Shown: positions 1 through 64,000 of the stretch, piece after piece
Layout of the letters: each line of letters starts with the position of its first letter
Position numbering within the stretch: position 1 is the first letter of the stretch
Source of the DNA: a plasmid
Reading direction: 5' to 3' (one strand)
Sequence record: NZ_CP128202.1
Length of the DNA stretch: 64,000 nucleotides
Notes under the pieces: generated by a model
Told to the model about the DNA's origin: nothing
Seen by the model: the letters and a program-made list of their open reading frames with translations, nothing else
Database searches by the model: none
Made by a program: the position numbers and the translations under genes

Positions 1-426
1 ATTACACACTATCTCTTAAAGCGGCTAAAATTGTAGCGTTGTCTTTCGTTTGCGTTGGGCTGGAAGTCAGGGATGAATCGATATTACGTAAATAAATGTG
101 TGAATTCGCAAGGGCACCATGAGGTTCACCGATTGGGCTGTGCTCTGCAGGCTGAAATAGAAAGCCGAATCTATTTGGGCGTATTCCCATCAGGGACGAT
201 GGCCTTGGTGTTTGCGCGTCGATTGTATGGTGATTCGCAGTACTGCGTGCTTTGCAGAAACACCGATAGCAGTGAACTCGTTACATAGCCGCTCTCCTAA
301 ATGAGAACTCCACCTGAGGAGTGTTGAAAATAACGTTGAGCAAATGACCCTGACAGGTCATAGGCAAGTCTTCGGTTCGTTGACTACTCTTTTTCTACCA
401 CTCACTATTTAGAATGGAGAAAGAGT

Positions 427-717
427 GTGATGCTCATTTGTGACGATACCAGACAGTTCATCATCGCGACAATTGACGATATGCAGACTCGTCTCAGTGA
501 CGATAAGCCGGTCTGCGCTCGCTTACAGTTGACGAATGACTGGCTCAAGCTTTGGATTGACTATCAATACTGGAATATGGTTTTTCATCTCGAGCGACCG
601 GTTGAAGGGATGCTGGCAACGTCAGAGCTGAATATCTTCGCGTTTACGGCTGAGCATATTGCTGATGCATTAATCAGAGACTTGGAAGAGAAAGTCGATG
701 TGACTGAAGATGAATGA
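427..717 (+). CDS. hypothetical protein (96 aa)
   Basis: Intact ORF with an acidic C-terminus. No motif I recognise. Confidence 0.3.
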   Translation: MMLICDDTRQFIIATIDDMQTRLSDDKPVCARLQLTNDWLKLWIDYQYWNMVFHLERPVEGMLATSELNIFAFTAEHIADALIRDLEEKVDVTEDE

Positions 718-1073
718 TGTCACCATCACCGTGGTACTGCTATGGTTAGCGTGTTTCCGTTAACGTAATTCTCTGCGCCCGAGTTAACATAAATGCCGAG
801 TGCTACAGAGGCCACATTGCTGGTCTCTAGGGGGCGTCGTTCGTAATGAGTCGTCCCCGTTACTGCGAACGCGTATCGTCAAACGGGAAAGCCCGTATTC
901 TTTGCTATGTGCAACCAGCGCAGAAACTCAAATGGGTTTCAGTTCATGTAGCACAGCACGTGAGTGCCATCATCTTGAACGCAGACTCTGGGCTTTACTG
1001 CGATGGACAATGACACTTATGCTGTTGTCATTGTAGCGCATCATTCTATGAAATTTTCAGGGAGGAGTTAGGT

Positions 1074-1337
1074 ATGGACAGGAAACAGCGACAAGAGTGG
1101 TTGTTACAAAGACGCAACGGTTTTCTTCACTATGTATACACGAAAGGGCTGGCTTGCGCATTTGCATTCGTGTTTGGGTTGGAGTTTCTAAACAATGACT
1201 TTTATCTGGATATCATCTCACCAGGCTCAGTGCATTTATACATGACCACACTCTTGGTTGCCTTTATTTGCTCTGCGATAAATTGGACGTGCAATGAATG
1301 CAGTTTAAAGCGCTCAAAAGTAAATCCTCCAACCTAA
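1074..1337 (+). CDS. small hypothetical membrane protein (87 aa)
   Basis: ORF preceded by a GGAGG-like RBS (gggaggagttaggt ATG). Two hydrophobic segments. Confidence 0.3.
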   Translation: MDRKQRQEWLLQRRNGFLHYVYTKGLACAFAFVFGLEFLNNDFYLDIISPGSVHLYMTTLLVAFICSAINWTCNECSLKRSKVNPPT

Positions 1338-1477
1338 AATCGCTAAAATGGAGGACAATGGATCTTCTCAACGATACACATGTCTAGATGCGTTCCCGGT
1401 CGCAACTCATGAAGCATTGTAACACTACCTCAGAAATCGAAATTAGTAACAAGGCGCCCAATCGAGCGCCCTTGAGT

Positions 1478-2896
1478 TCAGCGAGTTGTTCTGCATCTGC
1501 CTTGGTAAGGTAGATTGCATCGATACTGATGCAAATTCTTAGTGATGACCGAAGGTACCTGGTAGAGATTAGCGACGTCTTCATCGTAGTTTTCCAAACC
1601 AAGGTCACAGGCGTGAACCACACCATCTTTAAAATCCCACTTTCTCAGTGCATTTGGGTAATCACAACCGACCAACTCCATAGCTTTCGGGAGAGTGGTC
1701 GCAACTAATGTTTTTTGGATGGGGCCGTGGCAGAACCAAATGTCCTTCTGACCACTCTTCGGCTCTTTGAGCGTCCAGCAGTAGGCAATCGCCTCTTTGA
1801 AGTCTTTAGTTCGTGCTGTACTTATAGGTTTAGCATTCCCACCGGTTTGTTGAGTTGGGTTAGCCTGAACGGTTGTCCCGTTGGTTGACGGTTGACTTGA
1901 AGCAGCAGACGCGACAGATGGTGCCGTCGTTGTTTTATTTCCGGCTTGGGTAGCACTTTTCATCGTAGCCAGAGCCTGCTCTCTCTTTTCCATGCGATCC
2001 ATGTAAGTCGGTTGGATTTGCGCGTACTGCTTACTCAGGTTCGGTCGGGGAATGTAGTTGTTAGTATTCGATTGGCTGTATGTAGGCAGTGTTTTAACGC
2101 TAGTATCGAAGTTTGCCAACCCTTGGCGGATACCTGCGCTGACCGCTTCACTATCTCGTTTCTTCTGTTCTGCAACCATCTGGTTGTAGGCTTTAGATGC
2201 TTCGGAACTCTTATCTCCTTTGGCTGCCAGGTAAGCAAGTGAGGTATTAACACGCTTAATGGACGCGGCTGTTCGGGATAAATCCGCTTCCTGAAACTGT
2301 TCTGGTGTCTTGTGCAGTGAGTCCATAAAGCCCTCACACTTTCTCATCGAAAGGTAGGATGATGACTTGAGGCATGGGTGACTCGATTCAAACCCAATGA
2401 CAAAGGTAATCTGCTCTTCAACGATTGCGGTTTCCACTTCGTTGGGAAGGTTTTTCCACGTTCTGTCGATCGTCAATATCGTTGAGCCATCACCAAGGAC
2501 ATACCGCCAAGAGCGAGTTTGAGTGCTGTCCCAACCTCTTCTAAAGTAGTAACTCACCACGTGTCCACCCGCGACGATAGGGTAGTGCTCCTTAAGAACT
2601 TGATCGAACGTATCGATACCACGTGTCATTGCTTCAAACCAATCTCCTGAACGTCCCCAGAAATCCCATTGTGTGTTGAACGTAAAGCGGCATGAATTAC
2701 CTTTCCACGCTTTGGTGGAATCTAGGCAGTACTGTTCCATACGGTTGATAACGTATTGAGAGGATTTGGTCATCTCTTCAGGCGTCTCCGTGGGTTCATC
2801 ACTGTGCCCCCAAATTGCCTGGTGCATCCCATAAGTGCAGCCCGTTAACATTGCAGTGAGCAATAGTAACGTTGGAAATAGAACCTTATTGGTCAT
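1478..2896 (-). CDS. hypothetical lipoprotein (472 aa)
   Basis: N-terminus MTNKVLFPTLLLLTAMLTGC is a signal peptide plus lipobox. S/T/Q-rich linker. Cys-containing C-terminal domain. No recognisable catalytic motif. Confidence 0.6.
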   Translation of the reverse strand: MTNKVLFPTLLLLTAMLTGCTYGMHQAIWGHSDEPTETPEEMTKSSQYVINRMEQYCLDSTKAWKGNSCRFTFNTQWDFWGRSGDWFEAMTRGIDTFDQVLKEHYPIVAGGHVVSYYFRRGWDSTQTRSWRYVLGDGSTILTIDRTWKNLPNEVETAIVEEQITFVIGFESSHPCLKSSSYLSMRKCEGFMDSLHKTPEQFQEADLSRTAASIKRVNTSLAYLAAKGDKSSEASKAYNQMVAEQKKRDSEAVSAGIRQGLANFDTSVKTLPTYSQSNTNNYIPRPNLSKQYAQIQPTYMDRMEKREQALATMKSATQAGNKTTTAPSVASAASSQPSTNGTTVQANPTQQTGGNAKPISTARTKDFKEAIAYCWTLKEPKSGQKDIWFCHGPIQKTLVATTLPKAMELVGCDYPNALRKWDFKDGVVHACDLGLENYDEDVANLYQVPSVITKNLHQYRCNLPYQGRCRTTR

Positions 2897-3236
2897 CTTG
2901 TGAGCTCATCATGTCATTGTTGTTATTGATAGAAAGTATAAATCAGGTAAATCAATAAAAAATTATGCATTGGTTTGAATCGGATATGATTTCTGTAGGC
3001 CACAGCCAAACCAGAGACTCCTGAAGGTGGTGAATTTGAAAAGTTAGCTGCATTAGTTGAAGAGTATGAGGAAAAACACTTCCCATTTAATAACTGTAAT
3101 CCACTTTTGCCCCTTTATGTTTTAACGTACATTCTCAGCGATGAATGACACCACCAAATTTTCGATACTTTTTCTCATGACAATCAACATAGGTCATTGA
3201 CTGTTTAGTATGAAACTTTATTCCTCTCCTACAGTA

Positions 3237-3884
3237 CGGTATCGTAACAAGTCTAAAGGCTGCATTCGTCATATCGCCATTTCTTAAAGTCTTTGGAGAG
3301 GGAGAGTGGAAAGTCAAAAAACACGGAAACGAAAAGCGCAGAACATGGCGTAAACGGCATCTTGCTGTAGATGTAGATACGCATGAAGTCATCAGTGCTG
3401 AAGTGAGCTTGGTTAATGTCGGTGATAGTGAAGTGCTTCCGACGCTGCTTAATCCATTACGAAGAAAAATAGGTTCAGTCTCTGGCGATGGTGCATACGA
3501 TACGAAGGGTTGCCATAACGTGTTACAAAGAAAAGGCATTACTCCGTTAATACCGCCACGTAAAAATGCTAGCTTCTGGGATGATGGACACCCAAGAAAC
3601 GAAGCAGTAAAAGCGTTAAAAAGTGATACGTTGGCTCAATGGAAAATTAACTCTGGTTATCACGACCGTTCTCTATCTGAAACGGCAATGTCACGATACA
3701 AAGGGCTAACGAGTGGCCAATTGAGCTTAAGGAATTATAATGCTCAAGTAGGTGAAGCGCTTGCCAATGTCAAAGCCATGAACAAAGTAATAGGACTAGG
3801 TATGCCAGTTCAAAACTAATGCTGATAGAACGTAGGCAAGATATGTCCTTCACCTGATTTGTTCAACAACGCCATGCGACATTA
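3237..3884 (+). pseudogene. IS5-family (IS903-group) transposase remnant, 3-prime half only
   Basis: Translation 3240-3819 aligns along its length with the C-terminal half of the full IS5 transposases at 5675, 41893 and 54388 (KVFGEGEWKVKKHG..., SGDGAYDT, HKRSLSETAMYRVK, LRNYNAQVGE), roughly 60-65% identity by eye. It ends with a diverged IR-like CAACAACGCC. The N-terminal half is absent. Confidence 0.7.
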
Positions 3885-4052
3885 CCAAAAGTTGCAGGCT
3901 CACTCGTATCCAGAATTACGGATAATTTTCAGATATTGAAACCTGCATCTTCAAGTTGAATAGGTATAGCCATTGAGAATTGGTCAAAATCACTATTTAA
4001 TGGGAATAAATTCATATAAACTGATTACTTATTCATATCAAGGAAGAGGACT

Positions 4053-5405
4053 ATGTCACACATACACGATACTATTGTTGCGTTACAACACAGTAGCCCG
4101 GCTCAAAAAGAGTTTTACCAAGCCGTAGAAGAAGTATTAACTTCTCTCGCTCCAGTCATAGAAAGCAATAATAAATATAAAGAACAAGCGATTATCCAAA
4201 GAATCGTAGAACCAGAACGTCAAATCATGTTTCGAGTTCCTTGGGTCGATGACGCAGGGAATGTGCAAGTAAACAAAGGCTACCGCGTCGAGTTTAACTC
4301 CGCGTTAGGTCCATACAAAGGCGGACTGAGGTTCCATCATTCAGTGAACGCGAGCATCATAAAGTTCCTCGGCTTTGAACAGATTTTTAAAAACGCGCTT
4401 ACTGGCCTTCCAATTGGTGGCGGAAAAGGCGGTTCAAATTTCGATCCTAAAGGAAAATCTGACGGTGAAATCATGCGATTTTGCCAATCATTTATGAACG
4501 AGTTATACCGCCACATTGGTCCCGTTACCGATGTTCCTGCTGGCGATATCGGCGTCGGTGCGCGTGAAATTGGTTATATGTTTGGTCAATATAAACGATT
4601 GACGGGCCGCTACGAAGGAGTACTTACAGGCAAGAGCCTTCTTTGGGGGGGCTCACTTGTTAGAAAAGAAGCAACGGGATACGGAACCGTATATTTTGCG
4701 GAATGCATGCTCAATGACCGTAATGATTCACTAAAAGGCAAAACTTGCCTCGTTTCTGGCGCAGGTAACGTCGCTATCTATGCAATTGAAAAGCTATACC
4801 ACATGGGAGCAACCCCAGTAACATGCAGCGATTCTAGAGGCACGATTTATCATGAACACGGTATTGATCTGCAGCTCCTCAAGCAACTAAAAGAAGTGAA
4901 AAGAGCAAGTTTAGAAGAGTATTTAGACACTTACCCTGAAGCAGAGTATACGCCGTTGGGTGACTATCCTAATGAAGGGCATGCTGTATGGCGATATCAA
5001 GCTGACGCCGCATTCCCTTGCGCGACCCAAAATGAACTGACGTCAAACGATGCTCTTGCTCTTATCGATAATGGGTGTGTTTTGATTAGTGAAGGCGCAA
5101 ACATGCCAACCACTCGTGATGCGGTCAATATCATCGTGGATTCCGAAATGGCTTATGGGCCAGCGAAAGCAGCCAATGCAGGCGGCGTTGCAACCAGTCA
5201 GCTTGAAATGGCACAAAATGCCAGCATGCAAAACTGGACCTTCGAGCAAGTCGATAGCCAGTTGCAGACCATCATGAAAAACATCTTTATTAATGCAAAC
5301 GAAACCAGTCGAGAGTTTGGTCAACCTGGTAATTTAGTTTTAGGCGCAAACATTGCCGGCTTTAGAAGAGTCGCTGATGCCATGATCGAGCAAGGCATCG
5401 TTTAG
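4053..5405 (+). CDS. gdhA: NADP-specific glutamate dehydrogenase
   Basis: 450 aa. Glu/Leu/Phe/Val dehydrogenase active-site motif GGGKGG, dimerisation and NAD(P)-binding domains. High similarity to enterobacterial GdhA. Confidence 0.95.
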   Translation: MSHIHDTIVALQHSSPAQKEFYQAVEEVLTSLAPVIESNNKYKEQAIIQRIVEPERQIMFRVPWVDDAGNVQVNKGYRVEFNSALGPYKGGLRFHHSVNASIIKFLGFEQIFKNALTGLPIGGGKGGSNFDPKGKSDGEIMRFCQSFMNELYRHIGPVTDVPAGDIGVGAREIGYMFGQYKRLTGRYEGVLTGKSLLWGGSLVRKEATGYGTVYFAECMLNDRNDSLKGKTCLVSGAGNVAIYAIEKLYHMGATPVTCSDSRGTIYHEHGIDLQLLKQLKEVKRASLEEYLDTYPEAEYTPLGDYPNEGHAVWRYQADAAFPCATQNELTSNDALALIDNGCVLISEGANMPTTRDAVNIIVDSEMAYGPAKAANAGGVATSQLEMAQNASMQNWTFEQVDSQLQTIMKNIFINANETSREFGQPGNLVLGANIAGFRRVADAMIEQGIV

Positions 5406-5411
5406 TTCACA

Positions 5412-5437
5412 ATAGCCAGCAGCCGGACTGCTGGCTT
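5412..5437 (+). terminator. stem-loop immediately downstream of gdhA
   Basis: agccagcagccggactgctggct is a perfect 9-bp stem. Confidence 0.5.
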
Positions 5438-5620
5438 AACACTATTCGGCGATACACTGCGCTTTGACAAAGAGCTTCATTTAATCTGCAATAAGCGTCG
5501 TCACTTCAGTTTTAACCGAATTGGCGATAAAACAATTCTCATGAGCCATGTGGTGCATTTTTTCTAATTGAGATCGTGTCGGTTGATTATCACCAGCAAA
5601 TGTTATCTTAGAGTTTAGTA

Positions 5621-6674
5621 GGCTTTGTTGCGTAATTCAGACGAGAAACCAAACCTCCTAAAGTTGAGCGACTTTTATACAATATACGGAGTTTCAGGCA
5701 TACCAAGCCCTGTAAGTTTGTTCAGTGCTTTGATCATGGCGTAAGTCTCGCCAACCTGAGCGTTGTAGTTTCTCAGGCTTAATTTTCCACCTAACAACTG
5801 TTTCACCCGATACATTGCTGTCTCTGATAGCGAGCGCTTATGATAGCCATACCGATTTTTCCATTTCTTGTTGGAGCCGTAGAGCTTCTGACAACCTACT
5901 GCTAAATTGCGAGGGTGTCCTTGTTCCCAGAAGGTAGCTCCTTCTCGTGACGGGATAAGCGGAACCGCTCGCTTGAACCGTATAGCATCATGGCAATTCC
6001 TTGTGTCATAAGTGCCATCGCCTGATATCTCAATGATTTTATGACGTGTCTGCTTGAGTAAGTTGGGGAGCACTTCGGCATCAGTTACGTTAGATAAGCT
6101 CAGCTCTGCTGCGACTATTTCGTGGGTGCTTGTATCTACCGCGATATGTAGCTTACGCCAGACTCTTCGCTTCCCATCAGTTCCATGCTTCTTGACCTTC
6201 CATTCACCTTCGCCATAAACCTTGAGGCCAGTGGCATCAATTGCCAGATGTTGTATCGCACCTCTGGTTTTGGTTTTAAATGAAACCTCAACTTCCTTAG
6301 CTCGGCGGCTTATACAGGTGTAGTGTGGGCAAACAAGCGAGATGTTAGCCAGCTTAAATACTGAGTCTAAAAAACCTTGCAGCGCTCTCAATGGCATAGA
6401 GAAAACGCGTTTCACCATCAGAGCGGTAGTAATGGCTAAGTCGCTGAATCGGCGAGGTCTACCACGCTTGCCTTGTTTGTTTTGCTTCCACTCGGCTATC
6501 GCTTCCTCATCAATCCAAAAGGTCAGAGAACCACGTTTGATTAAGGCTTTATTGTACTGCTTCCAGTTAGTTGTTTTGTAACGAGGTTTAGGCATGAGGC
6601 TACGACGATTGATGGGCGTAACCGCTCAGATCGTAGCTTCTTGATTTAGTTCCATCGAATTACGCAACAAAGCC
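5621..6674 (-). mobile_element. IS5-family (IS903-group) insertion sequence, copy A
   Basis: 1054 bp. Terminal IRs GGCTTTGTTGCGTAATTC at both ends. Single transposase ORF. Same size class as IS903 (about 1057 bp). Confidence 0.9.
5675..6595 (-). CDS. IS5-family DDE transposase (306 aa)
   Basis: MPKPRYKTTNWKQYNKALI... Closely resembles the IS903 transposase (recalled from memory). Confidence 0.95.
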   Translation of the reverse strand: MPKPRYKTTNWKQYNKALIKRGSLTFWIDEEAIAEWKQNKQGKRGRPRRFSDLAITTALMVKRVFSMPLRALQGFLDSVFKLANISLVCPHYTCISRRAKEVEVSFKTKTRGAIQHLAIDATGLKVYGEGEWKVKKHGTDGKRRVWRKLHIAVDTSTHEIVAAELSLSNVTDAEVLPNLLKQTRHKIIEISGDGTYDTRNCHDAIRFKRAVPLIPSREGATFWEQGHPRNLAVGCQKLYGSNKKWKNRYGYHKRSLSETAMYRVKQLLGGKLSLRNYNAQVGETYAMIKALNKLTGLGMPETPYIV

Positions 6675-7216
6675 TTCAGTTGGTGAAAGCCAATTCCTGA
6701 GACCTGAGATCAGAATTTATTCTACATATCTAAAAGCGAATGATGAAACGCCTTTTGCTGATAATAAGGACAGTCAACTGAGCTTTGGTATACAGATGGA
6801 AGCTTGGTGGTAAGACTCTAAAAATGAATCGGGCAATTCCCCCAATTGTCCGAATATTTTGTTGAATGTATTTAAACGCTACACAGAATTTAAACTATTC
6901 ATCGCTCCTGAAATTAGTCTCTCTAGACATCTTTACCCTTGATTTCTCCCGTACTAATTTGTACCAGCTAAAAACGTTATAAGTTGAGTGAGTTTTACAT
7001 ACTTAAAGTAATTCGTGTTTAACTAAATTAAGTAGAAACTCTAACGAGCTTTTGTCCAAAACCTTCTCAAAATGGTTCAGAAATCTTGTGAACCCGTCAT
7101 TCCGCAGCCAATTTCAGAATTAAAACAATGTGATCCAGTGATCGTTTACAAATGTTAGTGCGACAGACCTCTTGACCGCGATCCCCAGTTTTGATCTATT
7201 ACTGTTATTTAACGGT

Positions 7217-7578
7217 CACTTTATTATGTCTGCTGCTCAACCTGTCATTAAACGCCTAGATCACTTAGGGCTGATCGCTGCTTTCTGCCATGAAATCGGC
7301 TTACCTGGTATTATTGATCGCGTCATTCCCAAGTACTCGGATCATAACGTTTCACATGGCGATGCGGTCTTGGCTTTCACAGCAGAACGCTGCATATGTT
7401 TTCTGACTTCTTCGAGACGAAGCCTGTTGCCAAGTTGCTTGCTAAAGATATTGAAGCTCACCATTTAACGGACGATGTACTCGGACGCACGTTAGATGCT
7501 TTATATGAAGCAGATGTCTCCGCACTTTATCAAGCGATTGCAGAGCATGTCGTTGATAAGCTAGGACTTAAAACGTAA
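7217..7578 (+). pseudogene. IS1634/IS4-like transposase N-terminal remnant, frameshifted
   Basis: Two frames (7172-7468 and 7396-7578) together reproduce about the first 120 aa of the protein at 15207-15809 (IKRLDHLGLIAAFCHEIGLP..., DVSALYQAIAEHVVDKLGL). Confidence 0.55.
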
Positions 7579-7623
7579 TCGTTCACCAAGGTAACTTGAC
7601 TCGATATTAACGGGGGGAACAGC

Positions 7624-9177
7624 CTATAGATCAAAGATGTTGGGGTACGGTCTCTTCGCCACAACAGCCGTGATGATCTCACTCAACACTGACATTGCCG
7701 ACAAGCCACGTTTTTTGCAGGTTTCGATGAGGGTATGTACCCTACTGCGGAATTTATCGCCTGCATCCGAGGTCGTTCCGAAGCTGATTTTCCTTTGGAT
7801 TACAAAACCTCTAATACATCGCTCAGCTTCATTATTGGTTAAGGGGATTGACACTTTCTTGAGGAAAACCCACAAGCTCTCTCTATGTTTGAGCAGTAAC
7901 TTGCATCGCCCCCGATATCGCTTGACCATGACATCAGTCCCTTTGCTCAACCAATGATCGAACGATTTCTGCAACCTACGCATTCTTCGTAAGTATAGCG
8001 CATAATTTAACTCATCTTGTTCATAACGATGCCGAGTATGGAAAATGGCGTTCGTCAGCAAACAAAGATGTCTGCCAATATAAGCGGTGTGGCCACCGCC
8101 ACTATAATCCGCCATTTGCTGAAGGTTACGCTTCACATGTGCCCAACATAACTGATGACGGTCTGCGGCTATCCAGTTATAGCTAGGGCACTGGTCGCTG
8201 ACCACAATGACTGCATAGTCTTCATCAATGACCTTTTTCGCTGATGAGGTCGAGCGCGAATAAAGTATTTGCTCATAGACAAGGTCATCACTTGCCACTA
8301 ACCAACACCAGCGAAGGCTTTGTTCATCATTTCTGTGATGAGAGGTCTCGTCAGCATGAATCAAAGGTGATCTGAACCAGGTCACCGTTGCTACTGGAAA
8401 GGTTAGCGATCGTATCGCGCAGAGAAATAATCGGACGATAAAAAAGTTGATCAAGAAAATGCGATAACCACGCAAACTATCGTGGCAACAACCGTCGCAA
8501 GGATCGCATTGTTTCTGGTCCATCGAACTGAGCAAAGGCAATCGAACGGTCTAAGCCAATTGCCTAGTACCATTTTTGTCCCCAACATTAATAACATGTG
8601 AGAACAAGATTTTGGGTTACCCGTTAAGAGTGTAGTCAAACACAGAGCTCTGTTTACCAACAGCATTCAGCACGGCTTCTTAAGCCTAGGATAATCCGTA
8701 ACTTTGTCGCCACTTTTAGTAACAGACGACGATGAAGGCAGCAATGTCGTGTTGTCACTCATGATCACAGCCACCGCACTCGAGATAGTCGTTTTGACCA
8801 TGTCGTTCAAAAACGATAAGGTCAGATCCGCGGATACGGTACCGCCCTGCATTTTTTCGATACAGGAAGCGCGCTGCGCTCTCCAGATTGAGCGCGTTAG
8901 CCAGAGACTTGGTCTGGTTAATCAGTTCATCGGCAGAGCCTGTCATCGGCTGGTTTTTATACTGTTGGGCAATTTTGCTCACACCGCCGGCTTTCTCATC
9001 GATGTAGGAGCTGATCATTTCCGCTTGCTCCAATACAAAACTGTTACTTTGAGCCATAATACTCTTAGTCAAAGAGGTTTTTGCTCGTAGTGGCCAATGC
9101 AACGGAGATTGCAACCAGTAAGATAACGGACAATAATAAGGTCCTTTTAATGCCATGTTTTTCATTATTTTTTCCAT
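7624..9177 (-). pseudogene. IS66-family transposase remnant
   Basis: ORF 7624-8541 carries IS66 TnpC hallmarks: HADETS, CWAHVKRNL and TNNEAERCIRGFVIQRK. The upstream part is broken across frames (8451-9177), including a CGGC zinc-finger-like piece. No IS66 tnpA/tnpB partners. Confidence 0.6.
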
Positions 9178-9351
9178 CTCAGATGGTGATTTATGGCAGT
9201 ACTAACTGGGTATTTTTTATATTAGGAGAGTTTTATATCCAATGGAAATGACCTAAATCATTTTCTTGGAAAAAGAGAAGCACTCACATTATCTGAGTGC
9301 TTAGCTTCTCACGACATCTAGTGAATTTTTATAACCAACAATGGAGAGAAA

Positions 9352-10995
9352 ATGAGTAGCGATAATGGTGGTGTTCCCCACCCTAGTGGCAAAGCAAACC
9401 CAATCGATACGGATTATACCGTTGGTCAGGACAACGTCGTTCTTTCCGTCGGTCCGTTTGGCCTGGACATTCATAACCGGGTTTTCGCCGTCTCAGGCTT
9501 AGCGATTGTCATCTTTGTATTTGCAACCCTAATCTTTCGCGAACAAGTCGAACCCCTGTTTCTTCACTTAAGATCTTGGCTCACCTCAAGTTTTGATTGG
9601 TTCTTCTTGTTATCAGGTAACATTTTTGTTGTCGTCTGTCTCGGACTGGCCATATCACCGTTAGGCCGGGTCAGAATCGGCGGTACCGATGCCACTCCGG
9701 ATTATTCCTATTCAGGATGGCTGGCGATGTTATTTGCGGCCGGCATGGGGATTGGCCTAGTCTTCTTTGGCGTTTCTGAACCCATGACCCATTTCACTAC
9801 CGCGCTGGGCGGCACCACACTGGAAAATGGTGTGCGTACCGACTGGGCACCACTGGGTGGTGCGATGGGTGATACCGAAGCCGCACGTTCGCTCGGTATG
9901 GCAGCGACGATTTACCATTGGGCACTTCACCCTTGGGCAATATACGCATTGCTGGCTCTGGGACTGGCTATTTTCTCGTTCAACAAAGGGTTACCACTGA
10001 CTATGCGTTCAGTGTTCTATCCGCTGTTTGGCGAACGAGTCTGGGGCTGGACTGGTCATATCATCGATATTCTGGCAATTGTGGCGACGGTCTTCGGTCT
10101 GGCGACATCTCTGGGCTACGGCGCGTCTCAGGCTGCGACCGGGTTAAACTTCCTGTTTGATATCCCATTGACTGACACCACGCAAATTATTCTGATCATT
10201 GTGATCACTGCATTTGCACTGCTGTCTGTACTGGCTGGCCTTGATGGCGGCGTAAAACGCCTGTCAGAAATGAACATGCTGCTGGCTGCACTGCTGCTGT
10301 TTTTCGTGGTAGTCATCGGTCCGACAGCCGCGATTCTGCTCGGATTTTTCGATAATATCGGTGCTTATCTGACCAACTTCCCTGCACTGTCGATGCCATT
10401 TGGCCGTGAAGATGTGAACTATTCTCAAGGCTGGACATCGTTCTACTGGGCGTGGTGGATTTCATGGTCACCATTCGTCGGTATGTTCATTGCTCGTGTA
10501 TCACGTGGCCGAACCGTACGCGAGTTTATCGTCTGTGTGCTGATTGTTCCGTCAACCGTGTGTGTGTTCTGGATGACGGCGTTCGGTGGTACCGCGATCA
10601 GTCAATACGTCAACGATGGTTATAAAGCCGTGATGGACGCAGACCTGCCATTGAAACTGTTCGAAATGCTTGAAGTTATGCCTCTGCATGAAATTACATC
10701 ATTCATCGGTATCGTACTGGTCGTTGTGTTCTTTATCACATCATCGGATTCAGGTTCGCTGGTTATCGATACCATTGCTGCCGGCGGTAAAGTGGATGCA
10801 CCGACACCACAGCGCGTGTTCTGGTGTACCTTCGAAGGCTTAGTAGCGATAGCATTGCTGCTGGGTGGTGGTTTGGCTGCGGCGCAGGCGATGGCGGTAA
10901 CAACCGGCTTCCCGTTCACTATCGTCTTGTTGATAGCGACAATATCGCTGATTAAAGGCCTGATGAGTGAACCGCGGGTTAAGAAAGCCAAATAA
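9352..10995 (+). CDS. BCCT-family transporter (betaine/carnitine/choline type)
   Basis: 547 aa, about 12 TM segments. BCCT signature region WTSFYWAWWISWSPFVGMFIARVSRGRT. Confidence 0.9.
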   Translation: MSSDNGGVPHPSGKANPIDTDYTVGQDNVVLSVGPFGLDIHNRVFAVSGLAIVIFVFATLIFREQVEPLFLHLRSWLTSSFDWFFLLSGNIFVVVCLGLAISPLGRVRIGGTDATPDYSYSGWLAMLFAAGMGIGLVFFGVSEPMTHFTTALGGTTLENGVRTDWAPLGGAMGDTEAARSLGMAATIYHWALHPWAIYALLALGLAIFSFNKGLPLTMRSVFYPLFGERVWGWTGHIIDILAIVATVFGLATSLGYGASQAATGLNFLFDIPLTDTTQIILIIVITAFALLSVLAGLDGGVKRLSEMNMLLAALLLFFVVVIGPTAAILLGFFDNIGAYLTNFPALSMPFGREDVNYSQGWTSFYWAWWISWSPFVGMFIARVSRGRTVREFIVCVLIVPSTVCVFWMTAFGGTAISQYVNDGYKAVMDADLPLKLFEMLEVMPLHEITSFIGIVLVVVFFITSSDSGSLVIDTIAAGGKVDAPTPQRVFWCTFEGLVAIALLLGGGLAAAQAMAVTTGFPFTIVLLIATISLIKGLMSEPRVKKAK

Positions 10996-11126
10996 CGGTT
11001 TACTTTAAAAGACAATGGGCAGGCTCCGTGTCCGAGTTTGTGTAACGGAGCCACTCATTGACAAAGTGACTATTCAGTCTCTCGTCATCAATATGTAAAC
11101 ACATTTCAGGACGAGACACTGATACG

Positions 11127-11162
11127 AAAAAGCCTCGCAGTGATAACTGCGAGGCTTTTTTA
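11127..11162. terminator. bidirectional rho-independent terminator between convergent BCCT and mscS genes
   Basis: aaaaagcctcgcagtgataactgcgaggctttttt: GC stem flanked by A-run and T-run. Confidence 0.7.
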
Positions 11163-11190
11163 TGTAGCATTAAACGCTAATGGCTGAGCA

Positions 11191-12048
11191 TCAGGCCTTG
11201 TTCTGACCCAGCAATTCCTGCGCTTGAGGCTGAGTCATCGTAATGTGCAGATCACGTTGCGGGAACGGAATGGTCATACCCGCTTCCTCAATCTTACCTT
11301 TCACCTGACGCTGAATGCTCCAGTAGGTTTCCCAGTATTTATCCGTGGTACACCAGGCGCGTAGTTGCAGATTCACTGAGCTGTCCGCCAGCATCTGAAC
11401 CATCACCTGCGGTTTCGGATCCAGCATGACTGCTTCATGGCTGAGCGCTAAATCCTGAAGCACTTTCAGGCCGGTTTCAATTGAATCCTCGTAAGAGATA
11501 CCTACCACGATTTCCATACGACGACGGCCGTTACGGCTGAAGTTACGAATGGTTGCGTTCCAGACGGTGCGATTCGGGCTGGAAATATACAGGCCGTCAC
11601 CGGTTTCAAATACTGAGGTGAACAAACCAATATCTTTTACCGTACCGCTGTAACCGGCAAACTCAACGAATTCACCTTTTTTTATCGGTTTCAGGAACAA
11701 AATCATAATCCCCGCAGCAATATTGCTCAGGGTATCTTTTAATGCCAGGCCAATCGCCAAACCGGCCGCACCGACTAAGGCAACCAAACTGGTGGTATTG
11801 ACACCAAACAGGTCGAGAATAATGACCAGAGCGAGAATGTAGACAATATAACCACCGACTTTAGACATCAGAGACGCGACAATCTCATCACCATTGCTCA
11901 CTTTCATAATGGCTTTCTGAATACCGGCACGCATCAGTTTTGATGCGATAGAAGCAATCACTAAAATAAGCAGGGTTAAAATTGAGTTCTGGATGATATC
12001 CAGAATCAACGCCTGATGTGTCTCGTAAAAGCTGACGAGTAACTCCAT
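11191..12048 (-). CDS. mscS: small-conductance mechanosensitive channel (MscS family)
   Basis: 285 aa. Three N-terminal TM helices followed by the conserved MscS beta domain (GTVKDIGLFTSVFETGDG...). Confidence 0.9.
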   Translation of the reverse strand: MELLVSFYETHQALILDIIQNSILTLLILVIASIASKLMRAGIQKAIMKVSNGDEIVASLMSKVGGYIVYILALVIILDLFGVNTTSLVALVGAAGLAIGLALKDTLSNIAAGIMILFLKPIKKGEFVEFAGYSGTVKDIGLFTSVFETGDGLYISSPNRTVWNATIRNFSRNGRRRMEIVVGISYEDSIETGLKVLQDLALSHEAVMLDPKPQVMVQMLADSSVNLQLRAWCTTDKYWETYWSIQRQVKGKIEEAGMTIPFPQRDLHITMTQPQAQELLGQNKA

Positions 12049-12125
12049 TTTTATCTCCGTAACGGGTTATGGATGTTGTAAAACGGTACCCGGATATCTC
12101 AACCAGGCACCAGCATTAAGCAGCG

Positions 12126-12653
12126 CTAACCAACACTGCCTTGAATCAAGTAAATGTTATAACTTAAATAACACAGAACGAACACTCCCCCTTCCAGGCG
12201 GGAAATAGTTTTTGCTTTACCAATTTTTACCGCAGTGAAGAGCAGCAAGGCCGTACAGAACAGGACCGATGACCAGTCACGCCAGAAAATTTCCGCTCCA
12301 ACATCGGAAATCGGCTCAATGGCACCGGCAATACCGACCACGGCCAGCGAATTAAACATGTTTGAGCCTACCACGTTACCGACAGCCAAGTCATGCTCAC
12401 CTTTACGCGCTGCCGCAAGCGATGCCGCCAGTTCCGGCAATGAAGTCCCCAGAGCGACAATCGTCAGACCAATCGTCAGTTCACTGACACCCAGTTCCTG
12501 AGCAATATTGACCGCTCCCCACACTAAAATGCGAGAGCTCGCGACCAGCAACACCAAACCGGTAACGAGCCAGAAAATAGCGCGGGATAAGGTCATAGAT
12601 TGCGGCATCACCTGTTGTTCTACTTCAGGCGATAGCTGGCTTTTCCGTGGCAT
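12126..12653 (-). pseudogene. Na+/Ca2+ exchanger (CaCA/YrbG family), C-terminal half only
   Basis: 175 aa carrying one alpha-repeat (GTSLPELAASLAAARKGEHDLAVGNVVGSNMFN). Full YrbG-type proteins are about 320 aa with two repeats. The upstream half is replaced by the IS110/IS3 insertions. Confidence 0.7.
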
Positions 12654-12770
12654 TCGTTCACTGGATGAGCAACAACAGAAGTGATCCGCACCAGCAGATA
12701 ATTGGACTCCCCTCCTTACTAACCGTAAGCTAGATAATTCGAAGCTTGCTACATAAAACTGGAGTTCAGC

Positions 12771-13808
12771 ATGAAGAAAACTATCGTTGGTGTCGACTTA
12801 GCAAAGAAAGTGGTTCAAGTTTGTGTCTATGCAAACAAGAAGGTGCGTTCCAATACCGAAATGACGCCGAATGAATTCGCTTTGTGGTTAGCTAACTCCA
12901 AGCCAATGACAGTGATATTTGAAGCGTGTAGTACTTCCAATTACTGGAAGCAGCGGACTGCATCTTTAGGTCATGATGCCCGACTTATTTCTCCAAATTT
13001 AGTTGCTTCAGTAAGACAAAATCAAAAAACAGATAAGAATGATGCACTGGCCATTATTCAAGCTTCATTGCTTCCAGATGTCGCATTTGTTTCTGGAAAA
13101 TCTGTAGAACAACAGCAGCTTCAATCCATAATGCGCATGAGAGAGCTTTGCATGAAGCAAAAGACAGCCGCGAAAAATCAGATTATCGCTTTGCTATCGG
13201 AGTTCAATATTAAAGTGTCTAAGCGCAAGGGTGGATTATTACGAGTTATTGAATCAACACTTGAAGATGCTGAAAACGGCTTTTCTATGGAGTTCAGGGT
13301 TGCTCTCTGTGCAGCTAAAGAACAGTATCTCACTTTGGTTGAAACTATTAGTACTTACGATACCTGCCTTGAGCAATCTATAAAGTCTCATCCCGACTGC
13401 AAAAAACTTCTGAAGATCGAGGGAATCGGAATACTGAACGCCATAAACTTGTACATTGCACTGGGCTGCGCGGATATCGGCTCTTTCACAAAAGGGAAAG
13501 ATGCCGCGGCATGTATTGGTTTAACACCGATACAACACTCCTCGGGAGGTAAATCCAAGGTGGGGTCTATAGGTCGCCGAACAAAGAATACCATTTTAAG
13601 AAGTCAATTGATAACAGGGGCAATGTCTATAGTCAATCACTTAGGGACTAGAGCAGCTAAAACGAAGAAAGAGCTATGGCTTAAAGCGCTGATTGAGCGT
13701 CGAGGCAAAAAGTGTGCAGCAGTCGCTTTAGCCAATAAAAATGTTAGAACAGCCTTCGCCTTGCTTACCCAAGGTTCGGAATACAAAGCGGATCCTGTAT
13801 CAGCTTAA
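12771..13808 (+). CDS. IS110-family transposase (345 aa)
   Basis: N-terminal DEDD-type domain (GVDLAKKVVQVCV...). C-terminal IS110 motif (GIGILNAINLYIALG...GLTPIQHSSGGK). Confidence 0.9.
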   Translation: MKKTIVGVDLAKKVVQVCVYANKKVRSNTEMTPNEFALWLANSKPMTVIFEACSTSNYWKQRTASLGHDARLISPNLVASVRQNQKTDKNDALAIIQASLLPDVAFVSGKSVEQQQLQSIMRMRELCMKQKTAAKNQIIALLSEFNIKVSKRKGGLLRVIESTLEDAENGFSMEFRVALCAAKEQYLTLVETISTYDTCLEQSIKSHPDCKKLLKIEGIGILNAINLYIALGCADIGSFTKGKDAAACIGLTPIQHSSGGKSKVGSIGRRTKNTILRSQLITGAMSIVNHLGTRAAKTKKELWLKALIERRGKKCAAVALANKNVRTAFALLTQGSEYKADPVSA

Positions 13809-14063
13809 ACGTGTCAAAACAGTGAAATGCATATATGATAAAAATCAACTGGTTATGCAGGTCCAAAACAAGAGCTTCTAGCTCGTCTAGCAGAATTGCA
13901 ACTAGTTCGCGTAAATATCATAGAGCCTGAGTTCGCTACTCTTCGAGAGCTCGTACATAAGTGCGCATTTATTTCATATTATAATTTTTACTGTTGACAA
14001 CGGGGAGTCCACATAAGTTTTGGACACTGAGTTAAGTGAGTACAATCACTAACGAGGTGAACC

Positions 14064-14345
14064 ATGACAAACAAGAAGAAACGTATTATCCATTCTCCTG
14101 AATTTAAAGCCGAAACTCTGAAGCTAGCAGAGAACGTGGGAGTCGCTGCGGCAGCAAGACAGCTCTCCTTACATGAATCTCAGATCTACGCTTGGCGCAA
14201 GACTGTAAAGAAAGACACCACAACCAGTCAGCGAGAACAAGAGCTAGCCGCTGAAGTAGCCAAGCTTAAAAGGCAGTTGGCAGAACAAGCAGAAGAGCTA
14301 GATATCGTAAAAAAGGCCACCTACTTCGCGAAAAATCTAAAGTAG
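14064..14345 (+). CDS. IS3 transposase OrfA (HTH)
   Basis: 93 aa. HTH then leucine zipper (LAAEVAKLKRQLAEQAEEL). Confidence 0.9.
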   Translation: MTNKKKRIIHSPEFKAETLKLAENVGVAAAARQLSLHESQIYAWRKTVKKDTTTSQREQELAAEVAKLKRQLAEQAEELDIVKKATYFAKNLK

Positions 14346-14359
14346 ATTGCTATGAATTC

Positions 14360-15210
14360 ATGCTAGAACACCTGCTGTGCTTCAGTGTTGTCCGCATGGC
14401 TAAGGTGTTCAGGGTTTCTCGAAGTGGGTTTTATTATTGGATTAAGCATCGCCACAAGGCTATTCAACGCGAAGCAACTCGCCAAGAACTTGATACAAAG
14501 GTTAAAGATGCTTTTGACAACAGTAAGGGGAGAGATGGTTCAAGGCGCATCCAGAAAGAACAGTCTGAGAACGGTGATAGCCATGATGTTAAAACCATTG
14601 CAGCCAGCATGAAGCGTCAGGATTTAACGCCGAAAGCGGCACGCAAGTTTAAGTGTACAACGGACAGCAAGCATAAGATGCCTGTAGCTCCGAACTTGCT
14701 AGCTCAGGACTTTAATGCAACGGCCCCGAATCAGAAATGGGCGGGAGATATCACGTATCTTGCCACAAGCGAAGGCTGGTTGTATTTGGCTGTGATCATT
14801 GACCTTTACTCACGACAAGTAATAGGCTGGTCGATGGATACGAGGATGACGGCAACACTGGTCTGCGATGCATTATCAATGGCTCGTTCCGTCGAGGCTT
14901 CCCAGAGGAAGTTATTGTTCATAGTGATCGGGGTAGCCAGTATTGCTCAAAAGATTATCGAGACCTCATAACTGCTTATAATCTAAAACAAAGTATGAGT
15001 AGGAAAGGAAACTGCTGGGACAATGCTTGTGTTGAGAGCTTCTTTCATTCGATGAAAGTAGAAGCGATTCAATACGAACCGATAATGACGAGAGATGAGA
15101 TGCGCCAAACGGTCTTCGAGTACATAGAGGTTGATTATAATCGGACGAGAAGGCACAGTGCTCTTGGATATCTAAGCCCAGTTAACTTTGAACAGCAAAA
15201 TGTCGCTTAA
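14360..15210 (+). pseudogene. IS3 transposase OrfB, carrying an extra frameshift
   Basis: DDE-integrase core (WAGDITYL..., [12 protein letters not shown]). The frame breaks near 14880: MARSVEAS should read [22 protein letters not shown]. The C-terminal motif [10 protein letters not shown] resumes in the +1 frame at 14995-15210. This is separate from the programmed orfA/orfB frameshift. Confidence 0.8.
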
Positions 15211-15809
15211 TGAAGTGTCCAGTCTGGCTGGAGCAGATCATCATTGGTGTTACCACTCAGTGCTTGCATGTAAACAGGAATACCTGCTTGGTTTTCACAG
15301 ATGAGTTCAAGCACGACTTGGTTAAGCTCTGGCCTATGATCCCGACTATAACCTCTTACAAGCTTAATCACGTTGGTGTTTTCATCTTGTGCATACTCAC
15401 CATCAACGTGGAAGCTAGTGATATCAAGATGAACAGAATCGGTCGTCAAGCCCAGTTTATCAACAACACGCTCAGCAATAACCTGATAGAGCGCTGAGAC
15501 ATCGGCTTCGTATAGAGCATCTAATGTGCGGCCTAGTACATCATCAGTCAGGTGGTGTGCTTCAATGTCTTTGGCGAGTAGCTTAGATACAGGCTTGGTC
15601 TTAAAAAAGTCCGAGAACATGTGCAGTGTTCTGCTATGAAAGCCAAGTCCATTTAGGAGCATGGCCAATACCGCGTCACCATGAGAAACATTGTGGTCAG
15701 AATATTTTGGGATAACGGCATCTATCATCCGTGGCAGGCCAATTTCGTGACAAAAGGCGGCAATGAGACCAAGGTGATCTAAGCGTTTAATAACAGGATG
15801 GGTAGACAT
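15207..15809 (-). pseudogene. IS1634/IS4-like transposase, N-terminal 200 aa, truncated by the IS3
   Basis: N-terminal LDHLGLIAAFCHEIGL-type domain (DUF4277-like, family assignment from memory). The ORF runs straight into the IS3 right end at 15240. Confidence 0.6.
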
Positions 15810-16081
15810 ATTTTGAGACCGTCAAATAGCAGTAATAGATCAAAACTGTCGATCGCGGTCAAGATGGTGTCGTAGTTTTTATGAAAAGCTGATCGCCAGA
15901 TCACACTATTTAAATTCTGGAATTAGCTGCGGAATAACGGATAGAATGGTCCATCACTGGCATGGGCGGGCAAGATGAATAGCAAGAAAATAATGATTGG
16001 GATGGTCACCCATGGGATGAACCAAGGGAGAGTGTCCTGAATTCTGTGTAACTGTCTAGACTTAAGCCTTAAAGGCTAAGG

Positions 16082-16435
16082 ATGGACAATATGGATAAGA
16101 AAGCACTCGAAGCTTTTGCTCGTGAAGCAGCAAAGTCAATTAAGACAGAATCTGATCTTGATGACTTCCGAAAAATGTTAACCAAGGTGACCGTTGAAAC
16201 GGCGTTAAACGCTGAACTCGATGAGCACCTTGGATATCAAAAACACCAATCTAGAACCAGCTCCAACTCCCGCAATGGTTACTCGGGTAAGTCAATCATC
16301 ACCGATGATGGAGAGGTCGATATCGACGTCCCTCGCGACCGTGAAGCCAGCTTTGAACCTCAACTCGTCCGCAAGCACCAAACTCGATTCCAATCCATGG
16401 ACGACAAGATATTGAGCCTATACGGGGTTCTAGGG
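16082..16435 (+). pseudogene. IS256 (mutator-type) transposase, N-terminal part
   Basis: NSRNGYSGKSIITDDGEVDIDVPRDREASFEPQLVRKHQTRF matches the IS256 transposase N-terminal region. The ORF reads through into the Tn3-type IR (GVLGIFPSKVT). Confidence 0.85.
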
Positions 16436-16517
16436 ATTTTCCCCTCTAAAGTAACATAGAATGCTACAGGCTTTGTATTATATAGCCTCCAGCTGTGGGT
16501 TACTTTCGTTTCCAAGC

Positions 16518-16871
16518 TTAATCATCCACGATTGGCTTCGTAATTTCACTAATATCAGGCAATTTTCCGGTATTGGTGAAGTTATACGTCCCGCTTAAGT
16601 TGATATTTTGCCATGCAACGGGCGAAACAGCACGAGTGATAGCCGCTTTTTCTTCATCACCTGTCGCTTCAAAGTGTCCCAGAAGATGACTCAGTATCGC
16701 GGAGTTGAAGTAGATGAGCGCATTGGCAAGCAATCTTGCGCATTCATTCCAGATAGCGATTTCAGACTCGTTTTTGCCACGGAACTGATCACCATTCACC
16801 GACGCAATGGCTCGTCTAAGGAAGTGCCATGCTTCTCCCCGGTTCAGGGCACGTTGCACATACTGCCGCAA
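16518..16871 (-). pseudogene. second copy of the last 117 codons of the Tn3-family tnpA
   Basis: About 94% aa identity to residues 413-529 of the 16969-18558 ORF. It is followed by its own IR (16424-16455) and stops exactly where IR copy b begins at 16875. Confidence 0.75.
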
Positions 16872-16874
16872 ACT

Positions 16875-16905
16875 GGGGTTCTAGGGATTTTCCCCTCTAA
16901 AAAGA
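16875..16905. repeat. internal Tn3-family IR copy (IR-b)
   Basis: ggggttctagggattttcccctctaaaaagacata. Identical to the outer IRs for 27 bp, then diverges. Confidence 0.75.
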
Positions 16906-16968
16906 CATAATCCTCTGTAGACCACACCAATAAATGGCTGCGGAGGTGGTTTACTTTCAGCTTGGAGC

Positions 16969-19949
16969 CTAATCATCCACTATCGGCCTTGTTATTTCGC
17001 CAATATTGGGCAATTTCCCAGTATTAGTGAAGTTATACGTTCCGCTTAAGTTGATATTTTGCCACGCAACGGGCGAAACAGCACGAGTGATACCCGCTTT
17101 CTCTTCATCTCCTCTCGCTTCAAAGTGTCCCAGAAGATGACTCAGTATCGCGGAGTTGAAGTAGATGATCGCGTTGGCAAGCAATCTTGCGCATTCATTC
17201 CAGATAGCGATTTCAGACTCGTTTTTGCCACGGAACTGATCACCATTCACCGACGCAATGGCTCGTCTAAGGAAGTGCCATGCTTCTCCCCGGTTCAGGG
17301 CACGTTGCACATACTGCCGCAAACTGGCATCGTCGATGTAGTCAAGTAAATATTGCGCTTTAACCAGTCGATTATACTCCGTCAGAGCCTGTAATATTGG
17401 GTGTCCAGAAGGGTAACCAGACAACTTTCTTACCAGCATTGCTTGTGTCGTCCGCTTTGTCTGAAGTGACAGAACAATACGCCTGATATCTTGCCATCCC
17501 GTTGTAATAACATTCGTTCTGATAGGCTTCTTTAGCGCCAGTATGGTGCTGCCTTGTTCACTTTCAGTCACATCAAACAGATCATTGATGACACTACTGA
17601 ACTGCGCGTATCGCGGTGCAAAACTGTAACCGCATAGATCCAGTAAGGCGAAGTTAACATGATTGACACCGTGTGTATCTGTCGAGAGTACGTCAGGTTT
17701 GATTTCACTGCTGTTGGATTGTAACAGGTCATAAATATAGTGTGATTCGTGCTCGTTGGAACCGATGATCCGAGCATTGAGGGCGCTGTGGTTGGCCACC
17801 AGTGTCATGGCCGTGATCCCTTTGTTGGTGCCGAAATACTTAGAGGAGTACCGGGTTTTAAAGGTTTCCAGATGGGTTTCGAATTTCTGACCATCCGCAC
17901 TGGCATGCAGCTGGTCCTCCTGAATATGGTAGTGGCGGAAGATGGGTAGCGCTGCAACCGCATTATTGATCACGTCGCTGGCGTCATGCAGCGTTTCAGG
18001 CCGGATATAGTTGGCCTGCACCGTACTCAGGTGTTCATAGCTTCGATCGGAGATCTGCGCCATGCCATACACACCACGGTGAGTGGCGTTGGCAATCAGA
18101 ATGGCCAGTAAATCATCCTGATGAGTGAACCCTTGTTTTTGTATCGGAAGTACATGAGTCAGACATTTCATGAACCCGGTTTCGCGCTCTACATACCGCA
18201 GTACATCCGCGATACCGACCGGTTGCATTCGCTTAAAAAAGGGATTGTTGACCAGAGATGTAGCGCTTTTGGTCGGCAGACGCCAGCGGGTACCGGTACG
18301 ATTTTTCATGATCACATTTCGATTGTCTCCCTCATCAATATGGAGAGCAACGTCTTTGAGTGCACTTTCCAGCCGGTGTTGTTTCTCCTGTAACAATAAC
18401 TCTGCGGGCTGTTTTAGTCTGTCCAGTGTTGATGAGGCCAGCAAGGTATCCTGCGATGTCTGGGGATCAGGTCGTCTTCCAGTGCGCGGTATTTGGTAAC
18501 ATTTGGCAAATAAATGCGTCCATTCAGTCGTGAGGTTAACTGCCGGTAGAGCAGCCATTCGTAACGTTGCGGGTTAACGTTATCCTGTTTAACCAACCAT
18601 GGGAGGTGCTTTTTCGGGATGAGCGACGTATCCATCGTCTTCAGTGGTCCACCGAATGCGATTTCCGTCTGCATCTGTTGAAGTTGGGCGACGACGGCTT
18701 CTGAGCCTTTACCGGCCTCACATTCAAGGCACAAGAACACCTGCCTTAACAGTTGCTCCAGGAGATTGCATTGTTCATCGTAATGTTGCCACTGGTACTC
18801 TTCCACGGTCCGTTTCTGTTTTTTCAGGTAAAGGCAGAGGGTCTGGATATCCCTGTCATTCATGACCTTCAATGCCTGTTGTCTGACTACTGAGAAGGGC
18901 TGATTGTCATCAATATTCTCGTCAACAAACAGGTGAAGTAGCTCTGCCGCTTTCGTGACATTGTCCGCAGCTGACTGCCAGGACAGGAACACTGCTTGTT
19001 GTGCAAAGGCGTTGGCGGCTTCCTGTTGTTTTCGGATATGGTAAACAAACCCATCCGTCAGGCGCTCCAGTGCAAGTTGCATGCGCTCTGTCAGATGACA
19101 CAGTAACCACAGGTGCTGCTGTGAGCGTTTGAAGCGCCGCACTTTACTGCCGTAGTAATCAATAAGGCCGCTGAAGTGTTGTCGATTTTTTAGCGACAGA
19201 TTGAGCCTGTCCACAACGTCATTTATTTGCGTGTGCCATGGTGCTAACCGGTGGTAAATGGCGAGCTCTTTTTTAAGCTCAGGCACGGTCAGACTTTTGG
19301 CACCACCCCTGAGATGGCTCAGACTCAGCCCGTCGTCTTTAGTAGTGATTATGTTGTCCAGAAAGACGTTAAGTTCATTACTGGTAAGTTGATTCAGTTG
19401 GAGCGTCAGGTCTTTTCTGACCTGTTGCATTGTGCGGCTTATCAGTCTTTGAAGCACGGAGTACTTAGGAATGGCAATGTTATGGCTGGCAAGGTATTCA
19501 ATGGCCGCATCAAAGAGGTGTCGAGGCTCCAGCCAGGCATGACCAATGTAAACCAGGTGGTGGCACAGAGCATTGAGGTGCTGTTTTTCATTCCACTTAT
19601 TGTAATTTAGTAGACGCAGTATCCTTGAGTAAATACGGTCACGCTGCATTTTACTGACACTGAAAGGCCTGATCCCTTTACCTCTTTGAATTTGGGAGGC
19701 AATAAACTGCATGTCGATACTGATATCACGGAAACTCGGAGCAATGATCACTGGCTTAGATTTAAAATAGCCCAGAAGCGCCACGAAATAACAACGATGT
19801 TTAGTAAGCCTGATAGTACGGCATTCGGCCTGTTCTACATCGTTTAGCGAAAAATACAAACGTTGTTCCTCAATAGAAAACTGAGGTGCTGAATACAAGT
19901 CTCGTTGTTCTGCCTGAGTCAGAATCGAGAGTTCATTACTAATTGCCAT
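16969..19949 (-). pseudogene. tnpA: Tn3-family transposase TnpA split into two overlapping ORFs
   Basis: ORF 18414-19949 (511 aa) is the N-terminal half and ORF 16969-18558 (529 aa) the C-terminal half. The C-terminus matches the Tn3-family end (LSPxxWxHINLxGxY). The 145-bp overlap in different frames implies a frameshift. Combined length about 990 aa. Confidence 0.8.
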
Positions 19950-20087
19950 GATGAATAAACGCCAATATGATTGATGGTGTTTATATAAGATGGCAGAATA
20001 TTGGAAGGTAACCCACCGCCACAGACCATATAATATAATACCTGTAGCGTTCTATGTTACTTTAGAGGGGAAAATCCCTAGAACCCC

Positions 20088-20968
20088 TATACGCGAAAGG
20101 CATGACCACACGTGAAATCGTCGCAACGTTCAAGGAAATGTATGATGCTGATGTCTCACCAACGCTGATATCGAAAGTAACCGACTCGGTGCTTGAGCAA
20201 GTGATTGAATGGCAGTCGCGACCTCTCGACGAAATTTACCCTATCGTTTATCTCGATTGCATCGTGGTTAAGGTGCGTCAAGACAAGCAAGTCATCAACA
20301 AAGCGGTCTATCTTGCGTTAGGCGTCAACATGGAAGGCCAAAAAGAACTGCTCGGTATGTGGCTCTCTGAAACAGAAGGTGCCAAGTTCTGGCTTAACGT
20401 GCTGACTGAACTTCAAAACCGTGGGGTAAAAGACATCCTTATCGCTTGCGTTGACGGACTAAAAGGCTTTCCTGACGCCATCAACACTGCGTTCCCAGAG
20501 ACGCAAATACAGCTCTGTATCGTCCACATGGTGCGAAACTCGGTCAAGTACGTCCCTTGGAAAGACTATAAAGCGGTGACGACTGACCTGAAGAAAATCT
20601 ACCAATCAGCCACAGAAGATGAGGCTCTGCTGGCTCTAGCGCAGTTCTCTGACCGATGGGATAGTAAGTATCCTCAAATCAGTCGCTCTTGGACGGCGCA
20701 TTGGGACAACCTCAACCCCCTGTTTAACTACCCAGAGGATATTCGCCGAGCCATTTACACGACTAACGCCATTGAATCCCTCAACAGCGTTATTAGAAAA
20801 GCGATTAAGAAGCGCAAGCTCTTCCCAACGGATGAATCAGCTAGAAAGGTGATCTACCTGGCTATCCGAGATGCTTCCAAGAAATGGACGATGCCGATCA
20901 GAAACTGGCGACAAGCTCTAAACCGCTTTATGATTATGTTCGAAGACCGACTCACTCAATACATGTAA
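20088..20968 (+). pseudogene. IS256 transposase, C-terminal part
   Basis: MTTREIVATFKEMYDADVSPTLISKVTD... and the rest of the IS256 DDE domain. Joining 16423 to 20093 restores SLYAKGMTTRE in frame. Confidence 0.85.
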
Positions 20969-21329
20969 CCCCGACAGTTACACAGAATTATTTACAGGGT
21001 CAACCAAGGGAACAAGGGGGTTCTCATTGTCAGCTCCAGAAAATTTCATAGAGCTAACATGCTAATGATCCCGGTAAGAGCGATTGGCCAGATAGATGAA
21101 TGAATCGTGTGTTTTTCTGACTAGCTGTTGTGACCAGTAACAACAGCTAATTTTAACGAGCCAAATTTATGATTGGACCGCTTTGAGCGAATTGCGGAAA
21201 TTTCTCTTCGTATCATAGTGCTCATTCAAAAGTATGCTTTGTTTGATATAGCGGGCATTACCTTTTCGGATTTTATTGCCCATAAACTACTAAATTAAAA
21301 CCCGCTTAATGTACCTTACTAATTATCTT

Positions 21330-24300
21330 TTAAAAATGCAGCTCTTCTATCCGACACGGTTTTCCGTATAAATAGCCTTGATAGGTGTGACACCCCATAC
21401 TCTGCAATAACGCGCGCTGAGCTTCTGTTTCAACACCCTCAGCTATGACTTGCAGTTCAATTGAGTCGGCTAATGTTATAACTGCCTGAGCGATGGCCCT
21501 ATCATTACTGCTATTGATAATATCTCGAACAAACCCTTGGTCAATTTTCAACTGATTTATAGGCAATTGTTTTAAGTAGGATAAGGATGAATAGCCTGTA
21601 CCAAAATCATCGATTGAAAAAGTCACGCCGTGCTGCTGCAACTCTTTCATCTTAGCTTTAACATCAGGAATGTTATTTGCGAGCAACGTTTCCGTAATTT
21701 CCAGCTTTAGCAACTGTGGATTTGCACCTGAGGTTTTCAATGCATTTAAAACAGTCTGAACAAAATTATCTTTGCTAAATTGAACTACGCTTATGTTAAC
21801 CGCAATGCTTAGGTGTTGTTTTTCGGATTCTAAAGACCATTTTGCCAGAGTGGCGCAAGCTTCCTCTAGCACCCACTCGCCAATGGGCACAATAAGACCT
21901 GTTTCCTCCGCTAATGGGATAAATTGCAGTGGCGACACCATGCCTTTTTCTGGGTGTATCCAGCGTAACAATACCTCAACACCAATACACTGCTTCAGGT
22001 GATTGACCTGTTTTTGATAGAAAAGTACAAATTGTTGGCTTTGTATTGCGGAGTATAAATCACTCACAATTGACGCTCTTGAGCTTACTGAGACTTGCAT
22101 TTGCGGGTCAAAAAACTGCACACCATTTCGGCCAGCATATTTAGCCTTGTACATAGCCATATCAGCTTGCTTTAACAAATCTTCTTTGGGTAGATTTTCA
22201 CTGTTAAAAAGTGTTACACCAATGCTTGCCGAACTATTGTAAGTTAGACCGTCAAGATTATATTCCCTTGTTAAATTACTCACGATTTTTTGTGCAAGCC
22301 TCTCAGCCTGGTTCGCTGCTAATGTTGGTTCATGACTTAAATCTGATGCAATAATAACAAACTCATCGCCGCCTAAACGCGCTACGGTATCACCTTGTCT
22401 CACTGAGTTAACAAGACGCTCAGCGACCTGACCCAACAGCAAATCACCTTTATTATGACCAGCACTATCATTAAGGTTTTTAAAGTTATCTAAATCAAGA
22501 AAAAATAATGCTGAGAAGTTCCTTGTACGAACGCTATGATTTATAGCTTCCGTCAATCTGTCCAACAACAGACGTCGATTAGGTAGCAATGTTAATGGGT
22601 CATAAAATGCTAACTGGTGAATTTCATTTTCACGTTGTTTACGCTCAGTGATATCCCTGACAACACCGATAAAGTTAACTTCACCAGCCATTTGAACTTC
22701 AACTATACTAAGCTCGATTGGAAACATAGAACCATCTTTGCGCAAGGCCTCAAGCTCACGAATACGCCCAGTAATCTCACTGACACCACGTTCTATATAA
22801 TTTGATAAGTAGCTATCGTGATGCTCTCGATGAGGTGACCCCATCAACATGCTAATATTTTTGCCAAGCGTTTCATCTTCCGTATAGCCGAAGATTTCCT
22901 GTGCGGCTTGGTTAAATGTCAGAATTTTACCACGACCATCAATAGTAATAATGCCATCAAGCAACCCTTCAACAACAGCTTCCATCTGCCTTGACTTATC
23001 ACTAAGCGCTTTTTCTGCAATTATTTGGTCATTGATATCAAAGTGTGTACCCAATAACCATAGAGCTTTGCCATCATATATCCTTGAAGAAATACGCCCT
23101 CTGGTGTTTATCCATATCCATTCACCATTTTTGTGTTTCATACGAAGATTGGCTTCATATATGGGTATTAGGCCTGACACGTGCTTTTCAAGAATAGTTG
23201 TACAATAAGCCAGGTCATCAGGATGCGTTAGCCTTTCCCACGTGTATCTGTTTGCAGGTAATAGCTCAGAAAGTGTGTAACCCAGTAATGCGGCCCATTT
23301 ATCATTGATAATCAACTCGCCTGTTTGAATATTAAAATGCCATGTGCCTATATTGTTAGCGTCTATTACGGCCTTAAGTAAATTCTGACTGTTCCTTATG
23401 AGCTCTTCATCCTGTTTCTCTTTTGTAATATCTGTTTCAATTGCAATATAGCCGCTCAAACTACCACTTTCACTAAACAGCGGGTTACAAGCTATTCTCA
23501 CCCAGTAGGAATTTTGCGCTTTTGAATAATTTACAACATCAACATTAAAGCCGTTCTGTTGAGCAAGCGCATCTCTCATTATTGCAACAGTTGCCGGATC
23601 AGTGTCTTCCCCTTGTAATAACTCCCCAGGCTTTTTACCCTGCATTTCTTCAATGCTATATCCTGTAAGAAAGGAGAAGGCTTCATTAATCCATATAACT
23701 CGACCTTTGACATCAGTTATTACCACACCATTGGTTGTCTGCCTTGCAACTTCAGAAAGGCGTCTTATTTCTGACTGCGCTTCAACTTGTGCAGAGGTAT
23801 TACGAATGACCACTAATACTTCATTATCATCAATCTTTTTGTATCGGGCTTCGAACGATTGATTTGACTTTTCAAACGTGTAGTTATGATGAATCACATC
23901 GTTGTTACAAAAGGCTTGCTTGAGGCACTCTACGAGTTGATGACCTAGCTCATTGGGTAGTATCTCATGAACGGTACGCCCCAAAATCGCTTGTTGAGGT
24001 TTAAGTAAGTCAGGATGCTCTTTGCAAACCAAAAAACGAAAGTTTCGGTCAATAACAAATACCATATCAGGCAGTGTTGCCAGTATTGAGGTTGTTCTTG
24101 CCATGCCTTTTAAAAACTGCTCTTGAAGTCGAGCTTGATCTTCTTTGGCAATTTCATACTCAACCATGTCTGCAAATTCGCGCAGTTCTTGCTGCTCTTT
24201 TGCTGAAAAGTCTCTGGCCACGGAGTCAATTAGACATAGAGTGCCGATGGGTTGCCCACTTGTCTCTCGCAGCGGTGCACCCGCATAAAAACGAATATGC

Positions 24301-24623
24301 GGCGCGTGGGTTACTAAAGGATTTGACGAAAAGCGCTCATCTTTTGTTGCATCTGAAACAATTAAAATATCCTCATGCAATATCGCATGGCCACAAAATG
24401 AGATATCACGGCCTGTTTCACAAGCGTCAAGACCCACTTTAGATTTAAACCATTGCCGGTCACTATCCACCAAAGAGATAAGGCATATTGGCACTTTAAA
24501 TACAGACGCGGCTAATCTTGTAATGCGGTCAAAGCGCTTCTCTGCTGGCGTATCCAGCAAATTACTTCGCTGTAATGCAAGTAAACGAGCAGCTTCATCA
24601 ACAGGGAATTCAGGTGCGTTCAA
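21330..24623 (-). CDS. GAF-PAS/PAC(x3)-GGDEF-EAL signalling protein (c-di-GMP turnover)
   Basis: 1097 aa. N-terminal GAF, three PAS/PAC modules, GGDEF motif RLGGDEFVII, EAL domain (ELLRW..., QLLKLEITE, DDFGTGYSSL). Confidence 0.9.
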   Translation of the reverse strand: MNAPEFPVDEAARLLALQRSNLLDTPAEKRFDRITRLAASVFKVPICLISLVDSDRQWFKSKVGLDACETGRDISFCGHAILHEDILIVSDATKDERFSSNPLVTHAPHIRFYAGAPLRETSGQPIGTLCLIDSVARDFSAKEQQELREFADMVEYEIAKEDQARLQEQFLKGMARTTSILATLPDMVFVIDRNFRFLVCKEHPDLLKPQQAILGRTVHEILPNELGHQLVECLKQAFCNNDVIHHNYTFEKSNQSFEARYKKIDDNEVLVVIRNTSAQVEAQSEIRRLSEVARQTTNGVVITDVKGRVIWINEAFSFLTGYSIEEMQGKKPGELLQGEDTDPATVAIMRDALAQQNGFNVDVVNYSKAQNSYWVRIACNPLFSESGSLSGYIAIETDITKEKQDEELIRNSQNLLKAVIDANNIGTWHFNIQTGELIINDKWAALLGYTLSELLPANRYTWERLTHPDDLAYCTTILEKHVSGLIPIYEANLRMKHKNGEWIWINTRGRISSRIYDGKALWLLGTHFDINDQIIAEKALSDKSRQMEAVVEGLLDGIITIDGRGKILTFNQAAQEIFGYTEDETLGKNISMLMGSPHREHHDSYLSNYIERGVSEITGRIRELEALRKDGSMFPIELSIVEVQMAGEVNFIGVVRDITERKQRENEIHQLAFYDPLTLLPNRRLLLDRLTEAINHSVRTRNFSALFFLDLDNFKNLNDSAGHNKGDLLLGQVAERLVNSVRQGDTVARLGGDEFVIIASDLSHEPTLAANQAERLAQKIVSNLTREYNLDGLTYNSSASIGVTLFNSENLPKEDLLKQADMAMYKAKYAGRNGVQFFDPQMQVSVSSRASIVSDLYSAIQSQQFVLFYQKQVNHLKQCIGVEVLLRWIHPEKGMVSPLQFIPLAEETGLIVPIGEWVLEEACATLAKWSLESEKQHLSIAVNISVVQFSKDNFVQTVLNALKTSGANPQLLKLEITETLLANNIPDVKAKMKELQQHGVTFSIDDFGTGYSSLSYLKQLPINQLKIDQGFVRDIINSSNDRAIAQAVITLADSIELQVIAEGVETEAQRALLQSMGCHTYQGYLYGKPCRIEELHF

Positions 24624-24715
24624 AACGTTACTCCAATAATTTGCTGCTTAATCGATTATTATCAATTGTACTGCAAGAATACACTGTTAAATGTTTTAGG
24701 CTTTCACTTGAAAGA

Positions 24716-26269
24716 TTACCGCTTAAACCGTACTACCAGTTCATGAAGCTCATCAGCAATCTTGTTCAAATAAATAATCGTCTCTGAAAGCTGCATCGAG
24801 CTGTCATTACTTAAATCGGCAAGCGTTGAAATATTTACTATTTGCCGGTTAATGTCTTCAGCAACATGGGCTTGCTCTTCCACTGCTGCAGCCATTTGGG
24901 TCGACATAGAAGCGATTTGACCTATGGATTCTGAAATACCGCTTAACATTTTGCCGCTTTCAATAACATTAGAGAGTCCCTCTTCGGCATCAATAGCGCC
25001 TGCATCAGCGATTTTTACGGCATCACCTGCTCGATGAGTTAACTCGGTGACGATACCGTAAATCTCTTTTGTCGACTCCTGAGTACGCCTTGCGAGATTT
25101 CTAACCTCATCTGCAACTACCGCAAAACCTCGCCCCTGCTCACCAGCACGAGCAGCTTCAATAGCGGCATTAAGCGCAAGAAGATTGGTTTGGTCGGCAA
25201 TCTGCTCAATCATTTGTGCCGCATTGGCAATACGAGCGGTTTGTTCTGATACACCGCGAACAGAGCTACCAATTTGCTCTACCGTGAGTTTTAACTTTTG
25301 AATAGAGCCCCTGGTTACATTAGCCACCTCATTACCCTTCGAGGCAAGATGATTAGCGGTGTCAGCCTGTATTGCAGTATCACTGACATGCTTAGATACT
25401 TCAGCAATAGTCGTCGACATTTCGTTCATCGCGGTGGCGACTTGCATCGTTTCAGACTGCTGACTCTCTATATCTTTTCGCGTTTTTGCTGTGAGCTCCG
25501 CGCCTTTTTCAGACTCTTTGGCAACGACAAGCGCTGCACTTTCTATGCGGGTAATCACCGTGCCTAAATGCGCTAACTGACTCAGAATAGCCACTTTTAG
25601 CTTACCTAAATCACCTGTTTCATCAGTGTAACTTTGTACTGCAAGTTCATCTGAAAATGCAAGATTGAGCATCTCGTTTAATGCATTCAGGGTTTTCTTT
25701 CTATTTAATGAGACCCAAAAGGCAAAGATGATGACAGAGACAAGCAAAGCTAACTCAGAAAGCTCTTTGAAACCGAAGCCAAATAAACCAGCACAAATGG
25801 CGATAGATAAGATTAAAAAAGCATTTTCAAGTGATATGGGTAAAGCGGCGCGTTTCGTTTTGCCGGCATTGATATCACGATACAGCTTAGCTGCTCGTTC
25901 AACGTCTTGTCTTGATGGACAAGAGCGCACAGACTCATAACCGATCACCTTACCGTTCTGTGTTACTGGCGTAACATAAGCGTTTACCCAGTAAAAATCG
26001 CCATTTTTACAACGATTTTTCACCAAGCCCATCCAAGGTTTTCCAGCTTTGAGGTAATGCCACATTTTTTCATATGCCTCTGAAGGCATATCAGGGTGCC
26101 TCACCACATTGTGAGGCTGCCCTATTAGCTCATGTTTTTCAAAACCACTGACTTCAACAAAGGCATCATTGCACTCAAGAATAGTCCCTTGAGTATCCGT
26201 GACTGAAATTAACTTAGTATTGCTTCCGAACGTTTTTTCTCTATCAGTAACAGGAAGGTTTTTACGCAT
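24716..26269 (-). CDS. Aer-like methyl-accepting chemotaxis protein with N-terminal cytoplasmic PAS
   Basis: 517 aa. N-terminal PAS without signal peptide, then TM hairpin ([16 protein letters not shown] / [13 protein letters not shown]), HAMP, and the MCP signalling domain with methylation-helix pattern. Confidence 0.85.
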
Positions 26270-26625
26270 GAATGTTCCTTATCGCAAAGTATTGAAAAAC
26301 TAACCTAAATTGTAATATGGCGAGTTACTTAAAAATAGATAGTTAAAGCTCAAGATTCTCTGCAGACGCCAACGCACCTTGCCCATCAATCCCCAAATAG
26401 CGCACCGTACTCTCAATTTTATGAAATAAATTTTTATAGTGGCTTCCCGACATTTTGAGAAACCATGACGTCTGGCCACTTGGTATTGATACAAAGCTCT
26501 CTAAAATAAAGTTCAAAAAAATACACGAATTGAGGAAGGCTTAATCAGTGAATTCCGCTCTGCAACCGAAAGCTGACGTTCGTTGTGAAAGACTGAAATG
26601 TCAGCAACTGGCACATAAGTAATAT

Positions 26626-26873
26626 TGATCTGCTCCAGCCAGACTGGACACTTCATTAAGCGACATTTTGCTGTTCAAAGTTAACTGGGCTTAGATACCC
26701 AAGAGCACTGTGCCTTCTCGTCCGATTATAATCAACCTCTATGTACTCGAAGACCGTTTGGCGCATCTCATCTCTCGTCATTATCGGTTCGTATTGAATC
26801 GCTTCTACTTTCATCGAATGAAAGAAGCTCTCAACACAAGCATTGTCCCAGCAGTTTCCTTTTCCCCGCTCCG
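26626..26873 (-). mobile_element. solo 3-prime fragment (about 250 bp) of the same IS3 element
   Basis: Essentially identical to 14995-15240, including the IRR tgatctgctccagccagactggacacttca. Identity breaks at about 26873, inside the GNCWDN codons. Confidence 0.85.
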
Positions 26874-26987
26874 GCATAAGCGAATCCCTTAACATTATCA
26901 CCCGCCTGAACCGCATCAATGATGTCATTCATTTCCGGCGTAAGGTTGTGTTCTCCAATTGTTCGTTCTGAACTTTTTATTTCCATA
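26874..26987 (-). pseudogene. 5-prime stub (about 38 codons) of a P-loop helicase-like gene, truncated by the IS3 fragment
   Basis: [42 protein letters not shown] ends in a Walker A motif (GxAGxGK) at the position typical of RecD/TraA-type (AAA_30) helicases. The frame then runs into IS3 sequence. Confidence 0.4.
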
Positions 26988-27000
26988 TATCACCTGCCTT

Positions 27001-27561
27001 TTAACTTAGTTTTTCTTTATAGCCTTTTATCGATGCGGTTATTGGTATTACCCTCTCTTTGATTGGAATCGATTTTAATGGCTCATGAGAATGTTTTGAA
27101 GCAGCAAGCAGATGAAAGTGTGATTTCATCAAATTCTTAACCACGCTTCGATGAGAATAAAGAACATCTTCCATCTCTTCTATCATCTCCAATTCCCATT
27201 CACGAGCATGTTTGAACTGTGCGCGTTTGTATTTACCCTCCCTCGGTGTTGCAATGGCTTTGACTACGCGAATTGTTTTACTCCCACGCTTAACAAATTG
27301 AACCCTAATCCATCGGCATGTGAATGCAATGCCAGTAAATTCCAAACGAAACTCGTAATTCGTTGATTCAGTCCGTCTGCTGGCATCACCTCGACGGCTA
27401 AGCTCTCGCTCCGCCACCTTGCGCATCCAGATTGAATGCACAATCTTAGCTCCCTCGTATTCTCTGTCTATCTGTGCGTATATTGCCGCTTGTATTGCTG
27501 CAAATGACATCTTTAAACGATCTCCATTATGCTTAAAGTTGTTTTCAACAAATTTTACCAT
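27001..27561 (-). CDS. hypothetical basic protein (186 aa; start possibly the downstream Met MSFAAIQ)
   Basis: Intact ORF directly upstream of the truncated helicase stub. A perfect 22-bp palindrome lies in its promoter. No confident family assignment. Confidence 0.4.
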   Translation of the reverse strand: MVKFVENNFKHNGDRLKMSFAAIQAAIYAQIDREYEGAKIVHSIWMRKVAERELSRRGDASRRTESTNYEFRLEFTGIAFTCRWIRVQFVKRGSKTIRVVKAIATPREGKYKRAQFKHAREWELEMIEEMEDVLYSHRSVVKNLMKSHFHLLAASKHSHEPLKSIPIKERVIPITASIKGYKEKLS

Positions 27562-27575
27562 AACAAATGTAGTAA

Positions 27576-27597
27576 CAAAATGTAGTTACATTTTGTA
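27576..27597. promoter_or_regulatory. palindromic operator-like site upstream of the 186-aa gene
   Basis: caaaatgtagttacattttg is a perfect palindrome. A direct half-site aatgtagtaaca lies just upstream. AT-rich promoter context. Confidence 0.4.
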
Positions 27598-27970
27598 CTA
27601 ACAAGTTAAGGACAAAATAGCATGATTTTTTGTATTATAAGTCATAGGCGACCTTCGACTCGCTTGGTCGGATCGCCAGATGGGATGCAATGATCGCCAA
27701 ATCTGGCTTGGTGCTGGTAGTGATAGCTGTCCAAGATGAGGCGTTTTTCTGGTTGGCTACAGAGGTGATGTGTACTGGCAATTTAACATAATTACTTATA
27801 TCTTTGCGATTTTGGAATTATTTTTGATGTGGTAGGATTAATTTAATTCTAATTTATTAATGGATGGATATGTTTATGGAAGGTATAGTTGTGTTGGTTA
27901 TTATGTATTTTTGGATGCGATTTGTTTTTAAACTTATCATTCCTCGCTGTAATTCTTTTAGGAAGTTTAT

Positions 27971-28430
27971 TTGGTATTGTATGCTAGGGATTTTTTAAAA
28001 TTGAGGTGGAACATGAGTAAAATAATTCATATTTTTATTTGTATTTTTGCAGTGGTTGTGAATTTTACAACGGCTTTTGCAAGCACAAATCTTTTGAGTG
28101 ATGATGGTGATAAGTTGTTGGTCGAATCAATTGTGTCATCAACTTTTGGTAACTCGGATAACCTATCATCTATCAGTGACTACAATATTCATAACGCAAA
28201 AATAAAAGCGGCAGAATTTACAGGTGAAGTGAATATGTCGACTCCCGCACTAAGGTTGTGAACGGACGTATTTCTAAGCAACAGGTTAGAGTCATTTCTT
28301 CCAGTTATGTGCGACTCGTCTCATTGGATGAACGCAAAGCGGTAGATGATTTGGGTAATTTTACTCTGACCTCAATTGCTACGTTTGAGTTAAGAAAATC
28401 TGATGTCATGAATCATGATTAAAAGACTTA
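27971..28430 (+). pseudogene. secreted protein, paralog of the N-terminal domain of the 399-aa protein at 34238-35437; frameshifted
   Basis: Signal peptide MSKIIHIFICIFAVVVNFTTAFAS. The frame switches near 28228. The continuing frame reads EYVDSRTKVVNGRISKQQVRVISSSYVRLVSLDERKAVDD, which aligns with TYIESVLQVSNQTITKQQVRVLTAGFLEVLSREDKRSVGA of the 399-aa protein. Confidence 0.45.
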
Positions 28431-28520
28431 AAAATGAGGAAGATTTACTTGATAGAATTCAAAGTTTACAATCAAAAAATGATGAACTTATGTTGATTAT
28501 TGAACGTCTATCGTCTGGTG

Positions 28521-29681
28521 TTAATTTTGCTTTTCTAGCACTACCGGTTCGTACACTGCTTCTTCTACCGCTTGGTTTTCTGTTTCACCAAGATCGAAGC
28601 TGAAATCGTCATCGCTGAACGCGAAGTCTGATTCTGGCTCTTCACTGGTTTCAATCGCCGTCTGTTCAGCCGAGAGAACCGCATCACTGGTCACAGTGGT
28701 TTGGTCATCAATGGTTGAATCCCCAAGATCGAAGCTGAAATCATCATCGTTGAACGCGAAGTCTGATTCTGGCTCTTTCATTGGTTCCAACGGTCCCGCA
28801 TTCTGAGGTTCGGATTGAACGCTCGCCATTGCAGGTTGATTGGTTGATGCTTCTTGCAGACTCTTCATGAGAGTGAGCAATTTTTCCTTATTTGCCATAC
28901 GAAACAGTAATCCAGACAGGATGTTGGTTTCGTCAGTGGACAGCTTACCCGCAATCGGCATTTGCTCTTCGACCTTTTTGATTTCCTGAACAAGTCGAGA
29001 AAATCGGCCATTGAGAAACGCTAACCCTTCCACCTTTTCTCGCAATCCGACTAGGCCGTTTACGTTGGTGCGGTTGGGTGCAATCGCGTCTGTTAAGCTG
29101 GATAAAAGCTTATTCGCAGTTTTCAAAATGTCGTCATCAAGAGAATTGCTTAAACCATCGATCTCTTTGCCCATGCTGATGTCCACAGACTGAACCGCAG
29201 CTTGAGCCGATTGCACTTTGAACATTGAGTAGCTTGCTGAGATTTTGCTTTTGACTTCTTGTGCCGGTGTTAATGCGGCGCGAAGTTTTTGCTCATACTC
29301 AGGATACTTTTTAACCCATTCATCTTGGATTAAATCGTGTCGAGAACAATACGCGTCAGCTTCTTTTTCGTAGTCATGAACAATTTTGCTCAATCCTAAC
29401 GCCAAAGCATCGGCCTTGGAGGACGGTATCGCATAGCCACCCATAAATCGGATGCCTACACTCAGACACAAACGCTCCGCTTGACGTTTCAGGGTATTAA
29501 ATACCTTGAGGTCTTTGGGGTCAGTTGTGTATTTCGAACCTAAAGAGATGATCTCTTTCGGCGGGGTTTCCCCACGAAGAGATAAGTCGCTTTCTGCCAA
29601 CTTTTTCCGACCTGTCCAGGTTGAAAAACGTAAGTGAACGGCGACGACATCGTTTAGAACGTTGATGTTTGAATTGCTCAT
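28521..29681 (-). CDS. hypothetical protein with C-terminal tandem acidic repeats (386 aa)
   Basis: No signal peptide. Helical N-terminal two-thirds. C-terminus has two copies of EPESDFAF[NS]DDDFSFDLG separated by a T/S/Q linker. Last gene of the CobS-like ATPase cluster. Confidence 0.55.
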   Translation of the reverse strand: MSNSNINVLNDVVAVHLRFSTWTGRKKLAESDLSLRGETPPKEIISLGSKYTTDPKDLKVFNTLKRQAERLCLSVGIRFMGGYAIPSSKADALALGLSKIVHDYEKEADAYCSRHDLIQDEWVKKYPEYEQKLRAALTPAQEVKSKISASYSMFKVQSAQAAVQSVDISMGKEIDGLSNSLDDDILKTANKLLSSLTDAIAPNRTNVNGLVGLREKVEGLAFLNGRFSRLVQEIKKVEEQMPIAGKLSTDETNILSGLLFRMANKEKLLTLMKSLQEASTNQPAMASVQSEPQNAGPLEPMKEPESDFAFNDDDFSFDLGDSTIDDQTTVTSDAVLSAEQTAIETSEEPESDFAFSDDDFSFDLGETENQAVEEAVYEPVVLEKQN

Positions 29682-29825
29682 AATGGTATCTCCAATTTTT
29701 GATATAAAAAAAAGGACATACCATTACCCGCTAGGGCAAATGATATGCCCTATGGCGGTGTAGAAATGTAGATAAGTCGCGCTAAACGCTAGGACTTATC
29801 TTTCTTTTTCAGTGCTTTTTTGCGA

Positions 29826-29936
29826 GTTGTCTGTCGCACCAAGCGTTGATTTGAGGGGAATAAAGAGCCACTAAACTGACTATTAATCCACCAGCGATAA
29901 TCACAAATAAACCATTCATGATGATCTCCTTGTTTA
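29826..29936 (-). CDS. tiny single-TM peptide (36 aa)
   Basis: MNGLFVIIAGGLIVSLVALYSPQINAWCDRQLAKKH with a strong RBS (aggagatcatcATG). Not in the supplied ORF track, which only lists ORFs of 60 aa or more. Confidence 0.3.
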
Positions 29937-29952
29937 TGTTCTATGCCAAATA

Positions 29953-30198
29953 TTACTCTTGTTTTAACTTTTTCGCAAAAACAGTGAATACAATACCTGA
30001 CACGATTAGAGCGGCCATCTTCACATCGATACCCGTTTGGATCGCATAGACGTAGGAGCCAGTGTAACCAGCTATGCCTAAATTCCCCACATGAGTACCA
30101 ATTTCCTTCCGATGGCAAATTATCCAACCTGAACATTTCTTGATTTGTGCAACAAACCAAAGATAGGCAATCACATAATCGAACATGTATAACTCCAT
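29953..30198 (-). CDS. small two-TM membrane protein (81 aa)
   Basis: Hydrophobic segments FDYVIAYLWFVAQI and MAALIVSGIVFTVFA. Lies between the ATPase gene and the acidic-repeat gene. Confidence 0.4.
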   Translation of the reverse strand: MELYMFDYVIAYLWFVAQIKKCSGWIICHRKEIGTHVGNLGIAGYTGSYVYAIQTGIDVKMAALIVSGIVFTVFAKKLKQE

Positions 30199-30256
30199 AA
30201 ATTATTATGGAGTACCTACCCACACGGGATAGATACCCCGCGTGGGTTAAAGCTGC

Positions 30257-31210
30257 TTAGTTGTTGTTAAAATCAGCACCAAACAACGCTACAGCTAATG
30301 TTTGAATAGTTTCACGTTCTTCTTCTTCCGAGCAGCGGTTTAACAATGCACGATCAAGCGCGTAGCTTAATGCATTGTTTGCTCCTTGGAATCGTTGAGT
30401 GAGTATCGCCCAACGAATTAACGTGCGAGTTGAAAAGGTGATCGATAATTCTGAGTCACCTTGCTCCCCTTTGAAGATAGCGCGAACCTTATTAGCCAGC
30501 TCAATCATCTTCTTACGCAGCACTTTAGGAATGTTCGGTGCCAGTTTTTCCAGTACCGCCATTTCCGTATCTTCGCTGGCGTAATCTTCTTTGATCACCA
30601 CAAAGCGGTCCATGAACGCCATGTTTAGGCGGTTCACTCCCATGTAGTTGCCGTCACCACCAGATCCGTTTGAGTTCGATGTTGCAATCAAACGAAATGC
30701 GGGGTGAGGTCGTACAATTTCGCCGTTAAGCTGAGTGATCACGAGTGGCGCACCTTCCAAAATGGCATTCAGGTTTGCCAATTCCGCCGGATCAACCAAG
30801 TCGATCTCGTTCAGAATCAGTACATGCCCTCCGCGCATCGCAGTCGTCAGTACGCCATCCATCCAGACAGTATTGCCGTTCACTAATGTGTATTGGCCCA
30901 CTAAGTCCATGTACTCAGTCGAACCGCCACATGTATAGCTTTGGGCTGGATAATTTAATCTGGCTAGTACCTGCTCAACCGCTGACGTTTTACCGCAGCC
31001 GGTTGGACCGGTGATCATCAAGCCATCGCCAAATGAGCAATCCAAAAACGCCACGATGTCGCGTAACGTTTCCCGACGAAAGATGTAGTCTTTCTTGGCC
31101 GGAATATTTGGATGTCCACTTGGTGCAAAACCTTCAACCGTAACGTTTGTGCCAGGAAAACCGAACACATCCATTGGGTAGCTTTGCGGAGTTAGAGTTA
31201 GAGTAGTCAT
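30257..31210 (-). CDS. CobS-like AAA+ ATPase (MoxR/AAA_5 group)
   Basis: 317 aa. Walker A GPTGCGKT, Walker B VLILNEID, and the CobS-family segment IVRPHPAFRLIATSNSNGSGGDGNYMGVNRLNMAFMDRF (compare cobaltochelatase CobS VIRPHPAFRLFATANTVGLGD, recalled from memory). No vWA (CobT-like) gene is adjacent. Confidence 0.85.
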   Translation of the reverse strand: MTTLTLTPQSYPMDVFGFPGTNVTVEGFAPSGHPNIPAKKDYIFRRETLRDIVAFLDCSFGDGLMITGPTGCGKTSAVEQVLARLNYPAQSYTCGGSTEYMDLVGQYTLVNGNTVWMDGVLTTAMRGGHVLILNEIDLVDPAELANLNAILEGAPLVITQLNGEIVRPHPAFRLIATSNSNGSGGDGNYMGVNRLNMAFMDRFVVIKEDYASEDTEMAVLEKLAPNIPKVLRKKMIELANKVRAIFKGEQGDSELSITFSTRTLIRWAILTQRFQGANNALSYALDRALLNRCSEEEERETIQTLAVALFGADFNNN

Positions 31211-31266
31211 AATGTTGTCCTTAATTAATCAATAAAAAAGGCAACTTACGACTCCCCTAGTGGGCA

Positions 31267-32500
31267 AGGGCGGGATCGAACTTTAACCACTGAAAATAAA
31301 AGACTTTATTTTATTGGGAACTTTTCAAGGTAATCACGATCTGATCATGAAGTTAAAAATATGAGAAACTCGTGCATGATTATCATTGAGCAGCTAAAAA
31401 AAGTGAAAGATACCCGTTCGCATATCAACCAAGTGTATCCTGTTATGGAAGTGGCTTTCTTGGTCATAACCGCCATGATTTGTGGTCAAAATAAGTGGAC
31501 TGATATTAAGGATTTCGGCGAAGGAAATATCGAGTGGTTGCGTGAGTATCTCCCCTACGACAATGGTCTCCCCACTCGGCATAATATTGCCGCGATAATG
31601 AGAACTGTTGTACCAGAGACGCTCTTGGAAGCGATGGTAGGCTGGGTCAATTTGCACAGAGAAAAGCATGCTCAGCCCATAATCAGCGTTGATGGGAAGG
31701 TTCTAAAAGGAGCGAAAGCAAGCAAACAAGAACACCCTCTCTATATGGTTTCGGCATTTGACGTAGATGAAGGTTTGACTCTCACACATCAACCTTGTGA
31801 CGGTAAAGGTATGGAGCTAATAGCGATAAAAAACATGCTCGACGCTTTGGATGTCAGAGGGTGCTTATTAACTGCTGATGCGCTTCATTGTCAGGTTGAA
31901 ACACTGAATAAAGTGGTTGATAAAGGTGGTGATTTCTTAGTGCAAGTCAAACTGAATCAGCCAAGTTTGTTAGCAGAGATTGATGCGCAGTTCCAAGACT
32001 ATTGGGCTTTGCCAGAAGAACAACAGGAATCGTATATCACTGAAGATAAAGGGCATGGAAGAGAAGAGATTCGTGAGGTTTACGTGCTTCCTGCCTCCTT
32101 CAGCGAAGAACTCAAAGATAAGTGGAGTGTTGTAAAAAGCATTGTTGCGGTGGTAAGAGATAGAAGCGTCAAAGGGAAAGGAAGCTATGAAACATCGTAC
32201 TACATTTGCACAGACCATTTGTCTTTAGAGTTAGCCTCAAACGCAACAAGGAAACACTGGAACATCGAGAACCAGCAGCACTGGGCTTTGGACGTTATTT
32301 TCAAAGAAGACGAGCAGCGAATTTACGCTGGGGACTCAGCATTGAATATGGCTTGTTGTCACCGATTTGTGCAGAACCTCTTCAGGAAGTCAGAAGGGAG
32401 CGTGTCTGTACCAAGGAAGATGAATAAGGCTACGTGGGACAAAGATTATAGAGCAAAAGTTCTCTTTACATCAGCTTAACAAAGTACGTTCGCGCCCTTC
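31267..32500 (+). mobile_element. ISAs1-family insertion sequence
   Basis: 1234 bp. Imperfect IRs aagggcgggatcgaac and gttcgcgcccttc. 9-bp target duplication CTAGTGGGC at 31258-31266 and 32501-32509. It sits inside one of the conserved intergenic hairpin repeats between the exonuclease and ATPase genes. Confidence 0.85.
31361..32479 (+). CDS. ISAs1-family (H-repeat-type) transposase
   Basis: 372 aa. N-terminal KVKDTRSH...GEGNIEWLREYLPYDNGLPTRHNI and a DDE region typical of the ISAs1 family. Confidence 0.9.
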   Translation: MRNSCMIIIEQLKKVKDTRSHINQVYPVMEVAFLVITAMICGQNKWTDIKDFGEGNIEWLREYLPYDNGLPTRHNIAAIMRTVVPETLLEAMVGWVNLHREKHAQPIISVDGKVLKGAKASKQEHPLYMVSAFDVDEGLTLTHQPCDGKGMELIAIKNMLDALDVRGCLLTADALHCQVETLNKVVDKGGDFLVQVKLNQPSLLAEIDAQFQDYWALPEEQQESYITEDKGHGREEIREVYVLPASFSEELKDKWSVVKSIVAVVRDRSVKGKGSYETSYYICTDHLSLELASNATRKHWNIENQQHWALDVIFKEDEQRIYAGDSALNMACCHRFVQNLFRKSEGSVSVPRKMNKATWDKDYRAKVLFTSA

Positions 32501-32576
32501 CTAGTGGGCAGCTTTCAGTTGCCCGATAGGGTTGATATTCATTGAATTAGTCAATCGCTCGACTAATTCCCTCTTC

Positions 32577-33809
32577 TTAAAAATGCATGTTTCGTACAGA
32601 TTTTTCGAAGAAATTACTTGGTGACGTTGGGGTAGCGATCATTGGAATGACCTTGGCGGTTTCTGTCGGCTCAGGCTCAGTTTTCGGTTGAGTCTCTTCC
32701 GGCATTAACGCGCTTGGCGATTTCACCGTCATCACGTTTAACGATTCGGCTTGCACCGGTTCCGTTGAGTGTTCAGGTTGAACGTTCGCATTGTCGCTGG
32801 TTTGAACAGTCGGTGTGATGGTTTCTGGCTCATCAGTTACATTGACTAAGTAGTAAGACGACCCTTTCTTCGTGTGCTTAGCTAGTAACTCTGGTGGTAT
32901 CGCCACATTGAGATCCTTCGCCAGCTCATTAAGAACCGCTTGGTAGTCCACACTGCCATTTCGTTCCACTCGCGTAGCCCGAATACCACCTTTATCGAAT
33001 GTTTTGACATCACTAGGGATTTGCTCAGTGAAGTAACTTTCAAGCTGATTCACATCGGCCTTGACCGCATTCATTTTGCGTTCAATCTCACCTAGATACG
33101 CTTTTTTCTCTTTCAGTTGCTCCACTCGGCTTAGCCAGGTTGGATCAACTTGAGAAAGTGGCGTGTCGTACACAACGGTATCGCGGCCTTCCATCATTGG
33201 CGGTGGCGTCTTAGTTTGCACCAAGTTCCAGAACCACAATGCTTTTTGTTCCGCTTTTTGGATAAACGCATCGTCACGTTTAATGTTTACCGCAATTGAA
33301 CGTTTACCGCGCAAGTAAAAAAACAAACGACCTTGAGGGCTTCCGGCGCAGTTAAGTTGCCACTGCACTTGGGCAGCGTACATCTTGAACGTTGGCGCTT
33401 TGGATTGAAGTTCAACAAGTTCGTTGTAGATCTTTTCACAAGGACATTTGATTTCGAGCACTTCCCGAATGCCTTTAGAGATGGCTTGTAGGCCATCCAA
33501 AGACGCTTTGAACAGTGGATTATGGTCTGCTTCTACGCACACTGGCATATACACAATGCCGTATTGATCTTCCACGGCGCTTCGCGCTTCCGGCTCTTGC
33601 TCGACACCACGTTGAACGTGAAAGTTTTTAGACAGGTCATCTGGTTGTTTATAACCGACTAACTCTGCCCACAGTCCGTATGGGGTTTGATAAGGTGACA
33701 GGCCCATAATCACAGGGATCATGGAGGCTGTAATGCCCGTTTTCCGCCACGCAAACCATTTTTCACTACGTTGTACTAAGTCAACAATAGGCATAAGTGC
33801 CTCCTTCAT
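32577..33809 (-). CDS. YqaJ-type viral recombinase-domain exonuclease (lambda-Exo-like) with C-terminal extension
   Basis: N-terminal 300 aa carry the YqaJ pattern (RSEKWFAWRKTGITASMIPVIMGLSPYQTPYGLW ... ASLDGLQ ... EIKCP). An additional low-complexity C-terminal tail of about 100 aa. Confidence 0.8.
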   Translation of the reverse strand: MKEALMPIVDLVQRSEKWFAWRKTGITASMIPVIMGLSPYQTPYGLWAELVGYKQPDDLSKNFHVQRGVEQEPEARSAVEDQYGIVYMPVCVEADHNPLFKASLDGLQAISKGIREVLEIKCPCEKIYNELVELQSKAPTFKMYAAQVQWQLNCAGSPQGRLFFYLRGKRSIAVNIKRDDAFIQKAEQKALWFWNLVQTKTPPPMMEGRDTVVYDTPLSQVDPTWLSRVEQLKEKKAYLGEIERKMNAVKADVNQLESYFTEQIPSDVKTFDKGGIRATRVERNGSVDYQAVLNELAKDLNVAIPPELLAKHTKKGSSYYLVNVTDEPETITPTVQTSDNANVQPEHSTEPVQAESLNVMTVKSPSALMPEETQPKTEPEPTETAKVIPMIATPTSPSNFFEKSVRNMHF

Positions 33810-33825
33810 ATTGTGTTCAATAAAA

Positions 33826-33867
33826 AGGGCGCACTATCCCCTACGGGCAGTGTCGCCCGTTAGGGTA
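33826..33867. repeat. exemplar of a conserved intergenic hairpin-repeat family in the 28-42 kb island
   Basis: atcccctacgggcagtgtcgcccgttagggta. Related copies at 29718-29755 (tacccgctagggcaaatgatatgccctatggcgg), 30217-30250 (tacccacacgggatagataccccgcgtgggtta), 31250-31266 plus 32501-32540 (split by ISAs1: ctcccctagtgggc / agctttcagttgcccgataggg), 41199-41236 (tacccctacgggctttgtgtcccgtttgggg) and 41712-41748 (ggcccgtaagggatagtttatccccgttgggc). Confidence 0.6.
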
Positions 33868-33891
33868 GATGGATAATTAGGGTACTTTCCT

Positions 33892-34245
33892 TTATAGAGA
33901 AACGGTCACGCAGTATTCACGCGAGCCATTGTGGTTCTGGTAATCCGAGCTCACCGTTTTTAATTGCGCCACTGTGTGCTGACTGCTCAACGTCACCTGT
34001 TCGGTGAGAACATCTTGGGTTTGGGCTTGGCCCTTGCCTTCGGTTGTGATGCTTTTCAGTTCCGTTCTGGCATTCACGGTGGCCCCAAGCTCATGAGAGA
34101 GTTGCCCCTTTGCCAATGCCTTTGCGGTGATTTCATCAACCACCGGATTGCCAGTGTCCGGCACACAGGCTGAGCCGGTGATCGTCTTTGAGGCCGCGAA
34201 CTCACTCACCACCAGTAAGCTGACCAACAACAGATATTTATTCAT
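33892..34245 (-). CDS. small secreted protein (117 aa from MNKYLL)
   Basis: Signal peptide MNKYLLLVSLLVVSEFAAS. Its ATG overlaps the stop of the upstream gene (tATGAATAA), indicating translational coupling. Confidence 0.5.
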   Translation of the reverse strand: MNKYLLLVSLLVVSEFAASKTITGSACVPDTGNPVVDEITAKALAKGQLSHELGATVNARTELKSITTEGKGQAQTQDVLTEQVTLSSQHTVAQLKTVSSDYQNHNGSREYCVTVSL

Positions 34246-35437
34246 ATTTCCACTCGCTCGATTCTTTTTCCGGCACCACCACCACACGCGCATCCAGTGA
34301 ACTGATGCCCTGCAGTTCCGCTTGAGTCACGTTCTTGATGATGACCGGATTGCGATAACGGGAACGATGGTCAGCATCTAACATGCGGTTATCTTTGGAG
34401 TCATTGGAGAATTGAAGCGCGAAGTTGCTCCCTGCGAAGAAATCGCTTCGGCCACTGATTGGCAAATACCCCACTTTGTTCGCCGCTTTAATCTCAATAG
34501 CGACTGTATGACCGGACAGGTAATCCAGCAATTCGCCGCTGTAGGGCTTTAATTGTTTATTGCCACGGTTATTGTACGAAGGGAACTCAATGGTGTAGGG
34601 CGGTGCATGTCGGTCTTTCTCTTTCAGTACCAGATAATTCGACATGACGCTGCGCACCGGTTTCATCGGGACATTCCAACGCACCGGAACGTGAATGTTG
34701 TACGTTCCGTCAGTGTTCTTTTTGAACTCTGGATTGCCAAGCGAAATCTTTGTTTGGGTTTTTAAGTAGCCAAATACATCTCGGTTCACGGCCTCTTTCG
34801 CCAGGTCGTAGTCTTGTCCATCCAGCATCGCCAGTTGGAAAAGAGTACCCTGCTCGAACACTTTCTTTGTGGCCGCACGATTGCTATCGAGCTTTGCCAA
34901 CACCGCGTCACGCTCAGCCAGCAAATCCGTTCGTGCGCCCTCGTTAATCTTGCGGGTTAACTCAAGCACTTCGCCGCGCAGACGTTGATTGTCTTTCTCA
35001 AGTGCGTCCATCTTGGCCTTGCGTTCTGGATCGCTTTTCAGCTTTGCCAACCCATCACGAATGGACGCTTTGGACAGCTTTATTTTAGCGTAGGTATCGA
35101 GCACGAGACTGCCATTGGCTCCTACTGAACGCTTATCTTCACGGCTTAACACCTCAAGAAACCCTGCCGTTAACACGCGCACTTGTTGTTTGGTGATGGT
35201 TTGGTTTGACACCTGCAGCACCGATTCAATGTAGGTTCCGGCGTAGTCGGAAGCCGATTTCTTGGCTTGCTCTAGCGTGATTTCTCTGGCACTGGTTAAT
35301 GTGTCGTTATCACCAAGCACATAACGTTCCGTCACGTTCAGCGTGATGTGGTCCTGATTCTCGGAATCCAGCGATACGGCGGCATGAGTAGAGAAAGACA
35401 GCCCAACCAGTAGGGCCAGTAATGTTCGATTCATCAT
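34238..35437 (-). CDS. secreted coiled-coil protein (399 aa)
   Basis: Signal peptide MMNRTLLALLVGLSFSTHAAVS. Central coiled-coil (KAKMDALEKDNQRLRGEVLELTRK). Its N-terminal domain is paralogous to 27971-28430. Confidence 0.6.
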   Translation of the reverse strand: MMNRTLLALLVGLSFSTHAAVSLDSENQDHITLNVTERYVLGDNDTLTSAREITLEQAKKSASDYAGTYIESVLQVSNQTITKQQVRVLTAGFLEVLSREDKRSVGANGSLVLDTYAKIKLSKASIRDGLAKLKSDPERKAKMDALEKDNQRLRGEVLELTRKINEGARTDLLAERDAVLAKLDSNRAATKKVFEQGTLFQLAMLDGQDYDLAKEAVNRDVFGYLKTQTKISLGNPEFKKNTDGTYNIHVPVRWNVPMKPVRSVMSNYLVLKEKDRHAPPYTIEFPSYNNRGNKQLKPYSGELLDYLSGHTVAIEIKAANKVGYLPISGRSDFFAGSNFALQFSNDSKDNRMLDADHRSRYRNPVIIKNVTQAELQGISSLDARVVVVPEKESSEWKYE

Positions 35438-35448
35438 TTCGTCCTTTG

Positions 35449-35832
35449 TTAGTCAGCCCGAAACCAGTGAGAATCCAACCCCATGCTGGCGCACGCGGTA
35501 CAAATCAACTCGTTTCCGTTGTTCGTGATGATTATCTCCAAATCTGGCCGGACAACGCCGACGATATCTCGGTTACGCATCGTGACCACGATTTTGTTCC
35601 CCCTGACCAGAAACGGCTTATCCATGCTGCCAAATTTGCTTGAGAGTGTTGCGGTATCGTGAGTGAATTGAAGCGTAGCGTTTTGTTTCGACTCAGAGTA
35701 TTTGCCCTTGATAAATTCTTTATTGAAGATGTCTGACACATCAGCAGGAGGATAATGAGCGGTATCAGAATCACACCCTGATACCGCCAATGCGCTCACC
35801 AAACACCATTTACTCAGGCTTGATGAACTCAT
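35449..35832 (-). CDS. small lipoprotein (about 127 aa, start at MSSSSLSKWCLVSALAVSGC)
   Basis: Lipobox LAVSGC. Overlaps the end of the upstream gene. The supplied ORF 35449-35985 starts earlier, in a region shared with the 295-aa gene. Confidence 0.5.
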   Translation of the reverse strand: MSSSSLSKWCLVSALAVSGCDSDTAHYPPADVSDIFNKEFIKGKYSESKQNATLQFTHDTATLSSKFGSMDKPFLVRGNKIVVTMRNRDIVGVVRPDLEIIITNNGNELICTACASMGLDSHWFRAD

Positions 35833-36697
35833 ATTTTTTGCCTTGCGTGTAAATAGCGGGTAAGACTTCCGCATAGTCGGTATATATTTTATTGTCGTAT
35901 TCAGTTTGAGGCATTGATGATGTGTAGACATAAAACCCTTTGGGTAAATGCTGAGTAATGCCTGTATAGAATTCCGTAGTATCAATATTCTTGCCGCTCT
36001 CGACCGTGAATATTAAATGCGTTGGGATCATTATTAATCTATCTTTTATAGTGGATTTTTTCACCCCATAGGTATAATAGCTTCCCGCATTTCCCTCTAG
36101 CGATTGGTCGGTTTTAGTTAGCACCCCCTCCTTGGGCGTATTTATTTGAAAGCCCCCCATAAGGTAGTCCACTCCACCATGATTGAGGTAAAAAAGCTTG
36201 CCTCGCTCTCCCACGGGTTGCAATTTCACTTCCCCATATTTGCTTAATGCTTCAAGTGTCGCGGCATTGATTGTATCGATGATGTATTGCTGCGCATCCA
36301 GTTCCGAAGAAAACGGGGTAGCGTCTACTTCAATGATCCACTCTGTAGCGCCAGCAGCGTGATCGCGGCTGGCAATGTTGGCGACTGCCCCCCCTGCTAT
36401 ATCAATCGCACCCGTGAGATCCAGTGTCAGGAGTTTTAAGCCTCCAATTAACAAAGAGGGATTACCGCCACTTCTTGATCGGCCTACGGCTTGAGTAATT
36501 TCGGCTTCCTCTTCTCTGGTGAAGTCGCGGAGTGGGCTATCATTGCGCATCAGGATAGTTTGATTGGCTACGTTATAGGCGTAACTGTGTTCGTTGCTGA
36601 ATGGCATCGGTTCAACAGGCTTTGGGGTCGATTTACAACCCACTAAGGTCAAACCTAATCCAGCGGCAATTAAAATGGGTTTTATGTATCCTTTCAT
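35810..36697 (-). CDS. lipoprotein (295 aa)
   Basis: MKGYIKPILIAAGLGLTLVGC is a signal peptide plus lipobox. No recognisable domain. Confidence 0.6.
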   Translation of the reverse strand: MKGYIKPILIAAGLGLTLVGCKSTPKPVEPMPFSNEHSYAYNVANQTILMRNDSPLRDFTREEEAEITQAVGRSRSGGNPSLLIGGLKLLTLDLTGAIDIAGGAVANIASRDHAAGATEWIIEVDATPFSSELDAQQYIIDTINAATLEALSKYGEVKLQPVGERGKLFYLNHGGVDYLMGGFQINTPKEGVLTKTDQSLEGNAGSYYTYGVKKSTIKDRLIMIPTHLIFTVESGKNIDTTEFYTGITQHLPKGFYVYTSSMPQTEYDNKIYTDYAEVLPAIYTQGKKYEFIKPE

Positions 36698-36763
36698 TTT
36701 CTCGTTCTCATTTTTTGCTGATATAACACTACGGTATCACCGATTATTTTTTTCCAAAATGCA

Positions 36764-39700
36764 TCATTGGCTGCGACTCCACGCATCCTCATACGCATCG
36801 CGGCGAACTTCGTCAGCATCGATATTTTCCATACGCTCTCGATTGGCCTCTAGGACATTATTTCTGTCTGTTCCGCCTTGCTGAGTGTTCAAATTGGACC
36901 CTTTGCCCGTGAGGGAATCAATATTCACATTCACCATGTCGGTGTAATTCCCCGTACTGATGAGTATGCCAATCCATTCATCCAGATTCACTTCATCCCA
37001 ATCGACTTTATCCAAATCTTGAATACCGACACCTGTGCAGTTCGGTTTTTTCGCGGTTCCCCAATTTAAATTCATCTGTGACTGAGCATAAATTTGCTCC
37101 ATCATGATACGAGATAATGGAGAATCAAATACGCAGTAAGACTGGCGTTTTTCAATACAGGAACCAAGCACCTCTGTCTTACAATAGGAGCCAATTTTAT
37201 GCGTCGATAACAGCTCTCGTTTCATAGCTAAATCCAGCTCTTCCTCTTCGCATTCGTAGATAACATTGACCAGCAAATTAAACACGACATACGCCAGATA
37301 TGCGTAATACACATACATCAAGGCTTGTCCGGCGGCGGCCATTTCAGCACTTGCACCAAGAACCGCTTCACCAGCCGCACTTGTACCCACTTCTTGGAAA
37401 AACATTTTCGCTACCTCTGGACCAAAGGTGTCTATCAAAAACTGGTTGGTGTATTGCATCATTTGTTGTGCCACTGCGCTCATGAGGCCCTTGTTTGCAC
37501 CATCTGTTCCCATTTGCGCCACAATATCCGCCGGTGATATAAATTCACCTTGTACCGCCGACCAAGCAGATTGAGCCGTGGCACTTCCCCACGTTGATGC
37601 GGTTTCCCACACACCAGGATAGTTTTCCAACCCCATGACCTGACCCGTTAGCGCATCCATCTGCATCATTTTGGTCGTGAGCGAAATGTAATCAGCAAGC
37701 GTGACCGCTACAGGGGATTCACAGCAATTCTGCATCCCCCCCACCGCAATTTTGCATTCGGACGCAGTACCTTTGAAGAGTTCGCACGTAACGTTGGTAT
37801 CTCCCCCGCTACTGGTTGTGACCGACGAGGTGGACATGGTACTCATTGACATCGGCTGAGCAGTAGAACTTGCTGACGCAAGGCCCATGAGCTGCTGTCT
37901 GCCCACTGTCGTCAACGCAATGTTGTTCTGTTGTTCTTCAGCCATAGAAAGGAATTGCTCGGCCACGTACTGTTGCATCGTTTCTTGCGTCAGTTTGGCT
38001 TCCTCTGACCCCTGCAACTCGCTGCTTGCGTTCGCTTTGGGAATTAACGTATCCAGCATGTGCTCGAACGGCGAAAGAACCATTGCAATCACTTCTTGTG
38101 TTTGGGTCGGGTTTAGTGGTTCATTGTTCAATTCGAACTGTGATCGAACATTAGCCAACGGGGAAATACTACTGGATTCGCAACGGTTTTCTTCTGCATT
38201 CCAAATAGGGTAACTTGTAGGACAGCTAATGCTAGCTGGTTCTTCGCGTATGCAACGTCCAGTTGTAGCATTGTAATATGTACCTTCCTCGCTACACACC
38301 CATTCAGGAGGACTAACAGAGCCAGCTTTGCACTTACCAGTAGCACTATCATAAGAGCCTATCGCGCACACTGGATCCTTTGTAGTGTTGACATTAGTAC
38401 AAATCTCATAGGTATAGTTCCAATCTTGAGTCATAATACACCAGCCAGCAAAATGGCCAGTTCCATTATAATTACTTAACGTTCCTCTGCCTCTATTTAT
38501 GATATTTGAGCTAGGACCCCAACTAGAGTAATTTAACGTTCTACCGCAACCAGCACTACTACCAGAGTAATATTTCCACTGTTCTCGTTGTTTACCTCTC
38601 CAAAACGCACCACTACCTAAATAAGCGTTGCTTGGTTTAATCGTCGCTGGATCATCACCACAAAAATCATAGTAAGTGTTGTGGCAAAGACCATCGAGAA
38701 CCCTCGTTTCAGTCCTTGGTGTATTAAGCCCTGAATGCTCACCATTACTAATGACAAAGGCATCTTTATCGAAATAACAACCTTCCTTAATACCTACACA
38801 TTGCCCATTACTAAGTGTTAAACCACTGTCGCATTGAGCATCCGTATATGTAATACCGTTGCAAAGCCCAGTTGCAGCATCGTAAGTTTCATTTGCATTA
38901 TTGCATTTGGGTACTGCCGGAATATCAAGCAAACACTTATCATCCAAAACACTCCAAGGATCACCACCTTCAATCAACGGCACACCTTCAGGACACGTTG
39001 GTGTCGGCGGTATTTCACAATACCCCGTCTTGGGATTGAGCGTGTGATCAGGACTTGGGCAACCACTCGGAATGACTGGTGATTCTGCATTGGTACAGAC
39101 CTCATAAAAGGTATCAGTCGCCAGTTTTTTCTTTGCCTCACCACATGTATAAGTCACCCCATTTTTCTTCACGGGTATGCAGGTAGGAACGCTGGCATCA
39201 TCCACCACCACTTGATTTCCCACCAGCACTTGAATGCCATTGCGCGAGCTCGCGGCATAAAAATCGTTGTCAGAATAGGTACAGCCTGTTGGTTTCAAAC
39301 ATTGGTTAGTTTGTTTGTTGTAAACGAACCCGTCAGCACAACTTGGAACGGGAATGTATTGGTCCGGCGGTGCATCTGCATCGTATGGGGATTCGGGAAT
39401 GCCTTGGCAGGTCATGTCAGCTTTTGCGTATTTCAGCATTTCCAGATAGGCATTCACTTTGCCAAAATCTTCATTCGCGCCATCACGCGCAGGGCTGTAA
39501 CAATTCTCGCCAACACACTGAAGTTTGCCGTTACAGCGCAATACCTGCTCTTCTTTCGGCTGTCCCGTTGAAGCCGTGAAGCCACAATCGTAGGTGTCTT
39601 CTTGGACATAACAGTGGCCGGAGCTGCCTTCGGCCCCTTCCACACACTCACTCTTGATATAAGAACACGTAGGGTTCTCTTCGTATTTTTTACACTGATT

Positions 39701-41185
39701 GCGATCTACTGTGTCATTATCAAAACAGCGCTCTACCCCATTGAGATCCTTTGAGCAAAATTGGCCTTCGTTAAACCCACAGTTGGAAGTCACTTCCACT
39801 TTTCGACAAAACGGACTGATGCCTAAACTAGCAAATGGGTTCGATTTGAAATTAGACTCACAGACTTTCACCCCGTTCATCACCGTACAACCGGCTGCAT
39901 CAAGGCTTGGCATGTCGGTACACTGAAACGAGCCGGTACAGTAACCGTCATCGATCTGTTTTTTTACTTGGAAAGCTTTGTCGATGTTTTCTTGCGTTGT
40001 CCAATTGTCACCGTACACGAGATCGTTCATGTTGTAGTACACCAACAAAGAGGAATAGCCTTCCCCTTCCCCCGCTACAGAGGTGCGAGTTTTAAACGTT
40101 ATCTCACCATATTCAGGCACACTGGTGAATGAACTGGTGACGTTAATGTTAGGTCGGGTGTCCCAGGAAGTGCTTAACTCACATTTCGTCCCGACTTCGG
40201 GCGGAAATTCACCGTTCGGGCCGTTGTAGATTTTCACCCCGTTCAAATACACTTGGTGATAATCATCGAACTTCGAGCGATCCAGAACGGCATAAGTAAT
40301 TTTATCCGGCTTCAACACTTCAACGGACATGCTCTCTTCATAAATCGTACACCAGCCTGGCCAGTAATTGTTGCCTACTGTGCCGATCCAAACCTGTGTG
40401 CAGCCATTTCCGCAAGAAACAAGGTTCACCGGACCGCTTTTATGTCTCAAAATGCCGACTTTGTATTCGTGGCTGATGGTAAATGTCTCTTCGACAACCG
40501 GTAGTTTTTCGCACGTTTCGTATTTCGGCACATGGTAATCCTTGCCTGACGAAATGAGCTCAGTCGTGAGTGTGCAGTTGGCAAAGTCTTTGGTAATGTC
40601 GGTGAGGTTGTCGAGTACCTGATCGGTGTTCTTCCACATCGGATCGTTGCTTAAATCCGGCTTTTGAGTAGCAAAAGACCTCTTCAGTAGATGATAAGCT
40701 CGTTCACCGCTTGAATCGGCGGTTTCGAGTGTCTTTTGTTCGTATTTATCTTTCGCTAACTGGCCTTGGATAAGGGTTTTGGAATCACTGCCATAGGTGT
40801 CGGTATCAGCGGGGATGTAATCATTGTCGCGCTGACCCGTGAGCTCCTGTTTCGTCATAATGGCTTTGCCATTGACCATCAGCGAACCATCTGACGAAAA
40901 GGTTGGATTAGAGTGTGCGTTTTTGACAGGTTGTTTAACCTGTGTTTTTTGCACGTTTGCATTGGGTTGTTTCGCCAAAACCTTAAAGGTGAAGCGAATC
41001 AAGCAGAACGCAAGATAGGCAACCAACGAAACCGTTGCCAGTAGGATAAATGCTGCCACCATCCGAGCTGGATTCTCTGCTTGGTAAGCAACAAAGGCAC
41101 CAATAAAACACAAAGCAAAAACCGTGAAGTTTTTGAATGATGTTTTTGGTAGAAGTGTTGATAGGGTTTGAGTTGAAGTGTTCAT
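36764..41185 (-). CDS. giant cysteine-rich membrane-anchored protein with a TraN-like C-terminal region (1473 aa)
   Basis: Two N-terminal TM helices, then more than 1000 aa rich in Cys/Gly/Asn/Thr. The C-terminal segment KIGSYCKTEVLGSCIEKRQSYCVFDSPLSRIMMEQIYAQSQMNLNWGTAKKPNCTGVGIQDLDKVDWDEVNLDEW resembles the conserved C-terminus of F-type TraN mating-pair stabilisation proteins (recalled from memory, not checked). Confidence 0.5.
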   Translation of the reverse strand: MNTSTQTLSTLLPKTSFKNFTVFALCFIGAFVAYQAENPARMVAAFILLATVSLVAYLAFCLIRFTFKVLAKQPNANVQKTQVKQPVKNAHSNPTFSSDGSLMVNGKAIMTKQELTGQRDNDYIPADTDTYGSDSKTLIQGQLAKDKYEQKTLETADSSGERAYHLLKRSFATQKPDLSNDPMWKNTDQVLDNLTDITKDFANCTLTTELISSGKDYHVPKYETCEKLPVVEETFTISHEYKVGILRHKSGPVNLVSCGNGCTQVWIGTVGNNYWPGWCTIYEESMSVEVLKPDKITYAVLDRSKFDDYHQVYLNGVKIYNGPNGEFPPEVGTKCELSTSWDTRPNINVTSSFTSVPEYGEITFKTRTSVAGEGEGYSSLLVYYNMNDLVYGDNWTTQENIDKAFQVKKQIDDGYCTGSFQCTDMPSLDAAGCTVMNGVKVCESNFKSNPFASLGISPFCRKVEVTSNCGFNEGQFCSKDLNGVERCFDNDTVDRNQCKKYEENPTCSYIKSECVEGAEGSSGHCYVQEDTYDCGFTASTGQPKEEQVLRCNGKLQCVGENCYSPARDGANEDFGKVNAYLEMLKYAKADMTCQGIPESPYDADAPPDQYIPVPSCADGFVYNKQTNQCLKPTGCTYSDNDFYAASSRNGIQVLVGNQVVVDDASVPTCIPVKKNGVTYTCGEAKKKLATDTFYEVCTNAESPVIPSGCPSPDHTLNPKTGYCEIPPTPTCPEGVPLIEGGDPWSVLDDKCLLDIPAVPKCNNANETYDAATGLCNGITYTDAQCDSGLTLSNGQCVGIKEGCYFDKDAFVISNGEHSGLNTPRTETRVLDGLCHNTYYDFCGDDPATIKPSNAYLGSGAFWRGKQREQWKYYSGSSAGCGRTLNYSSWGPSSNIINRGRGTLSNYNGTGHFAGWCIMTQDWNYTYEICTNVNTTKDPVCAIGSYDSATGKCKAGSVSPPEWVCSEEGTYYNATTGRCIREEPASISCPTSYPIWNAEENRCESSSISPLANVRSQFELNNEPLNPTQTQEVIAMVLSPFEHMLDTLIPKANASSELQGSEEAKLTQETMQQYVAEQFLSMAEEQQNNIALTTVGRQQLMGLASASSTAQPMSMSTMSTSSVTTSSGGDTNVTCELFKGTASECKIAVGGMQNCCESPVAVTLADYISLTTKMMQMDALTGQVMGLENYPGVWETASTWGSATAQSAWSAVQGEFISPADIVAQMGTDGANKGLMSAVAQQMMQYTNQFLIDTFGPEVAKMFFQEVGTSAAGEAVLGASAEMAAAGQALMYVYYAYLAYVVFNLLVNVIYECEEEELDLAMKRELLSTHKIGSYCKTEVLGSCIEKRQSYCVFDSPLSRIMMEQIYAQSQMNLNWGTAKKPNCTGVGIQDLDKVDWDEVNLDEWIGILISTGNYTDMVNVNIDSLTGKGSNLNTQQGGTDRNNVLEANRERMENIDADEVRRDAYEDAWSRSQ

Positions 41186-41279
41186 AATGTGTCTCCATTA
41201 GACAAAAAAATGGGACACATTACCCCTACGGGCTTTGTGTCCCGTTTGGGGTTTGAATTAATATCGACCTATTTATCTA

Positions 41280-41396
41280 GATGATACTTTTTGCTGTAGT
41301 GCTTGACGACTTGCCATCCGACAATACCAAGTATTGTCACAAAGCCAATACACATACCAAGATAGATTAGTGCGCCAGTAGTCATATGATTCTCCT
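41280..41396 (-). CDS. tiny TM peptide (38 aa)
   Basis: MTTGALIYLGMCIGFVTILGIVGWQVVKHYSKKYHLDK. Not in the supplied ORF track, which only lists ORFs of 60 aa or more. Confidence 0.25.
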
Positions 41397-41435
41397 TTTC
41401 GATAAGTATAACAAAGTGGCGTTTTTTAAACCAAA

Positions 41436-41669
41436 TTATTCCTCTCCATCGCTGTTTTGAACCATATCACCTATCACCAAGCCCACATCAATAATCACAT
41501 AGGCGAGCATAAATGCTATACCGACTGCAATTGTGATGACGTTCATTGGGATATTGTCTGCTGTGCTAACTAAGTTGATTCCTCCTGTGACCATTATACC
41601 TGCGCCTATTGCTAGGAACACATTGGCAAACGCTCGAAGAAATGCTTTTTTTATAATATTCATACGCAT
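41436..41669 (-). CDS. small two-TM membrane protein (77 aa)
   Basis: Hydrophobic segments ANVFLAIGAGIMVTG and VITIAVGIAFMLAYVIIDV. Confidence 0.35.
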   Translation of the reverse strand: MRMNIIKKAFLRAFANVFLAIGAGIMVTGGINLVSTADNIPMNVITIAVGIAFMLAYVIIDVGLVIGDMVQNSDGEE

Positions 41670-41813
41670 TACCTCATTTGTTATTTTGAATATTTAATAA
41701 CAGAGATAAACGTATGGCCCGTAAGGGATAGTTTATCCCCGTTGGGCTGAACACATCGTCAAAGTAAAAACTTATCGGATGGTAAAGAGTGACCGTTATT
41801 GGTCAATTGAAAA

Positions 41814-42867
41814 GGCCTTGTTGCTTAAATCAATGGAACTAAATCAGGAAGCTACGATCTGATCGGCTACACCCATCAATCGTCGTAGCCTCATGCCTAA
41901 ACCTCGTTACAAAACAACTAACTGGAAGCAGTACAATAAATCCTTAATCAACCGTGGTTCTCTGGCCTTTTGGATTGATGAGGAAGCGATAGCTGAGTGG
42001 AAGCAAAACAAACAAGGCAAGCGTGGTAGATCTCGCCGATTCAGCGACTTAGCCATTACTACCGCACTGATGGTGAAACGCGTTTTCTCTATGCCCTTGA
42101 GAGCGCTGCAAGGTTTTCTAGACTCCGTATTTAAGCTGGCTAACATCCCGCTTGTTTGCCCGCACTACACCTGTATAAGCCGCCGAGCTAAGGAAGTTGA
42201 AGTTTCATTTAAAACCAAAACCAGAGGAGCAATACAACATCTGGCCATTGATGCCACTGGCCTCAAGGTTTATGGCGAAGGTGAATGGAAGGTCAAGAAG
42301 CATGGAACTGATGGGAAGCGAAGAGTCTGGCGTAAGCTGCATATCGCGGTAGATACAAGCACCCACGAAATAGTCGCAGCAGAGCTGAGCTTATCTAACG
42401 TAACTGATGCCGAAGTGCTCCCCAACTTACTCAAGCAAACACGTCGTAAAATCATTGAGATATCAGGCGATGGCGCTTATGACACAAGGAATTGCCATGA
42501 TGCCATACGGATCAAGCGAGCTGTTCCGCTCATCCCGCCAAGAGAAGGAGCAGCCTTCTGGGAACAAGGGCATCCTCGTAACTTAGCGGTAGGTTGCCAG
42601 AAGCTCTATGGCTCCAACAAGAAGTGGAAAAAGCGGTATGGCTATCATAAGCGCTCTCTATCAGAGACCGCAATGTACCGAGTAAAACAGCTGCTAGGTG
42701 GGAAATTAAGCCTGAGGAACTACAACGCTCAAGTTGGCGAGACTTACGCTATGATTAAAGCCCTGAATAAGCTTACAGGGCTTGGTATGCCTGAAACACA
42801 GTATATCGGTTAAGAATTAAGCACAATGGGGCAGGCATGGCTTATCTATGAATTAAGCAACAAAGCC
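41814..42867 (+). mobile_element. IS5-family (IS903-group) insertion sequence, copy B
   Basis: 1054 bp. IRs ggccttgttgcttaaatc and gcttaattcatagataagcc...caacaaagcc-type ends. No flanking 9-bp duplication. Confidence 0.9.
41893..42813 (+). CDS. IS5-family transposase (306 aa)
   Basis: About 96% identical to copy A, and about 99% to copy C. Confidence 0.95.
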   Translation: MPKPRYKTTNWKQYNKSLINRGSLAFWIDEEAIAEWKQNKQGKRGRSRRFSDLAITTALMVKRVFSMPLRALQGFLDSVFKLANIPLVCPHYTCISRRAKEVEVSFKTKTRGAIQHLAIDATGLKVYGEGEWKVKKHGTDGKRRVWRKLHIAVDTSTHEIVAAELSLSNVTDAEVLPNLLKQTRRKIIEISGDGAYDTRNCHDAIRIKRAVPLIPPREGAAFWEQGHPRNLAVGCQKLYGSNKKWKKRYGYHKRSLSETAMYRVKQLLGGKLSLRNYNAQVGETYAMIKALNKLTGLGMPETQYIG

Positions 42868-43650
42868 TTTAATAATATCAATTTCGCTGAACCATTCCTG
42901 TGTGCTCCAATCGCTCGTATTTTGACTAGTTCGAATCATCACCGTTTGACCAATCATCGTTTGAGCTTTGTTCAAAACTTCTAATGCAGACTCTTTGTAT
43001 TTAGTAATACTCATTTTTCTGGTATCGCCTGTACTATTTTTGATGATAATAATTGAACCTACTTTCGATGCTGATACCAGTGTTCCAAAGTCATTCCACA
43101 CAAAATTGTTCATTTCTAAAACCTTATAAACGGTTGTACGACTGCATCCTAACTCTTTACTAATAGCATGCTTGTTCATTCCCTGCTCAGCAAACGCTTC
43201 TATGCGTTCATGTAGTTGCTTATCAGGAAATCGTCCGATGTGCCTGCCTTCAGCTTTAGCTCTCTCCCTGCCCTCGTTACAGCGCTGTAAGATACGTTTT
43301 CTTTCCATTTCTGCGAAAGCGGAAATCGTTGTGTAAATGACCCGTCCCACATCACTATTGATGTCTAAATCCCCGAGGTCATGAAACACCAGTCCAGCCC
43401 CCTTATCTGAAAGCTCATCGGCAATCTTAAGAGCATCTATCGTATTACGTGCAATGCGGTCCACTTTAGTTACATGGATAACATCACCTTCACGGGCAAA
43501 CTCGATCAAGCGAGAAAGCTCTTCACGATCAGCCGACTTTCCGCTGGCTTTTTCCTGGAATACTTTCTCACATCCTATCGATTGAAGTTGCTCAAGCTGA
43601 ACATTCAGAGTTTGGTCGTCAGAACTAACACGGGCATAGCCGATTTTCAT
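42853..43650 (-). CDS. serine recombinase (resolvase/invertase family); C-terminus may be altered by IS5 copy B
   Basis: N-terminal catalytic domain MKIGYARVSSDDQTLNVQ with Ser10 and an HTH. The last codons lie inside the IS5 end at 42853-42867. Confidence 0.8.
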   Translation of the reverse strand: MKIGYARVSSDDQTLNVQLEQLQSIGCEKVFQEKASGKSADREELSRLIEFAREGDVIHVTKVDRIARNTIDALKIADELSDKGAGLVFHDLGDLDINSDVGRVIYTTISAFAEMERKRILQRCNEGRERAKAEGRHIGRFPDKQLHERIEAFAEQGMNKHAISKELGCSRTTVYKVLEMNNFVWNDFGTLVSASKVGSIIIIKNSTGDTRKMSITKYKESALEVLNKAQTMIGQTVMIRTSQNTSDWSTQEWFSEIDIIKGFVA

Positions 43651-43850
43651 GATAGAGGCCTTAAAGTGAACAATAAGATAAGCAGTAATTAGTGTACATG
43701 TTCACTAATAATAATTAAGACTAACTGAACAGTTTTGTGATGGGTGCTTCATTATGTCCATAAAGGTACACCTTTATGGACATTTAGTCATAACATTCGA
43801 ATAGTTTAAATCGTTCGATTCGTTTATAATTAACCCAAAGGAGAGTAACT

Positions 43851-44096
43851 ATGCAATCATTAACAGCAAATACAGCAAAAACCAAATTTGGCGATTTACT
43901 GATGAAGGTTCAGCGTGAACCCGTGCAAATCAGTAAAAATGGCTCACCGGTTGCGGTGATGATGTCCTGTGAAGAATATGAGCAATTAGAAGCACTCAAG
44001 ATGATGCTGGTTAAATCTCGTTTTGAACAGGCAGAAATTGATATCAGGAATGGCGATCTGGTCGATGGTGATGAATTTATGAAATCTCTGGCTTAA
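43851..44096 (+). CDS. Phd/YefM-family antitoxin
   Basis: 81 aa. The motif KTKFGDLLMKVQREPVQISKNGSPVAVMMS is typical of the Phd/YefM family. Confidence 0.85.
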   Translation: MQSLTANTAKTKFGDLLMKVQREPVQISKNGSPVAVMMSCEEYEQLEALKMMLVKSRFEQAEIDIRNGDLVDGDEFMKSLA

Positions 44097-44110
44097 GGGT
44101 TAATGTTTTC

Positions 44111-44413
44111 ATGAGCAGTTATAAGCTTTCACCTTTAGCCCAGTCTGATCTCACTGATATTCGTCGTTACACCATAGAACATTGGGGCAGTACTCAATGG
44201 TCCGTCTATTTTAATGAATTACAGGAATCGATGTCATTGCTGGCAAGTAACGAACTGATCGGAATTCAGATCCCGGAAATGGGAGAGCGATACTACCGTT
44301 TTCCTCTGAAGCACCATGTGATTTATTACATCACTCAGGAAGACCATATCGTTATCGTCGCTGTGCTGGGTAAGCATATGTCTCCTGCAAAACATTTTGC
44401 GTCTATTTCTTAA
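44111..44413 (+). CDS. ParE/RelE-family toxin
   Basis: 100 aa. 15-bp gap from the antitoxin. ParE-like RelE/ParE fold motifs (HHVIYYI..., IVIVAVLGKHM). Confidence 0.85.
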   Translation: MSSYKLSPLAQSDLTDIRRYTIEHWGSTQWSVYFNELQESMSLLASNELIGIQIPEMGERYYRFPLKHHVIYYITQEDHIVIVAVLGKHMSPAKHFASIS

Positions 44414-45012
44414 TTTTTTAATTTCCGGCGAATAATATAATCACGCAATGTGCTCGGTGCTTCATCTATCAACTTTGCCGTAGGCCGGATACCTAGCCCC
44501 ATTTTGAGGTATTTTTCGATTTGATCACGTTTAGCGTCCAGCTTTAATTTATTTGCCGGCCCTTTAGGTCTGCCAAGAATTACCCCATCCTTTTTGCGTG
44601 CCGCCAGTGCTTCTTTGGTCCGCATCGAGATAAACTCGCGTTCAATCTCAGCGGCGAGCCCAAGCACTGTTGCGGTAATTCTGGCCTGCATAGAGCCGTC
44701 CAGCTGCATGTTCTGTTTGGCTATGTACACATCGATTTTTTTCTCCATGCATACTTCCAACACTTCAAGTACCTGTAAGGTAGAACGGGCGATACGGCTC
44801 ACTTCGGCAAAAATGAGTTTATCTCCGGATGTCATGCCCTCTATCAGAGCTCCGAGTTTGCGCTCGTGCCATTTTTTCTTGCCTGTGACGATGTCTTCAA
44901 CAAAGCAAAGACCGGATAAACCAACTTTGTTGGCGTATTCATAGATACCGTGCTTTTGGTTAGCAACATCCTGGCTGTCGGAAGATACTCTAAGGTAGGC
45001 GTAGTGGGTCAT
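44410..45012 (-). CDS. serine recombinase / resolvase (200 aa)
   Basis: MTHYAYLRVSSDSQDVANQ catalytic-Ser motif. C-terminal HTH. Plasmid multimer-resolution type. Confidence 0.85.
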   Translation of the reverse strand: MTHYAYLRVSSDSQDVANQKHGIYEYANKVGLSGLCFVEDIVTGKKKWHERKLGALIEGMTSGDKLIFAEVSRIARSTLQVLEVLEVCMEKKIDVYIAKQNMQLDGSMQARITATVLGLAAEIEREFISMRTKEALAARKKDGVILGRPKGPANKLKLDAKRDQIEKYLKMGLGIRPTAKLIDEAPSTLRDYIIRRKLKN

Positions 45013-45099
45013 GGCAATCTCCTTTTGTTCAGGAGTGTTATAACAATCCCAGACATAAAAAAGGTGTGCGATTACCTGGATTGTGACCTTTAAAAAATA

Positions 45100-45620
45100 A
45101 AAAGAAGAAAGAAATGTAATTGTTATTGTTGTGGTTAACTGTGTAAATCTTTGATTTTCCAGTTATCCACATCAGCTATAAAGATCTATAGATAACTATT
45201 AAAACTATACAGACTATAAATCTATAAGATCTATAGTTTATGTAACGTACTGATTATTAATAATAAAAATAGCATTTATGATCCTATTTTAGGTATTTAG
45301 ATAACACTATTCAGGTTGAAATGATCTTATTTCAGGTGTGGTTGATCACTTATCAGGTGAATAGATGACACATTTCAGGTGTTAATGATCGTATGTCAGG
45401 TGTTTAGATGACAGTTTTTAGGTGTCCGGAAGTCAGATCAGGCACTTACTGAGCATGGCGGATGTATTACAGCGATTACTACACCTGATTTCTGTCTTTG
45501 ATACCGCTTAAGTATCACATTTTAGGTGGATCTCGTTCTTTACACCTAAAATGTGTCATACATCACGTGGATATACCTTATTTATGTCCGTTGTGGGAGA
45601 TAAGCACCTAAATTATGTCT
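45100..45620. repeat. iteron-type replication origin
   Basis: At least seven direct repeats, period about 21-22 bp, consensus TGATCnnaTTTCAGGTGt, with GATC inside most repeats. Inverted copies at 45481-45620 (acacctgatttctgtc, acacctaaaatgtgtc, gcacctaaattatgtc). DnaA box TTATCCACA at 45163-45171. AT-rich ctataga/ctataa repeat block at 45175-45240. Confidence 0.65.
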
Positions 45621-45621
45621 G

Positions 45622-46716
45622 CTAGTACTCTGGGTTGTTACTGATTTCTGACAGGGTTTCTATCTTATCCAGCAGCGAATCAACTTCATTCTGAGTGTTT
45701 TCTTCTTGTTCTGCTTGTTGCTTAAGGTGACGTTTCGATAAGCTCTCTTCCACTTTGATGGCGTGTTCTTCTTTCCCTATGTAACGATAAGCAATCGCCA
45801 GGGACTCGAGCTCTGCTTTAGAAAGGCGAATGTTGTTTTGCAGCCTTTTAAGCTCAAGTTCCCGAATTGTTTTCAGTGCGTCATGCTGATTGAGTTCGTC
45901 TACAGTGCCGAGCTTTATCCAGCGGAACAGGAACTTGATCCCAGTGATGGTCCGGCCTTTCTTGATCACTTCAAATCCTTTTTCTCCGCTATCGCTTTCG
46001 AGAAATAGAAGTTCTTTTCGGATCTGTGGATGCTCAGAGAGTTCCTTAATGCTTTCACGAATACAGCGCTTCATGAATACGCTGTTGTTCTTAAAAGAAG
46101 TCTTATCCTTTTTAAGCTTCCCTGCTTCATTAAGGAGGCCAAAGACGCCTTTCAGCTCGTCGAGCTTTTGCTGGTGCATTTCAAAGCCTTTGTCTTTGAA
46201 GCGGCTCAGCAGCTCATAAAGGCGCTTGGAGTATTCTTTTTTTACATCAAAGAAATTACGGGTGTTGATCAAGGCAAATCCCTGATTGTACTCGATGTAT
46301 TCAGATTTAAGCATGTCGTTAGGAACCATGGTTAATACACCATTTTTATAGGCAATATGCTTAAACAGAGGACGATAGTCGAACTCTGTATCTCCTTTTC
46401 TGGATTCGATTTTGATACCGATTTTACGGCTGGCCAGACGATTAGCTACCGGGCTTAAGTTACTGCCAATGTGTTTGGATTCAACGCCTAACCATTCTGA
46501 TAACTGGTGTGAAGTGAATTCGTAATGTGGAGTGTTGGTATCCCAGTCAGCCGCTTTCATATGAGCCACCATCAGCGCAAACATATCCGCTTCCCTGGCT
46601 GAAAGATCCTGACGGCTGAATACCAGCTGATGACCTTTCTTGATGTGCTTTGGCAGGTTGTCACTGACGACAGGATAGTAATATTGTTCTTCGCTCATGG
46701 TTTCCATCCAAGACAT
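45622..46716 (-). CDS. repA: plasmid replication initiator (RepA, iteron-binding type)
   Basis: 364 aa, immediately adjacent to the iteron array. Size and context match Rep_3/IncA-C-type initiators. The family assignment rests on context and recall, not a motif match. Confidence 0.65.
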   Translation of the reverse strand: MSWMETMSEEQYYYPVVSDNLPKHIKKGHQLVFSRQDLSAREADMFALMVAHMKAADWDTNTPHYEFTSHQLSEWLGVESKHIGSNLSPVANRLASRKIGIKIESRKGDTEFDYRPLFKHIAYKNGVLTMVPNDMLKSEYIEYNQGFALINTRNFFDVKKEYSKRLYELLSRFKDKGFEMHQQKLDELKGVFGLLNEAGKLKKDKTSFKNNSVFMKRCIRESIKELSEHPQIRKELLFLESDSGEKGFEVIKKGRTITGIKFLFRWIKLGTVDELNQHDALKTIRELELKRLQNNIRLSKAELESLAIAYRYIGKEEHAIKVEESLSKRHLKQQAEQEENTQNEVDSLLDKIETLSEISNNPEY

Positions 46717-47641
46717 AACTTAGGTTAATTATTACATAATATAGGTGAGCTGAACAAATTAATACCTGGATTGTGTCACATAAAATTTGACAGATATATT
46801 TCTCTTTTGAGGCGGCGCAAAAACAGGCGTGTAATTGTTTTGATCCTCGCTGTTTAAAGATCAGATCTTCGATCTCAGCATGGATCTAAAAGAGATGCAT
46901 AAATGAAAGTTTTTCCCCCTCAATTATGTCCGGTTCTTACATGCCGGTCGTTACGGGAAAAGACGCCAGCGACAGTAAATAAATGGGCGGCCATTGTGCT
47001 TGTACAATCAAAGAAAATGTAAGTGACAACGTGATGTCGTCTTGACGGGTGACGCCTGAGTTTTGGTTTTAACTTACTCAGGATAAACAGGTTCTACGGG
47101 TGATGATGACCCTGCCTTGCTGTTAGGTTGATTAATTTTTAACACAAACCAGTAAAGGAAACGGAAGAGAGTAACGCCTCGACCTGCGATGGAGTGGCGA
47201 ACCATGTGACTAAGCCCAGCCCTAACTAATCTGTCACAAATTTACGCACCTGATAAAACATCACGAAGAAAAACCAACATCTTAAATATTCCTGGATGGG
47301 AGAAGACAGGGTTGATGCTAACGCTTTTATGTGGCATCACCCAGCCCCGTCATAGACTTCCTATGTGCGAAAAATACGGTCGTTAATTTTAATCATCTAC
47401 CCTAATCATCATCACTGTCACTTATCATCCTATTGTTTACCCCTTTCTTTCGATTAAAAACCCGCGACGCTGTGCGAGATTAACCTGTGTCCCCTGCCCT
47501 CCCGGATTGAGACGAGAGCTGGCTCCACTTTGTTCAATATACAACACCATTACATTTTTATTTCGGGTGAGTCGCAGGGAATTTGCTCACGCTTTTTTTA
47601 TTTCTCTTACCTTGTATGTTGTAGCGGTCAGGAAGAAGAGT

Positions 47642-48364
47642 ATGCGATTTTTAAAACTTAGAACCGATCATAAACGCCAGCGAAAAGACGGGTCTCGTTA
47701 TGTGACACCTTTAATCGTAGATACCCCTCGTCGCTTTGCGCCAAGCCGGGATCGAAAAGAAACCAGCTTACGCCGAACCCAGTGTCAGCTGATAACCGGT
47801 GCGCATGATTCGGGTAAAAGCCGGTGGCTCACCCGCCTGCGTGACAGCCGGCACGAGATCTGGGGCAGTAAACCACAACCGGTTTTGCTGGAAGGCCTGA
47901 TGCCGCTTTCCAGCTGGGTGGAAGTGAAAGGGATTGAACAATGGTACGAAAATTGTCACGAAGAAGACGCCTGTTTTACTCCCTGGAGCAAGCTCAACCT
48001 GCAACTCAAAGCGGATTTACTGGCTGATTACCTGGTTGAGACTCAATCGCTGCTGTTCATCGACGATGCTCACAAGCTGACAGGACGTAAAGCACAGATA
48101 GCGCGTAAATGTCTGCTGTCAGCAAAAACCTGGCTGATGGCCTGCAGTGAAGAAGGACGCTTGCCTCCTTCTATTCGCCCTATTGTTGAAAGGCGTGAGC
48201 CTCAACGTATCAATCTGGAAAGTGACGTGAGTTACGACACAACGAAAGCCCTGATCTGGTTCATGGTTGCCTTATGTGTCGTTGCCGGCGCCTGGGAAGC
48301 GGGGGCTGTGATTGGGGGGCTTCAGATGTTGGGCAATGGACGGAGGTCTACCCGTGCAGATTAG
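47642..48364 (+). CDS. small P-loop NTPase with C-terminal TM helix (about 240 aa from MRFLKL)
   Basis: Walker A LITGAHDSGKS, Walker B LLFIDDAH, C-terminal hydrophobic helix ALIWFMVALCVVAGAW. GC-rich gene in an otherwise AT-rich context. Confidence 0.4.
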   Translation: MRFLKLRTDHKRQRKDGSRYVTPLIVDTPRRFAPSRDRKETSLRRTQCQLITGAHDSGKSRWLTRLRDSRHEIWGSKPQPVLLEGLMPLSSWVEVKGIEQWYENCHEEDACFTPWSKLNLQLKADLLADYLVETQSLLFIDDAHKLTGRKAQIARKCLLSAKTWLMACSEEGRLPPSIRPIVERREPQRINLESDVSYDTTKALIWFMVALCVVAGAWEAGAVIGGLQMLGNGRRSTRAD

Positions 48365-49103
48365 AGCACCCTGGATGTTACTTGGGATACTGGCTGTTAG
48401 CCAAAGCTATGCGAATGACTGGGGGATCGATTCTCCCTGGAAGGAACCTGTCGCACCTCCTCCGGAAATAAAACCATTCGTGTTACCTACTCTCACAGGA
48501 GAAGCCCCACATTACAACACCCCTGCTCCGGCTTTAAAACCTGCCCCTAAAATCGACCCTGATGTTATTTTTCAAACCGTTCTGAATTGCTACCCGGAGA
48601 AGAGTAAATTTAAGCTGGACTTAAGTCTGGTCGCGGGAATGAAAACCAATCTTGACGAGTACAACAGTGATGACTGGCCGGAAATCTCCGAGCACTATGT
48701 TGGGATTGTCGGCAAGATGCCGCTCTATTCCACGACAGAACAGTCACGGGAACGCCAGTGGGAGTATCAGCGTCGTACCTCAACCGCAACTTCGGTGGCG
48801 GCGTTTGCTCAGGCCCTTGCTGACCGTAATTATGCGTATCGTCTGATGGGACTGTATTTATCTCTCGAGGCTCGCTCACAGCAGCGTGTGGCTCAGGGGG
48901 TGGCAAGCGTTAATGAGCAAGTCGCATTACTTGAAAAGGTCGCGGGCTCTCATCGCAATGTTCTGGCGCATGAAGCCAAAATAGTAGAGCACCGGTTAGC
49001 ACTGGTTGCACTCTGTGAAGACAGCTACAGTAAGAGGGTTAATCAGTACTTGCTGGACTTAGCGTTTCTTCCTCCTCATCAGGCGGAACATCAAAGCAAA
49101 TGA
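48357..49103 (+). CDS. hypothetical secreted protein (start uncertain, GTG 48357 or ATG 48375)
   Basis: N-terminal MLLGILAVSQSYA signal-like segment. Pro-rich then helical C-terminal half. Overlaps the end of the upstream P-loop gene. Confidence 0.35.
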   Translation, partial: QIRAPWMLLGILAVSQSYANDWGIDSPWKEPVAPPPEIKPFVLPTLTGEAPHYNTPAPALKPAPKIDPDVIFQTVLNCYPEKSKFKLDLSLVAGMKTNLDEYNSDDWPEISEHYVGIVGKMPLYSTTEQSRERQWEYQRRTSTATSVAAFAQALADRNYAYRLMGLYLSLEARSQQRVAQGVASVNEQVALLEKVAGSHRNVLAHEAKIVEHRLALVALCEDSYSKRVNQYLLDLAFLPPHQAEHQSK

Positions 49104-49573
49104 AGTGGCTCAATCATGGTCTCATCGCTGGCGCTGTTTGTGCCGTTGTCTCGCCACCTCATGTACCCATATGCATTGCAGGAGCCACCGCTCCAGACTG
49201 GATTGAATACGTTGTTAAAGTGTTTGGTCACAATATCAAGCATCGTGGCACTACCCATATTTTTACCCACTGGCTTATCGTTGCCCTCGTCTTCACATTT
49301 GTCTGGGACTATCAGGGGGTAGGAATGGCGTTCGCATGGGGTGGTGTCAGCCATATCCTGACCGATGCCATGACCGTTTCCGGTGTTCCTTTTTCTCCCT
49401 ACAGTGACAGACGTTTCCATCTGTTTGGTGGACGGTTCCGGACCGGTGACCCGGTGGAATATGCCATCTCTGCTGGCGTTGTGATTGTCTGTATCGCTTT
49501 GTCTCATATCTCCGGAGGGCAAGGTTTGCTCCATTTTTTTATGACTGGGCCGGTATGTATGAGCGCGGATTAA
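49100..49573 (+). CDS. membrane-bound metal-dependent hydrolase (DUF457/YdjM-like)
   Basis: 157 aa. Conserved His pattern (APDWIEY, HRGTTH, GGVSHILTD) across three to four TM segments. Start overlaps the upstream stop (ATGA). Confidence 0.55.
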   Translation: MKWLNHGLIAGAVCAVVSPPHVPICIAGATAPDWIEYVVKVFGHNIKHRGTTHIFTHWLIVALVFTFVWDYQGVGMAFAWGGVSHILTDAMTVSGVPFSPYSDRRFHLFGGRFRTGDPVEYAISAGVVIVCIALSHISGGQGLLHFFMTGPVCMSAD

Positions 49574-49725
49574 TTGATGCTCTGGAGTGGAAAACAAACC
49601 GGTTCAGGCTGATTTAAATGGGCTGAAAGTTGTCAATATTCAGGCTGAATATCTTTTGGTTTTCGCTCCCGGTTCCATTATCCTAACCCCTTGGTTGATA
49701 AGTTGTTTGCAGTTAGAAGAGTGAG

Positions 49726-50427
49726 ATGGGCATTAATGTTTCCAAATCAAAACTGGTGTCACTGACCGATGCCCATGAGCGACTGGTTGTCACCCACCCG
49801 GATAAAAATCCGGTGGAGTATAACCTCGGCTTAGAGAAATACCTGACGGCGGTTTTTCAGCGTAAGAAAGCCCGGAACAGGACCGGAGACGGTAATCCGC
49901 TCATTTACGCACTGAAGAACATGCACAGGTTCCGTATTTCGGATGAAGACAGAGCGTCTCTGTTTGGATTGATGAAGTCCATTATTGCACGCCATTATCA
50001 GGGGGAAGTATTTGATCGTATTCTGCCTTTGCCCTCTTCAAAACCGGTGGTGTTCTGGGTGGCTCAGGCTTGTCAGGAAGCCCAGGGCGTGCCGGTTGAG
50101 CGTAATGCGTTTGTCAAAGCGACCAATGCCAATGTGCTGGCCCAGCTGCAGCAGGTGGAGAGCCACAAAGAAATTATTGAACTGAGGAAGTTACTGGAAG
50201 CGCGCAAACCGAATGCGGTTTTTAGTATGAAAGACTTGTCGCAGTTTCAGCGTCAGTTTGTTGAGCCTGTCCGTCTGAACCCGTTTTTTACGCCCGAAGG
50301 CAGAGTGCTTTTGGTGGATGATTTGGTTTCCTCAGGTGCAACGTTTAAATCCGGCTATCGGTCGGTGAAAAACAAACATCCGGAAGTGGATATAGAATGC
50401 TTGTCGTTGCTTGGTCCGGTGACTTGA
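49726..50427 (+). CDS. hypothetical protein with C-terminal phosphoribosyltransferase-like motif
   Basis: 233 aa. The C-terminal RVLLVDDLVSSGATF resembles the type I PRTase PRPP-binding motif (VLLVDDVxTTGxT). Confidence 0.4.
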   Translation: MGINVSKSKLVSLTDAHERLVVTHPDKNPVEYNLGLEKYLTAVFQRKKARNRTGDGNPLIYALKNMHRFRISDEDRASLFGLMKSIIARHYQGEVFDRILPLPSSKPVVFWVAQACQEAQGVPVERNAFVKATNANVLAQLQQVESHKEIIELRKLLEARKPNAVFSMKDLSQFQRQFVEPVRLNPFFTPEGRVLLVDDLVSSGATFKSGYRSVKNKHPEVDIECLSLLGPVT

Positions 50428-50715
50428 CTCGGTAACGCAGGGACGTATAATTGAACATACAGACCGTACATGTGCTCTATGGTCTTTAAAGAAGATATGA
50501 GCGAAAGCTTATGAGCCCGAGCTGCACCCTGAAACGAGGTCAGACCATAAGGGTTGAGTATCGTTTAGTTAGGCATCGGCTAACACCATTAATTTATTAA
50601 TGACAACAGCGCCCGGTTTATCCGGGCGCTGTTGTATCTGCAGTTTACCACTCGTTTTATTCTCCGGAATTTTGTCAATATTCAGGCTGAATATTGACAA
50701 ACTCCGCTCTGATAT

Positions 50716-51612
50716 TCATTCATATTTCAAGGTCTTAACCGTTTCTTTTGAGCAGGCGGAGAAGTGACGGGAAAGATCACTGCGGATACGGTCTGAGGCG
50801 TAATACATAGTGTATCGATACTCCAGCCCCGGGCTGAAAGGACGGGTCACTACGTTATCTTTTGGCCACAGATGGGCGTTGAAAGGATCCAGCAAAGCAA
50901 GACAAAGCCCGTTGGCAACCAGACCGTATCCGGACAGCGATCGCTGAGTCGCGAACTGGAAGCGGACATCGATGTTGTGTTCCTCGAGCATGGCTTTATG
51001 CCGGTTCCATTCTATGCCGTCTTCATCGACCAGTTTTAGCAGGTTTTCTCCGTTCAGATCCTGAGGGTTAATCACCTCTTTCTCCGCAAGCCGATGGCCT
51101 GCCGGCATCACACATACCCAGTTCACAGTGATCAGCGGCTCATCAATAAAGCCAAAATCGTAGCTGACATGGTTGGTAATAATCAGATCGTATTTGGCGT
51201 GACGCAATCCCTGCATTAGCTGGTTGACGCTGTCAGAGAGCAGGCTTACCTGAACATCCGGATACGAAGTTACAAAGTCTTTGATGATGCGCGGTACCAC
51301 CCAGGTAGCCAGAGCGGGCGTAGCCCCGATCGATAAACGGCCGCGTGAGGAATGACGAAGATTTTCCGCCACACTTTCCAGGTGCTTAATGCCGTGAAAG
51401 ATGTTTTTCACCTCATCGTAAAACGCCATCGCTTCCGCAGTCGGGTGCATCCGGCCCTTTTCCTTACGGAATAATTCAAACTCGACGCCTTCCTGCAAAT
51501 CCTTGATGAGCCGGCTGACAGAAGGCTGGGAAATACGCAGCTCTTCGGCTGCCCGGGAAAATGACCCGGTCTGAATGACCGAGAGAAAAGCCTGAAGCTG
51601 TTTATATTGCAT
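50716..51612 (-). CDS. LysR-family transcriptional regulator
   Basis: 298 aa. N-terminal HTH (FSRAAEELRISQPSVSRLIKDLQ). LysR substrate-binding domain. Confidence 0.9.
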   Translation of the reverse strand: MQYKQLQAFLSVIQTGSFSRAAEELRISQPSVSRLIKDLQEGVEFELFRKEKGRMHPTAEAMAFYDEVKNIFHGIKHLESVAENLRHSSRGRLSIGATPALATWVVPRIIKDFVTSYPDVQVSLLSDSVNQLMQGLRHAKYDLIITNHVSYDFGFIDEPLITVNWVCVMPAGHRLAEKEVINPQDLNGENLLKLVDEDGIEWNRHKAMLEEHNIDVRFQFATQRSLSGYGLVANGLCLALLDPFNAHLWPKDNVVTRPFSPGLEYRYTMYYASDRIRSDLSRHFSACSKETVKTLKYE

Positions 51613-51762
51613 GAGTAATACCTATAGCATTTTCAAATAATACTATACAAAAATGGCCATTGAATAAATAAGGTATGTGTGGAACATTGCCCGTACACCG
51701 GATGAATTATTTCCCGGAAAGCAAAACGGATTTACTTGGACATACAGAAACGGAGAACTGTC

Positions 51763-53217
51763 ATGAGTACGATGAGCCAGGAGCAGAGCCGCTCCCGGGA
51801 AACTGAGATGCCGAGCCGTTGGTATCAGCGCTTCCCTGATCCTATGGTACTGATTTTTTATATTCTGCTGGTTGCCAGTGCGCTGACCTGGCTGGTACCT
51901 AAAGGTGCCTACGATACCGAAAGCGTCGACGGACGCCAGCGGGTTATCGCCGGTTCCTTTCATTACTTAACTGAGAGTGACGCACCGGCCGGTGTGTTTA
52001 GCGTCATCAATAAGCTGTTCGATATTTTTGTCGCCATCCCGCAGGGGCTGGTTCAGTCGGCGCAATACCTGTTTATTGTGTTCATTGCCGGAGGACTGTT
52101 TAACATTCTTTACCGCACCCACGCACTGGAAAACTTCGTCGGTTCTTCTGTTAAGCGTATCGGTCTGGAACGCGGTAATCTGCTGATCTGGTTATCCACT
52201 TACCTTTATGGTGTATTCGGGATTGCAGTGGGTTTTGAAAACAATATTGCGCTGGTACCGGTCGCGCTGCTGGTTTCGAGTGCCCTGGGTTATAAGAACC
52301 TGGTTGGGGCCTGCATTGCGATCGGGGGGATTGGAATTGGTTTCGCTCTGTCACCGATTAACCCTTACACCGTCGGTGTGGCGCAGAATATTGCCGGGCT
52401 GCCGATTTTCTCAGGCGCTCTGGTCCGTTGTATTTTAACCTTTGTCTGTCTGTCGATGCTTGCCTGGTACATCACTGCGGTTGTCGCTCCCAAAGCGCGC
52501 AGGGAAGATACCGGACAGGACGGGTTATCTTCTGAACTCAGCAGCTACAGCATGAGCATGCAGGACAAAGCCGTCATTCTGATTTTTCTGGCCGGTATTG
52601 TGGTTATTGCCGGATGTTCCTATCTGGCGGGTACTGGCGCGCTGGGCCGCAGCTGGTACATTAAAGAAATCACGGCGGTATTCCTGCTGATCTCTATTGC
52701 GATTGCCGCTACCTGCCGTATCGGTGCCAATCAATACGTGAAATACATGATTGAAGGGGCATCCGGCGTGACTGGAGGAGCTCTGGTTATCGGTCTGGCA
52801 GCTTCGATTAAAGTGGTGCTGGAAGACGGCCAAATCATTTATACCATAGTGCACACCTTTAACCTGCTGATTGGCTACGTACCGGACGCGCTGACAGCGG
52901 TCACTATTAGTGTGATTCAGGGGTTCATTAACCTGTTTATTCCGAGTGGTTCAGGACAGGCTCTGGTGACCATGCCTATTCTGATCCCGCTGGCAGACCT
53001 GATTGGTATCAGCCATCAGGTGATGATTTTGGCGTTTCAGGTCGGTGACGGCATCACTAACCTGATCATCCCGACCTCAGGCGGTACGCTGGCCATGCTG
53101 GCTCTGGCCAAGGTGAGCTTTTCCAATTGGGTGAAAACCATCTTCCCGGTCATTGTCATGGCATATGTCTTAAGCTGGGTATGTCTGGTAATAGCCCAGT
53201 ACACCAACTGGTCATAA
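51763..53217 (+). CDS. YfcC-family transporter (putative amino-acid/carboxylate carrier)
   Basis: About 484 aa, more than 10 TM segments. Divergently transcribed from the LysR gene. YfcC/DUF1063-like topology and Gly-rich re-entrant segments. Confidence 0.7.
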   Translation: MSTMSQEQSRSRETEMPSRWYQRFPDPMVLIFYILLVASALTWLVPKGAYDTESVDGRQRVIAGSFHYLTESDAPAGVFSVINKLFDIFVAIPQGLVQSAQYLFIVFIAGGLFNILYRTHALENFVGSSVKRIGLERGNLLIWLSTYLYGVFGIAVGFENNIALVPVALLVSSALGYKNLVGACIAIGGIGIGFALSPINPYTVGVAQNIAGLPIFSGALVRCILTFVCLSMLAWYITAVVAPKARREDTGQDGLSSELSSYSMSMQDKAVILIFLAGIVVIAGCSYLAGTGALGRSWYIKEITAVFLLISIAIAATCRIGANQYVKYMIEGASGVTGGALVIGLAASIKVVLEDGQIIYTIVHTFNLLIGYVPDALTAVTISVIQGFINLFIPSGSGQALVTMPILIPLADLIGISHQVMILAFQVGDGITNLIIPTSGGTLAMLALAKVSFSNWVKTIFPVIVMAYVLSWVCLVIAQYTNWS

Positions 53218-53266
53218 ACAAGAGACCGCAGCGTGGCTGGCACCGCGCTGCTGTATGGAGATGTAA

Positions 53267-54172
53267 GTGAATACAGTGAAAAATATCGCGTTGATCGGCG
53301 GCACCCACGGTAATGAGTTATCCGGGATTTATCTGGTGAAAAAGTGGCAGCAGAACCGGACACTGACGCAGTGGCCTGAGCTCAGCATCACTACCAAAAT
53401 TTCAAATCCGAGAGCCTGTGAGAACAGTGTGCGTTATATGGAATCGGATCTGAACCGGGAATTCTGTCAGGCTGATCTGGACGATAACAGTAAGGTCGGT
53501 TACGAGCAGTTGCTGGCAAAAAAGCTTAACGCTGAACTGGGGCCAAAAGGTGCGTCACCGTTTGATTTCATTATCGATCTGCACAACACCACCTCTAACA
53601 TGGGAGCGTGTCTGATGCTGTTGAAAAAAGATGATTTCAACTTAAAGCTGGGCGCGTATGTTAAAAGCCGCATGCCGGAATCGAACATCTACTTCCAGGA
53701 CAATATCCCGGAGAACAAACGCAGCTTTCTGATCACCATCGCAGAGCAGGGGGTGACGGTCGAAGTCGGCGCACAGCCAAATTCAGTGTTGCAGCATAAA
53801 ACGCTGGAGCTGATGGAAACCATGACCGCGCACATCCTGAACTTTTGTGAGCAGTATAATCAGGGCTCTGAACTGGACCTGCCGGACGGTTATGAGGCCT
53901 TCCAGTACTGCGGAGACCTGAAGCTGCCGATGACCGAAAACGGTGAACGAAACGGAATGGTGCTGAAATCGATTGATCAGCGTGACTTCTCTCCGGTTGA
54001 ACCGGGGCAGGCGATCATGGAGACCTTCGATGGCCAACTAATTTACTGGGAAGGCGATTATACTGCTTATCCGTTGTTCATCAATGAAGCGGCATATCGA
54101 AAAAGCAGCAACGCGATGAGCCTGTCAAAGAAAATCACGATAAGCGGGTATCAGGCCTGTCTTACTGAGTAA
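53267..54172 (+). CDS. succinylglutamate desuccinylase/aspartoacylase-family (AstE/AspA, M14-like) zinc hydrolase
   Basis: 301 aa. N-terminal IALIGGTHGNELSG zinc-ligand motif and a later His/Glu pattern typical of the AstE/AspA family. Confidence 0.75.
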   Translation: MNTVKNIALIGGTHGNELSGIYLVKKWQQNRTLTQWPELSITTKISNPRACENSVRYMESDLNREFCQADLDDNSKVGYEQLLAKKLNAELGPKGASPFDFIIDLHNTTSNMGACLMLLKKDDFNLKLGAYVKSRMPESNIYFQDNIPENKRSFLITIAEQGVTVEVGAQPNSVLQHKTLELMETMTAHILNFCEQYNQGSELDLPDGYEAFQYCGDLKLPMTENGERNGMVLKSIDQRDFSPVEPGQAIMETFDGQLIYWEGDYTAYPLFINEAAYRKSSNAMSLSKKITISGYQACLTE

Positions 54173-54308
54173 AATTTTCACGAATGAAAAACGTCTGAAG
54201 CCGTGTTATTACTTGGTTCTTCAGGCTTTTTTTGTTTGTGGTTGCGCTGATGTTTAGGAACAATAAAGTTTGTACACTAAATCAATTTTGGAATAATAAA
54301 GTTTGTAC

Positions 54309-55362
54309 GGCTTTGTTGCGTAATTCGATGGAACTAAATCAAGAAACTATGATCTGAGCGGCTACGCCCATCAATCGTCGTAGCCTCATGCCTAAACCTC
54401 GTTACAAAACAACTAACTGGAAGCAGTACAATAAATCCTTAATCAACCGTGGTTCTCTGGCCTTTTGGATTGATGAGGAAGCGATAGCTGAGTGGAAGCA
54501 AAACAAACAAGGCAAGCGTGGTAGACCTCGCCGATTCAGCGACTTAGCCATTACTACCGCACTGATGGTGAAACGCGTTTTCTCTATGCCCTTGAGAGCG
54601 CTGCAAGGTTTTCTAGACTCCGTATTTAAGCTGGCTAACATCCCGCTTGTTTGCCCGCACTACACCTGTATAAGCCGCCGAGCTAAGGAAGTTGAAGTTT
54701 CATTTAAAACCAAAACCAGAGGAGCAATACAACATCTGGCCATTGATGCCACTGGCCTCAAGGTTTATGGCGAAGGTGAATGGAAGGTCAAGAAGCATGG
54801 AACTGATGGGAAGCGAAGAGTCTGGCGTAAGCTGCATATCGCGGTAGATACAAGCACCCACGAAATAGTCGCAGCAGAGCTGAGCTTATCTAACGTAACT
54901 GATGCCGAAGTGCTCCCCAACTTACTCAAGCAAACACGTCGTAAAATCATTGAGATATCAGGCGATGGCGCTTATGACACAAGGAATTGCCATGATGCCA
55001 TACGGATCAAGCGAGCTGTTCCGCTCATCCCGCCAAGAGAAGGAGCAGCCTTCTGGGAACAAGGGCATCCTCGTAACTTAGCGGTAGGTTGCCAGAAGCT
55101 CTATGGCTCCAACAAGAAGTGGAAAAAGCGGTATGGCTATCATAAGCGCTCTCTATCAGAGACCGCAATGTACCGAGTAAAACAGCTGCTAGGTGGGAAA
55201 TTAAGCCTGAGGAACTACAACGCTCAGGTTGGCGAGACTTACGCCATGATCAAAGCACTGAACAAACTTACAGGGCTTGGTATGCCTGAAACTCAGTATA
55301 TTGTATAAAAGTCGCTCAACTTTAGGAGGTTTGGTTTCTCGTCTGAATTACGCAACAAAGCC
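54309..55362 (+). mobile_element. IS5-family (IS903-group) insertion sequence, copy C
   Basis: 1054 bp. IRs ggctttgttgcgtaattc and gaattacgcaacaaagcc. Same orientation as copy B. Confidence 0.9.
54388..55308 (+). CDS. IS5-family transposase (306 aa)
   Basis: Differs from the copy B protein at only 2-3 residues. Confidence 0.95.
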   Translation: MPKPRYKTTNWKQYNKSLINRGSLAFWIDEEAIAEWKQNKQGKRGRPRRFSDLAITTALMVKRVFSMPLRALQGFLDSVFKLANIPLVCPHYTCISRRAKEVEVSFKTKTRGAIQHLAIDATGLKVYGEGEWKVKKHGTDGKRRVWRKLHIAVDTSTHEIVAAELSLSNVTDAEVLPNLLKQTRRKIIEISGDGAYDTRNCHDAIRIKRAVPLIPPREGAAFWEQGHPRNLAVGCQKLYGSNKKWKKRYGYHKRSLSETAMYRVKQLLGGKLSLRNYNAQVGETYAMIKALNKLTGLGMPETQYIV

Positions 55363-55612
55363 GATTATTGATGCTAATGGCCCTAAGGGCATGGATAAAT
55401 TCAAAGGACAGCTGGCTCATAATATGTTGTCTATTCAGAAATATTTACCTGAATCGTCACGGTTTGAAGTTGTCGATAAAGGATTGTTTCTGACATTGCC
55501 ATTAACTTGGGCCGAGGAAAACCATGACTTGAAAGATAACTTGGAAAATTTACTTTCCGTGTTAACGCCTCTTAAATTAGCTCAGAAATCAAGCTCCATT
55601 GATGCTGGTTAA
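55363..55612 (+). pseudogene. 3-prime remnant (about 83 codons) of a gene cut by IS5 copy C
   Basis: The reading frame starts exactly at the IS boundary with no start codon: IIDANGPKGMDKFKGQLAHNMLSIQKYLPE... Confidence 0.3.
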
Positions 55613-55633
55613 ATTTTGTGAATAAGCCGGGAA

Positions 55634-55652
55634 CCCCGGCTTAACTTCTGCT
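55634..55652. terminator. hairpin between the convergent remnant gene and parB
   Basis: aagccgggaaccccggctt. Followed by a (ttattgc)x3 tandem repeat. Confidence 0.45.
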
Positions 55653-55661
55653 GCTTATTGC

Positions 55662-56732
55662 TTATTGCTTATTCAGTACCGAATGAATAGCTTTATCCAA
55701 CTCATCCTGAACCTCTTTCGACAATCGTCCGAACTCGTAAGAAAAGTTACGGCCTTTTACCCGCTTACGGGCAAACATACCTTTGCTGTCGAAATGGGCC
55801 AGGGGAGTCACTTCGGCTTTGTCCTTATCTTGCTTTTCTTCTTCTATCTTGAGCTCAGCTTTGATGGCAGAAACAATAGCGTCTTTCTGATCCTGAAGGT
55901 CGTATTCAGCCTGAATATTGACAATATGCTTTTCGATTTTATTTACGAAGCCTGAAAGCTGCCTGTTGTCCTGGCAAACCTTCATCACCTTATCAAGTAA
56001 GGTATAGTCAGGATGGGAAAGGGCGTTTGCAACTGGGAATAACTGGACGAGCTTTTCATCAACGCTGGCCGCCTTGATTGCTTTACTTACACCGGCCTGG
56101 CTAAGACCAACTTGTTTTGCAATTTCAGCCTGAGTGAGTTCTTCATTCGAAGCTTTGATTGCTAAACATTGTTTGCCTATTTCCCGAAGGTTGTGCTCTT
56201 TGGCTGTCTGCAATTGTTTGGCTAATGCTTTTGCATCGGCAACCGAAATATCATCCTGAGTAACCAGAATACGGAACGACTCTACGCGACCTTCCTGCAG
56301 CAGGAACCAGGCGCGACGACGAGAGCCATCCAGCACATCAATTTTACCATCGACTTCGCGGCCAACTGCCGGGTAGAACTGTTGAAACTCGAGTGAATTT
56401 AAATCTGAAAGTGACTCTGGCGTCAATAATGACTGGTCCCGGCCGTTTACATCAAAAGTAACGACGGTTTCATCACGAACCTGTTCATGTGACAATGTCA
56501 CTTCATTAAAGGTTGCCGTATTGCCAGATGAAAGCTGCCAGACCATGCTCTGGCCAACTGAATCGATACCAAATTGCTCTTTAAGGAATGCCGCCGCGTT
56601 TTCACCGGCTTTCTCTATTTCAGTAGTCAGTTGCTGAGTTAAATTAGTCAGGTTTGCTTTTGCTGCCGATTGTTGTGCTTCTGCAGATCCAGGAGCATTA
56701 CCCAAAGGGCTGCCACCACGTTTTTTGGCCAT
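55662..56732 (-). CDS. parB: ParB-family partition protein
   Basis: 356 aa. ParB N-terminal domain plus an HTH (LTQAEIAKQVGLSQAGVSKAIK). Its start overlaps the stop of parA. Confidence 0.8.
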   Translation of the reverse strand: MAKKRGGSPLGNAPGSAEAQQSAAKANLTNLTQQLTTEIEKAGENAAAFLKEQFGIDSVGQSMVWQLSSGNTATFNEVTLSHEQVRDETVVTFDVNGRDQSLLTPESLSDLNSLEFQQFYPAVGREVDGKIDVLDGSRRRAWFLLQEGRVESFRILVTQDDISVADAKALAKQLQTAKEHNLREIGKQCLAIKASNEELTQAEIAKQVGLSQAGVSKAIKAASVDEKLVQLFPVANALSHPDYTLLDKVMKVCQDNRQLSGFVNKIEKHIVNIQAEYDLQDQKDAIVSAIKAELKIEEEKQDKDKAEVTPLAHFDSKGMFARKRVKGRNFSYEFGRLSKEVQDELDKAIHSVLNKQ

Positions 56733-57931
56733 TATGCTTGCTCCTGTTCACGCCAGATATTAAGGATGTCACGCTGAATTTGGCTTATGACTTCATAACC
56801 ATTTTGCTGCGCGGTCTGGAAAGTTGATTTGCTCTTAGGGTATTCACTCTTTGACATATCGAAAACGGTCGAGAGCAGGGAGGAGGCTTGTCTAATCGCT
56901 TCGCTGTGTTTGAATTCTTTCGAATACAGATACGGACCAAAGTGATCATAAAGGCTGTTCATCAGCTCGGTAGTTGTTGAGCTATCACGATGGTTAGTCA
57001 GCAATATTTTCATGAAGTCATAACCTTCGTGATTCGCATTGGCCAGCAACGCCCAGACCTGAGGAATGTAACTAAAATATGAGCATGTTGCATCGATATC
57101 GTTTTCAGTAATTGATAACGGGAACACCACACTGGTTGCTGCAAAGTACGCGTTGTACGTTGCGTAACCTAAAGAAGGTGGCGTATCGATGATGATGATG
57201 TCGAACTCCTCTTTCACGGCATCAATGATATCGTCCAGAATAGAGTAAGGGGAGGGCAGTTTGTGGCTGAACACTTGTTCATGAAACCACCCTTCGATCG
57301 CCCGGTCACTCTGTGCCGCAGGCAGGATACGCAAATTTGGAATAGTGGTTTCAAGGAATGCCTCGGATACCGCCTGTTCAAATGTCTCGCCTTCATCCAA
57401 ATCAAAATTACGCATAATAAGGTCACCAACAGAAAGGCTTCCTTCCTGATCGGCTTCTGGTGCGTAGTACATGGATAATGTTGCCTGACCATCCATATCA
57501 ATTAAACCAACACGATATTCCTGATGGAACTCGGTTGCCAAACCTGATGCAACAGTTGCGGCAGATACGGTCTTACCAACACCACCTTTCTGGTTCTGGA
57601 TCACTATGACTTGAGCTGACTGCTTTTCACTACGACTGAATTTTGGCTCTTTACGTAAAGTCTCAGGTAATAAATCACGTACGCGATACATTTCTTCGAT
57701 ATCAATAGACCATTGCGAGTCTTCATGACGACGAGGGTCAATCTCTGCAGCTGTTACGTACTTATCTAAGGTTTTGGCATCAATGCCCAGATAGGCTGAA
57801 GCCTCTGCGCGAGTGAAATTACGCAGTTCTTTACGGTGATTAGCAAGCAAACGTAAGTTACGTCGTTTGATGTAGGCATCTGCACCTTGCTTAAGTGACT
57901 GAAATATTGTGGTGGTCTGCTGGGAATCCAT
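56732..57931 (-). CDS. parA: type Ia ParA partition ATPase (SopA/P1-ParA-like, N-terminal HTH)
   Basis: Deviant Walker A KGGVGKT. N-terminal extension of about 100 aa with HTH. Likely start MDSQQ at 57931 with an AAGGAGG RBS. The supplied ORF extends to 57991. Confidence 0.9.
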   Translation of the reverse strand: MDSQQTTTIFQSLKQGADAYIKRRNLRLLANHRKELRNFTRAEASAYLGIDAKTLDKYVTAAEIDPRRHEDSQWSIDIEEMYRVRDLLPETLRKEPKFSRSEKQSAQVIVIQNQKGGVGKTVSAATVASGLATEFHQEYRVGLIDMDGQATLSMYYAPEADQEGSLSVGDLIMRNFDLDEGETFEQAVSEAFLETTIPNLRILPAAQSDRAIEGWFHEQVFSHKLPSPYSILDDIIDAVKEEFDIIIIDTPPSLGYATYNAYFAATSVVFPLSITENDIDATCSYFSYIPQVWALLANANHEGYDFMKILLTNHRDSSTTTELMNSLYDHFGPYLYSKEFKHSEAIRQASSLLSTVFDMSKSEYPKSKSTFQTAQQNGYEVISQIQRDILNIWREQEQA

Positions 57932-57964
57932 TTCTGCCTCCTTATAGGAATTAGAAACAGTATA

Positions 57965-58002
57965 TCCCTTATTTTTTGATGTGTGTATCAAAAAATAAGG
58001 GA
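57965..58002. promoter_or_regulatory. palindromic operator upstream of parA
   Basis: tcccttattttttgat-gtgtgt-atcaaaaaataaggga. Perfect 16-bp arms with a 6-bp spacer, 34 bp upstream of the parA start. Confidence 0.55.
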
Positions 58003-58243
58003 GTGGTGTGAACTGCTATTAGTTTTTGCACAAATTTAATACTAATTAATGTAAGTCGCACCGGGGATGTATGCGCTATTTCTTGCGAGCCTCGATTTTA
58101 GGGGGGCGTCCAAGTTCCTCATTGGGCTCAATACACTCATCTTCGAGCCAATCCAAGCAAATATGGGGGTAATGACCAAACCCCCGATTTGTTCTCTTGA
58201 AATCATTTATGGGGTCTGAAGCCCAATGGGACGAAAACGTACG

Positions 58244-61200
58244 CTAAGCAAAATCTTCCTGTTCTGACGGCTGTTTAAGCGGTCTTAACTCACCATTTAA
58301 AACCTGTTCGGTCAATGTAAATGAGTAATGCCCCAACATATTCACATGTTTATGGCTGAGTGGTGATAGTCTTGCAATGTCTTCATCGTTTAGTGTTTCA
58401 CCTTGTCGTTCTACGTGCTCTAATGCAGCTTGCATATAGATGGTATTCCACAGCACAACGGCATTAGTGACTAAGCCAAGCGAACCCAATTGATCTTCTT
58501 GCCCTTCTCGGTAACGTTTGCGGATTTCACCGCGTTGACCGTGACAAATGGCTCTGGCAACGGCATGACGACTTTCGCCTCGGTTTAATTGGGTTAGTAT
58601 TCTGCGTCGATAGTCTTCATCATCGATGTAATTCAGTAAATATAATGTCTTATTGATACGACCAGCTTCGATAATGGCCTGAGCAAGACTCGATGGTCGG
58701 TCACTTTTGAGCAACGACCGAATCAGTTCTGATGCCTGCACTTTTCCCAGTTTAAGAGAGCCTGCTATACGCATCATGTCATCCCAGTGAAGCTCTATTT
58801 TTTGTGGATTTACGCAGTTTCGTGCTAGCTCATCGAGTACACCGTAATCCGCTTCTTTATCTACGCGCCAAAATACCGATTCGCCTGCATCGGCTAACCT
58901 TGGCGAGAACTGATATCCCAATAACCAGAATAAGCCGAAGACCATGTCACTGGCTCCTGCTGTATCTGTCATGATTTCAGTAGGGTTTAATCCGGTTTGC
59001 TGTTCCAATAACCCTTCGAGTACGAATATGGAATCTCGTAGTGTTCCTGGTATAACTATTCCGTGAAATCCAGAAAACTGATCGGAGACGAAGTTATACC
59101 ATGTGATACCACGGCTGGAGCCAAAGTATTTTCGGTTCGCACCTGAATTGACGGTTCTTATTGGTGTGATAAATCGCATCCCATCAGCAGATGGCAACTT
59201 CACCTCCGCCCCAATGCTTAGCTAGTGCAAGAGTAGACTGAAAATCGACCAGTTTCGCGTTGGCTTTTACTAACGTTTCAGCACGTAAATAATTTTGTTT
59301 AACCCAACTGAGTCGGTGTCTGGTTAAAGCAGGGATATGAGACTTTATCAGTGGCTCAAGGCCGATATTGCAAGCTTCGGACAGTAACACGGCGCAGATA
59401 CTTACCGTTAAATCATTGGCACGTGCGTTAGATTCGCTAATATGAGTGAATTCATCGGCAAAGCCAGTATGAGCATTGACTTCAAGTAGTAGTTCTGTGA
59501 GGTCTACGGCAGGAAGTAACGCCTCAACTTGTTTGGATAATCCCTGTAAGCTCGGAGGGTTATCTAGTCTATCAATATTTGTGATGGTCAGAGCTGGTCG
59601 TTTCCCCGAGATATCAATATCCACCGAACCATTATCGTCAAAATTTGCGGCAACCTGATGATAGGTTGTATCCAGTTGCCTGACTAACGCATCGATGGCT
59701 TCTTTTGCGTTTAGCGGATGTCCCAGTGATCGACAGACCTGAATTCGGTTGGACTGCCACTCTTGCCCCTGCAAAAGTTTGGCTCTCGGATCGCCCCAGC
59801 GATCGCTGTTTTCGACATAGATATCTCGTCGGCGCAAGCTATCCTGTAATTTATCCAAAAAACACAGTGTGTAGCCTCGTTTAGTCACCCGACCACCTTT
59901 ATCTAATACCAATCGCTTCCATGGATTAGATACGATATCCACTGGCGCATCATCAAGAATTTGTTTTTTTGAGTCGAGTAGTTGCGCTAAGTACTGGTGA
60001 ACTTCAAGCGTTTTGTCTCCCGCAGGAGCGGCGGAAAATTCGATATCACGGAGCAGTTTTGGTAGAAAACGCCGAACTCGCTCGTACTGTTCAACCATCT
60101 CTTCATGAAAATTGTCATCATAAGGTCGGGCTAACTCGTGTACGGTAGAAATAGATTGCGCTAGCTTTTCCCGTGAAAATTTAGCAAAGATTGACGGACG
60201 TAGCGACTCATCATCTAAGTTGTCGTCTAGCAGCAGAGTACAAACTTTAGCTAAAGCCAGTGCAGATTTATCCAAATCTTTTAGAGTACGAAGACGCTTT
60301 TTCTGTCCTAATTTCTTCGCTTCGCCAGCGATATTTGTAATCAAAAGATCCAGTACATCCAACGCTTCATCTAATGCAATAATTTCATAGGCTTTCACAA
60401 AAGCCACGAGTATCGCAGTACGCTTAGTCTCCGGCATACGGCCTATTTTGTATGCCGAGATCATTCCAGCATGACGGGCAATATGTTTAAACCGGACGGG
60501 AGGAATACCAGTAAAATCCAGTTCAGTTATTCCATAGGTTTGAAGTGCTTTGTAACGTTCAATAGCCTCATTAAATGCAGGGCCACTGACATTGACCGGC
60601 CCCTTACGAAAACGGTCGAAGTGTGTTGTTCTGGCTGCTTCAGGAATTTGTAGTAAGGAATCCAACCTAGCTTGCTGATCCGAATTTGGGAGACTGGATA
60701 GTTGCTGCCACAATCGGTTTTCTGCTCGGTCTCTGATTTGTGAAATTAAACGGGTTAAAGTTGATGCGCCTGGTAAAAGGATTTTATGTTGGATCAGCCA
60801 TCCGGTCGCTAAATCAAACAGTAAACTCGGGCGTTCATTACTGATCCAACTCCGGCTATAGAGAAGGCGGGATAACAGGAATGACCACGGCCAAACAAAC
60901 TCACGATAACCATACTGATTGCGGATCAGAGCGGTATGCTCGCGGCGTGTGGTTTCGCGCTGAGAATAGTCAGACAAAATACCAATATTGGTTATATTCA
61001 GTTGCCTTGCGACAAACCATTGGGTATTCGTTGGGATTTGATTTAAATCGATCAAGAAAGTACCAAGAAAGCGAACACAACCTAATTGCAGCGCAACTCC
61101 AAATCGATTGTGTTCACCACGTCTTTGTGTAATAAAAGCTAAGTCAGCCTCGTCCAAATGGAAGTACCGCGCCAATTGAACATCATTCGGCTCCCCATTA

Positions 61201-61261
61201 AATTGCCCGTAACTATTTTTTTGTTCAGTGGTTAAAAAAATCTACGGGCATAGCCAAAACC
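58244..61261 (-). pseudogene. tnpA: Tn3-family transposase TnpA with two single-base frameshifts
   Basis: Collinear with, and highly similar to, Tn3 TnpA over its whole length (MPVDF-LTTEQ... to ...HINMLGHYSF). Frameshift 1 is an extra T in a T7 run at about 61237 (MPVDFFNH* should read MPVDFLTTEQ). Frameshift 2 is an extra A at about 59195 (EVAIC* should read EVASADGMRF). The ORF ends inside the IR as in Tn3. Confidence 0.9.
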
Positions 61262-61334
61262 TCTTATTGGTTACACAAACTCAAATCAGTGACGTATTGT
61301 TTTCCCATTTCCGGCATGTAAGCCATGAGGAATT

Positions 61335-61634
61335 TTAATAAATATCTGGATGGAAATGCCGCAATGGTTCCATTTGCTGATGAAGAATACGGATTATGTA
61401 AATACTATGAGGTTGTGGGCGATAAAAAATAGCATGTTTATGGTGATCGTGGCGGCGAAGCCCTTCGGCAATTTCGGGGCACTCGTAACCCATCAAAGGT
61501 TGTTCTGCAAGCGTTAGCAAAACGTCATGCATACTGTCTGTATAAGCATCCGCTTGCTCTATGCCAAAGTTCAATAGGGTGTATTCAAAGATATGCTCAA
61601 AGTCTTCTGCGGCGAGGTTGGAAAGTTTATACAT
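61335..61634 (-). CDS. parE: ParE/RelE-family toxin
   Basis: 99 aa. 8-bp overlap with the upstream antitoxin gene. ParE-like sequence (HAIFYRPQPHSIYIIRILHQQM). Confidence 0.85.
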   Translation of the reverse strand: MYKLSNLAAEDFEHIFEYTLLNFGIEQADAYTDSMHDVLLTLAEQPLMGYECPEIAEGLRRHDHHKHAIFYRPQPHSIYIIRILHQQMEPLRHFHPDIY

Positions 61635-61869
61635 TGTGTCTCTGCTTTACTTTAGTCGCAATGTCATGAAGTGATAATGAGCATTGACCACTCTGCTCTC
61701 CGGCTTCAATCGCCATTTTTAGAGCCGTGGTTTGTTTCTCTTGCCTTTCGAGTAGCCGCAATGCAGAACGAACTACTTCGCTTGTTGAGCCATAGCGACC
61801 AGTCGCTATGAGTTGGCCGACAAACTCATCTAGCTGAGACCCAATCGTAACACTAGTTGTGCGTGACAT
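61627..61869 (-). CDS. parD: ParD/ribbon-helix-helix-type antitoxin
   Basis: 80 aa. Segment RYGSTSEVVRSALRLLERQE is typical of RHH antitoxins. Confidence 0.7.
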   Translation of the reverse strand: MSRTTSVTIGSQLDEFVGQLIATGRYGSTSEVVRSALRLLERQEKQTTALKMAIEAGEQSGQCSLSLHDIATKVKQRHNV

Positions 61870-62064
61870 ATTTCCACCTACATGTGTGAATAATTAACAC
61901 ACCAATAATAGGTCAACTAAAATTCAAAATCAAATCACGATCTTCGTATGATAATGAAGTATACTTATAAGTCACACGTAAAAATTGACACGAAAAGTAG
62001 ATTTGTCATAACCTATTTGTCACACTTGTTTAGATCATAATCTAAATGTCACTTTGAGGGGCTT
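61870..62064. promoter_or_regulatory. putative res site / divergent promoter region between parD and tnpR
   Basis: AT-rich region with repeated TGTCAC/TGTCATA half-sites (tgtcataacctatttgtcacacttg, aaatgtcac), at the position where Tn3-family res sites lie. Confidence 0.45.
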
Positions 62065-62700
62065 ATGTACATCTTTGGATACTTAAGAGCATCAACCTCT
62101 GATCAGAATGCAAAACGTGCTCAAGGTGCTTTACAGGAGTTTGCACAGCAAAAGGGCTTTCGAATAGCAGGTTGGTATATTGAGAATGAATCGGGAGCCT
62201 CATTACAAAGACCTGAATTACTCCGATTACTTGATGATGCTGCAATTGGTGATGCGATCATAATAGAGCAAATTGATCGTCTTTCTCGACTTGATGAAGA
62301 AAGTTGGTTCAAATTAAAAGAAATGCTGAACCAAAAGGAACTTAAGGTAATCAGTATCGATTTACCAACTAGCCATATCGCTTTTGCGCCACACATTCCC
62401 GACGAGTTCACTCGTTCGATGATCAGGGCTATTAATGGGATGATGATGGATATGCTCGCTGCAATTGCACGAAAAGATTACCAAGATCGACGGCGGCGGC
62501 AAGCTGAAGGGATCATGAAGGCTCGAGAAGAGGGAAAATATCGAGGAAGACAAGCAGATCTCCAGCTTCATGAAAAAATCTATCAGTTAAGAGTTATCAA
62601 TGGGTTAAGTATCAGTGATACCGCTAAATTGACGAATGTGTCCACTAGAACGGTAATCCGGGTGGCTAAGAAGTTAGCAAGTGAGCGTTCATTGGGATAA
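62065..62700 (+). CDS. tnpR: serine recombinase TnpR (resolvase)
   Basis: 211 aa. MYIFGYLRASTSDQ catalytic-Ser motif. C-terminal HTH (SISDTAKLTNVSTRTVIRV). Confidence 0.9.
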   Translation: MYIFGYLRASTSDQNAKRAQGALQEFAQQKGFRIAGWYIENESGASLQRPELLRLLDDAAIGDAIIIEQIDRLSRLDEESWFKLKEMLNQKELKVISIDLPTSHIAFAPHIPDEFTRSMIRAINGMMMDMLAAIARKDYQDRRRRQAEGIMKAREEGKYRGRQADLQLHEKIYQLRVINGLSISDTAKLTNVSTRTVIRVAKKLASERSLG

Positions 62701-63200
62701 GAAGCTTAACGTTTCTGTTCCTTATGGGCTTTAGTCCCCTAAACAAGAAATGCCCCAAAACGAGTTAACTCGTTGTCTGTGACGCAGTCAAACGCAGACT
62801 TTTTCGCCTACAAATTTTCATCCATTTCACTCAAATGTTGTCCTTCTTTGAAATACCTAAAAGCTGGACGGGCATACAGTCATATTGAAATCATGGCGAT
62901 TTTTATCTCAACTTCGTGCGCGTCTTTACATTCCAATACAAATAAATATGATTAAAATCATGTGATTATAAAGCCTATGGGTTAGATAATAGGTTTGGGA
63001 AACGCGCATGCGAACTATAAAATGTTATAAGCACAATGGTTTGGAGTAAAATGGATAAAATTTCTCTCGCGATTTCTAGCGCCTTTATTGGTGTTATTGC
63101 AACGCATGTTTACACGATCATGAAAGAGTGGCGGCGCAAGGTTAAAATTAAGCAGCAATTAAAATTGGAACTATCCGCTATTCAACTCCAACTTCAACAG

Positions 63201-63744
63201 GGCTTTGTTGCGTAATTCGAGGGAACTAAATCAGAAGGTTGCGATCTGATCGGCTAAGTAAGTTAATTATCCTAGTCTCATGCCGAAACCTCGCTACAAA
63301 ACAACGAACTGGAAACAGTACAACAAAGCCTTAATCAACCGTGGTTCACTCACTTTCTGGATTGATGAAGAAGCCATTCGCCAGTGGAAGCAGAGCAAAC
63401 AAGATAAACGAGGTAGGCCTCGCCAGTTCAGCGACTTAGCCATTACTACTGCGCTTATGGTGAAACGAGTTTTCTCAATGCCGTTGAGAGCATTGCAAGG
63501 GTTTATCGATTCTGTTTTTTCATTGGCTAACGTCCCTATAGTCTGCCCACATTACAGTTGTATCAGTCGAAGAGCTAAGCAAGTCGAGGTTTCATTTAAA
63601 CCAAAGACTGGAGGTGCAATACAGCATCTAGCCATTGATGCAACAGGTCTCAAGGTTTATGGCGAAGGTGAATGGAAGGTCAAGAAGCATGGTACTGACG
63701 GGAAGCGTAGAGTCTGGAGAAAGTTGCATTTTGTAGTGGTACGG
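63201..63744 (+). pseudogene. IS5-family (IS903-group) copy D, truncated after 155 codons by an IS3-family insertion
   Basis: IRL ggctttgttgcgtaattcgagg. Transposase N-terminal half about 85% identical to copies A-C. The frame ends KLHFVVVR* where the new element starts. Confidence 0.85.
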
Positions 63745-64000
63745 TGAATTTGGCCACCTGATTAGAGGTGTTAAGATACACCTCATAGCATGACAGGTGA
63801 AACTATGACCAAGCGTACCAGACGCACTTTCAGTGCGGAATTCAAACTCGAAGCAGCGCAACTTATTCTCGACCAAAACTACACCGTTGTTGAAGCCGCA
63901 AAAGCCATGGGTGTGGGTAAATCGACAATGGATAAGTGGGTAAGGCAGCTCAAGCAAGAAAGAATGGGAGTAGCACCTCAAGCCTCACCAATGACACCAG
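63745..64000 (+). mobile_element. left end of an IS3-family (IS2/IS911-like) element, runs off the window
   Basis: Terminal TGAATTTGGCCACCTGATTAGAGGTG IR-like end, then orfA (63795 onwards): [52 protein letters not shown], the IS3/IS911-type OrfA HTH. Confidence 0.8.

Follow-up and report, generated by a model that had tools for sequence, protein, structure and literature searches.

The window, a 64,000-nucleotide stretch of plasmid sequence (NZ_CP128202.1), contains an IS256-family element whose transposase gene is interrupted by a Tn3-family insert of 3,664 bp. The insert carries three inverted repeats (IRs) and, beside its tnpA gene, a truncated copy of the 3' end of a second one. The coordinates and features given in the initial annotation all hold. 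The features of the region are listed below.

14783-14787: unoccupied TATTT target in single copy, inside a frameshifted IS3-family orfB; the site of the composite transposon in plasmid pVFBJ05
16021-16029 (left) and 21003-21011 (right): 9-bp target duplication of the IS256 element, ACCAAGGGA
16030-21002: IS256-family element, split by the insert
16030-16423, plus strand: left part of the IS256 element, with an imperfect terminal IR (core 16040-16056)
16419-16423 (left; also within the IS256 transposase frame) and 20088-20092 (right): TATAC, 5-bp target duplication of the insert
16424-16874, minus strand: A', left-arm (A2) remnant of the composite; it contains the outer right-end IR (from 16424 to about 16507) together with a truncated tnpA 3' end
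16870-16877: deletion or transposition junction, ...CAAACT/GGGG..., with the breakpoint ambiguous within TGG
16875-20087, minus strand: B, complete element assigned to the ISShfr9 group and matching the right arm of the composite, 3,213 bp
16969-19949, minus strand: tnpA of B, 993 aa when repaired
20093-21002, plus strand: right part of the IS256 element, with transposase codons 115-405 (ORF 20102-20968) and a terminal IR (core 20973-20989)

In terms of family membership, the host element has the ~400-aa Mutator-type DDE transposase, the length of about 1.3 kb, the imperfect IRs (here with a perfect 17-nt core) and the 8-9-bp duplication of the IS256 family. Its 9-bp duplication is retained, as the initial annotation had stated, and ACCAAGGGA occurs in a single copy in the Vibrio furnissii plasmid pVFBJ05, which represents the empty IS256 site. 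When the insert and one TATAC are taken out, a 1,304-bp element with an unbroken 405-aa transposase results, and the peptide SLYAKGMTTRE returns to frame as had been proposed. Codons 1-114 (16082-16423) match positions 9-111 of the Transposase_mut profile (PF00872), the two halves together cover positions 9-377, and the restored protein scores 430 bits against NF033543 (IS256; cut-off 150). Uninterrupted copies in plasmids of V. parahaemolyticus and P. damselae align colinearly with the restored element as a single block, at 94-96% identity. The nested arrangement, a resolvase-less Tn3-family insertion sequence transposed into an IS256-family transposase gene, is supported, with the split at TATAC, present on both sides, where it had originally been placed.

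The 27-nt core of the insert's IRs, GGGGTTCTAGGGATTTTCCCCTCTAAA, turns up at exactly three places in the 64 kb of the window (16424+, 16875+ and 20087-), against a chance expectation of zero; the three GGGG-initiated IRs first noticed, one of them internal at 16875, are borne out by this search. A comparison of IR lengths, which had been recommended, reveals that the outer IRs (16424 and 20087) pair over 84 nt at 87% identity and that the internal IR resembles them only over about 35 nt. Element B is bounded by the internal IR at 16875 and by the left-end IR ending at 20087, whose long-IR arm occupies 20004-20087. Loss of 1 bp from the G run at 18461-18464 splits its tnpA into ORFs of 529 and 511 aa, and the halves match PF01526 (E = 3e-124) and PF13700 (E = 4e-29). 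Addition of one G yields a TnpA of 993 aa that scores 972 bits against NF033527 (cut-off 500). Neither the ORF list nor a profile search of 16424-20087 reveals a recombinase or resolvase besides tnpA, in agreement with the earlier description of a frameshifted TnpA of about 990 aa unaccompanied by a resolvase.

The insert has the ~1,000-aa DDE transposase of the Tn3 family, GGGG-initiated terminal IRs of at least about 38 bp, and a 5-bp AT-rich duplication, which reads TATAC here, TATTT in pVFBJ05, ATTAC in pVb1762 and AAAAA in pNDM15-1078. A resolvase and a res site are typical of unit Tn3 transposons and are absent from the IS-like subgroup. The initial annotation had likened the insert to minimal members such as IS1071 and ISVsa19, and it is best placed among the resolvase-less Tn3-family insertion sequences of the ISShfr9 group, an assignment that rests on the literature label of an identical ISVsa3 neighbour and on a PGAP product name. 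Arm B is 99.97-100% identical to ISVsa3-adjoining copies in Vibrio plasmids (pC1579 and pVFBJ05), a further such copy in pVb1762 bears the label ISShfr9 in the literature, and a closely similar protein is named "Tn3-like element ISShfr9 family transposase" by PGAP. Like ISShfr9, and the ISVsa19, ISBusp1 and IS1071 type, the element measures 3.2 kb and encodes only a TnpA of about 993 aa with DUF4158 and DDE_Tnp_Tn3 domains; it further shares with ISShfr9 the GGGG-initiated IRs and the AT-rich 5-bp duplications. ISShfr9 is counted among the resolvase-less derivatives (PMC4337579), so that the absence of a resolvase is the expected state of an ISShfr9/IS1071-type member. The element in the window departs from ISShfr9 in possessing three IRs and a further, truncated tnpA, and its only full tnpA is frameshifted.

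The truncated tnpA of A' comprises the last 117 codons (16518-16871; PF01526 profile positions 294-389) and is identical to 16969-17322 at 333 of 354 positions (94.1%). The identity of 94% given previously is therefore correct as a total; it misleads as a uniform figure, since all 21 mismatches fall in 16518-16722 and 16723-16871 is identical. Compared along their length, the two right ends are identical for 27 nt, very divergent for about 70 nt, some 90% identical for about 200 nt and identical again for about 150 nt, a mosaic that reflects recombination between family variants. With 25 mismatches in 383 aligned positions, plus the ~70-nt divergent subterminal stretch, and with each end 100% identical to a different natural variant, the reading of the tandem ends as parts of two related, non-identical elements stands, and the idea that one element recently duplicated in tandem or inserted into itself was rejected. 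The same differences argue against an assembly artefact in which two ISShfr9 copies were mis-joined. Although the region is repeat-rich and ~150 bp by the junction are identical in both copies, the junction connects a tnpA interior to an IR tip and is not a shared repeat, so that collapse cannot make it; the 5-bp duplication and the restorable IS256 frame are also coherent. We regard such an artefact as scarcely credible.

The window is a sister of pVFBJ05, with which it has about 51 kb of backbone in common at 99.5-99.8% identity; the replicon has no match in PLSDB or in the GTDB representative genomes, and lineage relationships consequently rest on this one sister plasmid. In pVFBJ05, a 20,675-bp ISShfr9-bounded multidrug-resistance composite transposon occupies 12002-32676 with TATTT on both sides, at a site 1.6 kb from the insert site of the window, and V. 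alginolyticus pVb1762 carries the same composite, there 18,346 bp long, with ATTAC flanks. The layout of the composite is outer IR, A2 (with an intact tnpA), IR, sul2-strAB-tetA-floR-(dfrA)-ISVsa3, IR, B (with a frameshifted tnpA) and outer IR, the two arms being in direct orientation. Window positions 16424-16876 are 100% identical to pVFBJ05 12002-12454, the right end of the left arm, and 16875-20087 are 100% identical to 29464-32676, the match extending without a difference to 16874-20090 and 29463-32679. The 1-bp tnpA deletion of B is common to the right arm in pVFBJ05, whereas pC1579 is without it (a one-base alignment gap), and the A2 and B segments have the order and orientation of the composite. 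No mismatch to pVFBJ05 occurs in 3,666 bp of insert, compared with 72 in 51,071 bp of backbone, a rate at which about five would be expected. The anatomy of the locus, these identities, the target duplications and the empty sites are direct observations.

The window does not hold two complete arms around sul2/strAB/tetA/floR/ISVsa3, and none of its segments of at least 300 bp maps to pVFBJ05 15214-29462. Missing relative to the composite are about 17 kb, from left-arm position 451 to the IR tip of the right arm, including sul2, strAB, tetA, floR and ISVsa3. The insert appears to be a deletion derivative and not the composite itself: the outer IR pair, the two arm variants, their order and orientation, and the 5-bp duplication behaviour are those of the composite, and the insert differs in its lack of cargo, in the loss of 2.76 kb of left arm and in its target inside IS256. 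The tandem right ends, on these 100% matches, would be not an odd duplication but the two arms of a known composite.

In our view, the insert of 3,664 bp is likely to have arisen by collapse of the ISShfr9-bounded multidrug-resistance composite. The two segments are taken as sibling arms because both are 100% identical to the arms of the composite, including the private frameshift of B. The transposase, presumably from A2, would have acted on arm B, whose right IR tip would have been joined to a consensus AAACT located 447-451 nt from the A2 end, inside the A2 tnpA. This could have occurred in one step, by intramolecular "cis" replicative transposition that removed the rest of A2 and the cargo (~17 kb), or in two steps, in which B copies recombined homologously after an intermolecular insertion. 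The product would consist of the outer IR, 451 bp of A2 and a complete B, and the remnant is bounded by the outer IR pair that also moves the full composite. The TATAC duplication marks an ordinary Tn3-family insertion, whether of the full composite prior to its collapse or of the remnant after it; a full composite inside the IS256 element of the window was not found in the databases searched. The sequence of events, the involvement of a single step and the origin of the transposase are inferences. Derivation in the opposite direction, of the pVFBJ05 composite from a three-IR element and a circle, was considered and rejected, as a fifth IR and the nested junction would then remain, and pVFBJ05 has neither.

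The junction itself lies at the IR tip of B, within the 3-nt ambiguity. A matrix built from 112 independent flanks of the ISShfr9-type IR family describes a target preference of the form CC[AWWWT]GG; over 114 flanks, the duplicated positions are 84% A+T, and a C is found at position -6 in 68. The target side of the junction, cgcAAACTggc, ranks 30th of 3,193 arm positions on this matrix (top 1%), and the combination of a breakpoint at an IR tip with a top-1% target match points to a transposase-made deletion. A deletion within the composite independent of transposase, by replication slippage or illegitimate recombination at the 3-nt TGG microhomology present at both breakpoints, would have to place one breakpoint 1-2 nt from the IR tip among ~17 kb of possible positions and the other in that top-1% match. 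In addition, four other tandem-end structures break exactly at IR tips, and we judge a transposase-independent origin very improbable. Comparable tandem ends in direct orientation are present in pC1579 (left ends of 625 bp), in P. damselae p1 (right ends of 772 bp), in Alteromonas oceanisediminis and in one metagenome contig.

Some Tn3-family members are known for one-ended transposition, and the initial annotation had raised this as a possible source of the footprint, a right-end IR and 451 bp having been put beside a complete element. The fragment does begin exactly at an IR; its variable end, however, would need to land exactly at the tip of the second, complete element's IR, and the matched outer IRs and clean 5-bp duplication that bound the 3,664 bp indicate a two-ended event. 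This suggestion is not borne out and has next to no probability.

The same final structure would arise by simple nesting, in which a free B entered the tnpA of a stand-alone resident ISShfr9 element of the A2/G type and no composite was involved. Either the resident's outer IR would then have moved into IS256 jointly with B's far IR, or the rest of the resident would have been lost by homologous recombination across the 1.3 kb common to the variants. This explanation is close to that of the initial annotation, and a suitable stand-alone element exists: E. coli pNDM15-1078 carries, between AAAAA flanks, a variant with the same 453-bp right end, to which the 16424-16874 remnant is 100% identical; the variant equals B over element positions 1912-3214, as would permit the recombination. 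Nesting nevertheless requires the coincidence that the variants, their order and orientation, and the B frameshift are all those of the arms in pVFBJ05 and pVb1762, and searches of PLSDB, of the GTDB representatives and of the metagenome collection brought up no nested parent with AAACT flanks. We consider it unlikely, though the least so of the alternatives to the collapse of a composite; of the proposed insertion into a resident relative despite immunity, the attack on a related tnpA is retained, and the free element entering an unrelated copy is not. A 33-mer spanning the junction had no match in 185,579 representative genomes; in PLSDB, a 50-bp query matched nothing across the junction, and a 240-bp query gave two-piece matches only among the 15 matches listed. 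A near-match in Marinobacter was dismissed as a chance flank (ctctaact), and in the sole metagenome match a different element pair, not the element of the window, is joined at the same coordinate.

The proposed collapse of a composite into a three-IR remnant has counterparts in other Tn3-family systems. Tn1721 is thought to have arisen from two copies of Tn1722 around cargo, with part of one deleted, and can transpose either in its entirety or as just the minor element (PMC5736529). The remnant is similar to Tn1721/Tn1722 in its three IRs, two of them like-oriented (16424+ and 16875+), and in the truncated tnpA (16518-16871) beside the outer one. Unlike the remnant, Tn1721 still carries tet cargo between its like-oriented IRs, and it possesses a resolvase and a res site; in the remnant, the deletion reaches the inner IR and only a 451-bp end fragment lies between the like-oriented IRs. 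The likeness is one of analogy, not of membership. Intramolecular "cis" transposition has been documented as a cause of deletions next to Tn3-family ends in clinical plasmids; in Tn1331::IS26 derivatives of KPC plasmids, such deletions begin exactly where the transposon ends, and one flanking duplication is lost (PMC5142620). The attacked target here differs from these in being the transposase gene of a sibling copy, so that the event would also disable the only working transposase of the composite. Lacking a working transposase today, the remnant could move only with help in trans; the sole other Tn3-family TnpA in the window (~58.3-60.9 kb) is 20-29% identical to that of the remnant and is therefore unlikely to mobilise it.

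Tn3-family elements transpose replicatively through cointegrates and display target immunity. Immunity should disfavour attack on DNA bearing the same IRs, and the proposed event accordingly requires that it be leaky or missing; from the tandem-end structures, it would seem not to be absolute in the ISShfr9 group, and the remnant adds a small hint to that effect. A broader proposal, that ISShfr9-group transposases combine weak or no target immunity with a marked CC[AWWWT]GG-type preference and repeatedly attack a few consensus sites in sibling tnpA genes, is speculative and in our estimate rather doubtful. Two different elements used the AAACT at 447-451 independently: ISShfr9 arm B in the window and, in the metagenome contig OJFL01000606.1, a relative ("element C") of 75% identity. 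If true, sibling "fratricide" would be a built-in route of cargo loss and self-inactivation of composite resistance transposons, leaving three-IR scars. The locus reveals no new kind of element or mechanism and would represent ordinary mobile-element wear and tear, whose history can be followed here: a datable, fully traceable example in which a single transposase-made step may strip a composite both of its cargo and of its own transposase, with two sister V. furnissii-type plasmids holding the putative "before" and "after" forms at different sites. It should be of use for the annotation of three-IR scars in Vibrio and Alteromonas plasmids.

All features described in the initial annotation are confirmed at the positions it gave. 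The insert in the transposase gene of the IS256-family element (16030-21002) is 3,664 bp long and carries on both sides the TATAC duplication that the initial annotation had described. A scan of the window places its three inverted repeats (IRs), which share the 27-nt core GGGGTTCTAGGGATTTTCCCCTCTAAA, at 16424 (plus), 16875 (plus) and 20087 (minus), with a chance expectation of 0. Once the insert and one TATAC are taken out, the reading frame is restored in an element of 1,304 bp, whose transposase of 405 aa is intact and matches PF00872 and NF033543 (IS256 family); at 94-96% identity, the restored element aligns unbroken with uninterrupted copies on plasmids of V. parahaemolyticus and Photobacterium damselae. 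The IS256-family element is itself bounded by the 9-bp duplication ACCAAGGGA, and the matching empty site is present in the sister plasmid pVFBJ05 of V. furnissii (NZ_CP128206.1).

The insert encodes a Tn3-type tnpA (PF01526 and PF13700) in which the annotated frameshift is traced to a 1-bp deletion in the G run at 18461-18464; the repaired product is 993 aa long and matches NF033527. The extra 117-codon tnpA fragment and the resident copy share 94.1% identity. Aligned with each other, the two right ends open with 27 identical nt, diverge strongly over the following ~70 nt, return to ~90% identity for ~200 nt and finish with ~150 nt of full identity. The outer IRs pair with each other over 84 nt, the internal IR with the outer ones over only ~35 nt. 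As had been claimed, the three-IR element has no resolvase; no cargo is left in it either.

Both parts of this nested structure belong to known families, the host element to the IS256 family and the insert, by published and PGAP labels, to ISShfr9 of the Tn3 family. The segment 16875-20087 is 99.97-100% identical to the copies that adjoin ISVsa3 in the Vibrio plasmids pC1579 and pVFBJ05, and the ISVsa3-adjoining copy of pVb1762 is 99.9% identical to the right arm in pVFBJ05. The neighbor of ISVsa3 is named ISShfr9 in the literature (PMC10434038; PMC4036041), and the PGAP product name of a closely similar protein is "Tn3-like element ISShfr9 family transposase". ISShfr9 is counted among the resolvase-less, IS-like members of the Tn3 family (PMC4337579). 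A megablast search of PLSDB with the element returned 203 plasmid records, mostly from Vibrio, Alteromonas, Photobacterium, Proteus and Enterobacterales, its usual form being ~3,213 bp with tnpA only. In a scan of representative genomes, the IR core was common in marine Gammaproteobacteria (at least 120 loci).

The window and pVFBJ05 have in common a backbone of ~51 kb at 99.5-99.8% identity. In pVFBJ05, a unit of 20,675 bp (12002-32676), flanked on both sides by a TATTT duplication, is composed as follows.

Part 1: outer IR, arm A2 (the left ISShfr9 copy) with an intact 992-aa tnpA, IR
Part 2, cargo: sul2, strA, strB, tetA/R, floR, dfrA, ISVsa3
Part 3: IR, arm B (the right ISShfr9 copy), outer IR

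The site is unoccupied in the window, with a single TATTT at 14783-14787 within a decayed IS3-family orfB, and the IS256-family element is absent from pVFBJ05. An 18,346-bp version of the unit, with ATTAC on both flanks, is found in V. alginolyticus pVb1762, where it was reported as a composite transposon bounded by ISShfr9 (PMC10434038); a V. furnissii chromosome has been reported to carry a comparable transposon with tet(A)-floR-sul2, "flanked by Tn3" (PMC12737722).

Arm A2 matches window 16424-16876 at 100% over its initial 453 bp, and arm B is 100% identical to window 16874-20090, including the 1-bp deletion, which pC1579 does not have; the order (A2, then B) and the orientation are also those of the composite. 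On these grounds the window element corresponds to the composite minus the DNA from A2 position 452 through the right-IR tip of B. The nesting and the two non-identical right ends of the initial annotation are thus retained, but what it read as a possible insertion of one element into a resident relative is better described as the collapse of a composite, and its other proposal, one-ended transposition, is disfavored. Since there are 0 mismatches between window and pVFBJ05 in the 3,666 bp of the element as against 72 in the 51-kb backbone, the sequences suggest a single recent source for the two copies, acquired by the plasmids once their backbones had diverged.

The position of the two breakpoints bears on how the collapse may have occurred. 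One is the IR tip, with ambiguity confined to TGG. For the other, a target matrix was built from 112 independent flanks of the ISShfr9-type IR family, and shows a preference for C at -7 and -6, A at -5 and T at -1, approximately CC[AWWWT]GG. Among the 112-114 unique flanks of the window and the gathered loci (L001-L130), C occurs at -6 in 68/114, A at -5 in 73/114 and T at -1 in 62/114, and the duplicated pentamer is 84% A+T. The second breakpoint, cgcAAACTggc, ranks 30th of the 3,193 positions in the arm; for the breakpoint of a comparable structure, in P. damselae p1, the rank is 53rd. A placement in the top 1% is expected for just 1% of random deletion ends. The simplest explanation would be the "cis" pathway of intramolecular replicative transposition, which in one step removes what lies between a transposon end and its target and has been recorded in clinical plasmids for derivatives of the Tn3 family (PMC5142620). 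The same product would arise in two steps, by intermolecular insertion of B into A2 followed by recombination between the B copies.

Because the tnpA of B is frameshifted, the transposase would presumably have come from A2, whose tnpA was destroyed by the event. The remnant is now predicted to be without a functional transposase; the window has just one further Tn3-family TnpA, at 20-29% identity. The full composite may have entered the IS256-family element, generating TATAC, and then collapsed, or the already collapsed remnant may have entered it with help in trans. The exact junction was not found in PLSDB or in the representative genomes.

Tandem ends in direct orientation recur in pC1579, P. 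damselae p1, Alteromonas oceanisediminis and the metagenome contig OJFL01000606.1. In pC1579 (locus L001, 6215-6840), there are two left ends, a 625-bp left-end fragment following a complete ISShfr9; in P. damselae p1 (NZ_CP076735.1; locus L129, 5603-6375), a 772-bp ISShfr9 right end is followed by the IR of a 75%-identical relative; and in locus L009 (7934-8000), also in direct orientation, the IR abuts tnpA position ~615. The breakpoints of these three are all different. In OJFL01000606.1 (L127, 1-1261), the 75%-identical relative abuts another ISShfr9 variant at the very nucleotide seen in the window (...CAAACT|GGGG). Its tnpA fragment of 55 nt agrees at 100% with the ISShfr9 variant of P. 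damselae and has 5 mismatches to the window, and the element that follows the IR is just 75% identical to ISShfr9. The shared coordinate would reflect either a single target site used twice independently or a hot spot. It is the one mildly unexpected result, made less surprising by the target preference.

Judged by alignment, the ISShfr9 arms are mosaics. A2 and B are identical at element positions 300-2000, except for the frameshift deletion of B, and differ at both ends. Compared with the variant in E. coli pNDM15-1078, B is identical at 1912-3214 and differs at 1-300 and 500-1912, whereas A2 is identical at 1-500 and differs from 500 onward. The pVFBJ05 arms (12002-15213 and 29464-32676; L124, also L003) are reciprocal mosaics. 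Of the composite's four IRs, the outer two match each other and so do the inner two, at 44/45 positions; a stand-alone element with both inner-type IRs occurs at 16 genome loci among the matches listed. These pairings and the stand-alone element suggest that homologous recombination between two ISShfr9 variants, one of which was joined to the resistance region, gave rise to the composite.

The three-IR architecture resembles that of Tn1721, for which an origin from two copies of Tn1722 on either side of tet, one of them partly deleted, has been proposed (PMC5736529); unlike Tn1721, the window element has no surviving cargo and no resolvase. Its main value lies in a traceable before-and-after pair of plasmids and in a hint of leaky target immunity.

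Several relatives were observed in the course of the comparison. The 75%-identical one (L130, 5007-8217) is 3,211 bp long, shares the IR with ISShfr9 over its first 35 nt, and is widespread in plasmids of Klebsiella, E. coli, Providencia and Acinetobacter (182 PLSDB records). An ISShfr9 variant in which both IRs are of the "AAAAAGAC" type has inserted, with duplication of ACAAT, at codon ~916 of another Tn3-family transposase gene (~51% aa identity) in loci L006, L008, L010, L032, L050, L057, L081, L082, L090, L091, L101 and L121, and L020, L059, L065 and L092. Because this insertion is identical across many marine genera and a Providencia chromosome, it probably travels within a larger transposon. 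Pseudoalteromonas sp. AOP31-A2-14 (L037) has IR cores at 233 (plus), 2590 (plus) and 7121 (minus) in one 8-kb stretch, spaced in a way that a simple 3.2-kb element would not explain, and may hold another composite or a cargo-bearing derivative.

Over 1-63863, the window is a rearranged sister of pVFBJ05 (L124/L125), with blocks at 99.5-100% identity; relative to it, the window lacks the 20.7-kb resistance transposon and carries in addition an IS110-family element, in a 1.3-kb insertion at 12698-14015 absent from pVFBJ05, and the IS256-family element with the ISShfr9 remnant. The ISShfr9-based units of the two plasmids have hit different IS transposase genes, IS3 orfB and IS256. The other mobile elements noted in the window are as follows.

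12771-13808: IS110-family transposase, 345 aa (NF033542, 249 bits)
14064-14345 and 14360-15210: orfA and a frameshifted orfB of an IS3-family element
15207-15809: IS1634-family transposase fragment, 200 aa, next to the IS3-family element (together 14064-15809)
~58277-60878, minus: second, unrelated Tn3-family transposase, the one 20-29% identical to the ISShfr9 TnpA

The IS3, IS1634, IS110 and IS256 sequences together form an IS "graveyard". The second Tn3-family transposase adjoins a ParDE toxin-antitoxin pair and a serine recombinase in pVFBJ05, which marks it as part of a separate unit transposon.

Follow-up and report, generated by a model that had tools for sequence, protein, structure and literature searches.

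The 15 kb between positions 26874 and 41813 of this plasmid (the whole stretch analysed, 64,000 nucleotides long, is referred to as the window) are most probably, with a probability of about 0.8, a mosaic and progressively decaying remnant of an IncA/C-like Vibrio conjugative backbone lodged in a Rep3-family plasmid, in which a mobI-oriT unit and an Sfx-like unit remain. The block is a case of ordinary plasmid decay.

Host plasmid and limits of the block

The window represents a Vibrio plasmid of the Rep3 family that is not conjugative and is 99% identical to V. furnissii pVFBJ05; it encodes its own Rep3 initiator, ParAB, a toxin-antitoxin system and resolvases, indicating a plasmid rather than a chromosomal setting. 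Complete circular plasmids that are 99% identical to the window also contain the Rep3, ParAB and toxin-antitoxin genes and no relaxase, and the host plasmid circulates among V. furnissii, V. cholerae and V. fluvialis.

The block had been described from its letters as AT-rich, but its GC content (0.449) matches that of the window (0.4505), the means of 500-bp windows are 0.452 (block) against 0.451 (Mann-Whitney p=0.71), with overlapping GC3 values. Composition gives no signal, and the profile is as uniform as the sequence-only reading had named as evidence against itself. The only AT-rich parts of the block are two intergenic stretches, 26874-28520 (GC 0.372) and 41186-41813 (GC 0.387). The gene content that had been named (a helicase start, a basic protein, a CobS-like ATPase, a YqaJ exonuclease and a TraN-like ORF) is confirmed, as are the IS-marked edges, and both outer edges are IS-associated breakpoints and not simple insertions (Table 1). 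The IS3-family fragment on the left is a 242-nt, 99% identical inverted copy of 15004-15245 and shares a 13-bp overlap with the start of the helicase homology. At the right, neither a 4-bp nor a 9-bp target duplication was found flanking the IS5/ISVa2-like copy, and homology to V. fluvialis pIDH5335-2 ends exactly at 41815 with no resumption past the IS5 element.

An ISAs1-family element within the block was overlooked previously. It is flanked by an 11-bp direct duplication (cctagtgggca; 31256-31266 and 32500-32510) and is not present in FDAARGOS_777, pIDH5335-2 or L009; it inserted recently, by a simple event, at a distance of 56 bp on the upstream side of the ATPase gene.

Table 1. Features in and at the edges of the block, with the evidence for each.
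Feature	Position	Strand	Evidence
IS3-family 3'-terminal fragment, left edge	26621-26862	-	rve_2/rve_3 C-terminus match on ORF 26656-26928
UvrD/HerA-type helicase, first 46 codons	26849-26986	-	tblastn to aa 1-46 of the 1003-aa pIDH5335-2 helicase, 95.7% identity
mobI, intact, 169-aa basic oriT-adaptor protein	27001-27510	-	PF19456 MobI, 62.7 bits (cutoff 26.6)
oriT-like region overlapping probable mobI promoter	27511-27640	.	invariant core and inverted repeats
oriT-like core GTTACTACATTTGTTA	27561-27576	-	invariant 16-mer
proximal inverted repeat	27575-27596		
distal imperfect repeat	27612-27633		
pseudogene of 387-aa exported-protein gene	28013-28527	+	tblastn of the 387-aa pIDH5335-2 protein, two frames, ends at aa ~171
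DUF3150 gene without last 11 codons	28521-29681	-	PF11348, 205.8 bits
small conserved hypothetical gene, 77-81 aa	29953-30198	-	100% identical to pIDH5335-2 copy
CobS/MoxR-like AAA+ ATPase, intact	30257-31210	-	AAA_5 and CbbQ_C
ISAs1-family insertion sequence	31267-32499	+	DDE_Tnp_1_assoc and DDE_Tnp_1
exo, YqaJ/lambda-exonuclease family, intact	32577-33794	-	PF09588 and TIGR03033
three exported-protein genes	33892-35832	-	signal peptides and lipobox seen in translations
117-aa secreted protein	33892-34245	-	
399-aa secreted protein	34238-35437	-	
127-aa lipoprotein	35449-35832	-	
sfx-like gene, 295-aa outer-membrane-type lipoprotein	35810-36697	-	lipobox LVGC
chimeric 1473-aa ORF	36764-41185	-	TraN: NF011458, 729 bits; PF06986
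hyp77, 77-aa small two-TM membrane protein gene	41436-41669	-	100% identical to pIDH5335-2 copy
IS5/ISVa2-like element, right edge	41814-42867	+	DDE_Tnp_1_5 and DDE_Tnp_1

Parental plasmids and the decay of the block

The search for an intact parental element succeeded, and the losses could be mapped onto two plasmids of parental type, V. fluvialis pIDH5335-2 (NZ_AP028131.1) and a 79-kb V. cholerae contig (AAXONQ010000015.1). Both are IncA/C-like, with a MOBH relaxase, an F-type T4SS and MobI. The transfer genes of pIDH5335-2 are mobH, traD, DUF4400, traLEKBVA, traC, trhF, traW, traU, traN, traFHG and mobI, accompanied by helicase, bet, exo, AAA, DUF3150 and VWA genes; the V. cholerae contig, which is 94% identical at the nucleotide level to window positions 26850-28527, carries traFHG, mobI and undamaged copies of the 387-aa gene and the helicase. 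Unlike the block, these plasmids still have all of the transfer machinery, together with bet, a VWA gene and the complete helicase. Their replicon also differs from that of the window (RepB, 32% identical to the Rep encoded there).

At the nucleotide level the DUF3150-AAA-exo segment is 99.9% identical to pIDH5335-2 and traN with its downstream genes 97-99.5%, and helicase-mobI-oriT is 85% identical to pIDH5335-2 and 94% to the V. cholerae contig. The block is a mosaic, its segments matching different parental plasmids to different degrees (85-94%, 99.9% and 97-99%) and the traN segment being a later arrival; the view of it as a conjugative remnant stands as to the loss of relaxase, coupling protein and T4SS, but not as to a single deletion. 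That the Rep3 plasmid was itself once self-transmissible and lost its transfer genes in place, instead of capturing pieces from co-residents, seems unlikely. The remnant segments share their relative orientation with the parental backbone and the breaks are marked by IS elements, but the window's Rep and ParAB share only 26-32% identity with their pIDH5335-2 counterparts, T4SS genes adjoin this exact Rep in none of the 23 contigs read in which it occurs, divergence from any one parent varies widely between segments, the traN segment can be shown to have come in later, and pIDH5335-1 has the Rep3 backbone without the block in the same strain as the conjugative pIDH5335-2.

Mapping reveals at least five rearrangements in the block: the helicase is cut, its neighbour frameshifted and truncated, DUF3150 shortened by 11 codons, ISAs1 inserted, and bet replaced, its locus now holding a 5'-truncated traN and four exported-protein genes. 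Of about 14 parental genes, five are cut short, out of frame, fused or gone altogether, and comparison with the parental plasmids shows that internal deletions took bet, the VWA partner, the relaxase and coupling-protein genes and, traN apart, the whole T4SS gene set. The truncated helicase start that had been noted is present as 46 codons of a UvrD/HerA-type protein (Pfam domains read on the full-length 1003-aa protein), with the other ~957 codons gone; the FDAARGOS_777 sibling keeps 227 aa. The 387-aa exported-protein gene, which flanks oriT in intact plasmids and is whole in L149 and L150, is here frameshifted and 3'-truncated at a deletion junction at 28527. The clipping of DUF3150 is evident from comparison of its C-terminus with the 396-aa parental protein. 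The AAA+ ATPase scores 105 bits against TIGR01650 CobS, under that model's cutoff, and its VWA partner gene, present in pIDH5335-2 and pRA1, is missing, so that the ATPase and DUF3150 are probably relics; exo is probably another, as bet (TIGR01913, 355 aa), which adjoins it in pIDH5335-2 and FDAARGOS_777, is gone. A Pfam search of the small hypothetical gene at 29953-30198 gave no match. The first gene of the parental operon hyp77-hyp155-bet-exo is retained, with its native upstream repeat element (~160 bp) replaced by IS5.

The giant TraN-like protein is present as a 1473-aa ORF, but as a chimera that begins with 93 residues of an unrelated membrane protein. Codons 1-93 of hyp155 (40908-41185), a small membrane-protein gene that stands alone in distant plasmids, are fused in frame at a TCTAA microhomology to traN minus its first 56 codons (36764-40912). 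The comparisons show that the bet locus received a traN truncated at its 5' end, along with the four exported-protein genes that follow it, that a later 486-bp microhomology deletion created the fusion, and that ISAs1 was inserted afterwards; V. cholerae L009 represents the pre-fusion state, with an out-of-frame, promoterless traN fragment with an internal deletion of ~195 aa. Native TraN begins with a Sec signal peptide; the chimera lacks it and is probably non-functional. It is highly improbable that the fusion acts like SGI1 TraN, replacing the TraN of a helper so as to alter partner choice or evade surface exclusion. SGI1 provides a precedent (PMC11493245, PMC4207636) in that its TraN_S, a T4SS subunit of a mobilisable island, is likewise borne by a non-self-transmissible element, two sibling plasmids have an uninterrupted frame of 1473 codons, and the swapped hypervariable domain (at about 38156-38953) adjoins a matching sfx allele. 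However, SGI1 TraN is complete, exported and expressed from an AcaCD promoter, whereas the copy in the block has lost its promoter and exchanged its signal peptide for a two-TM, inner-membrane-type N-terminus; the V. cholerae pre-fusion copy is broken, an in-frame outcome is a 1-in-3 chance, and the swapped part is intact by inheritance from functional donor alleles.

The sequence-only reading held that the genes of an immobilised remnant are all intact and took this as a hint of selection for their function; such functions would be recombination, the ATPase and a TraN adhesin, selected for by the host. The ORFs for TraN, exo, AAA and DUF3150 are long, but the lesions just described include the loss of bet and VWA, siblings variably truncate exo, AAA or DUF3150, and FDAARGOS_777-type plasmids wholly lack the traN segment. 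As the genes are not all intact and siblings have decayed further and differently, the case for selection fails, and we consider this version very unlikely.

The mobI gene and the oriT-like region

The small basic protein noted earlier beside a palindromic operator is MobI (pI 9.99), and the palindromes lie directly upstream of its gene. It is 94% identical to MobI of the intact V. cholerae tra plasmid and 70% to that of pIDH5335-2, and the identical protein is found in many isolates of V. cholerae and V. furnissii, a set ascertained on MobI itself. The 16-mer core is identical across seven lineages whose MobI proteins share 44-94% identity, and the inverted repeat has compensatory changes at 5 of 9 pairs, with 87% of cells paired against 33-48% when slid, and a covariation score reached by 0 of 500 shuffles. 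The oriT loci of IncA/C and MGIVchHai6 map directly upstream of mobI (PMC5587640, PMC7449626), experiments with a cloned oriT-mobI fragment show its mobilisation by a helper with a TraI matching its MobI (PMC5587640, PMC7449626, PMC13635750), and oriT and mobI suffice for mobilisation in trans in the IncA/C, SXT and MGIVchHai6 systems (PMC7449626, PMC13635750). An origin of transfer, together with the gene for its adaptor, seems to survive intact in the block, though the conserved 16-mer could be part of a mobI promoter or operator instead of a nic region. The earlier description of the segment as immobilised is doubtful, since its carrier is a plasmid and it retains mobI and an oriT-like site, a pair sufficient in related systems. 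The closest intact helper, the V. cholerae contig, has 10 substitutions among the 169 residues of MobI and further differences in the arms of the repeats, and the pIDH5335-2 MobI is 30% different, so that helper compatibility is putative.

We must also consider whether the whole block is neutral wreckage, providing neither mobilisation nor exclusion, in which mobI-oriT and the sfx-like gene owe their intactness only to their small size and to how recent the events are; this is possible but the less favoured account. Siblings have lost different parts, and the mobI region is absent from the available stretches of L009, L152 and L159, so that its retention is not universal; the variable truncation of exo, AAA and DUF3150 points the same way, 99.9% identity to parental plasmids implies recent events, and no co-resident conjugative plasmid that could act as helper occurs in the sequenced V. 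furnissii hosts (PMC11027346). Against this, the remnant in the sibling plasmid L157 is reduced to mobI, oriT and the 82-aa fragment adjoining the resolvase gene, identical mobI is widespread, oriT-mobI fragments alone have been mobilised experimentally in related systems (PMC7449626, PMC13635750), and the sfx/TraN-tip segment was exchanged by recombination after the fusion, which indicates continuing contact with conjugative relatives. We favour a decaying mosaic that would retain only two self-contained functional units.

Surface exclusion and relationship to known systems

The second unit seems to be a surface-exclusion gene, a homologue of IncA/C sfx. A family profile of 27 sequences matches pRA1 Sfx end to end (hhalign probability 97.2%, E 4.8e-11), with 23% identity by BLASTP (E 1e-4). 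The protein is hypervariable between siblings (53% identity to pVFBJ05, 46% to pIDH5335-2) within flanks of 97-99.8%. Its expression is uncertain, because sfx belongs to the hyp77 operon, and IS5 has eliminated the element that natively lies upstream of that operon. The three adjacent exported-protein genes are 86-99.7% identical to genes downstream of pIDH5335-2 traN; they came in along with the traN segment, and their products have no relatives in Pfam, NCBIfam or PDB.

As in IncA/C plasmids such as pRA1, the block has mobI with oriT directly upstream, traN followed by an sfx homologue, exo, a CobS-like AAA ATPase and DUF3150, and its intact Vibrio relatives add the MOBH relaxase, TraD, DUF4400/TraJ and F-type T4SS that the window itself lacks. 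The relationship is however very distant: MobI is ~27% identical to that of pRA1 over 62 aa, the oriT bears no sequence relationship to the repeats of pRA1, TraN is ~1400 aa rather than 912 aa, and no AcaCD-type regulator was identified. Elements of the MGIVchHai6 and IEAveTha1 type, and pmobAQU1 (a laboratory construct with oriT-mobI in a non-mobilisable vector), are also relaxase-less and carry only a MobI-family adaptor with its own oriT abutting the gene, and the IEAveTha1 type also bears an orphan sfx (PMC7449626, PMC11493245, PMC13635750), which occurs on mobilisable elements (PMC11493245). They depend on the MOBH TraI, TraD and T4SS of a helper, as proposed here. Here, in place of an integrated island, a Rep3 plasmid that replicates autonomously and has no int/xis carries the module, no activator-responsive promoters were found, and the module is visibly the leftover of a conjugative backbone flanked by pseudogenes and not a streamlined hitcher.

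We propose that MobI, as a dimer, would attach to the palindromic repeats and bring in the MOBH relaxase encoded by a helper plasmid in the same cell, and that this relaxase would cut one strand at the invariant core. Export of the Rep3 plasmid would then fall to the coupling protein and T4SS of the helper; the Rep3 plasmid would thus be mobilisable in trans, or could at least titrate the helper's relaxase. In a recipient, the Sfx-like lipoprotein would weaken mating pairs formed by donors with a matching TraN. The most likely function of the block would be mobilisation in trans by related helper plasmids together with orphan exclusion.

Composition, parentage and edges of the block

The block at 26874-41813 was described in the sequence-only reading as an AT-rich remnant of a conjugative or phage-related element, bounded by IS scars. 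The windowed GC profile is uniform and the compositional evidence fails: the GC content is 0.449 in the block (0.4505 in the window, 0.449 and 0.454 in the flanks), 500 bp windows average 0.452 inside and 0.451 outside (Mann-Whitney p=0.71), and the GC3 values of genes inside and outside overlap. AT-rich parts are limited to the mobI/oriT intergenic area (0.372) and the intergenic area at 41186-41813 (0.387), and the block is not a compositionally distinct genomic island. The core of the proposal is still supported by homology, in that collinear and near-identical DNA is present in intact conjugative plasmids with full tra sets, Vibrio fluvialis pIDH5335-2 (NZ_AP028131.1, 103 kb; 85-99.9% identity) and the 79 kb V. 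cholerae contig L149 (AAXONQ010000015.1; 94%). We put at about 0.95 the probability that the block is what remains of a conjugative plasmid and that its edges are IS-associated.

The intact parental type is thus located, as pIDH5335-2 has all of the block genes together with the missing ones. Its transfer genes encode a MobH relaxase, TraD, a DUF4400 (TraJ-like) protein and an S26 peptidase, and include traL, traE, traK, traB, traV, traA, traC, traW, traU, traN, traF, traH and traG; it also contains mobI followed by the full helicase gene, a hyp77-hyp155-bet-exo-AAA-hyp-DUF3150 series (hyp77 and hyp155 being small membrane-protein genes), and a VWA protein gene. The window and the complete siblings have no relaxase, coupling protein or type IV secretion system (T4SS), except for a 5'-truncated traN, and because these are missing the block is a remnant and not a conjugative element. 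Since the IncA plasmid pRA1 shares these backbone genes (traN, sfx, AAA, bet, exo, DUF3150 and VWA), the comparison places the pIDH5335-2 family as a distant Vibrio branch of the IncA/C-like plasmids. The two are far apart: over 62 aa, MobI shares 27% identity with its pRA1 counterpart, and the oriT sequences show no relationship. A phage origin was considered and rejected, as YqaJ, Bet and Exo are conjugative-plasmid backbone genes here, as they are in pRA1; an SXT/R391 ICE origin was likewise rejected, there being no int or att and the context being a plasmid. We also note that PLSDB typing gives pIDH5335-2 as MOB-suite non-mobilizable despite its annotated MobH relaxase and full F-type T4SS (the record is given as linear), and mobility typing of the Vibrio pIDH5335-2 family is unreliable.

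Segments of the block and associated features, with window coordinates
Feature	Coordinates	Remarks
IS3 fragment	26621-26862	rve_2/rve_3 C-terminus; 99% inverted copy of 15004-15245
Helicase stub, mobI, putative oriT, pseudogene	26850-28527	85% to pIDH5335-2, 94% to L149
Junction	28527	4.6 kb deleted relative to the FDAARGOS_777 plasmid, plus the last 11 DUF3150 codons
DUF3150, hyp, AAA	28527-31266	99.9% to pIDH5335-2
ISAs1 insertion	31267-32499	11-bp duplication; absent in FDAARGOS_777, pIDH5335-2 and V. cholerae copies
exo	32500-33880	99.9% identity
7-kb segment: three exported-protein genes, sfx-like gene, traN from codon 57 on	33881-40907	97-99.5% to pIDH5335-2
First 93 hyp155 codons, then hyp77	40908-41815	99.8% identity
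IS5/ISVa2-like copy	41814-42867	no 4- or 9-bp duplication
Rep3 initiator	45622-46698	window's own
ParAB	55662-57991	window's own

Several of the earlier gene calls are borne out. The truncated helicase start corresponds to codons 1-46 of the gene for a UvrD/HerA-type helicase of 1003 aa, and the CobS-like ATPase and YqaJ exonuclease assignments stand, with a DUF3150 gene also present. The suggestion that all of the genes are intact and hence under selection is contradicted, as there is exo without bet, AAA and DUF3150 without VWA, and siblings in which genes are truncated. The Lambda Red-like Bet/Exo pair is incomplete in the window (exo, TIGR03033, is present and bet, TIGR01913, is not): the 7-kb segment, part of the tra operon in pIDH5335-2, occupies the position at which pIDH5335-2 and the sibling plasmid FDAARGOS_777 have bet and the 3' part of hyp155, and plasmids of the FDAARGOS_777 type retain bet and lack the traN segment. 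In other contigs exo is truncated (323-364 aa), AAA is truncated (121 aa), and DUF3150 is truncated or wholly deleted, and in some the block is absent beyond the resolvase gene. L149 carries traFHG, an intact 387-aa gene, mobI and an intact helicase gene; the 387-aa gene in the window has a frameshift at codon ~71 and is cut at codon ~171. This pseudogene (28013-28527) belongs to a family that includes the 399-aa secreted protein encoded downstream of sfx (34238-35437), to which the 387-aa paralogue next to oriT in the intact plasmids is 24% identical; the exported-protein family has no Pfam or PDB relatives, and PDB sequence searches with the 399-aa protein and with the Sfx-like family returned nothing meaningful. 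A sigma-70 promoter scan gave fewer sites than shuffled sequence, and a terminator scan only slightly more, so both are uninformative.

The edges are IS junctions without target duplication, as had been proposed, with a 242-bp IS3 fragment on the left and an IS5-family element on the right; homology to the right of hyp77 ends at IS5 and does not resume beyond it. A composite transposon or other IS-bounded mobile unit was rejected, as the two ends have different insertion sequences and no duplication. The window contains three full IS5/ISVa2-like copies (5616-6674, that at the right edge, and 54309-55367; 92-96% mutual identity) and a partial copy (63201-63729). None of the three full copies has a target-site duplication, which suggests that all three took part in recombination or adjacent deletions. 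The inverted pair of 242-nt IS3 ends encloses 11.4 kb with Tn3 pieces, a GAF-PAS-GGDEF-EAL protein gene (21330-24623) and a PAS-MCP chemoreceptor gene (24716-26269); the GGDEF-EAL and MCP genes are 98.5% identical to those of an Alteromonas plasmid and therefore form a cargo module with a mobility of its own. A 300-nt direct repeat (16495-16794 and 16946-17245; 91% identity, 451 bp apart) lies next to the Tn3-family transposase fragments.

A k-mer search of pIDH5335-2 aimed at an AcaCD-like activator box brought to light a near-identical intergenic element of ~160 bp present in four copies (at ~87868, 79235, 73657 and 68490 of that record), each just upstream of an operon, with GTCGGGCGAGAATCGCC and a palindrome, GTTTGTTCATATTGAACAGAC, inside it. 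The element may serve in regulation or in the leading region; no FlhC/FlhD-like (FlhDC) regulator was found by Pfam among the candidate pIDH5335-2 ORFs. The hyp77-hyp155 operon is among the four, and in the window its copy of the element has been lost to IS5, with the last ~12 bp left at 41802-41813.

The traN chimera and a Sfx-like lipoprotein

The giant TraN-like protein is correctly named but the gene is not intact. The ORF has the TraN domain architecture (NF011458, 729.5 bits against a cutoff of 603; PF06986; 60 Cys), and is a chimera without a signal peptide. The native TraN of pIDH5335-2 starts with a typical Sec signal peptide, MLEERLTTSWWGKAIAWCLLVTTQFMMMHIAYA/QDD, and in the window this is replaced by 93 residues that match hyp155 exactly, after which TraN continues from "PTFSSDGS...". 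The hyp155 product is small and has hydrophobic TM-like segments; in distant plasmids of the pIDH5335-2 family its gene stands alone. An intermediate is present in the V. cholerae sibling plasmid L009 (PDNJ01000039.1), which has a complete hyp155, the first 218 nt of bet, and an out-of-frame join to traN at the same traN breakpoint as in the window; its traN is also internally deleted. The traN 5' end and signal peptide were therefore lost before the fusion. An additional 486-bp deletion at a TCTAA microhomology, shared by the window and the V. furnissii sibling pVFBJ05, restored the long frame by chance, and the long TraN ORF is probably a relic.

Downstream of the traN-derived ORF by 66 bp, in the window as in intact pIDH5335-2, lies a gene (35810-36697) for a 295-aa protein with a lipoprotein signal peptide (MKGYIKPILIAAGLGLTLVGC..., lipobox LVGC). 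It aligns end to end with the ~286-aa Sfx of pRA1 (BLASTP 23% identity, E 1e-4), and hhalign of a 27-member family profile against Sfx gives a probability of 97.2% (E 4.8e-11, 252 aligned columns); sfx and traN are convergent in pRA1, whereas they are co-directional in the window. Sfx is an outer-membrane surface-exclusion factor of IncA/C plasmids whose specificity is set by the donor TraN, and mobilizable islands with orphan sfx copies exist (PMC11493245). The sfx-like gene is hypervariable (identity of 53% with the allele in pVFBJ05 and 46% with the one in pIDH5335-2, against 97-99.8% in the flanks), and this is matched among the near-identical plasmids by the TraN central domain. The latter (38156-38953; aa ~745-1010) is sharply bounded, with 6-54% identity between alleles that are 96-100% identical outside the variable domain; there is a second short variable patch at aa ~1229-1278, and the V. 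cholerae sibling has lost most of the central domain.

The window and pVFBJ05 have an identical fusion junction, yet differ in the sfx/TraN-tip segment, and this segment was therefore swapped by recombination after the fusion, which in turn argues for continued contact with conjugative relatives. Orphan surface exclusion by the Sfx-like lipoprotein would be a reasonable reading with support in the literature, although we rate it at slightly less than an even chance. The predicted lipoproteins extend the Sfx surface-exclusion family to the Vibrio branch, with hypervariability paired to that of the TraN central domain.

MobI and a putative oriT

The small basic protein noted earlier beside a palindromic operator proves to be MobI (PF19456; 62.7 bits, cutoff 26.6; pI 10.0), encoded by an intact gene with the palindromes directly upstream. 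In IncA/C plasmids and the integrative mobilizable element MGIVchHai6, oriT lies directly upstream of mobI, and a cloned oriT-mobI fragment is mobilized by a helper (PMC5587640, PMC7449626). MobI binds oriT, TraI is recruited through its C-terminal MobI-binding domain, and helper transfer can drop in the presence of a foreign oriT-mobI fragment (PMC13635750).

A 16-nt core upstream of the window's mobI, GTTACTACATTTGTTA, is unchanged across seven lineages at MobI identities of 44-94%, and is immediately preceded by a 9-10-bp inverted repeat overlapping it by 2 nt, with more palindromic units upstream. The repeat arms vary among the seven lineages yet stay complementary, with changes on both sides in five of nine pairs; 87% of inverted-repeat cells are paired, compared with 33-48% when the partner columns are slid, and the covariation score was reached by none of 500 shuffles. 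L149, the closest intact plasmid and a possible helper, has a 94% identical MobI and co-varied repeat arms, with a concerted A-to-C/T-to-G change in both palindromic units. Because ssDNA folding of the oriT strand gives a z of only -1.8, the case for an oriT rests on covariation and not on folding energy. From these alignments we infer that the core and repeats would be the expected signature of a relaxase-recognized core beside adaptor-specific binding sites, and the mobI promoter probably takes up part of this conserved stretch as well. In silico, the comparison thus outlines a predicted oriT architecture for the Vibrio branch of MobI/MOBH plasmids.

The MobI of the window recurs unchanged in V. 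furnissii and in numerous V. cholerae isolates, and in one sibling (L157) the remnant has shrunk to mobI, oriT and an 82-aa fragment alone. An alignment-derived MobI pattern found no relatives among species-representative genomes. An exact scan of these genomes with a 21-nt core gave a single match, in a Bacteroidaceae MAG contig without the inverted-repeat architecture, which we treat as chance; an 18-mer scan of metagenomes gave mostly chance matches, with a MobI homologue at one of 120 loci (L072).

The earlier view that the segment is immobilized is not supported, as mobI and the putative oriT are kept. As judged in silico, the arrangement resembles the strategy of MGIVchHai6 and the laboratory oriT-mobI clone pmobAQU1, being relaxase-less with an intact mobI and a putative cis oriT directly upstream. 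Mobilization of the plasmid in trans through mobI-oriT would be a reasonable and literature-backed expectation, to which we assign roughly even odds.

The Rep3 replicon, its siblings and their mobility

The setting is a plasmid and not a chromosome. The circular 85.6 kb V. furnissii plasmid pVFBJ05 matches the region 26000-42900 at 99.2% identity over 90% of its length, and the flanks are at least 99% identical to pVFBJ05 and to the 76-kb V. furnissii plasmids CP040989 and CP064380. The window has its own Rep3 initiator and ParAB and also encodes a Phd/RelE pair and serine recombinases. Its Rep and ParAB are only 26-32% identical to their pIDH5335-2 counterparts, and among the 23 contigs examined that have this exact Rep, not one shows T4SS genes beside it; the Rep3 plasmid is thus a separate replicon that carries parts of the conjugative backbone. 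MOB-suite classes the Rep3 sibling plasmids as non-mobilizable because they have no relaxase. The Rep3 backbone (window 42000-64000 joined to 5621-20087) is also embedded in the 370-kb V. fluvialis plasmid pIDH5335-1 (NZ_AP028130.1, at ~236-272 kb of the record), without the EAL-MCP genes and without the block; the same strain houses the conjugative pIDH5335-2, a natural co-residence of both plasmid types. Sibling plasmids in clinical V. furnissii and V. cholerae carry floR, sul2, strAB, tetA and dfr resistance islands (PMC11027346).

The kinds to which the region would belong, decayed ACL-like backbones and relaxase-less mobI/oriT hitchers that carry an orphan sfx, are already known. A joint reading, which we offer tentatively and consider rather unlikely, is that the Rep3 plasmids of V. 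furnissii, V. cholerae and V. fluvialis, some with multidrug-resistance islands, are plasmid-borne counterparts of the MGIVchHai6 and IEAveTha1 hitchers. They would move between species on a MOBH relaxase and a T4SS borrowed from a little-known Vibrio branch of IncA/C-like plasmids, with a private MobI/inverted-repeat specificity, and an orphan, swappable TraN-tip/Sfx cassette would decide which conjugative plasmids enter the host. Otherwise the region represents ordinary plasmid mosaicism. The main value of these findings lies in assessing how mobile resistance plasmids are in clinical Vibrio: if mobI-oriT works, the presence of any related conjugative plasmid would allow the Rep3 plasmids to be transferred, and their mobility would be underestimated.

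Follow-up and report, generated by a model that had tools for sequence, protein, structure and literature searches.

Intergenic hairpins of the traN–traF block in a Vibrio furnissii plasmid and its relatives as parts of putative translational attenuator leaders

The hairpin repeats that occupy the intergenic spaces of an SXT/R391–IncA/C backbone remnant aboard the Vibrio furnissii plasmid NZ_CP128202.1 are, with a probability of roughly two in three, the 5′ parts of cis-acting translational attenuator leaders that would hide the ribosome-binding site of each gene of the block. Among the four functions suggested by an earlier sequence-only reading of this DNA, an RNA attenuator element is the best supported, by covariation with the ribosome-binding site, by folding of the sense strand, and by the location of an attenuator that has already been reported. 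The analysis covered a 64-kb stretch of the plasmid (the window), which is 99% identical to pVFBJ05, also from V. furnissii. In SXT/R391 ICEs, IncA/C plasmids, and their relatives, the block between traN and traF carries host-defence-evasion and recombination genes, among them ssb-bet-exo, an AAA ATPase, and DUF3150. The genes concerned in the window encode MobI, DUF3150, AAA_5/CbbQ_C, YqaJ, and TraN proteins, and every one of them lies on the minus strand. The DUF3150, TraN, and AAA_5/CbbQ_C assignments are Pfam matches of the genes at 28521–29681, 36764–41185, and 30257–31210, respectively, and the ATPase is a homologue of IncC vcrx089 (49% identity).

The repeat family is real, with six copies in the window, one of which is split by an ISAs1 insertion (Table 1); seven sites had been counted before. 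A bipartite pattern, CCC.{2,4}GGG.{4,12}CCC.{2,4}GGG, finds four sites against 0.09 expected from shuffled sequence (shuffle maximum 2), and the quasi-palindromic motif makes every one of them match on both strands. The possibility that the copies are no more alike than shuffled sequence is thus answered by a motif far above the shuffle expectation. A looser pattern adds the copy at 29727 together with one unrelated match at 9915. The literal half-site proposed initially, CCCTASGGGC, is not significant alone (5 matches versus 2.4 expected) and fits only three copies well. No hairpin copy was found outside 29.7–41.8 kb when the whole window was searched.

Read on the coding (minus) strand, each window hairpin forms the front part of a larger module, with a leader of about 70 bases. 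From 5′ to 3′, the module consists of an A-rich, G-poor flank, the hairpin H1, a segment termed b′, a short spacer rich in A and U (in the Vibrio clade frequently a U-run), and the Shine-Dalgarno (SD) sequence with the AUG. H1 is a stable GC-clamped hairpin of the form AACCC – 1–6 nt – (C)GGG – loop – CCC(G) – 1–6 nt – GGGG, its middle interrupted by an internal loop or bulge. The b′ segment is 10–15 nt long, ends in CC(C), and is complementary both to the SD/AUG region (pairing H3) and to the inner 5′ arm and loop of H1 (pairing H2). The copies had been described as lying both upstream and downstream of genes; in fact, every window copy lies 5′ of a minus-strand start codon at a fixed spacing, with 32–54 nt from the end of H1 to the next such codon in all six. 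The statement that the repeats lack a T-tract holds for the plus strand only, since on the coding strand runs of T5–T8 follow an 11–14-nt segment in four of the six copies. The coding strand, the SD/AUG-pairing segment, the T-runs, and the widespread backbone nature of the feature had all escaped the sequence-only reading.

Table 1. Leader modules and the insertion element in the window (window coordinates).
Feature	Position	Strand	Description	Parts	Support
s1	29679–29758	−	leader of DUF3150 gene (28521–29681)	H1 29727–29758; b′ 29714–29726; T8 run 29706–29713; SD+ATG 29679–29693	inverted repeat I6
s2	30184–30246	−	leader of 77-aa membrane ORF (29953–30186)	H1 30219–30246; b′ 30207–30218; SD GGAG+ATG 30184–30198; without T-run	covariance-model match, 37.8 bits, minus strand
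s3, promoter-distal remnant	31208–31265	−	still joined to AAA_5/CbbQ_C ATPase gene (30257–31210)	H1 3′ arm GCCCACTAGGGG 31254–31265; b′ 31240–31253; T6 run 31234–31239; SD+ATG 31208–31222	
s3, upstream remnant	32501–32531	−		H1 5′ arm and loop CCCTATCGGGCAACTGAAAGCT 32510–32531; duplicated 3′-arm copy 32501–32509	
s4	33792–33865	−	leader of YqaJ-type exonuclease gene (32577–33809)	H1 33838–33865; b′ 33827–33837; T5 run 33822–33826; SD+ATG 33792–33807	
s5	41183–41251	−	leader of traN (36764–41185)	H1 41223–41251; b′ 41211–41222; T7 run 41204–41210; SD+ATG 41183–41199	
s6	41661–41746	−	divergent copy, leader of 77-aa ORF (41436–41669)	H1 41718–41746; b′ 41696–41717, in long hairpin with SD GAGG and start region 41661–41685	
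ISAs1-family insertion	31266–32500	+	splits s3	transposase 31361–32479; inverted ends AAGGGCG..	

The same modules recur on other mobile elements. Eighty were collected from seven elements (IncC, ICE R997, pVPH1, and Vibrio plasmids), many of them orthologues in related plasmids and so not independent; without exception, they share the strand of their gene and lie within the traN–traF accessory block. The distance from H1 to the ATG is 25–48 nt in 79 of these 80 copies (median 33), while most copies have the upstream stop codon within 0–35 nt of H1 (median about 14). Of the collected modules, 67/75 have an A at −1 and 61/75 at −2. A Pseudomonas megaplasmid contributes five more. On the 139-kb IncC plasmid, all 19 strict matches fall at 84.2–110.8 kb (1.5 expected per strand), and an H1-like motif precedes 21 of the 39 block genes versus none of the 77 others. 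The IncC block leaders also fold more stably than those of other genes (MFE −31.9 vs −19.6 kcal/mol, p = 2.6e-13), and their probability of being unpaired at −10 to −1 is 0.27–0.35 compared with 0.46–0.48 in control genes. The gene content between modules differs among elements in a cassette-like manner. The proposed specificity for a horizontally acquired block is therefore supported: the family is confined to 27 kb in IncC and occurs on elements from Vibrio, Proteus, and Pseudomonas and on Enterobacterales plasmids. A phage origin was rejected, since a scan of 2.9 million viral contigs yielded no more than isolated single matches apart from one IncC fragment. No Rfam 15 model matched the window at the gathering score, and at E<=5 the window and IncC blocks gave matches at chance level only; the family is therefore not a known riboswitch or leader.

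Evidence for a function in RNA comes from folding and covariation. In all six window copies, the MFE fold combines H1 with a hairpin that sequesters the SD/AUG, and in s1 the hairpin between b′ and the TIR was independently recovered as an inverted repeat (I6, 29681–29726, 83% complementary). A covariance model of H1 alone, built from a small ungapped seed, missed the divergent s1 and s6 and the split s3; it is not strand-specific, and some copies receive a better score on the non-coding strand. When 64 H1 sequences were aligned with MAFFT, RNAalifold returned no consensus structure, because linker and loop lengths vary among the copies. Covariation was therefore assessed by permuting cognate and non-cognate segments. 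Cognate b:b′ pairs have a mean of −14.3 kcal/mol versus −8.2 kcal/mol for non-cognate pairs, the corresponding values for b′:TIR are −13.7 and −8.0 kcal/mol, and in neither case did any of 5000 permutations reach the observed mean. For both pairings, the cognate partner has a median rank of 2–3 of 79. The strands also differ at balanced composition, the sense strand having the lower MFE (−31.4 vs −28.6, p = 8e-7) and more G–U pairs (139 vs 91). The stem of H1 in s2 is an example: it is perfect on the minus strand only, where a G–U pair replaces the A–C mismatch of the plus strand. The CCC/GGG cores of H1 are uninformative in this respect, since they are invariant and quasi-palindromic and thus fit an RNA or a DNA function alike.

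According to the proposed mechanism, H1 and H3 would form the default fold, in which the ribosome-binding site is hidden and translation initiation of each gene attenuated. If H1 were opened or its 5′ arm masked, the top of H1 would act as an SD mimic (an anti-anti-SD) and, once freed, would capture b′ and expose the ribosome-binding site. H1 might be opened by a ribosome that reaches the end of the upstream cistron, by RNase cleavage, or by an RNA-binding factor. Given stop codons 0–35 nt away, a terminating ribosome would reach H1 in part of the copies only. In an equilibrium model, masking the 5′ arm of H1 raises the unpaired probability of the SD/AUG modestly, from 0.32 to 0.37–0.42, so that the model lends the switch step weak support; H3 may instead be a simple constitutive damper. 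A rigid H-type pseudoknot of full H1 and H2 was rejected by loop-length reasoning, and a pseudoknot may form via the outer CCC:GGGG stem alone.

The attenuator interpretation agrees with the published report on SXT, where, as outlined in a review, a strong translational attenuator, with an effect on translation shown by experiment, lies upstream of bet. Judged by location, the family member at this site would be that attenuator. The family and the attenuator sit in the same backbone block, immediately before the SD of one of its genes, and in ICE R997 the 79-nt ssb-bet spacer is taken up by a family member (L017 17568–17596). The same regular expression finds that copy, as does the H1 covariance model (17564–17597, 42.4 bits), whose seed includes it; these searches also match the IncC bet and exo leaders. 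The predicted effect is also the same, namely high transcription with poor translation. The original paper on the bet attenuator is reportedly that of Garriss et al. from 2013. The literature consulted describes the single site at bet and no family. The modules found here precede many genes (six in the window and 21 of 39 in the IncC block), including traN and DUF3150 on this plasmid, and, as far as a secondary description of the bet structure permits comparison, the family has a third covarying partner, the top of H1. For the IncC hde operon, Roy et al. (2020) predicted an RBS-sequestering structure in front of vcrx089 (PMC7498323), whose leader belongs to the family (incC 84788). Like the modules, their repeats rptI–IV lie between genes, have a partly palindromic sequence, and are conserved among IncC plasmids, but they were treated as DNA substrates of Bet/Exo, with an RNA structure for one gene only (PMC7498323).

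Among better-known leaders, those of ermC/cat and of tetQ on CTnDOT similarly use alternative hairpins, in which a segment masking the SD/AUG can be captured by an upstream segment. However, these require a short leader peptide and ribosomes stalled by a drug, with one such leader in each operon, whereas the window modules have no evident leader ORF, serve many cistrons, and share the conserved AACCC..GGGG. REP/BIME elements and the RNase III sites of phage T7 are likewise repeated intercistronic hairpins of polycistronic transcripts, some with an internal loop. Yet REPs are 3′ stabilisers spread over the host genome, the T7 sites have stems of about 20 bp or more, and neither covaries with a downstream ribosome-binding site.

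A further-reaching idea, rather unlikely in our estimation, is that H1 (AACCC..GGGG) is the recognition site of one trans-acting factor that would unlock translation of the whole block at once, the modules defining a post-transcriptional regulon. The factor could be a block-encoded protein, a host factor, or an RNase, and might act, for instance, as soon as the element has entered a new cell; the top of H1 would then, as an SD mimic, pull the anti-SD segment off each ribosome-binding site. Such a regulon would form a second layer beneath AcaCD/SetCD, common to SXT, IncC, pAQU-type plasmids, and some Pseudomonas megaplasmids. A leading-region or ssDNA-promoter idea was rejected: transfer begins at oriT and proceeds through mobI (PMC7449626), and therefore the block enters the recipient late or last.

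Other explanations at the RNA level have to be weighed against translational attenuation. The modules could be transcription attenuators or intrinsic terminators, with H2 or a small GGGG..CCC hairpin followed by the U-run and H1 as the antiterminator, which we regard as improbable. The T8, T6, T5, and T7 runs directly after b′ in s1, s3, s4, and s5 would fit such a role, as would the strong b:b′ covariation, a minus-strand terminator scan that flags 41226–41212 (s5) and 33842–33825 (s4), and a T4+ run starting 8–15 nt after H1 in 28 of the 44 Vibrio-plasmid-clade copies. No U-run directly follows H1 itself; in four of the six window copies, one does follow an alternative hairpin (H2 or GGGG..CCC). 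However, the U-run is scarce outside the Vibrio clade (IncC 2/20, pVPH1 1/9, R997 2/6) and therefore not a defining feature; in AT-rich plasmids, it may simply represent the A/U-rich loop of H3. Moreover, H2 is missing from the MFE folds unless H1 is blocked, because H1 forms first and is more stable, and the loop of H2 would measure 14–20 nt. RT-PCR has also shown that the IncC hde genes share transcripts spanning several modules (PMC7498323). Just as improbable as the main function is mRNA processing or stability, in which H1 would be 5′-protective or an RNase III/E site that cleaves the long polycistronic transcript to give stable monocistronic units, in the manner of the T7 intercistronic RNase III sites and REP stabilisers, although processing and attenuation are mutually compatible. 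A single very stable hairpin per intercistronic spacer, its internal loop or bulge, and the preceding A/U-rich, G-poor single-stranded stretch, akin to the preference of RNase E, all speak for this reading, and distant relatives without H1 (Providencia and Proteus plasmids) nonetheless keep a hairpin in most spacers. Processing would, however, leave the covariation of b′ with both the SD/AUG and the top of H1 unexplained; H1 keeps its distance to the downstream start codon and not to the upstream stop, and with 9–13 bp it is short for RNase III.

A function at the DNA level, as dispersed microhomologies or palindromes serving as single-strand-annealing joints for Bet/Exo in repair and cassette shuffling, as pause sites for Exo, or operators of a dimeric DNA-binding protein, is very unlikely to be the principal one. 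It would draw on the invariant, quasi-palindromic cores of H1 and on the work of Roy et al., in which Bet/Exo repair uses the IncC intergenic repeats as substrates, down to 7 nt of identity, and the palindromes within them are suggested to pause Exo (PMC7498323). Signs of exchange are also present: s4 and s5 are linked by the direct repeat D2 and have in common both GCCCGTAGGGG and a stretch of 48 nt with 71% identity, two leaders of IncC hardly differ across more than 60 nt, and the gene content is cassette-like. Nevertheless, a DNA function predicts neither the 25–48-nt spacing to the start codon and the exclusive gene-strand orientation nor the covariation with each copy's own SD/AUG and the sense-strand excess of G–U pairs. 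Recombination may be a by-product of a repeated leader; the hot spot suggested previously survives as a possible secondary property, in line with Bet/Exo annealing at the IncC repeats (PMC7498323), and is not the favoured function. That the copies are ordinary host REP/BIME palindromes or chance GC-rich hairpins is barely credible. They do share the short, imperfect, GC-rich, intergenic character of such elements, but are restricted to 12 kb of the 64-kb window and 27 kb of the 139-kb IncC plasmid, exceed shuffled sequence by far, and belong to one family in Vibrio, Proteus, Enterobacterales, and Pseudomonas elements, while viral contigs yield little more than the scattered matches mentioned above. 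The label REP-like is thus not borne out for copies that are block-restricted in the window and in IncC and move with the block across genera.

SXT/R391 ICEs and IncC plasmids rank among the major carriers of multidrug resistance, and the leader-bearing block, with its vcrx089-type ATPase, ssb, bet, and exo, serves survival of restriction and CRISPR in new hosts. If an RNA module does gate most genes of the block, it would constitute a shared control point and account for the poor expression of the highly transcribed bet and exo. The leader family is absent from Rfam. The repeated modules also supply short direct repeats for Bet/Exo repair and reshuffling. Their simple signature can be used for annotation of the block and correction of start codons; for the exonuclease gene (32577–33809), the SD-associated ATG is 33792–33794.

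The insertion within s3 was correctly recognized as an ISAs1 element inside one hairpin copy, with its limits shifted by one base, to about 31266–32500. Its transposase is annotated as ISAs1 family in pVFBJ05. The target duplication of 9–10 bp, (C)CTAGTGGGC, is found at 31257–31265 and 32501–32509. A single insertion does not show that ISAs1 targets the hairpins. The sister plasmid NZ_CP040989 carries the uninterrupted s3 copy, CCCCTAGTGGGCAGCTTTCAGTTGCCCGATAGGG (L002 10728–10761).

The intergenic hairpins of the window are best filed as further members of a known, barely characterised translational attenuator leader of SXT and IncA/C elements. They are real, and there is more to them than the family of hairpin repeats that the sequence-only reading had described. 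That family stood: the strict bipartite pattern CCC.{2,4}GGG.{4,12}CCC.{2,4}GGG matches four copies in the 64-kb window, each on both strands because the motif is quasi-palindromic, against 0.09 matches in shuffles, and a looser pattern gains only the copy at 29727 and one unrelated match at 9915. The coordinates were off by a few bases, the copies number six, and the single half-site given in that reading is without significance by itself. The view that one copy was the ISAs1 target was borne out. The ISAs1-family element spans ~31266 to 32500 with the duplication (C)CTAGTGGGC on both flanks, and this copy (s3) is uninterrupted in the sister plasmid NZ_CP040989.

Positions of the H1 palindromes (GC-clamped hairpins; modules s1-s6), of the insert ORFs and of the modules on a Pseudomonas megaplasmid
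Feature	Position	Strand	Remarks
H1, s1 (DUF3150 leader)	29727-29758		GC-rich, imperfect; direct reading of region
H1, s2 (77-aa ORF leader)	30219-30246		GC-rich, imperfect; direct reading of region
H1, s3 (AAA ATPase leader)	31254-31265 + 32510-32531		Broken by ISAs1-family element; direct reading
H1, s4 (YqaJ exonuclease leader)	33838-33865		GC-rich, imperfect; direct reading of region
H1, s5 (traN leader)	41223-41251		GC-rich, imperfect; direct reading of region
H1, s6 (77-aa ORF leader)	41718-41746		GC-rich, imperfect; direct reading of region
Four ORFs, overlapping or closely spaced (133, 399, 128, 295 aa)	33892-36697	minus	Between traN and YqaJ exonuclease
Modules of pPniHBP1_1	14606, 16539, 17559, 18641, 26453		Near toprim, PD-(D/E)XK nuclease and DUF3150-adjacent genes

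In the six window copies, H1 is merely the first part of a longer minus-strand module, which runs from AA and a G-poor flank through H1 and a segment b' (10-15 nt, with CC(C) at its end) to the SD and start codon of the next gene; a T5-T8 run follows b' in four of them. Its complementarity to the SD/AUG region lets b' form a hairpin (H3) that is seen in every minimum-free-energy fold and was found separately by inverted-repeat search as I6. A second complementarity of b', with the inner 5' arm and loop of H1 (segment b), gives a third pairing, H2. Several module pairs, for example in the stem at 30219 and in the H2 pairing of s1, are G-U in the minus-strand RNA and A-C if read on the plus strand.

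Many of the 80 collected copies are orthologues, so the figures drawn from them overstate independence, although the effect sizes are still large. The distance from the end of H1 to the start codon is 25-48 nt in 79 copies (median 33), while that to the upstream stop codon is far more variable, mostly 0-35 nt. An A precedes H1 at position -1 in 67 of 75 copies and at -2 in 61 of 75. Mean duplex energies of cognate and non-cognate pairs are -14.3 versus -8.2 kcal/mol for b:b' and -13.7 versus -8.0 kcal/mol for b' with the start region, means reached by none of 5000 permutations. The sense strand folds better than the antisense by 2.8 kcal/mol (p = 8e-7) and holds 139 G-U pairs versus 91, with base composition balanced. 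In a crude alignment, positions beside the invariant GGG/CCC core of H1 pair more often than in column shuffles.

The predicted ground state combines H1 and H3 and would sequester the ribosome-binding site, which makes the module a putative translational attenuator. The covarying H2 suggests a switch: once H1 is opened, its SD-like, GGGG-containing top would bind b' and release the genuine SD. Equilibrium folding supports this step weakly, the unpaired probability of the SD/AUG region rising from 0.32 to 0.37-0.42 when the 5' arm of H1 is masked.

A terminator or transcription attenuator, made of H2 and a U-run behind it, suits the Vibrio clade, where 28 of 44 copies (and 4 of 6 in the window) have the run, and a terminator scan flagged two window sites; yet the run is rare in IncC, pVPH1 and R997, and H2 would normally be pre-empted by H1. 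A role in mRNA processing or stability is compatible with the data but leaves the covariation with the start region unexplained. The Bet/Exo repair substrates of IncC are conserved intergenic repeats (Roy et al. 2020, PMC7498323), and use in Bet/Exo recombination, at the level of DNA, could plausibly be a by-product, although such a role predicts neither orientation, spacing nor strand bias. The distribution of copies in the window and in the IncC plasmid rules out a host REP element, one of the candidates of the sequence-only reading. A leading-region or ssDNA-promoter role was likewise rejected, since conjugative transfer runs from oriT through mobI (PMC7449626) and the block therefore enters late.

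Translational attenuation agrees with what has been published on these elements. Ahead of bet, SXT is reported to have a strong translational attenuator, also present, as a putative one, in IncA/C plasmids (PMC4542580), and in R997 the 79-nt spacer between ssb and bet is occupied by a member of the family. An RBS-sequestering structure was predicted for vcrx089 (Roy et al. 2020, PMC7498323), a homologue of the window's ATPase. In the literature short of the primary paper (Garriss 2013), no description was found of the module as a family ahead of many genes. Our analysis adds that the module precedes many genes in an element, that its complementarity is tripartite, that it keeps to one block, and that it occurs in Pseudomonas megaplasmids but not in Rfam (no family of Rfam 15 matches).

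The window matches Vibrio furnissii plasmid pVFBJ05 at 99% identity. Between 27 and 41.7 kb every gene lies on the minus strand; these genes include by Pfam MobI(A/C), DUF3150, an AAA_5/CbbQ_C ATPase, a YqaJ exonuclease and TraN, and are a remnant of the backbone common to SXT/R391 ICEs and IncA/C plasmids. The four ORFs between traN and the exonuclease have no Pfam match and no upstream hairpin or leader module; NZ_CP040989 lacks them and carries another gene at that place, so that they look like a variable insert. NZ_CP040989 also has extra minus-strand modules at 9306 and 14868, missing from the window, before small genes downstream of DUF3150 and near traN; module-flanked genes are thus gained or lost between near-identical plasmids. 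The 3' end of the DUF3150 gene holds a 73-nt direct repeat (28585-28657 and 28720-28792, 86% identity, spacing 135 nt) coding for a duplicated acidic peptide, EPESDFAF.DDDFSFDLG. Two unannotated minus-strand ORFs of ~38-40 codons (41264-41385 and 29800-29922), encoding small hydrophobic peptides with good SDs, lie between module-bearing genes without an H1 of their own. An IS5-family element (41893-42813), ~150 bp upstream of s6 in the minus-strand sense, may have cut off the original promoter or gene ahead of the s6 operon.

Most 60-95-nt spacers of the ssb-bet-exo-DUF3150-VWA operons of IncC plasmid NZ_OW443149 share this architecture. All 19 strict matches lie at 84.2-110.8 kb of 139 kb on the gene strand (1.5 expected per strand), and a loose H1-like motif precedes 21 of 39 genes of the traN-traF accessory block versus 0 of 77 others. 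Block leaders fold more stably there (-31.9 versus -19.6 kcal/mol, p = 2.6e-13), and their -10..-1 region is less accessible than in other genes. The module also occurs in pVPH1, ICE R997, three Vibrio plasmids (ATPase 68-70% identical to the window's) and a Pseudomonas megaplasmid. The latter, the 425-kb pPniHBP1_1 of Pseudomonas nitroreducens, has five full modules (H1, b', SD/ATG) and the block's ATPase, DUF3150 and toprim genes beside an unrelated MPF_I/MOBP conjugation system; the module hence goes along with the gene block rather than with the MOBH/MPF_F conjugation system. Matches to a small H1 covariance model over 415 kb were nearly confined to module-bearing blocks. H1 is absent from distant relatives of the block in Providencia pPROV278-1 and Proteus pJPM24. 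Nearly every spacer there (15.5-27 kb and 0.8-8.9 kb, respectively) has a simple hairpin and T-run, then a repeated AT-rich motif directly before the SD (TTTTAAATCTATTAA in Providencia, TTTAAATAGGT in Proteus), perhaps a per-gene leader that is analogous to the module but unrelated to it. Among 2.9 million viral contigs, matches were scattered and single except for one cluster, an IncC fragment: the 4548-bp IMGVR_UViG_2744054965_000003, whose four modules match the IncC hde operon leaders (vcrx089-ssb-bet-exo), is probably plasmid DNA, not virus.

What the first reader, a model, noticed from the sequence alone, without database searches (positions are those of the whole stretch)
33892..41185. 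Tightly coupled operon: giant Cys-rich TraN-like protein plus four uncharacterised exported proteins, with no type IV secretion genes nearby
Five co-directional genes run from 41185 down to 33892. They are the 1473-aa cysteine-rich membrane-anchored protein, a 295-aa lipoprotein, a lipoprotein of about 127 aa, a 399-aa coiled-coil secreted protein and a 117-aa secreted protein. Overlapping stop and start codons (for example tATGAATAA at 34238-34245) imply a single translationally coupled unit. Only the C-terminal 120 aa or so of the large protein resembles the conserved C-terminus of TraN mating-pair stabilisation proteins. It is much larger than F TraN (about 600 aa) and has two N-terminal TM helices instead of a signal peptide. 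None of the expected partners (traF, traH, traG, traU, traW, trbC) are in the window. The four downstream exported proteins match nothing I recognise. This could be a decayed conjugation locus whose TraN-like adhesin and accessory exported proteins were kept for another surface function such as adhesion, aggregation or envelope interaction. It could equally be a distinct, undescribed surface module.
Basis: partly seen in the sequence, partly recalled or inferred. Interest (0 to 1): 0.7.

Follow-up and report, generated by a model that had tools for sequence, protein, structure and literature searches.

The report
Relic conjugation genes: chimeric TraN plus Sfx
This block is a leftover piece of a conjugative plasmid's transfer region sitting in a non-conjugative Vibrio furnissii plasmid: a mating adhesin gene (traN) that lost its export signal through a gene fusion, its neighbouring surface-exclusion lipoprotein gene, and three exported proteins of unknown function.

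Summary
The five co-directional ORFs and their overlaps are real. They are not a free-standing surface module. In V. fluvialis pIDH5335-2, in V. cholerae and V. parahaemolyticus contigs and in two assemblies of public read sets, the same gene order follows traC-trhF-traW-traU-SLT inside complete or partial MOBH/MPF-F transfer regions.

The 1473-aa ORF is an in-frame chimera. Residues 1-93 come from an unrelated 155-aa two-TM protein. The rest is TraN from residue 57, joined at a 5-bp microhomology, so the native signal peptide is gone. TraN similarity spans most of the protein (NCBIfam TraN equivalog, 729 bits), not only the C-terminus.

The 295-aa lipoprotein is a divergent homolog of Sfx, the IncC surface-exclusion lipoprotein (hhalign 99%, E 2.5e-18). 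The 127-, 399- and 117-aa proteins have no detectable relatives of known function. The 399- and 117-aa genes belong to a Vibrionaceae triad whose third gene, an LPP20-like lipoprotein, was lost here.

The window has no other T4SS genes. A deletion junction removed traFHG.

Verdict: a decayed conjugation locus. The Sfx-like gene is the only plausibly active part. It is a new member of known kinds, of modest interest.

The parts
40907..41185 (-). Codons 1-93 of the chimeric ORF. This is the 5' part of an unrelated gene for a 155-aa protein with two hydrophobic segments (WP_102137166 / WP_004729597 in relatives).
   Evidence: Residues 1-93 are identical to the N-terminus of the separate 155-aa protein of pIDH5335-2 (L004:1706-2173) and of the FDAARGOS_777 plasmid. 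DNA matches run to 40908 for the 155-aa gene and from 40912 for traN, so the junction lies in the shared TCTAA.
36764..40906 (-). traN lacking its first 56 codons (signal peptide and start of the mature protein), fused in frame to the segment above.
   Evidence: Pfam PF06986 scores 122.9 bits and NCBIfam NF011458 scores 729.5 bits against a cut-off of 603. Intact alleles (pIDH5335-2, L015-L017, L019/L020; 1395-1436 aa) all begin ML...IAYAQ, whereas the window and pVFBJ05 carry the fusion.
38213..38985 (-). Hypervariable centre of TraN (about residues 727-1010, 18 Cys in short Cys-bracketed repeats). It is probably the receptor-recognition region.
   Evidence: Identity is 23-44% between the window, pVFBJ05, pIDH5335-2 and V. 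cholerae alleles, while the flanking TraN parts are 91-100% identical. blastn cannot align this stretch.
35810..36697 (-). sfx-like gene: a 295-aa outer-membrane-type lipoprotein that is a divergent homolog of the IncC surface-exclusion factor Sfx.
   Evidence: Lipobox LVGC. BLASTP to IncC Sfx gives 25% identity over the full length, E 7e-6. hhalign family against family gives 99.0%, E 2.5e-18, over 261 columns. A profile search of 1.84 billion representatives recovers Sfx94-family members at E 7e-7 to 7e-4. Eight of 28 family members hit IncC sfx by tblastn, best E 2.6e-13. The gene is adjacent to traN, as in most IncA/C-like plasmids (PMC11493245).
35449..35832 (-). 127-aa lipoprotein (lipobox VSGC) of unknown function. 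It overlaps the end of sfx-like by 23 nt.
   Evidence: Translation. It is conserved after sfx-like in L001, L002, L008, L015, L017 and L019/L020 and absent from L016. No Pfam, NCBIfam, PADLOC or PHROG hit.
34238..35437 (-). 399-aa secreted protein. The model shows an N-terminal alpha/beta domain, a coiled-coil hairpin of about 100 residues and a C-terminal beta domain. Function unknown.
33892..34245 (-). 117-aa secreted protein with two invariant Cys. Its start overlaps the stop of the 399-aa gene (ATGAATAA).
   Evidence: It always follows the 399-aa gene in relatives.
33883..33894 (.). Junction 2. The relic traN block ends directly after the 117-aa stop codon and joins sequence upstream of the YqaJ gene. 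The LPP20-like lipoprotein gene (about 200 aa) that follows in all relatives is missing.
   Evidence: The L002 match begins at 33894 and the L004 match ends at 33883.
27001..33809 (-). Rest of the relic backbone: YqaJ exonuclease (32577-33809), an ISAs1-family insertion (31361-32479, + strand), an AAA/CbbQ ATPase (30257-31210), a DUF3150 protein (28521-29681), a truncated paralog of the 399-aa gene (28013-28531, + strand) and mobI (27001-27561).
   Evidence: Pfam hits. Identity to pIDH5335-2 is 99.9%, with a junction at window 28527 that skips 26.5 kb containing traG, traH and traF.

Best explanation
The block is a relic of the transfer region of an IncA/C-like (MOBH relaxase, MPF-F pilus) Vibrio conjugative plasmid. 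It is now stranded in a Rep3/ParAB plasmid of Vibrio furnissii that has no conjugation machinery.

Shown:
- In intact relatives the order is traC-trhF-traW-traU-SLT-hyp-hyp-traN-sfx-like-127-399-117-LPP20-like.
- In the window only traN to the 117-aa gene survive.
- traN lost its first 56 codons and was joined in frame, at a 5-bp microhomology, to the first 93 codons of an unrelated small membrane-protein gene.
- The 295-aa lipoprotein belongs to the Sfx surface-exclusion family.

Inferred:
- The chimeric TraN is inert as an adhesin. It has no cleavable signal peptide, and the lysine/arginine-rich segment after the second hydrophobic helix should hold the Cys-rich TraN part in the cytoplasm.
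- The Sfx-like lipoprotein is the one part likely to still work. Sfx acts in the recipient, on its own, without any T4SS. It sits in the outer membrane and lowers mating-pair stabilisation by donors whose TraN belongs to its specificity group. The host of this plasmid would therefore partly exclude related conjugative plasmids.
- The 127-, 399- and 117-aa proteins are an incomplete copy of an uncharacterised envelope module that travels with sfx-like. Without its LPP20-like lipoprotein partner it may no longer function.
For: Synteny with transfer genes:
- pIDH5335-2 carries a complete MOBH/MPF-F set.
- L015, L016 and L017 show the same order, as do V. cholerae L019/L020.

Chimera:
- The protein alignment shows the fusion. 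The 155-aa donor protein is, and the DNA junction with TCTAA is.
- All intact alleles start with ML...IAYAQ.
- The same fusion is present in pVFBJ05.

TraN identity: Pfam, NCBIfam equivalog above its cut-off, IncC TraN at 39% identity.

Sfx homology. Sfx biology comes from PMC11493245:
- It is a 286-aa outer-membrane lipoprotein, sufficient on its own in recipients and expressed constitutively.
- Its specificity is set by the donor's TraN.
- It is usually adjacent to traN, and orphan sfx genes occur on mobilizable islands that lack traN.

Topology inference: hydropathy and charge counts (6 K/R and 0 D/E after the second hydrophobic segment).

Loss of other tra genes and deletion junctions.

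The LPP20-like gene is present in all relatives and absent here.
Against: - No experiment or dedicated predictor supports the topology call. The first hydrophobic segment is marginal.
- All five ORFs are intact in two copies (window and pVFBJ05) that differ by a recombination tract of about 3 kb. This is compatible with some selection on the whole block, not only on sfx-like.
- The sfx-like protein is only 25% identical to the tested Sfx94, so exclusion activity is inferred from homology and position.
- In IncC, sfx is divergently oriented and has its own constitutive promoter. Here it is co-directional, 66 nt after traN, and the consensus scan found no promoter-like site in that gap or the adjoining 3' end of traN.
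- The V. cholerae plasmids carry the same sfx-like allele (98%) with a different TraN centre (44%). A simple one-to-one match between the TraN centre and Sfx is therefore not seen.
Confidence: 0.8

Rival explanations
1. Pure debris. The whole block, sfx-like included, is a recent and unselected remnant that does nothing for the plasmid or its host. The ORFs are intact only because the rearrangements are young and because recombination with intact plasmids keeps refreshing them.
For: - The flanks are 99-100% identical to pIDH5335-2 and pVFBJ05, which points to recent events.
- The module is truncated at both ends.
- The plasmid is full of IS and Tn3 fragments.
- The sfx allele and the TraN-centre allele are combined differently than in the V. 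cholerae plasmids.
Against: - Orphan sfx genes without traN are functional on mobilizable islands (PMC11493245).
- A V. aestuarianus island carries the sfx-like-97-399-118-203 set without traN, so the set is kept apart from the T4SS.
- No frameshift or stop has accumulated in 7.3 kb in either copy.
Confidence: 0.25
2. The giant TraN-like protein was retained as a membrane-anchored adhesin and, with the four exported proteins, forms a surface module for adhesion or aggregation that is independent of conjugation.
For: - The ORF is intact and Cys-rich, and it starts with two hydrophobic segments.
- There are no T4SS partners in the window.
- The same fusion occurs in two plasmids.
Against: - The N-terminus is borrowed from an unrelated gene by a microhomology junction.
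- The charge distribution places the TraN part in the cytoplasm, where its 60 cysteines could not form disulfides.
- The 'giant' size (1395-1436 aa) is normal for intact TraN of this plasmid family.
- The neighbour is a surface-exclusion factor, not an adhesin partner.
Confidence: 0.05
3. The four small exported proteins are donor-side accessory components of the MPF-F mating apparatus (for example pilus or mating-junction factors). They are useless here without the T4SS.
For: They are conserved directly after traN, in the same orientation, in six replicons or contigs that carry transfer genes upstream, at 38-100% identity.
Against: - The 399-117-LPP20-like triad occurs on Photobacterium proteolyticum and V. 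hannami chromosomes with no tra genes.
- It also lies away from traN in the pAQU-type plasmid pVAS19 and on a traN-less island.
- The 295-aa member belongs to a recipient-side exclusion family.
- The 127-aa gene is missing from L016.
Confidence: 0.1

Closest known systems
TraN of IncA/C-like (ACL) plasmids and SXT/R391 elements (NCBIfam NF011458 / PRK14876; Pfam PF06986), the mating-pair stabilisation adhesin
   Same: - It scores above the equivalog cut-off.
- It is 39% identical to IncC TraN over the N-terminal and C-terminal conserved parts.
- It is Cys-rich.
- In intact relatives it has a Sec signal peptide and follows traC-trhF-traW-traU.
   Different: - Intact family members are about 1400 aa, against 935 aa in IncC, because of an expanded centre that includes a hypervariable stretch of about 280 aa.
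- The window copy is a 5'-truncated in-frame fusion without a signal peptide.
Sfx (vcrx085) of IncC plasmid pVCR94, the surface-exclusion outer-membrane lipoprotein (Rivard et al. 2024, PMC11493245)
   Same: - Lipoprotein signal with a lipobox, and similar length (295 vs 286 aa).
- Full-length collinear homology, including the HS.AYN.A motif near the N-terminus and the QGK..F..PE C-terminus.
- The gene lies next to traN.
- Orphan copies occur on a traN-less island.
   Different: - It is only about 25% identical, and the published Sfx dataset does not list the accessions of its pVFBJ05 and pIDH5335-2 orthologs or any V. fluvialis entry; the window's own accession (WP_286282543) was not searched for. 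That dataset's most distant members are 45% identical, plus SfxAQU1 at 39%.
- It is co-directional with traN and heads a tightly packed four- or five-gene string instead of standing alone beside acaB.
- Exclusion activity is untested.
Orphan exclusion genes on mobilizable islands (IEAveTha1-like and IEVchAut1-like IMEs; PMC11493245)
   Same: An element without its own mating apparatus carries sfx, and here also mobI. The proposed purpose is to limit entry of related conjugative plasmids.
   Different: Here the carrier is a replicating Rep3 plasmid. It acquired the gene as part of a decayed transfer region, with a dead traN still attached, rather than as an integrated island.
LPP20-family lipoproteins (Pfam PF02169)
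   Same: The lipoprotein of about 200 aa that completes the 399-117 triad in relatives gives weak LPP20 matches. NCBI names the pVAS19 copy 'LPP20 family lipoprotein'.
   Different: All matches are below Pfam's gathering score (best 21 bits against 25.9). That gene is absent from the window.

Membership tests
TraN (F-type T4SS mating-pair stabilisation protein) | Match to the family models above curated thresholds | tested here: met
   PF06986 scores 122.9 bits against 23. NF011458 equivalog scores 729.5 bits against 603.
TraN (F-type T4SS mating-pair stabilisation protein) | Sec signal peptide allowing export to the outer membrane | tested here: not met
   The window copy starts with 93 residues of an unrelated two-TM protein. 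Intact alleles start ML...IAYAQ. There was no dedicated predictor, so the judgement rests on sequence comparison and charge counts.
TraN (F-type T4SS mating-pair stabilisation protein) | Encoded within an MPF-F gene set (traC, traW, traU, traF, traH, traG and others) | tested here: not met
   No tra gene of pIDH5335-2 has a tblastn match in the window. The feature is met on the other replicons and contigs.
TraN (F-type T4SS mating-pair stabilisation protein) | Stabilises mating pairs by binding a recipient outer-membrane receptor | not testable with these tools
   This needs mating assays.
Sfx surface-exclusion lipoprotein | Sequence homology to Sfx94 and its family | tested here: met
   hhalign gives 99.0%, E 2.5e-18, over 261 columns. 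hmmsearch over the whole library recovers Sfx94-family members at E 7e-7 to 7e-4. Pairwise BLASTP gives E 7e-6.
Sfx surface-exclusion lipoprotein | Lipoprotein signal peptide (Sec/SPII) with a lipobox cysteine | tested here: met
   The sequence MKGYIKPILIAAGLGLTLVGC has G20 and C21 invariant across the family. This was read by eye, with no SignalP.
Sfx surface-exclusion lipoprotein | Gene adjacent to traN in ACL-type plasmids | tested here: met
   It starts 66 nt downstream of traN here and holds the same position on seven other replicons or contigs: pVFBJ05, pIDH5335-2, L015, L016, L017, L019 and L020.
Sfx surface-exclusion lipoprotein | Expression in recipients reduces entry of plasmids carrying the cognate TraN | not testable with these tools
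   This needs exclusion-index assays like those in PMC11493245.
Sfx surface-exclusion lipoprotein | Own constitutive promoter, transcribed independently of the tra operons | tested here: inconclusive
   The consensus scan found no sigma-70-like site in the 66-nt gap or the adjoining 3' end of traN. The scan is crude.
IncA/C-like (MOBH/MPF-F) conjugative plasmid | MOBH relaxase, TraD coupling protein and a full MPF-F set | tested here: not met
   Only mobI, a dead traN and backbone genes remain. PLSDB types the near-identical pVFBJ05 as non-mobilizable.
LPP20 lipoprotein family (for the triad's third gene) | Pfam PF02169 above the gathering score | tested here: not met
   The best score is 21 bits against 25.9 in relatives. 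The gene is absent from the window.

The most novel reading that the evidence does not exclude
In this Vibrio plasmid family, surface exclusion is not a one-gene function. The sfx-like lipoprotein works together with the co-transcribed 127-aa lipoprotein, the 399-aa coiled-coil protein, the 117-aa protein and the LPP20-like lipoprotein. Together they would form a multi-protein envelope complex, built around a chromosomal 399-117-LPP20-like triad that plasmids recruited. The hypervariable TraN centre and the variable Sfx would mark an ongoing arms race in which even dead relics keep swapping alleles with incoming plasmids.
Probability: 0.15. Interest if true: 0.55.

Novelty: new member of a known kind. 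Interest (0 to 1): 0.3.

Why it matters
The apparent oddity, a giant TraN with TM helices and no T4SS, resolves into ordinary plasmid decay. That outcome is useful in itself.

Three smaller points have some value:
- The Sfx surface-exclusion family, described in 2024, extends to a much more divergent Vibrio clade at about 25% identity. That clade has at least 58 representatives at the 50% identity level (E below 1e-30) and was missed by BLAST-based surveys.
- These plasmids carry TraN proteins of about 1400 aa with a centre that differs almost completely between otherwise 98-100% identical alleles. This makes them a natural panel for mapping recipient specificity.
- A non-conjugative plasmid keeping an exclusion gene, and a conserved exported triad of unknown function riding with it, suggest further recipient-side barriers to plasmid spread in pathogenic vibrios.

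Tried and rejected
- **My early idea that the triad is a FlgT/FlgO/FlgP-like set.** Profiles of the 399-aa and LPP20-like families against PDB sequences found nothing. hhalign between the three small families showed no shared domain.
- **Other libraries.** PADLOC and PHROGs gave no hits for any small protein. NCBIfam gave none for the four small proteins.
- **Strict co-variation of the TraN centre and Sfx alleles.** This is rejected. The V. cholerae plasmids share the window's Sfx allele (98%) but not its TraN centre (44%). The Spearman correlation printed is confounded by shared ancestry, and I do not use it.
- **The idea that the relic excludes plasmids of its own incompatibility group.** The window's Rep, ParA and ParB are only 26-32% identical to those of pIDH5335-2.
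- **Whether sfxAQU1 lies next to the triad in pAQU-type plasmids.** No Sfx-family hit was found in the pVAS19 region I fetched.
- **Scan of species-representative genomes.** It returned only 3 loci, so the distribution figures rest mainly on the protein-cluster searches.

Full report
**1. Observation**

ORF listing confirms five co-directional minus-strand ORFs:
- 36764-41185 (1473 aa)
- 35810-36697 (295 aa)
- 35449-35832 (127 aa)
- 34238-35437 (399 aa)
- 33892-34245 (117 aa)

The ATGAATAA overlap at 34238-34245 is real. The 295- and 127-aa genes overlap by 23 nt, and 11 nt separate the 127- and 399-aa genes. traN and the 295-aa gene are 66 nt apart. The translations show lipoboxes (LVGC, VSGC) and signal peptides.

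Pfam gives F_T4SS_TraN for the large ORF (122.9 bits) and nothing for the other four.

**2. What the window is**

Pfam scans of all ORFs of at least 120 aa show a Rep3 initiator, ParA/ParB, a Phd/RelE pair, resolvases and many IS and Tn3 fragments. Cargo includes a GGDEF-EAL protein, an MCP, transporters and a glutamate dehydrogenase. An exact protein look-up identifies the source as a Vibrio furnissii plasmid, where the TraN ORF is WJG29250.1.

Downstream of the five genes, on the same strand, lie:
- a YqaJ exonuclease
- an ISAs1-family insertion on the opposite strand
- an AAA/CbbQ ATPase
- a DUF3150 protein
- mobI

These are backbone genes of IncA/C-like and SXT-like elements.

**3. The block is a fragment of a conjugative plasmid**

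Megablast against plasmids finds the block in V. furnissii pVFBJ05 and in V. fluvialis pIDH5335-2. In pIDH5335-2 it follows mobH-traD-traLEKBVA-traC-S26 peptidase-traW-traU-SLT-hyp-hyp, and traF, traH, traG and mobI lie elsewhere on the plasmid. That plasmid therefore carries a complete MOBH/MPF-F set.

The same order (traC-trhF-traW-traU-SLT-hyp-hyp-traN of 1424-1436 aa, then genes of about 290, 130, 400, 120 and 200 aa, then DUF2726) recurs in:
- two assemblies of public read sets (L015, L016)
- a V. parahaemolyticus contig (L017)
- two V. cholerae contigs (L019, L020)

Protein identities to the window range from 38% to 100%.

tblastn with every tra protein of pIDH5335-2 finds none of them in the window. 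The only matches among the queries used in that search are mobI (70%) and a truncated paralog of the 399-aa gene.

Megablast shows that window 27191-41815 is a patchwork of pIDH5335-2 segments. A junction at 28527 skips 26.5 kb that holds traG, traH and traF.

**4. The 1473-aa ORF is a chimera**

Residues 1-93 are identical to the N-terminus of a separate 155-aa protein. That protein is encoded upstream of the YqaJ gene in pIDH5335-2 and in the V. furnissii FDAARGOS_777 plasmid, which has no traN block at all. From residue 94 the ORF is TraN of pIDH5335-2 starting at its residue 57.

The DNA alignment places the junction in a shared TCTAA. All intact alleles begin ML...IAYAQ, a normal signal peptide. 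Only the window and pVFBJ05 carry the fusion. The arithmetic fits: 93 + (1436 - 56) = 1473.

After the second hydrophobic segment come 30 residues with 6 K/R and no D/E. By the positive-inside rule the TraN part should stay in the cytoplasm. This is an inference, because no dedicated predictor was available.

A second junction lies directly after the 117-aa stop codon. It removes the lipoprotein gene of about 200 aa that follows in every relative.

**5. TraN itself**

Similarity is not confined to the C-terminus. NCBIfam's TraN equivalog NF011458 scores 729.5 bits against a cut-off of 603 and aligns residues 99-596 plus the C-terminal part. IncC TraN aligns at 39% identity over 52% of the protein, in two pieces.

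The extra length is a central expansion. Within it, residues of about 727-1010 (18 Cys) are only 23-44% identical among four alleles whose flanks are 91-100% identical.

By analogy with the TraN-receptor pairs of F-like plasmids (listed in PMC11733297), this is probably the receptor-recognition region. That is an inference.

**6. The 295-aa lipoprotein is an Sfx homolog**

Rivard et al. (PMC11493245) showed the following for Sfx (vcrx085):
- It is a 286-aa lipoprotein found in the outer membrane.
- It is usually encoded next to traN.
- It is necessary and sufficient in recipients for IncC surface exclusion.
- It is expressed constitutively.
- Its specificity is set by the donor's TraN.
- Orphan sfx genes occur on mobilizable islands that lack traN.

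I took Sfx from IncC plasmid pNDM-US-2. The evidence for homology is:
- BLASTP to the window protein gives a full-length collinear alignment, 25% identity, E 7e-6.
- hhalign of the 295-aa family (28 sequences) against Sfx94 alone gives 97.5%.
- hhalign against an Sfx family alignment (27 sequences) gives 99.0%, E 2.5e-18, over 261 columns.
- A profile of the 295-aa family searched against 1.84 billion representatives recovers Sfx94-family members at whole-library E-values of 7e-7 to 7e-4.
- Eight of the 28 family members hit the IncC sfx gene by tblastn, best E 2.6e-13.

The published Sfx dataset does not list the accessions of the pVFBJ05 and pIDH5335-2 orthologs or any V. fluvialis entry; I did not search it for the window's own accession (WP_286282543). 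The sfx-like gene is itself variable: 40-53% identity among the window, pVFBJ05 and pIDH5335-2, while its three downstream neighbours are 96-100% identical.

blastn shows that the window and pVFBJ05 differ by one divergent tract of about 3 kb (35886-38922). It covers sfx-like, the TraN C-terminal part and the TraN centre, between flanks that are 99% identical. Relic copies have therefore recombined with other alleles since the fusion.

Co-variation of the TraN centre and Sfx is not strict. The V. cholerae plasmids share the window's Sfx allele (98%) but not its TraN centre (44%).

**7. The other three proteins**

The 399-aa family has about 45 clusters. Every member that carries an organism name is from Vibrio or Photobacterium, and the family has no Pfam domain.

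It is always followed by the protein of about 117 aa, which has two invariant Cys. Everywhere except the relic plasmids (the window and pVFBJ05), a lipoprotein of about 200 aa with sub-threshold LPP20 matches comes next.

This triad also occurs without any T4SS:
- on the Photobacterium proteolyticum chromosome
- on the V. hannami chromosome
- on a V. aestuarianus island, together with sfx-like
- beside topoisomerase III in the pAQU-type plasmid pVAS19

A 25%-identical paralog sits next to mobI in pIDH5335-2 and FDAARGOS_777.

The AlphaFold2 model of the 399-aa protein (pLDDT 76.5) shows an N-terminal alpha/beta domain, a long helical hairpin and a C-terminal beta domain. I found no significant structural or sequence relative of known function. 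Its function remains unknown.

**8. Conclusion**

The finding is a decayed piece of a known kind of conjugation system. The TraN chimera is most likely inert. The Sfx-like lipoprotein is the one component that could still act, because Sfx works alone in recipients.

The three remaining genes are an incomplete copy of an uncharacterised envelope module that travels with sfx-like in this plasmid family. What is new is limited to three things: a divergent Sfx clade, an expanded and hypervariable TraN, and the unexplained triad.

Noticed in passing
window 28013-28531 (+), junction at 28527: A truncated paralog of the 399-aa gene (first 183 of 387 residues, 61% identical to the pIDH5335-2 copy beside mobI) ends at a deletion junction. 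In pIDH5335-2 that junction corresponds to 26.5 kb including traG, traH and traF.
   Followed up: partly
window 27001-27561 (-): mobI is only about 70% identical to the pIDH5335-2 mobI, while the adjacent backbone genes (DUF3150, AAA ATPase, YqaJ) are 99-100% identical. The relic is therefore mosaic. If an oriT survives next to mobI, the plasmid might still be mobilised in trans, although PLSDB types its close relative pVFBJ05 as non-mobilizable.
   Followed up: no
window 31267-32499 (transposase ORF 31361-32479, +): An ISAs1-family (DDE_Tnp_1) element is inserted between the AAA ATPase and YqaJ genes of the relic. The YqaJ gene has different lengths in related plasmids (365 aa in the FDAARGOS_777 plasmid against 410 aa as the window's ORF).
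   Followed up: no
L005 5996-7248 and L004 453-1705: In plasmids that lack the traN block there is a stretch of about 1.25 kb with no annotated gene between the 155-aa gene and the YqaJ gene. In the window this stretch, together with the 3' part of the 155-aa gene, was replaced by the 7-kb traN block. It may hold pseudogenes such as ssb or bet remnants.
   Followed up: no
window 21330-26269 (-): The plasmid carries signalling cargo: a 1097-aa GAF-PAS-GGDEF-EAL protein and a PAS-domain methyl-accepting chemotaxis protein. Both are shared with pVFBJ05 and the FDAARGOS_777 plasmid.
   Followed up: no
window 16969-19949 and 58244-61175 (-): Two Tn3-family transposase genes are each split into two overlapping ORFs, which suggests frameshifted pseudogenes. 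At least four IS5-family copies (5675-6595, 41893-42813, 54388-55308, 63280 onward) could drive further rearrangements.
   Followed up: no
L009 10001-12163; L010 and L011 8800-12152: The 399-117-LPP20-like triad sits on the chromosomes of Photobacterium proteolyticum (ordinary metabolic neighbours) and V. hannami (an island with integrases), without any conjugation genes. The V. hannami copy is preceded by two different small proteins (189 and 167 aa) in place of sfx-like and the 127-aa gene.
   Followed up: partly
L015 11553-11933, L017 12819-13229, L020 12821-13593: Some intact plasmids carry one or two extra small ORFs (about 125-136 aa) between the 117-aa gene and the LPP20-like gene, so the module's content varies.
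   Followed up: no
window 43851-44413 (+): A Phd/YefM-RelE/ParE toxin-antitoxin pair lies next to the Rep3 replication region. The annotation comes from the equivalent genes in pVFBJ05.
   Followed up: no
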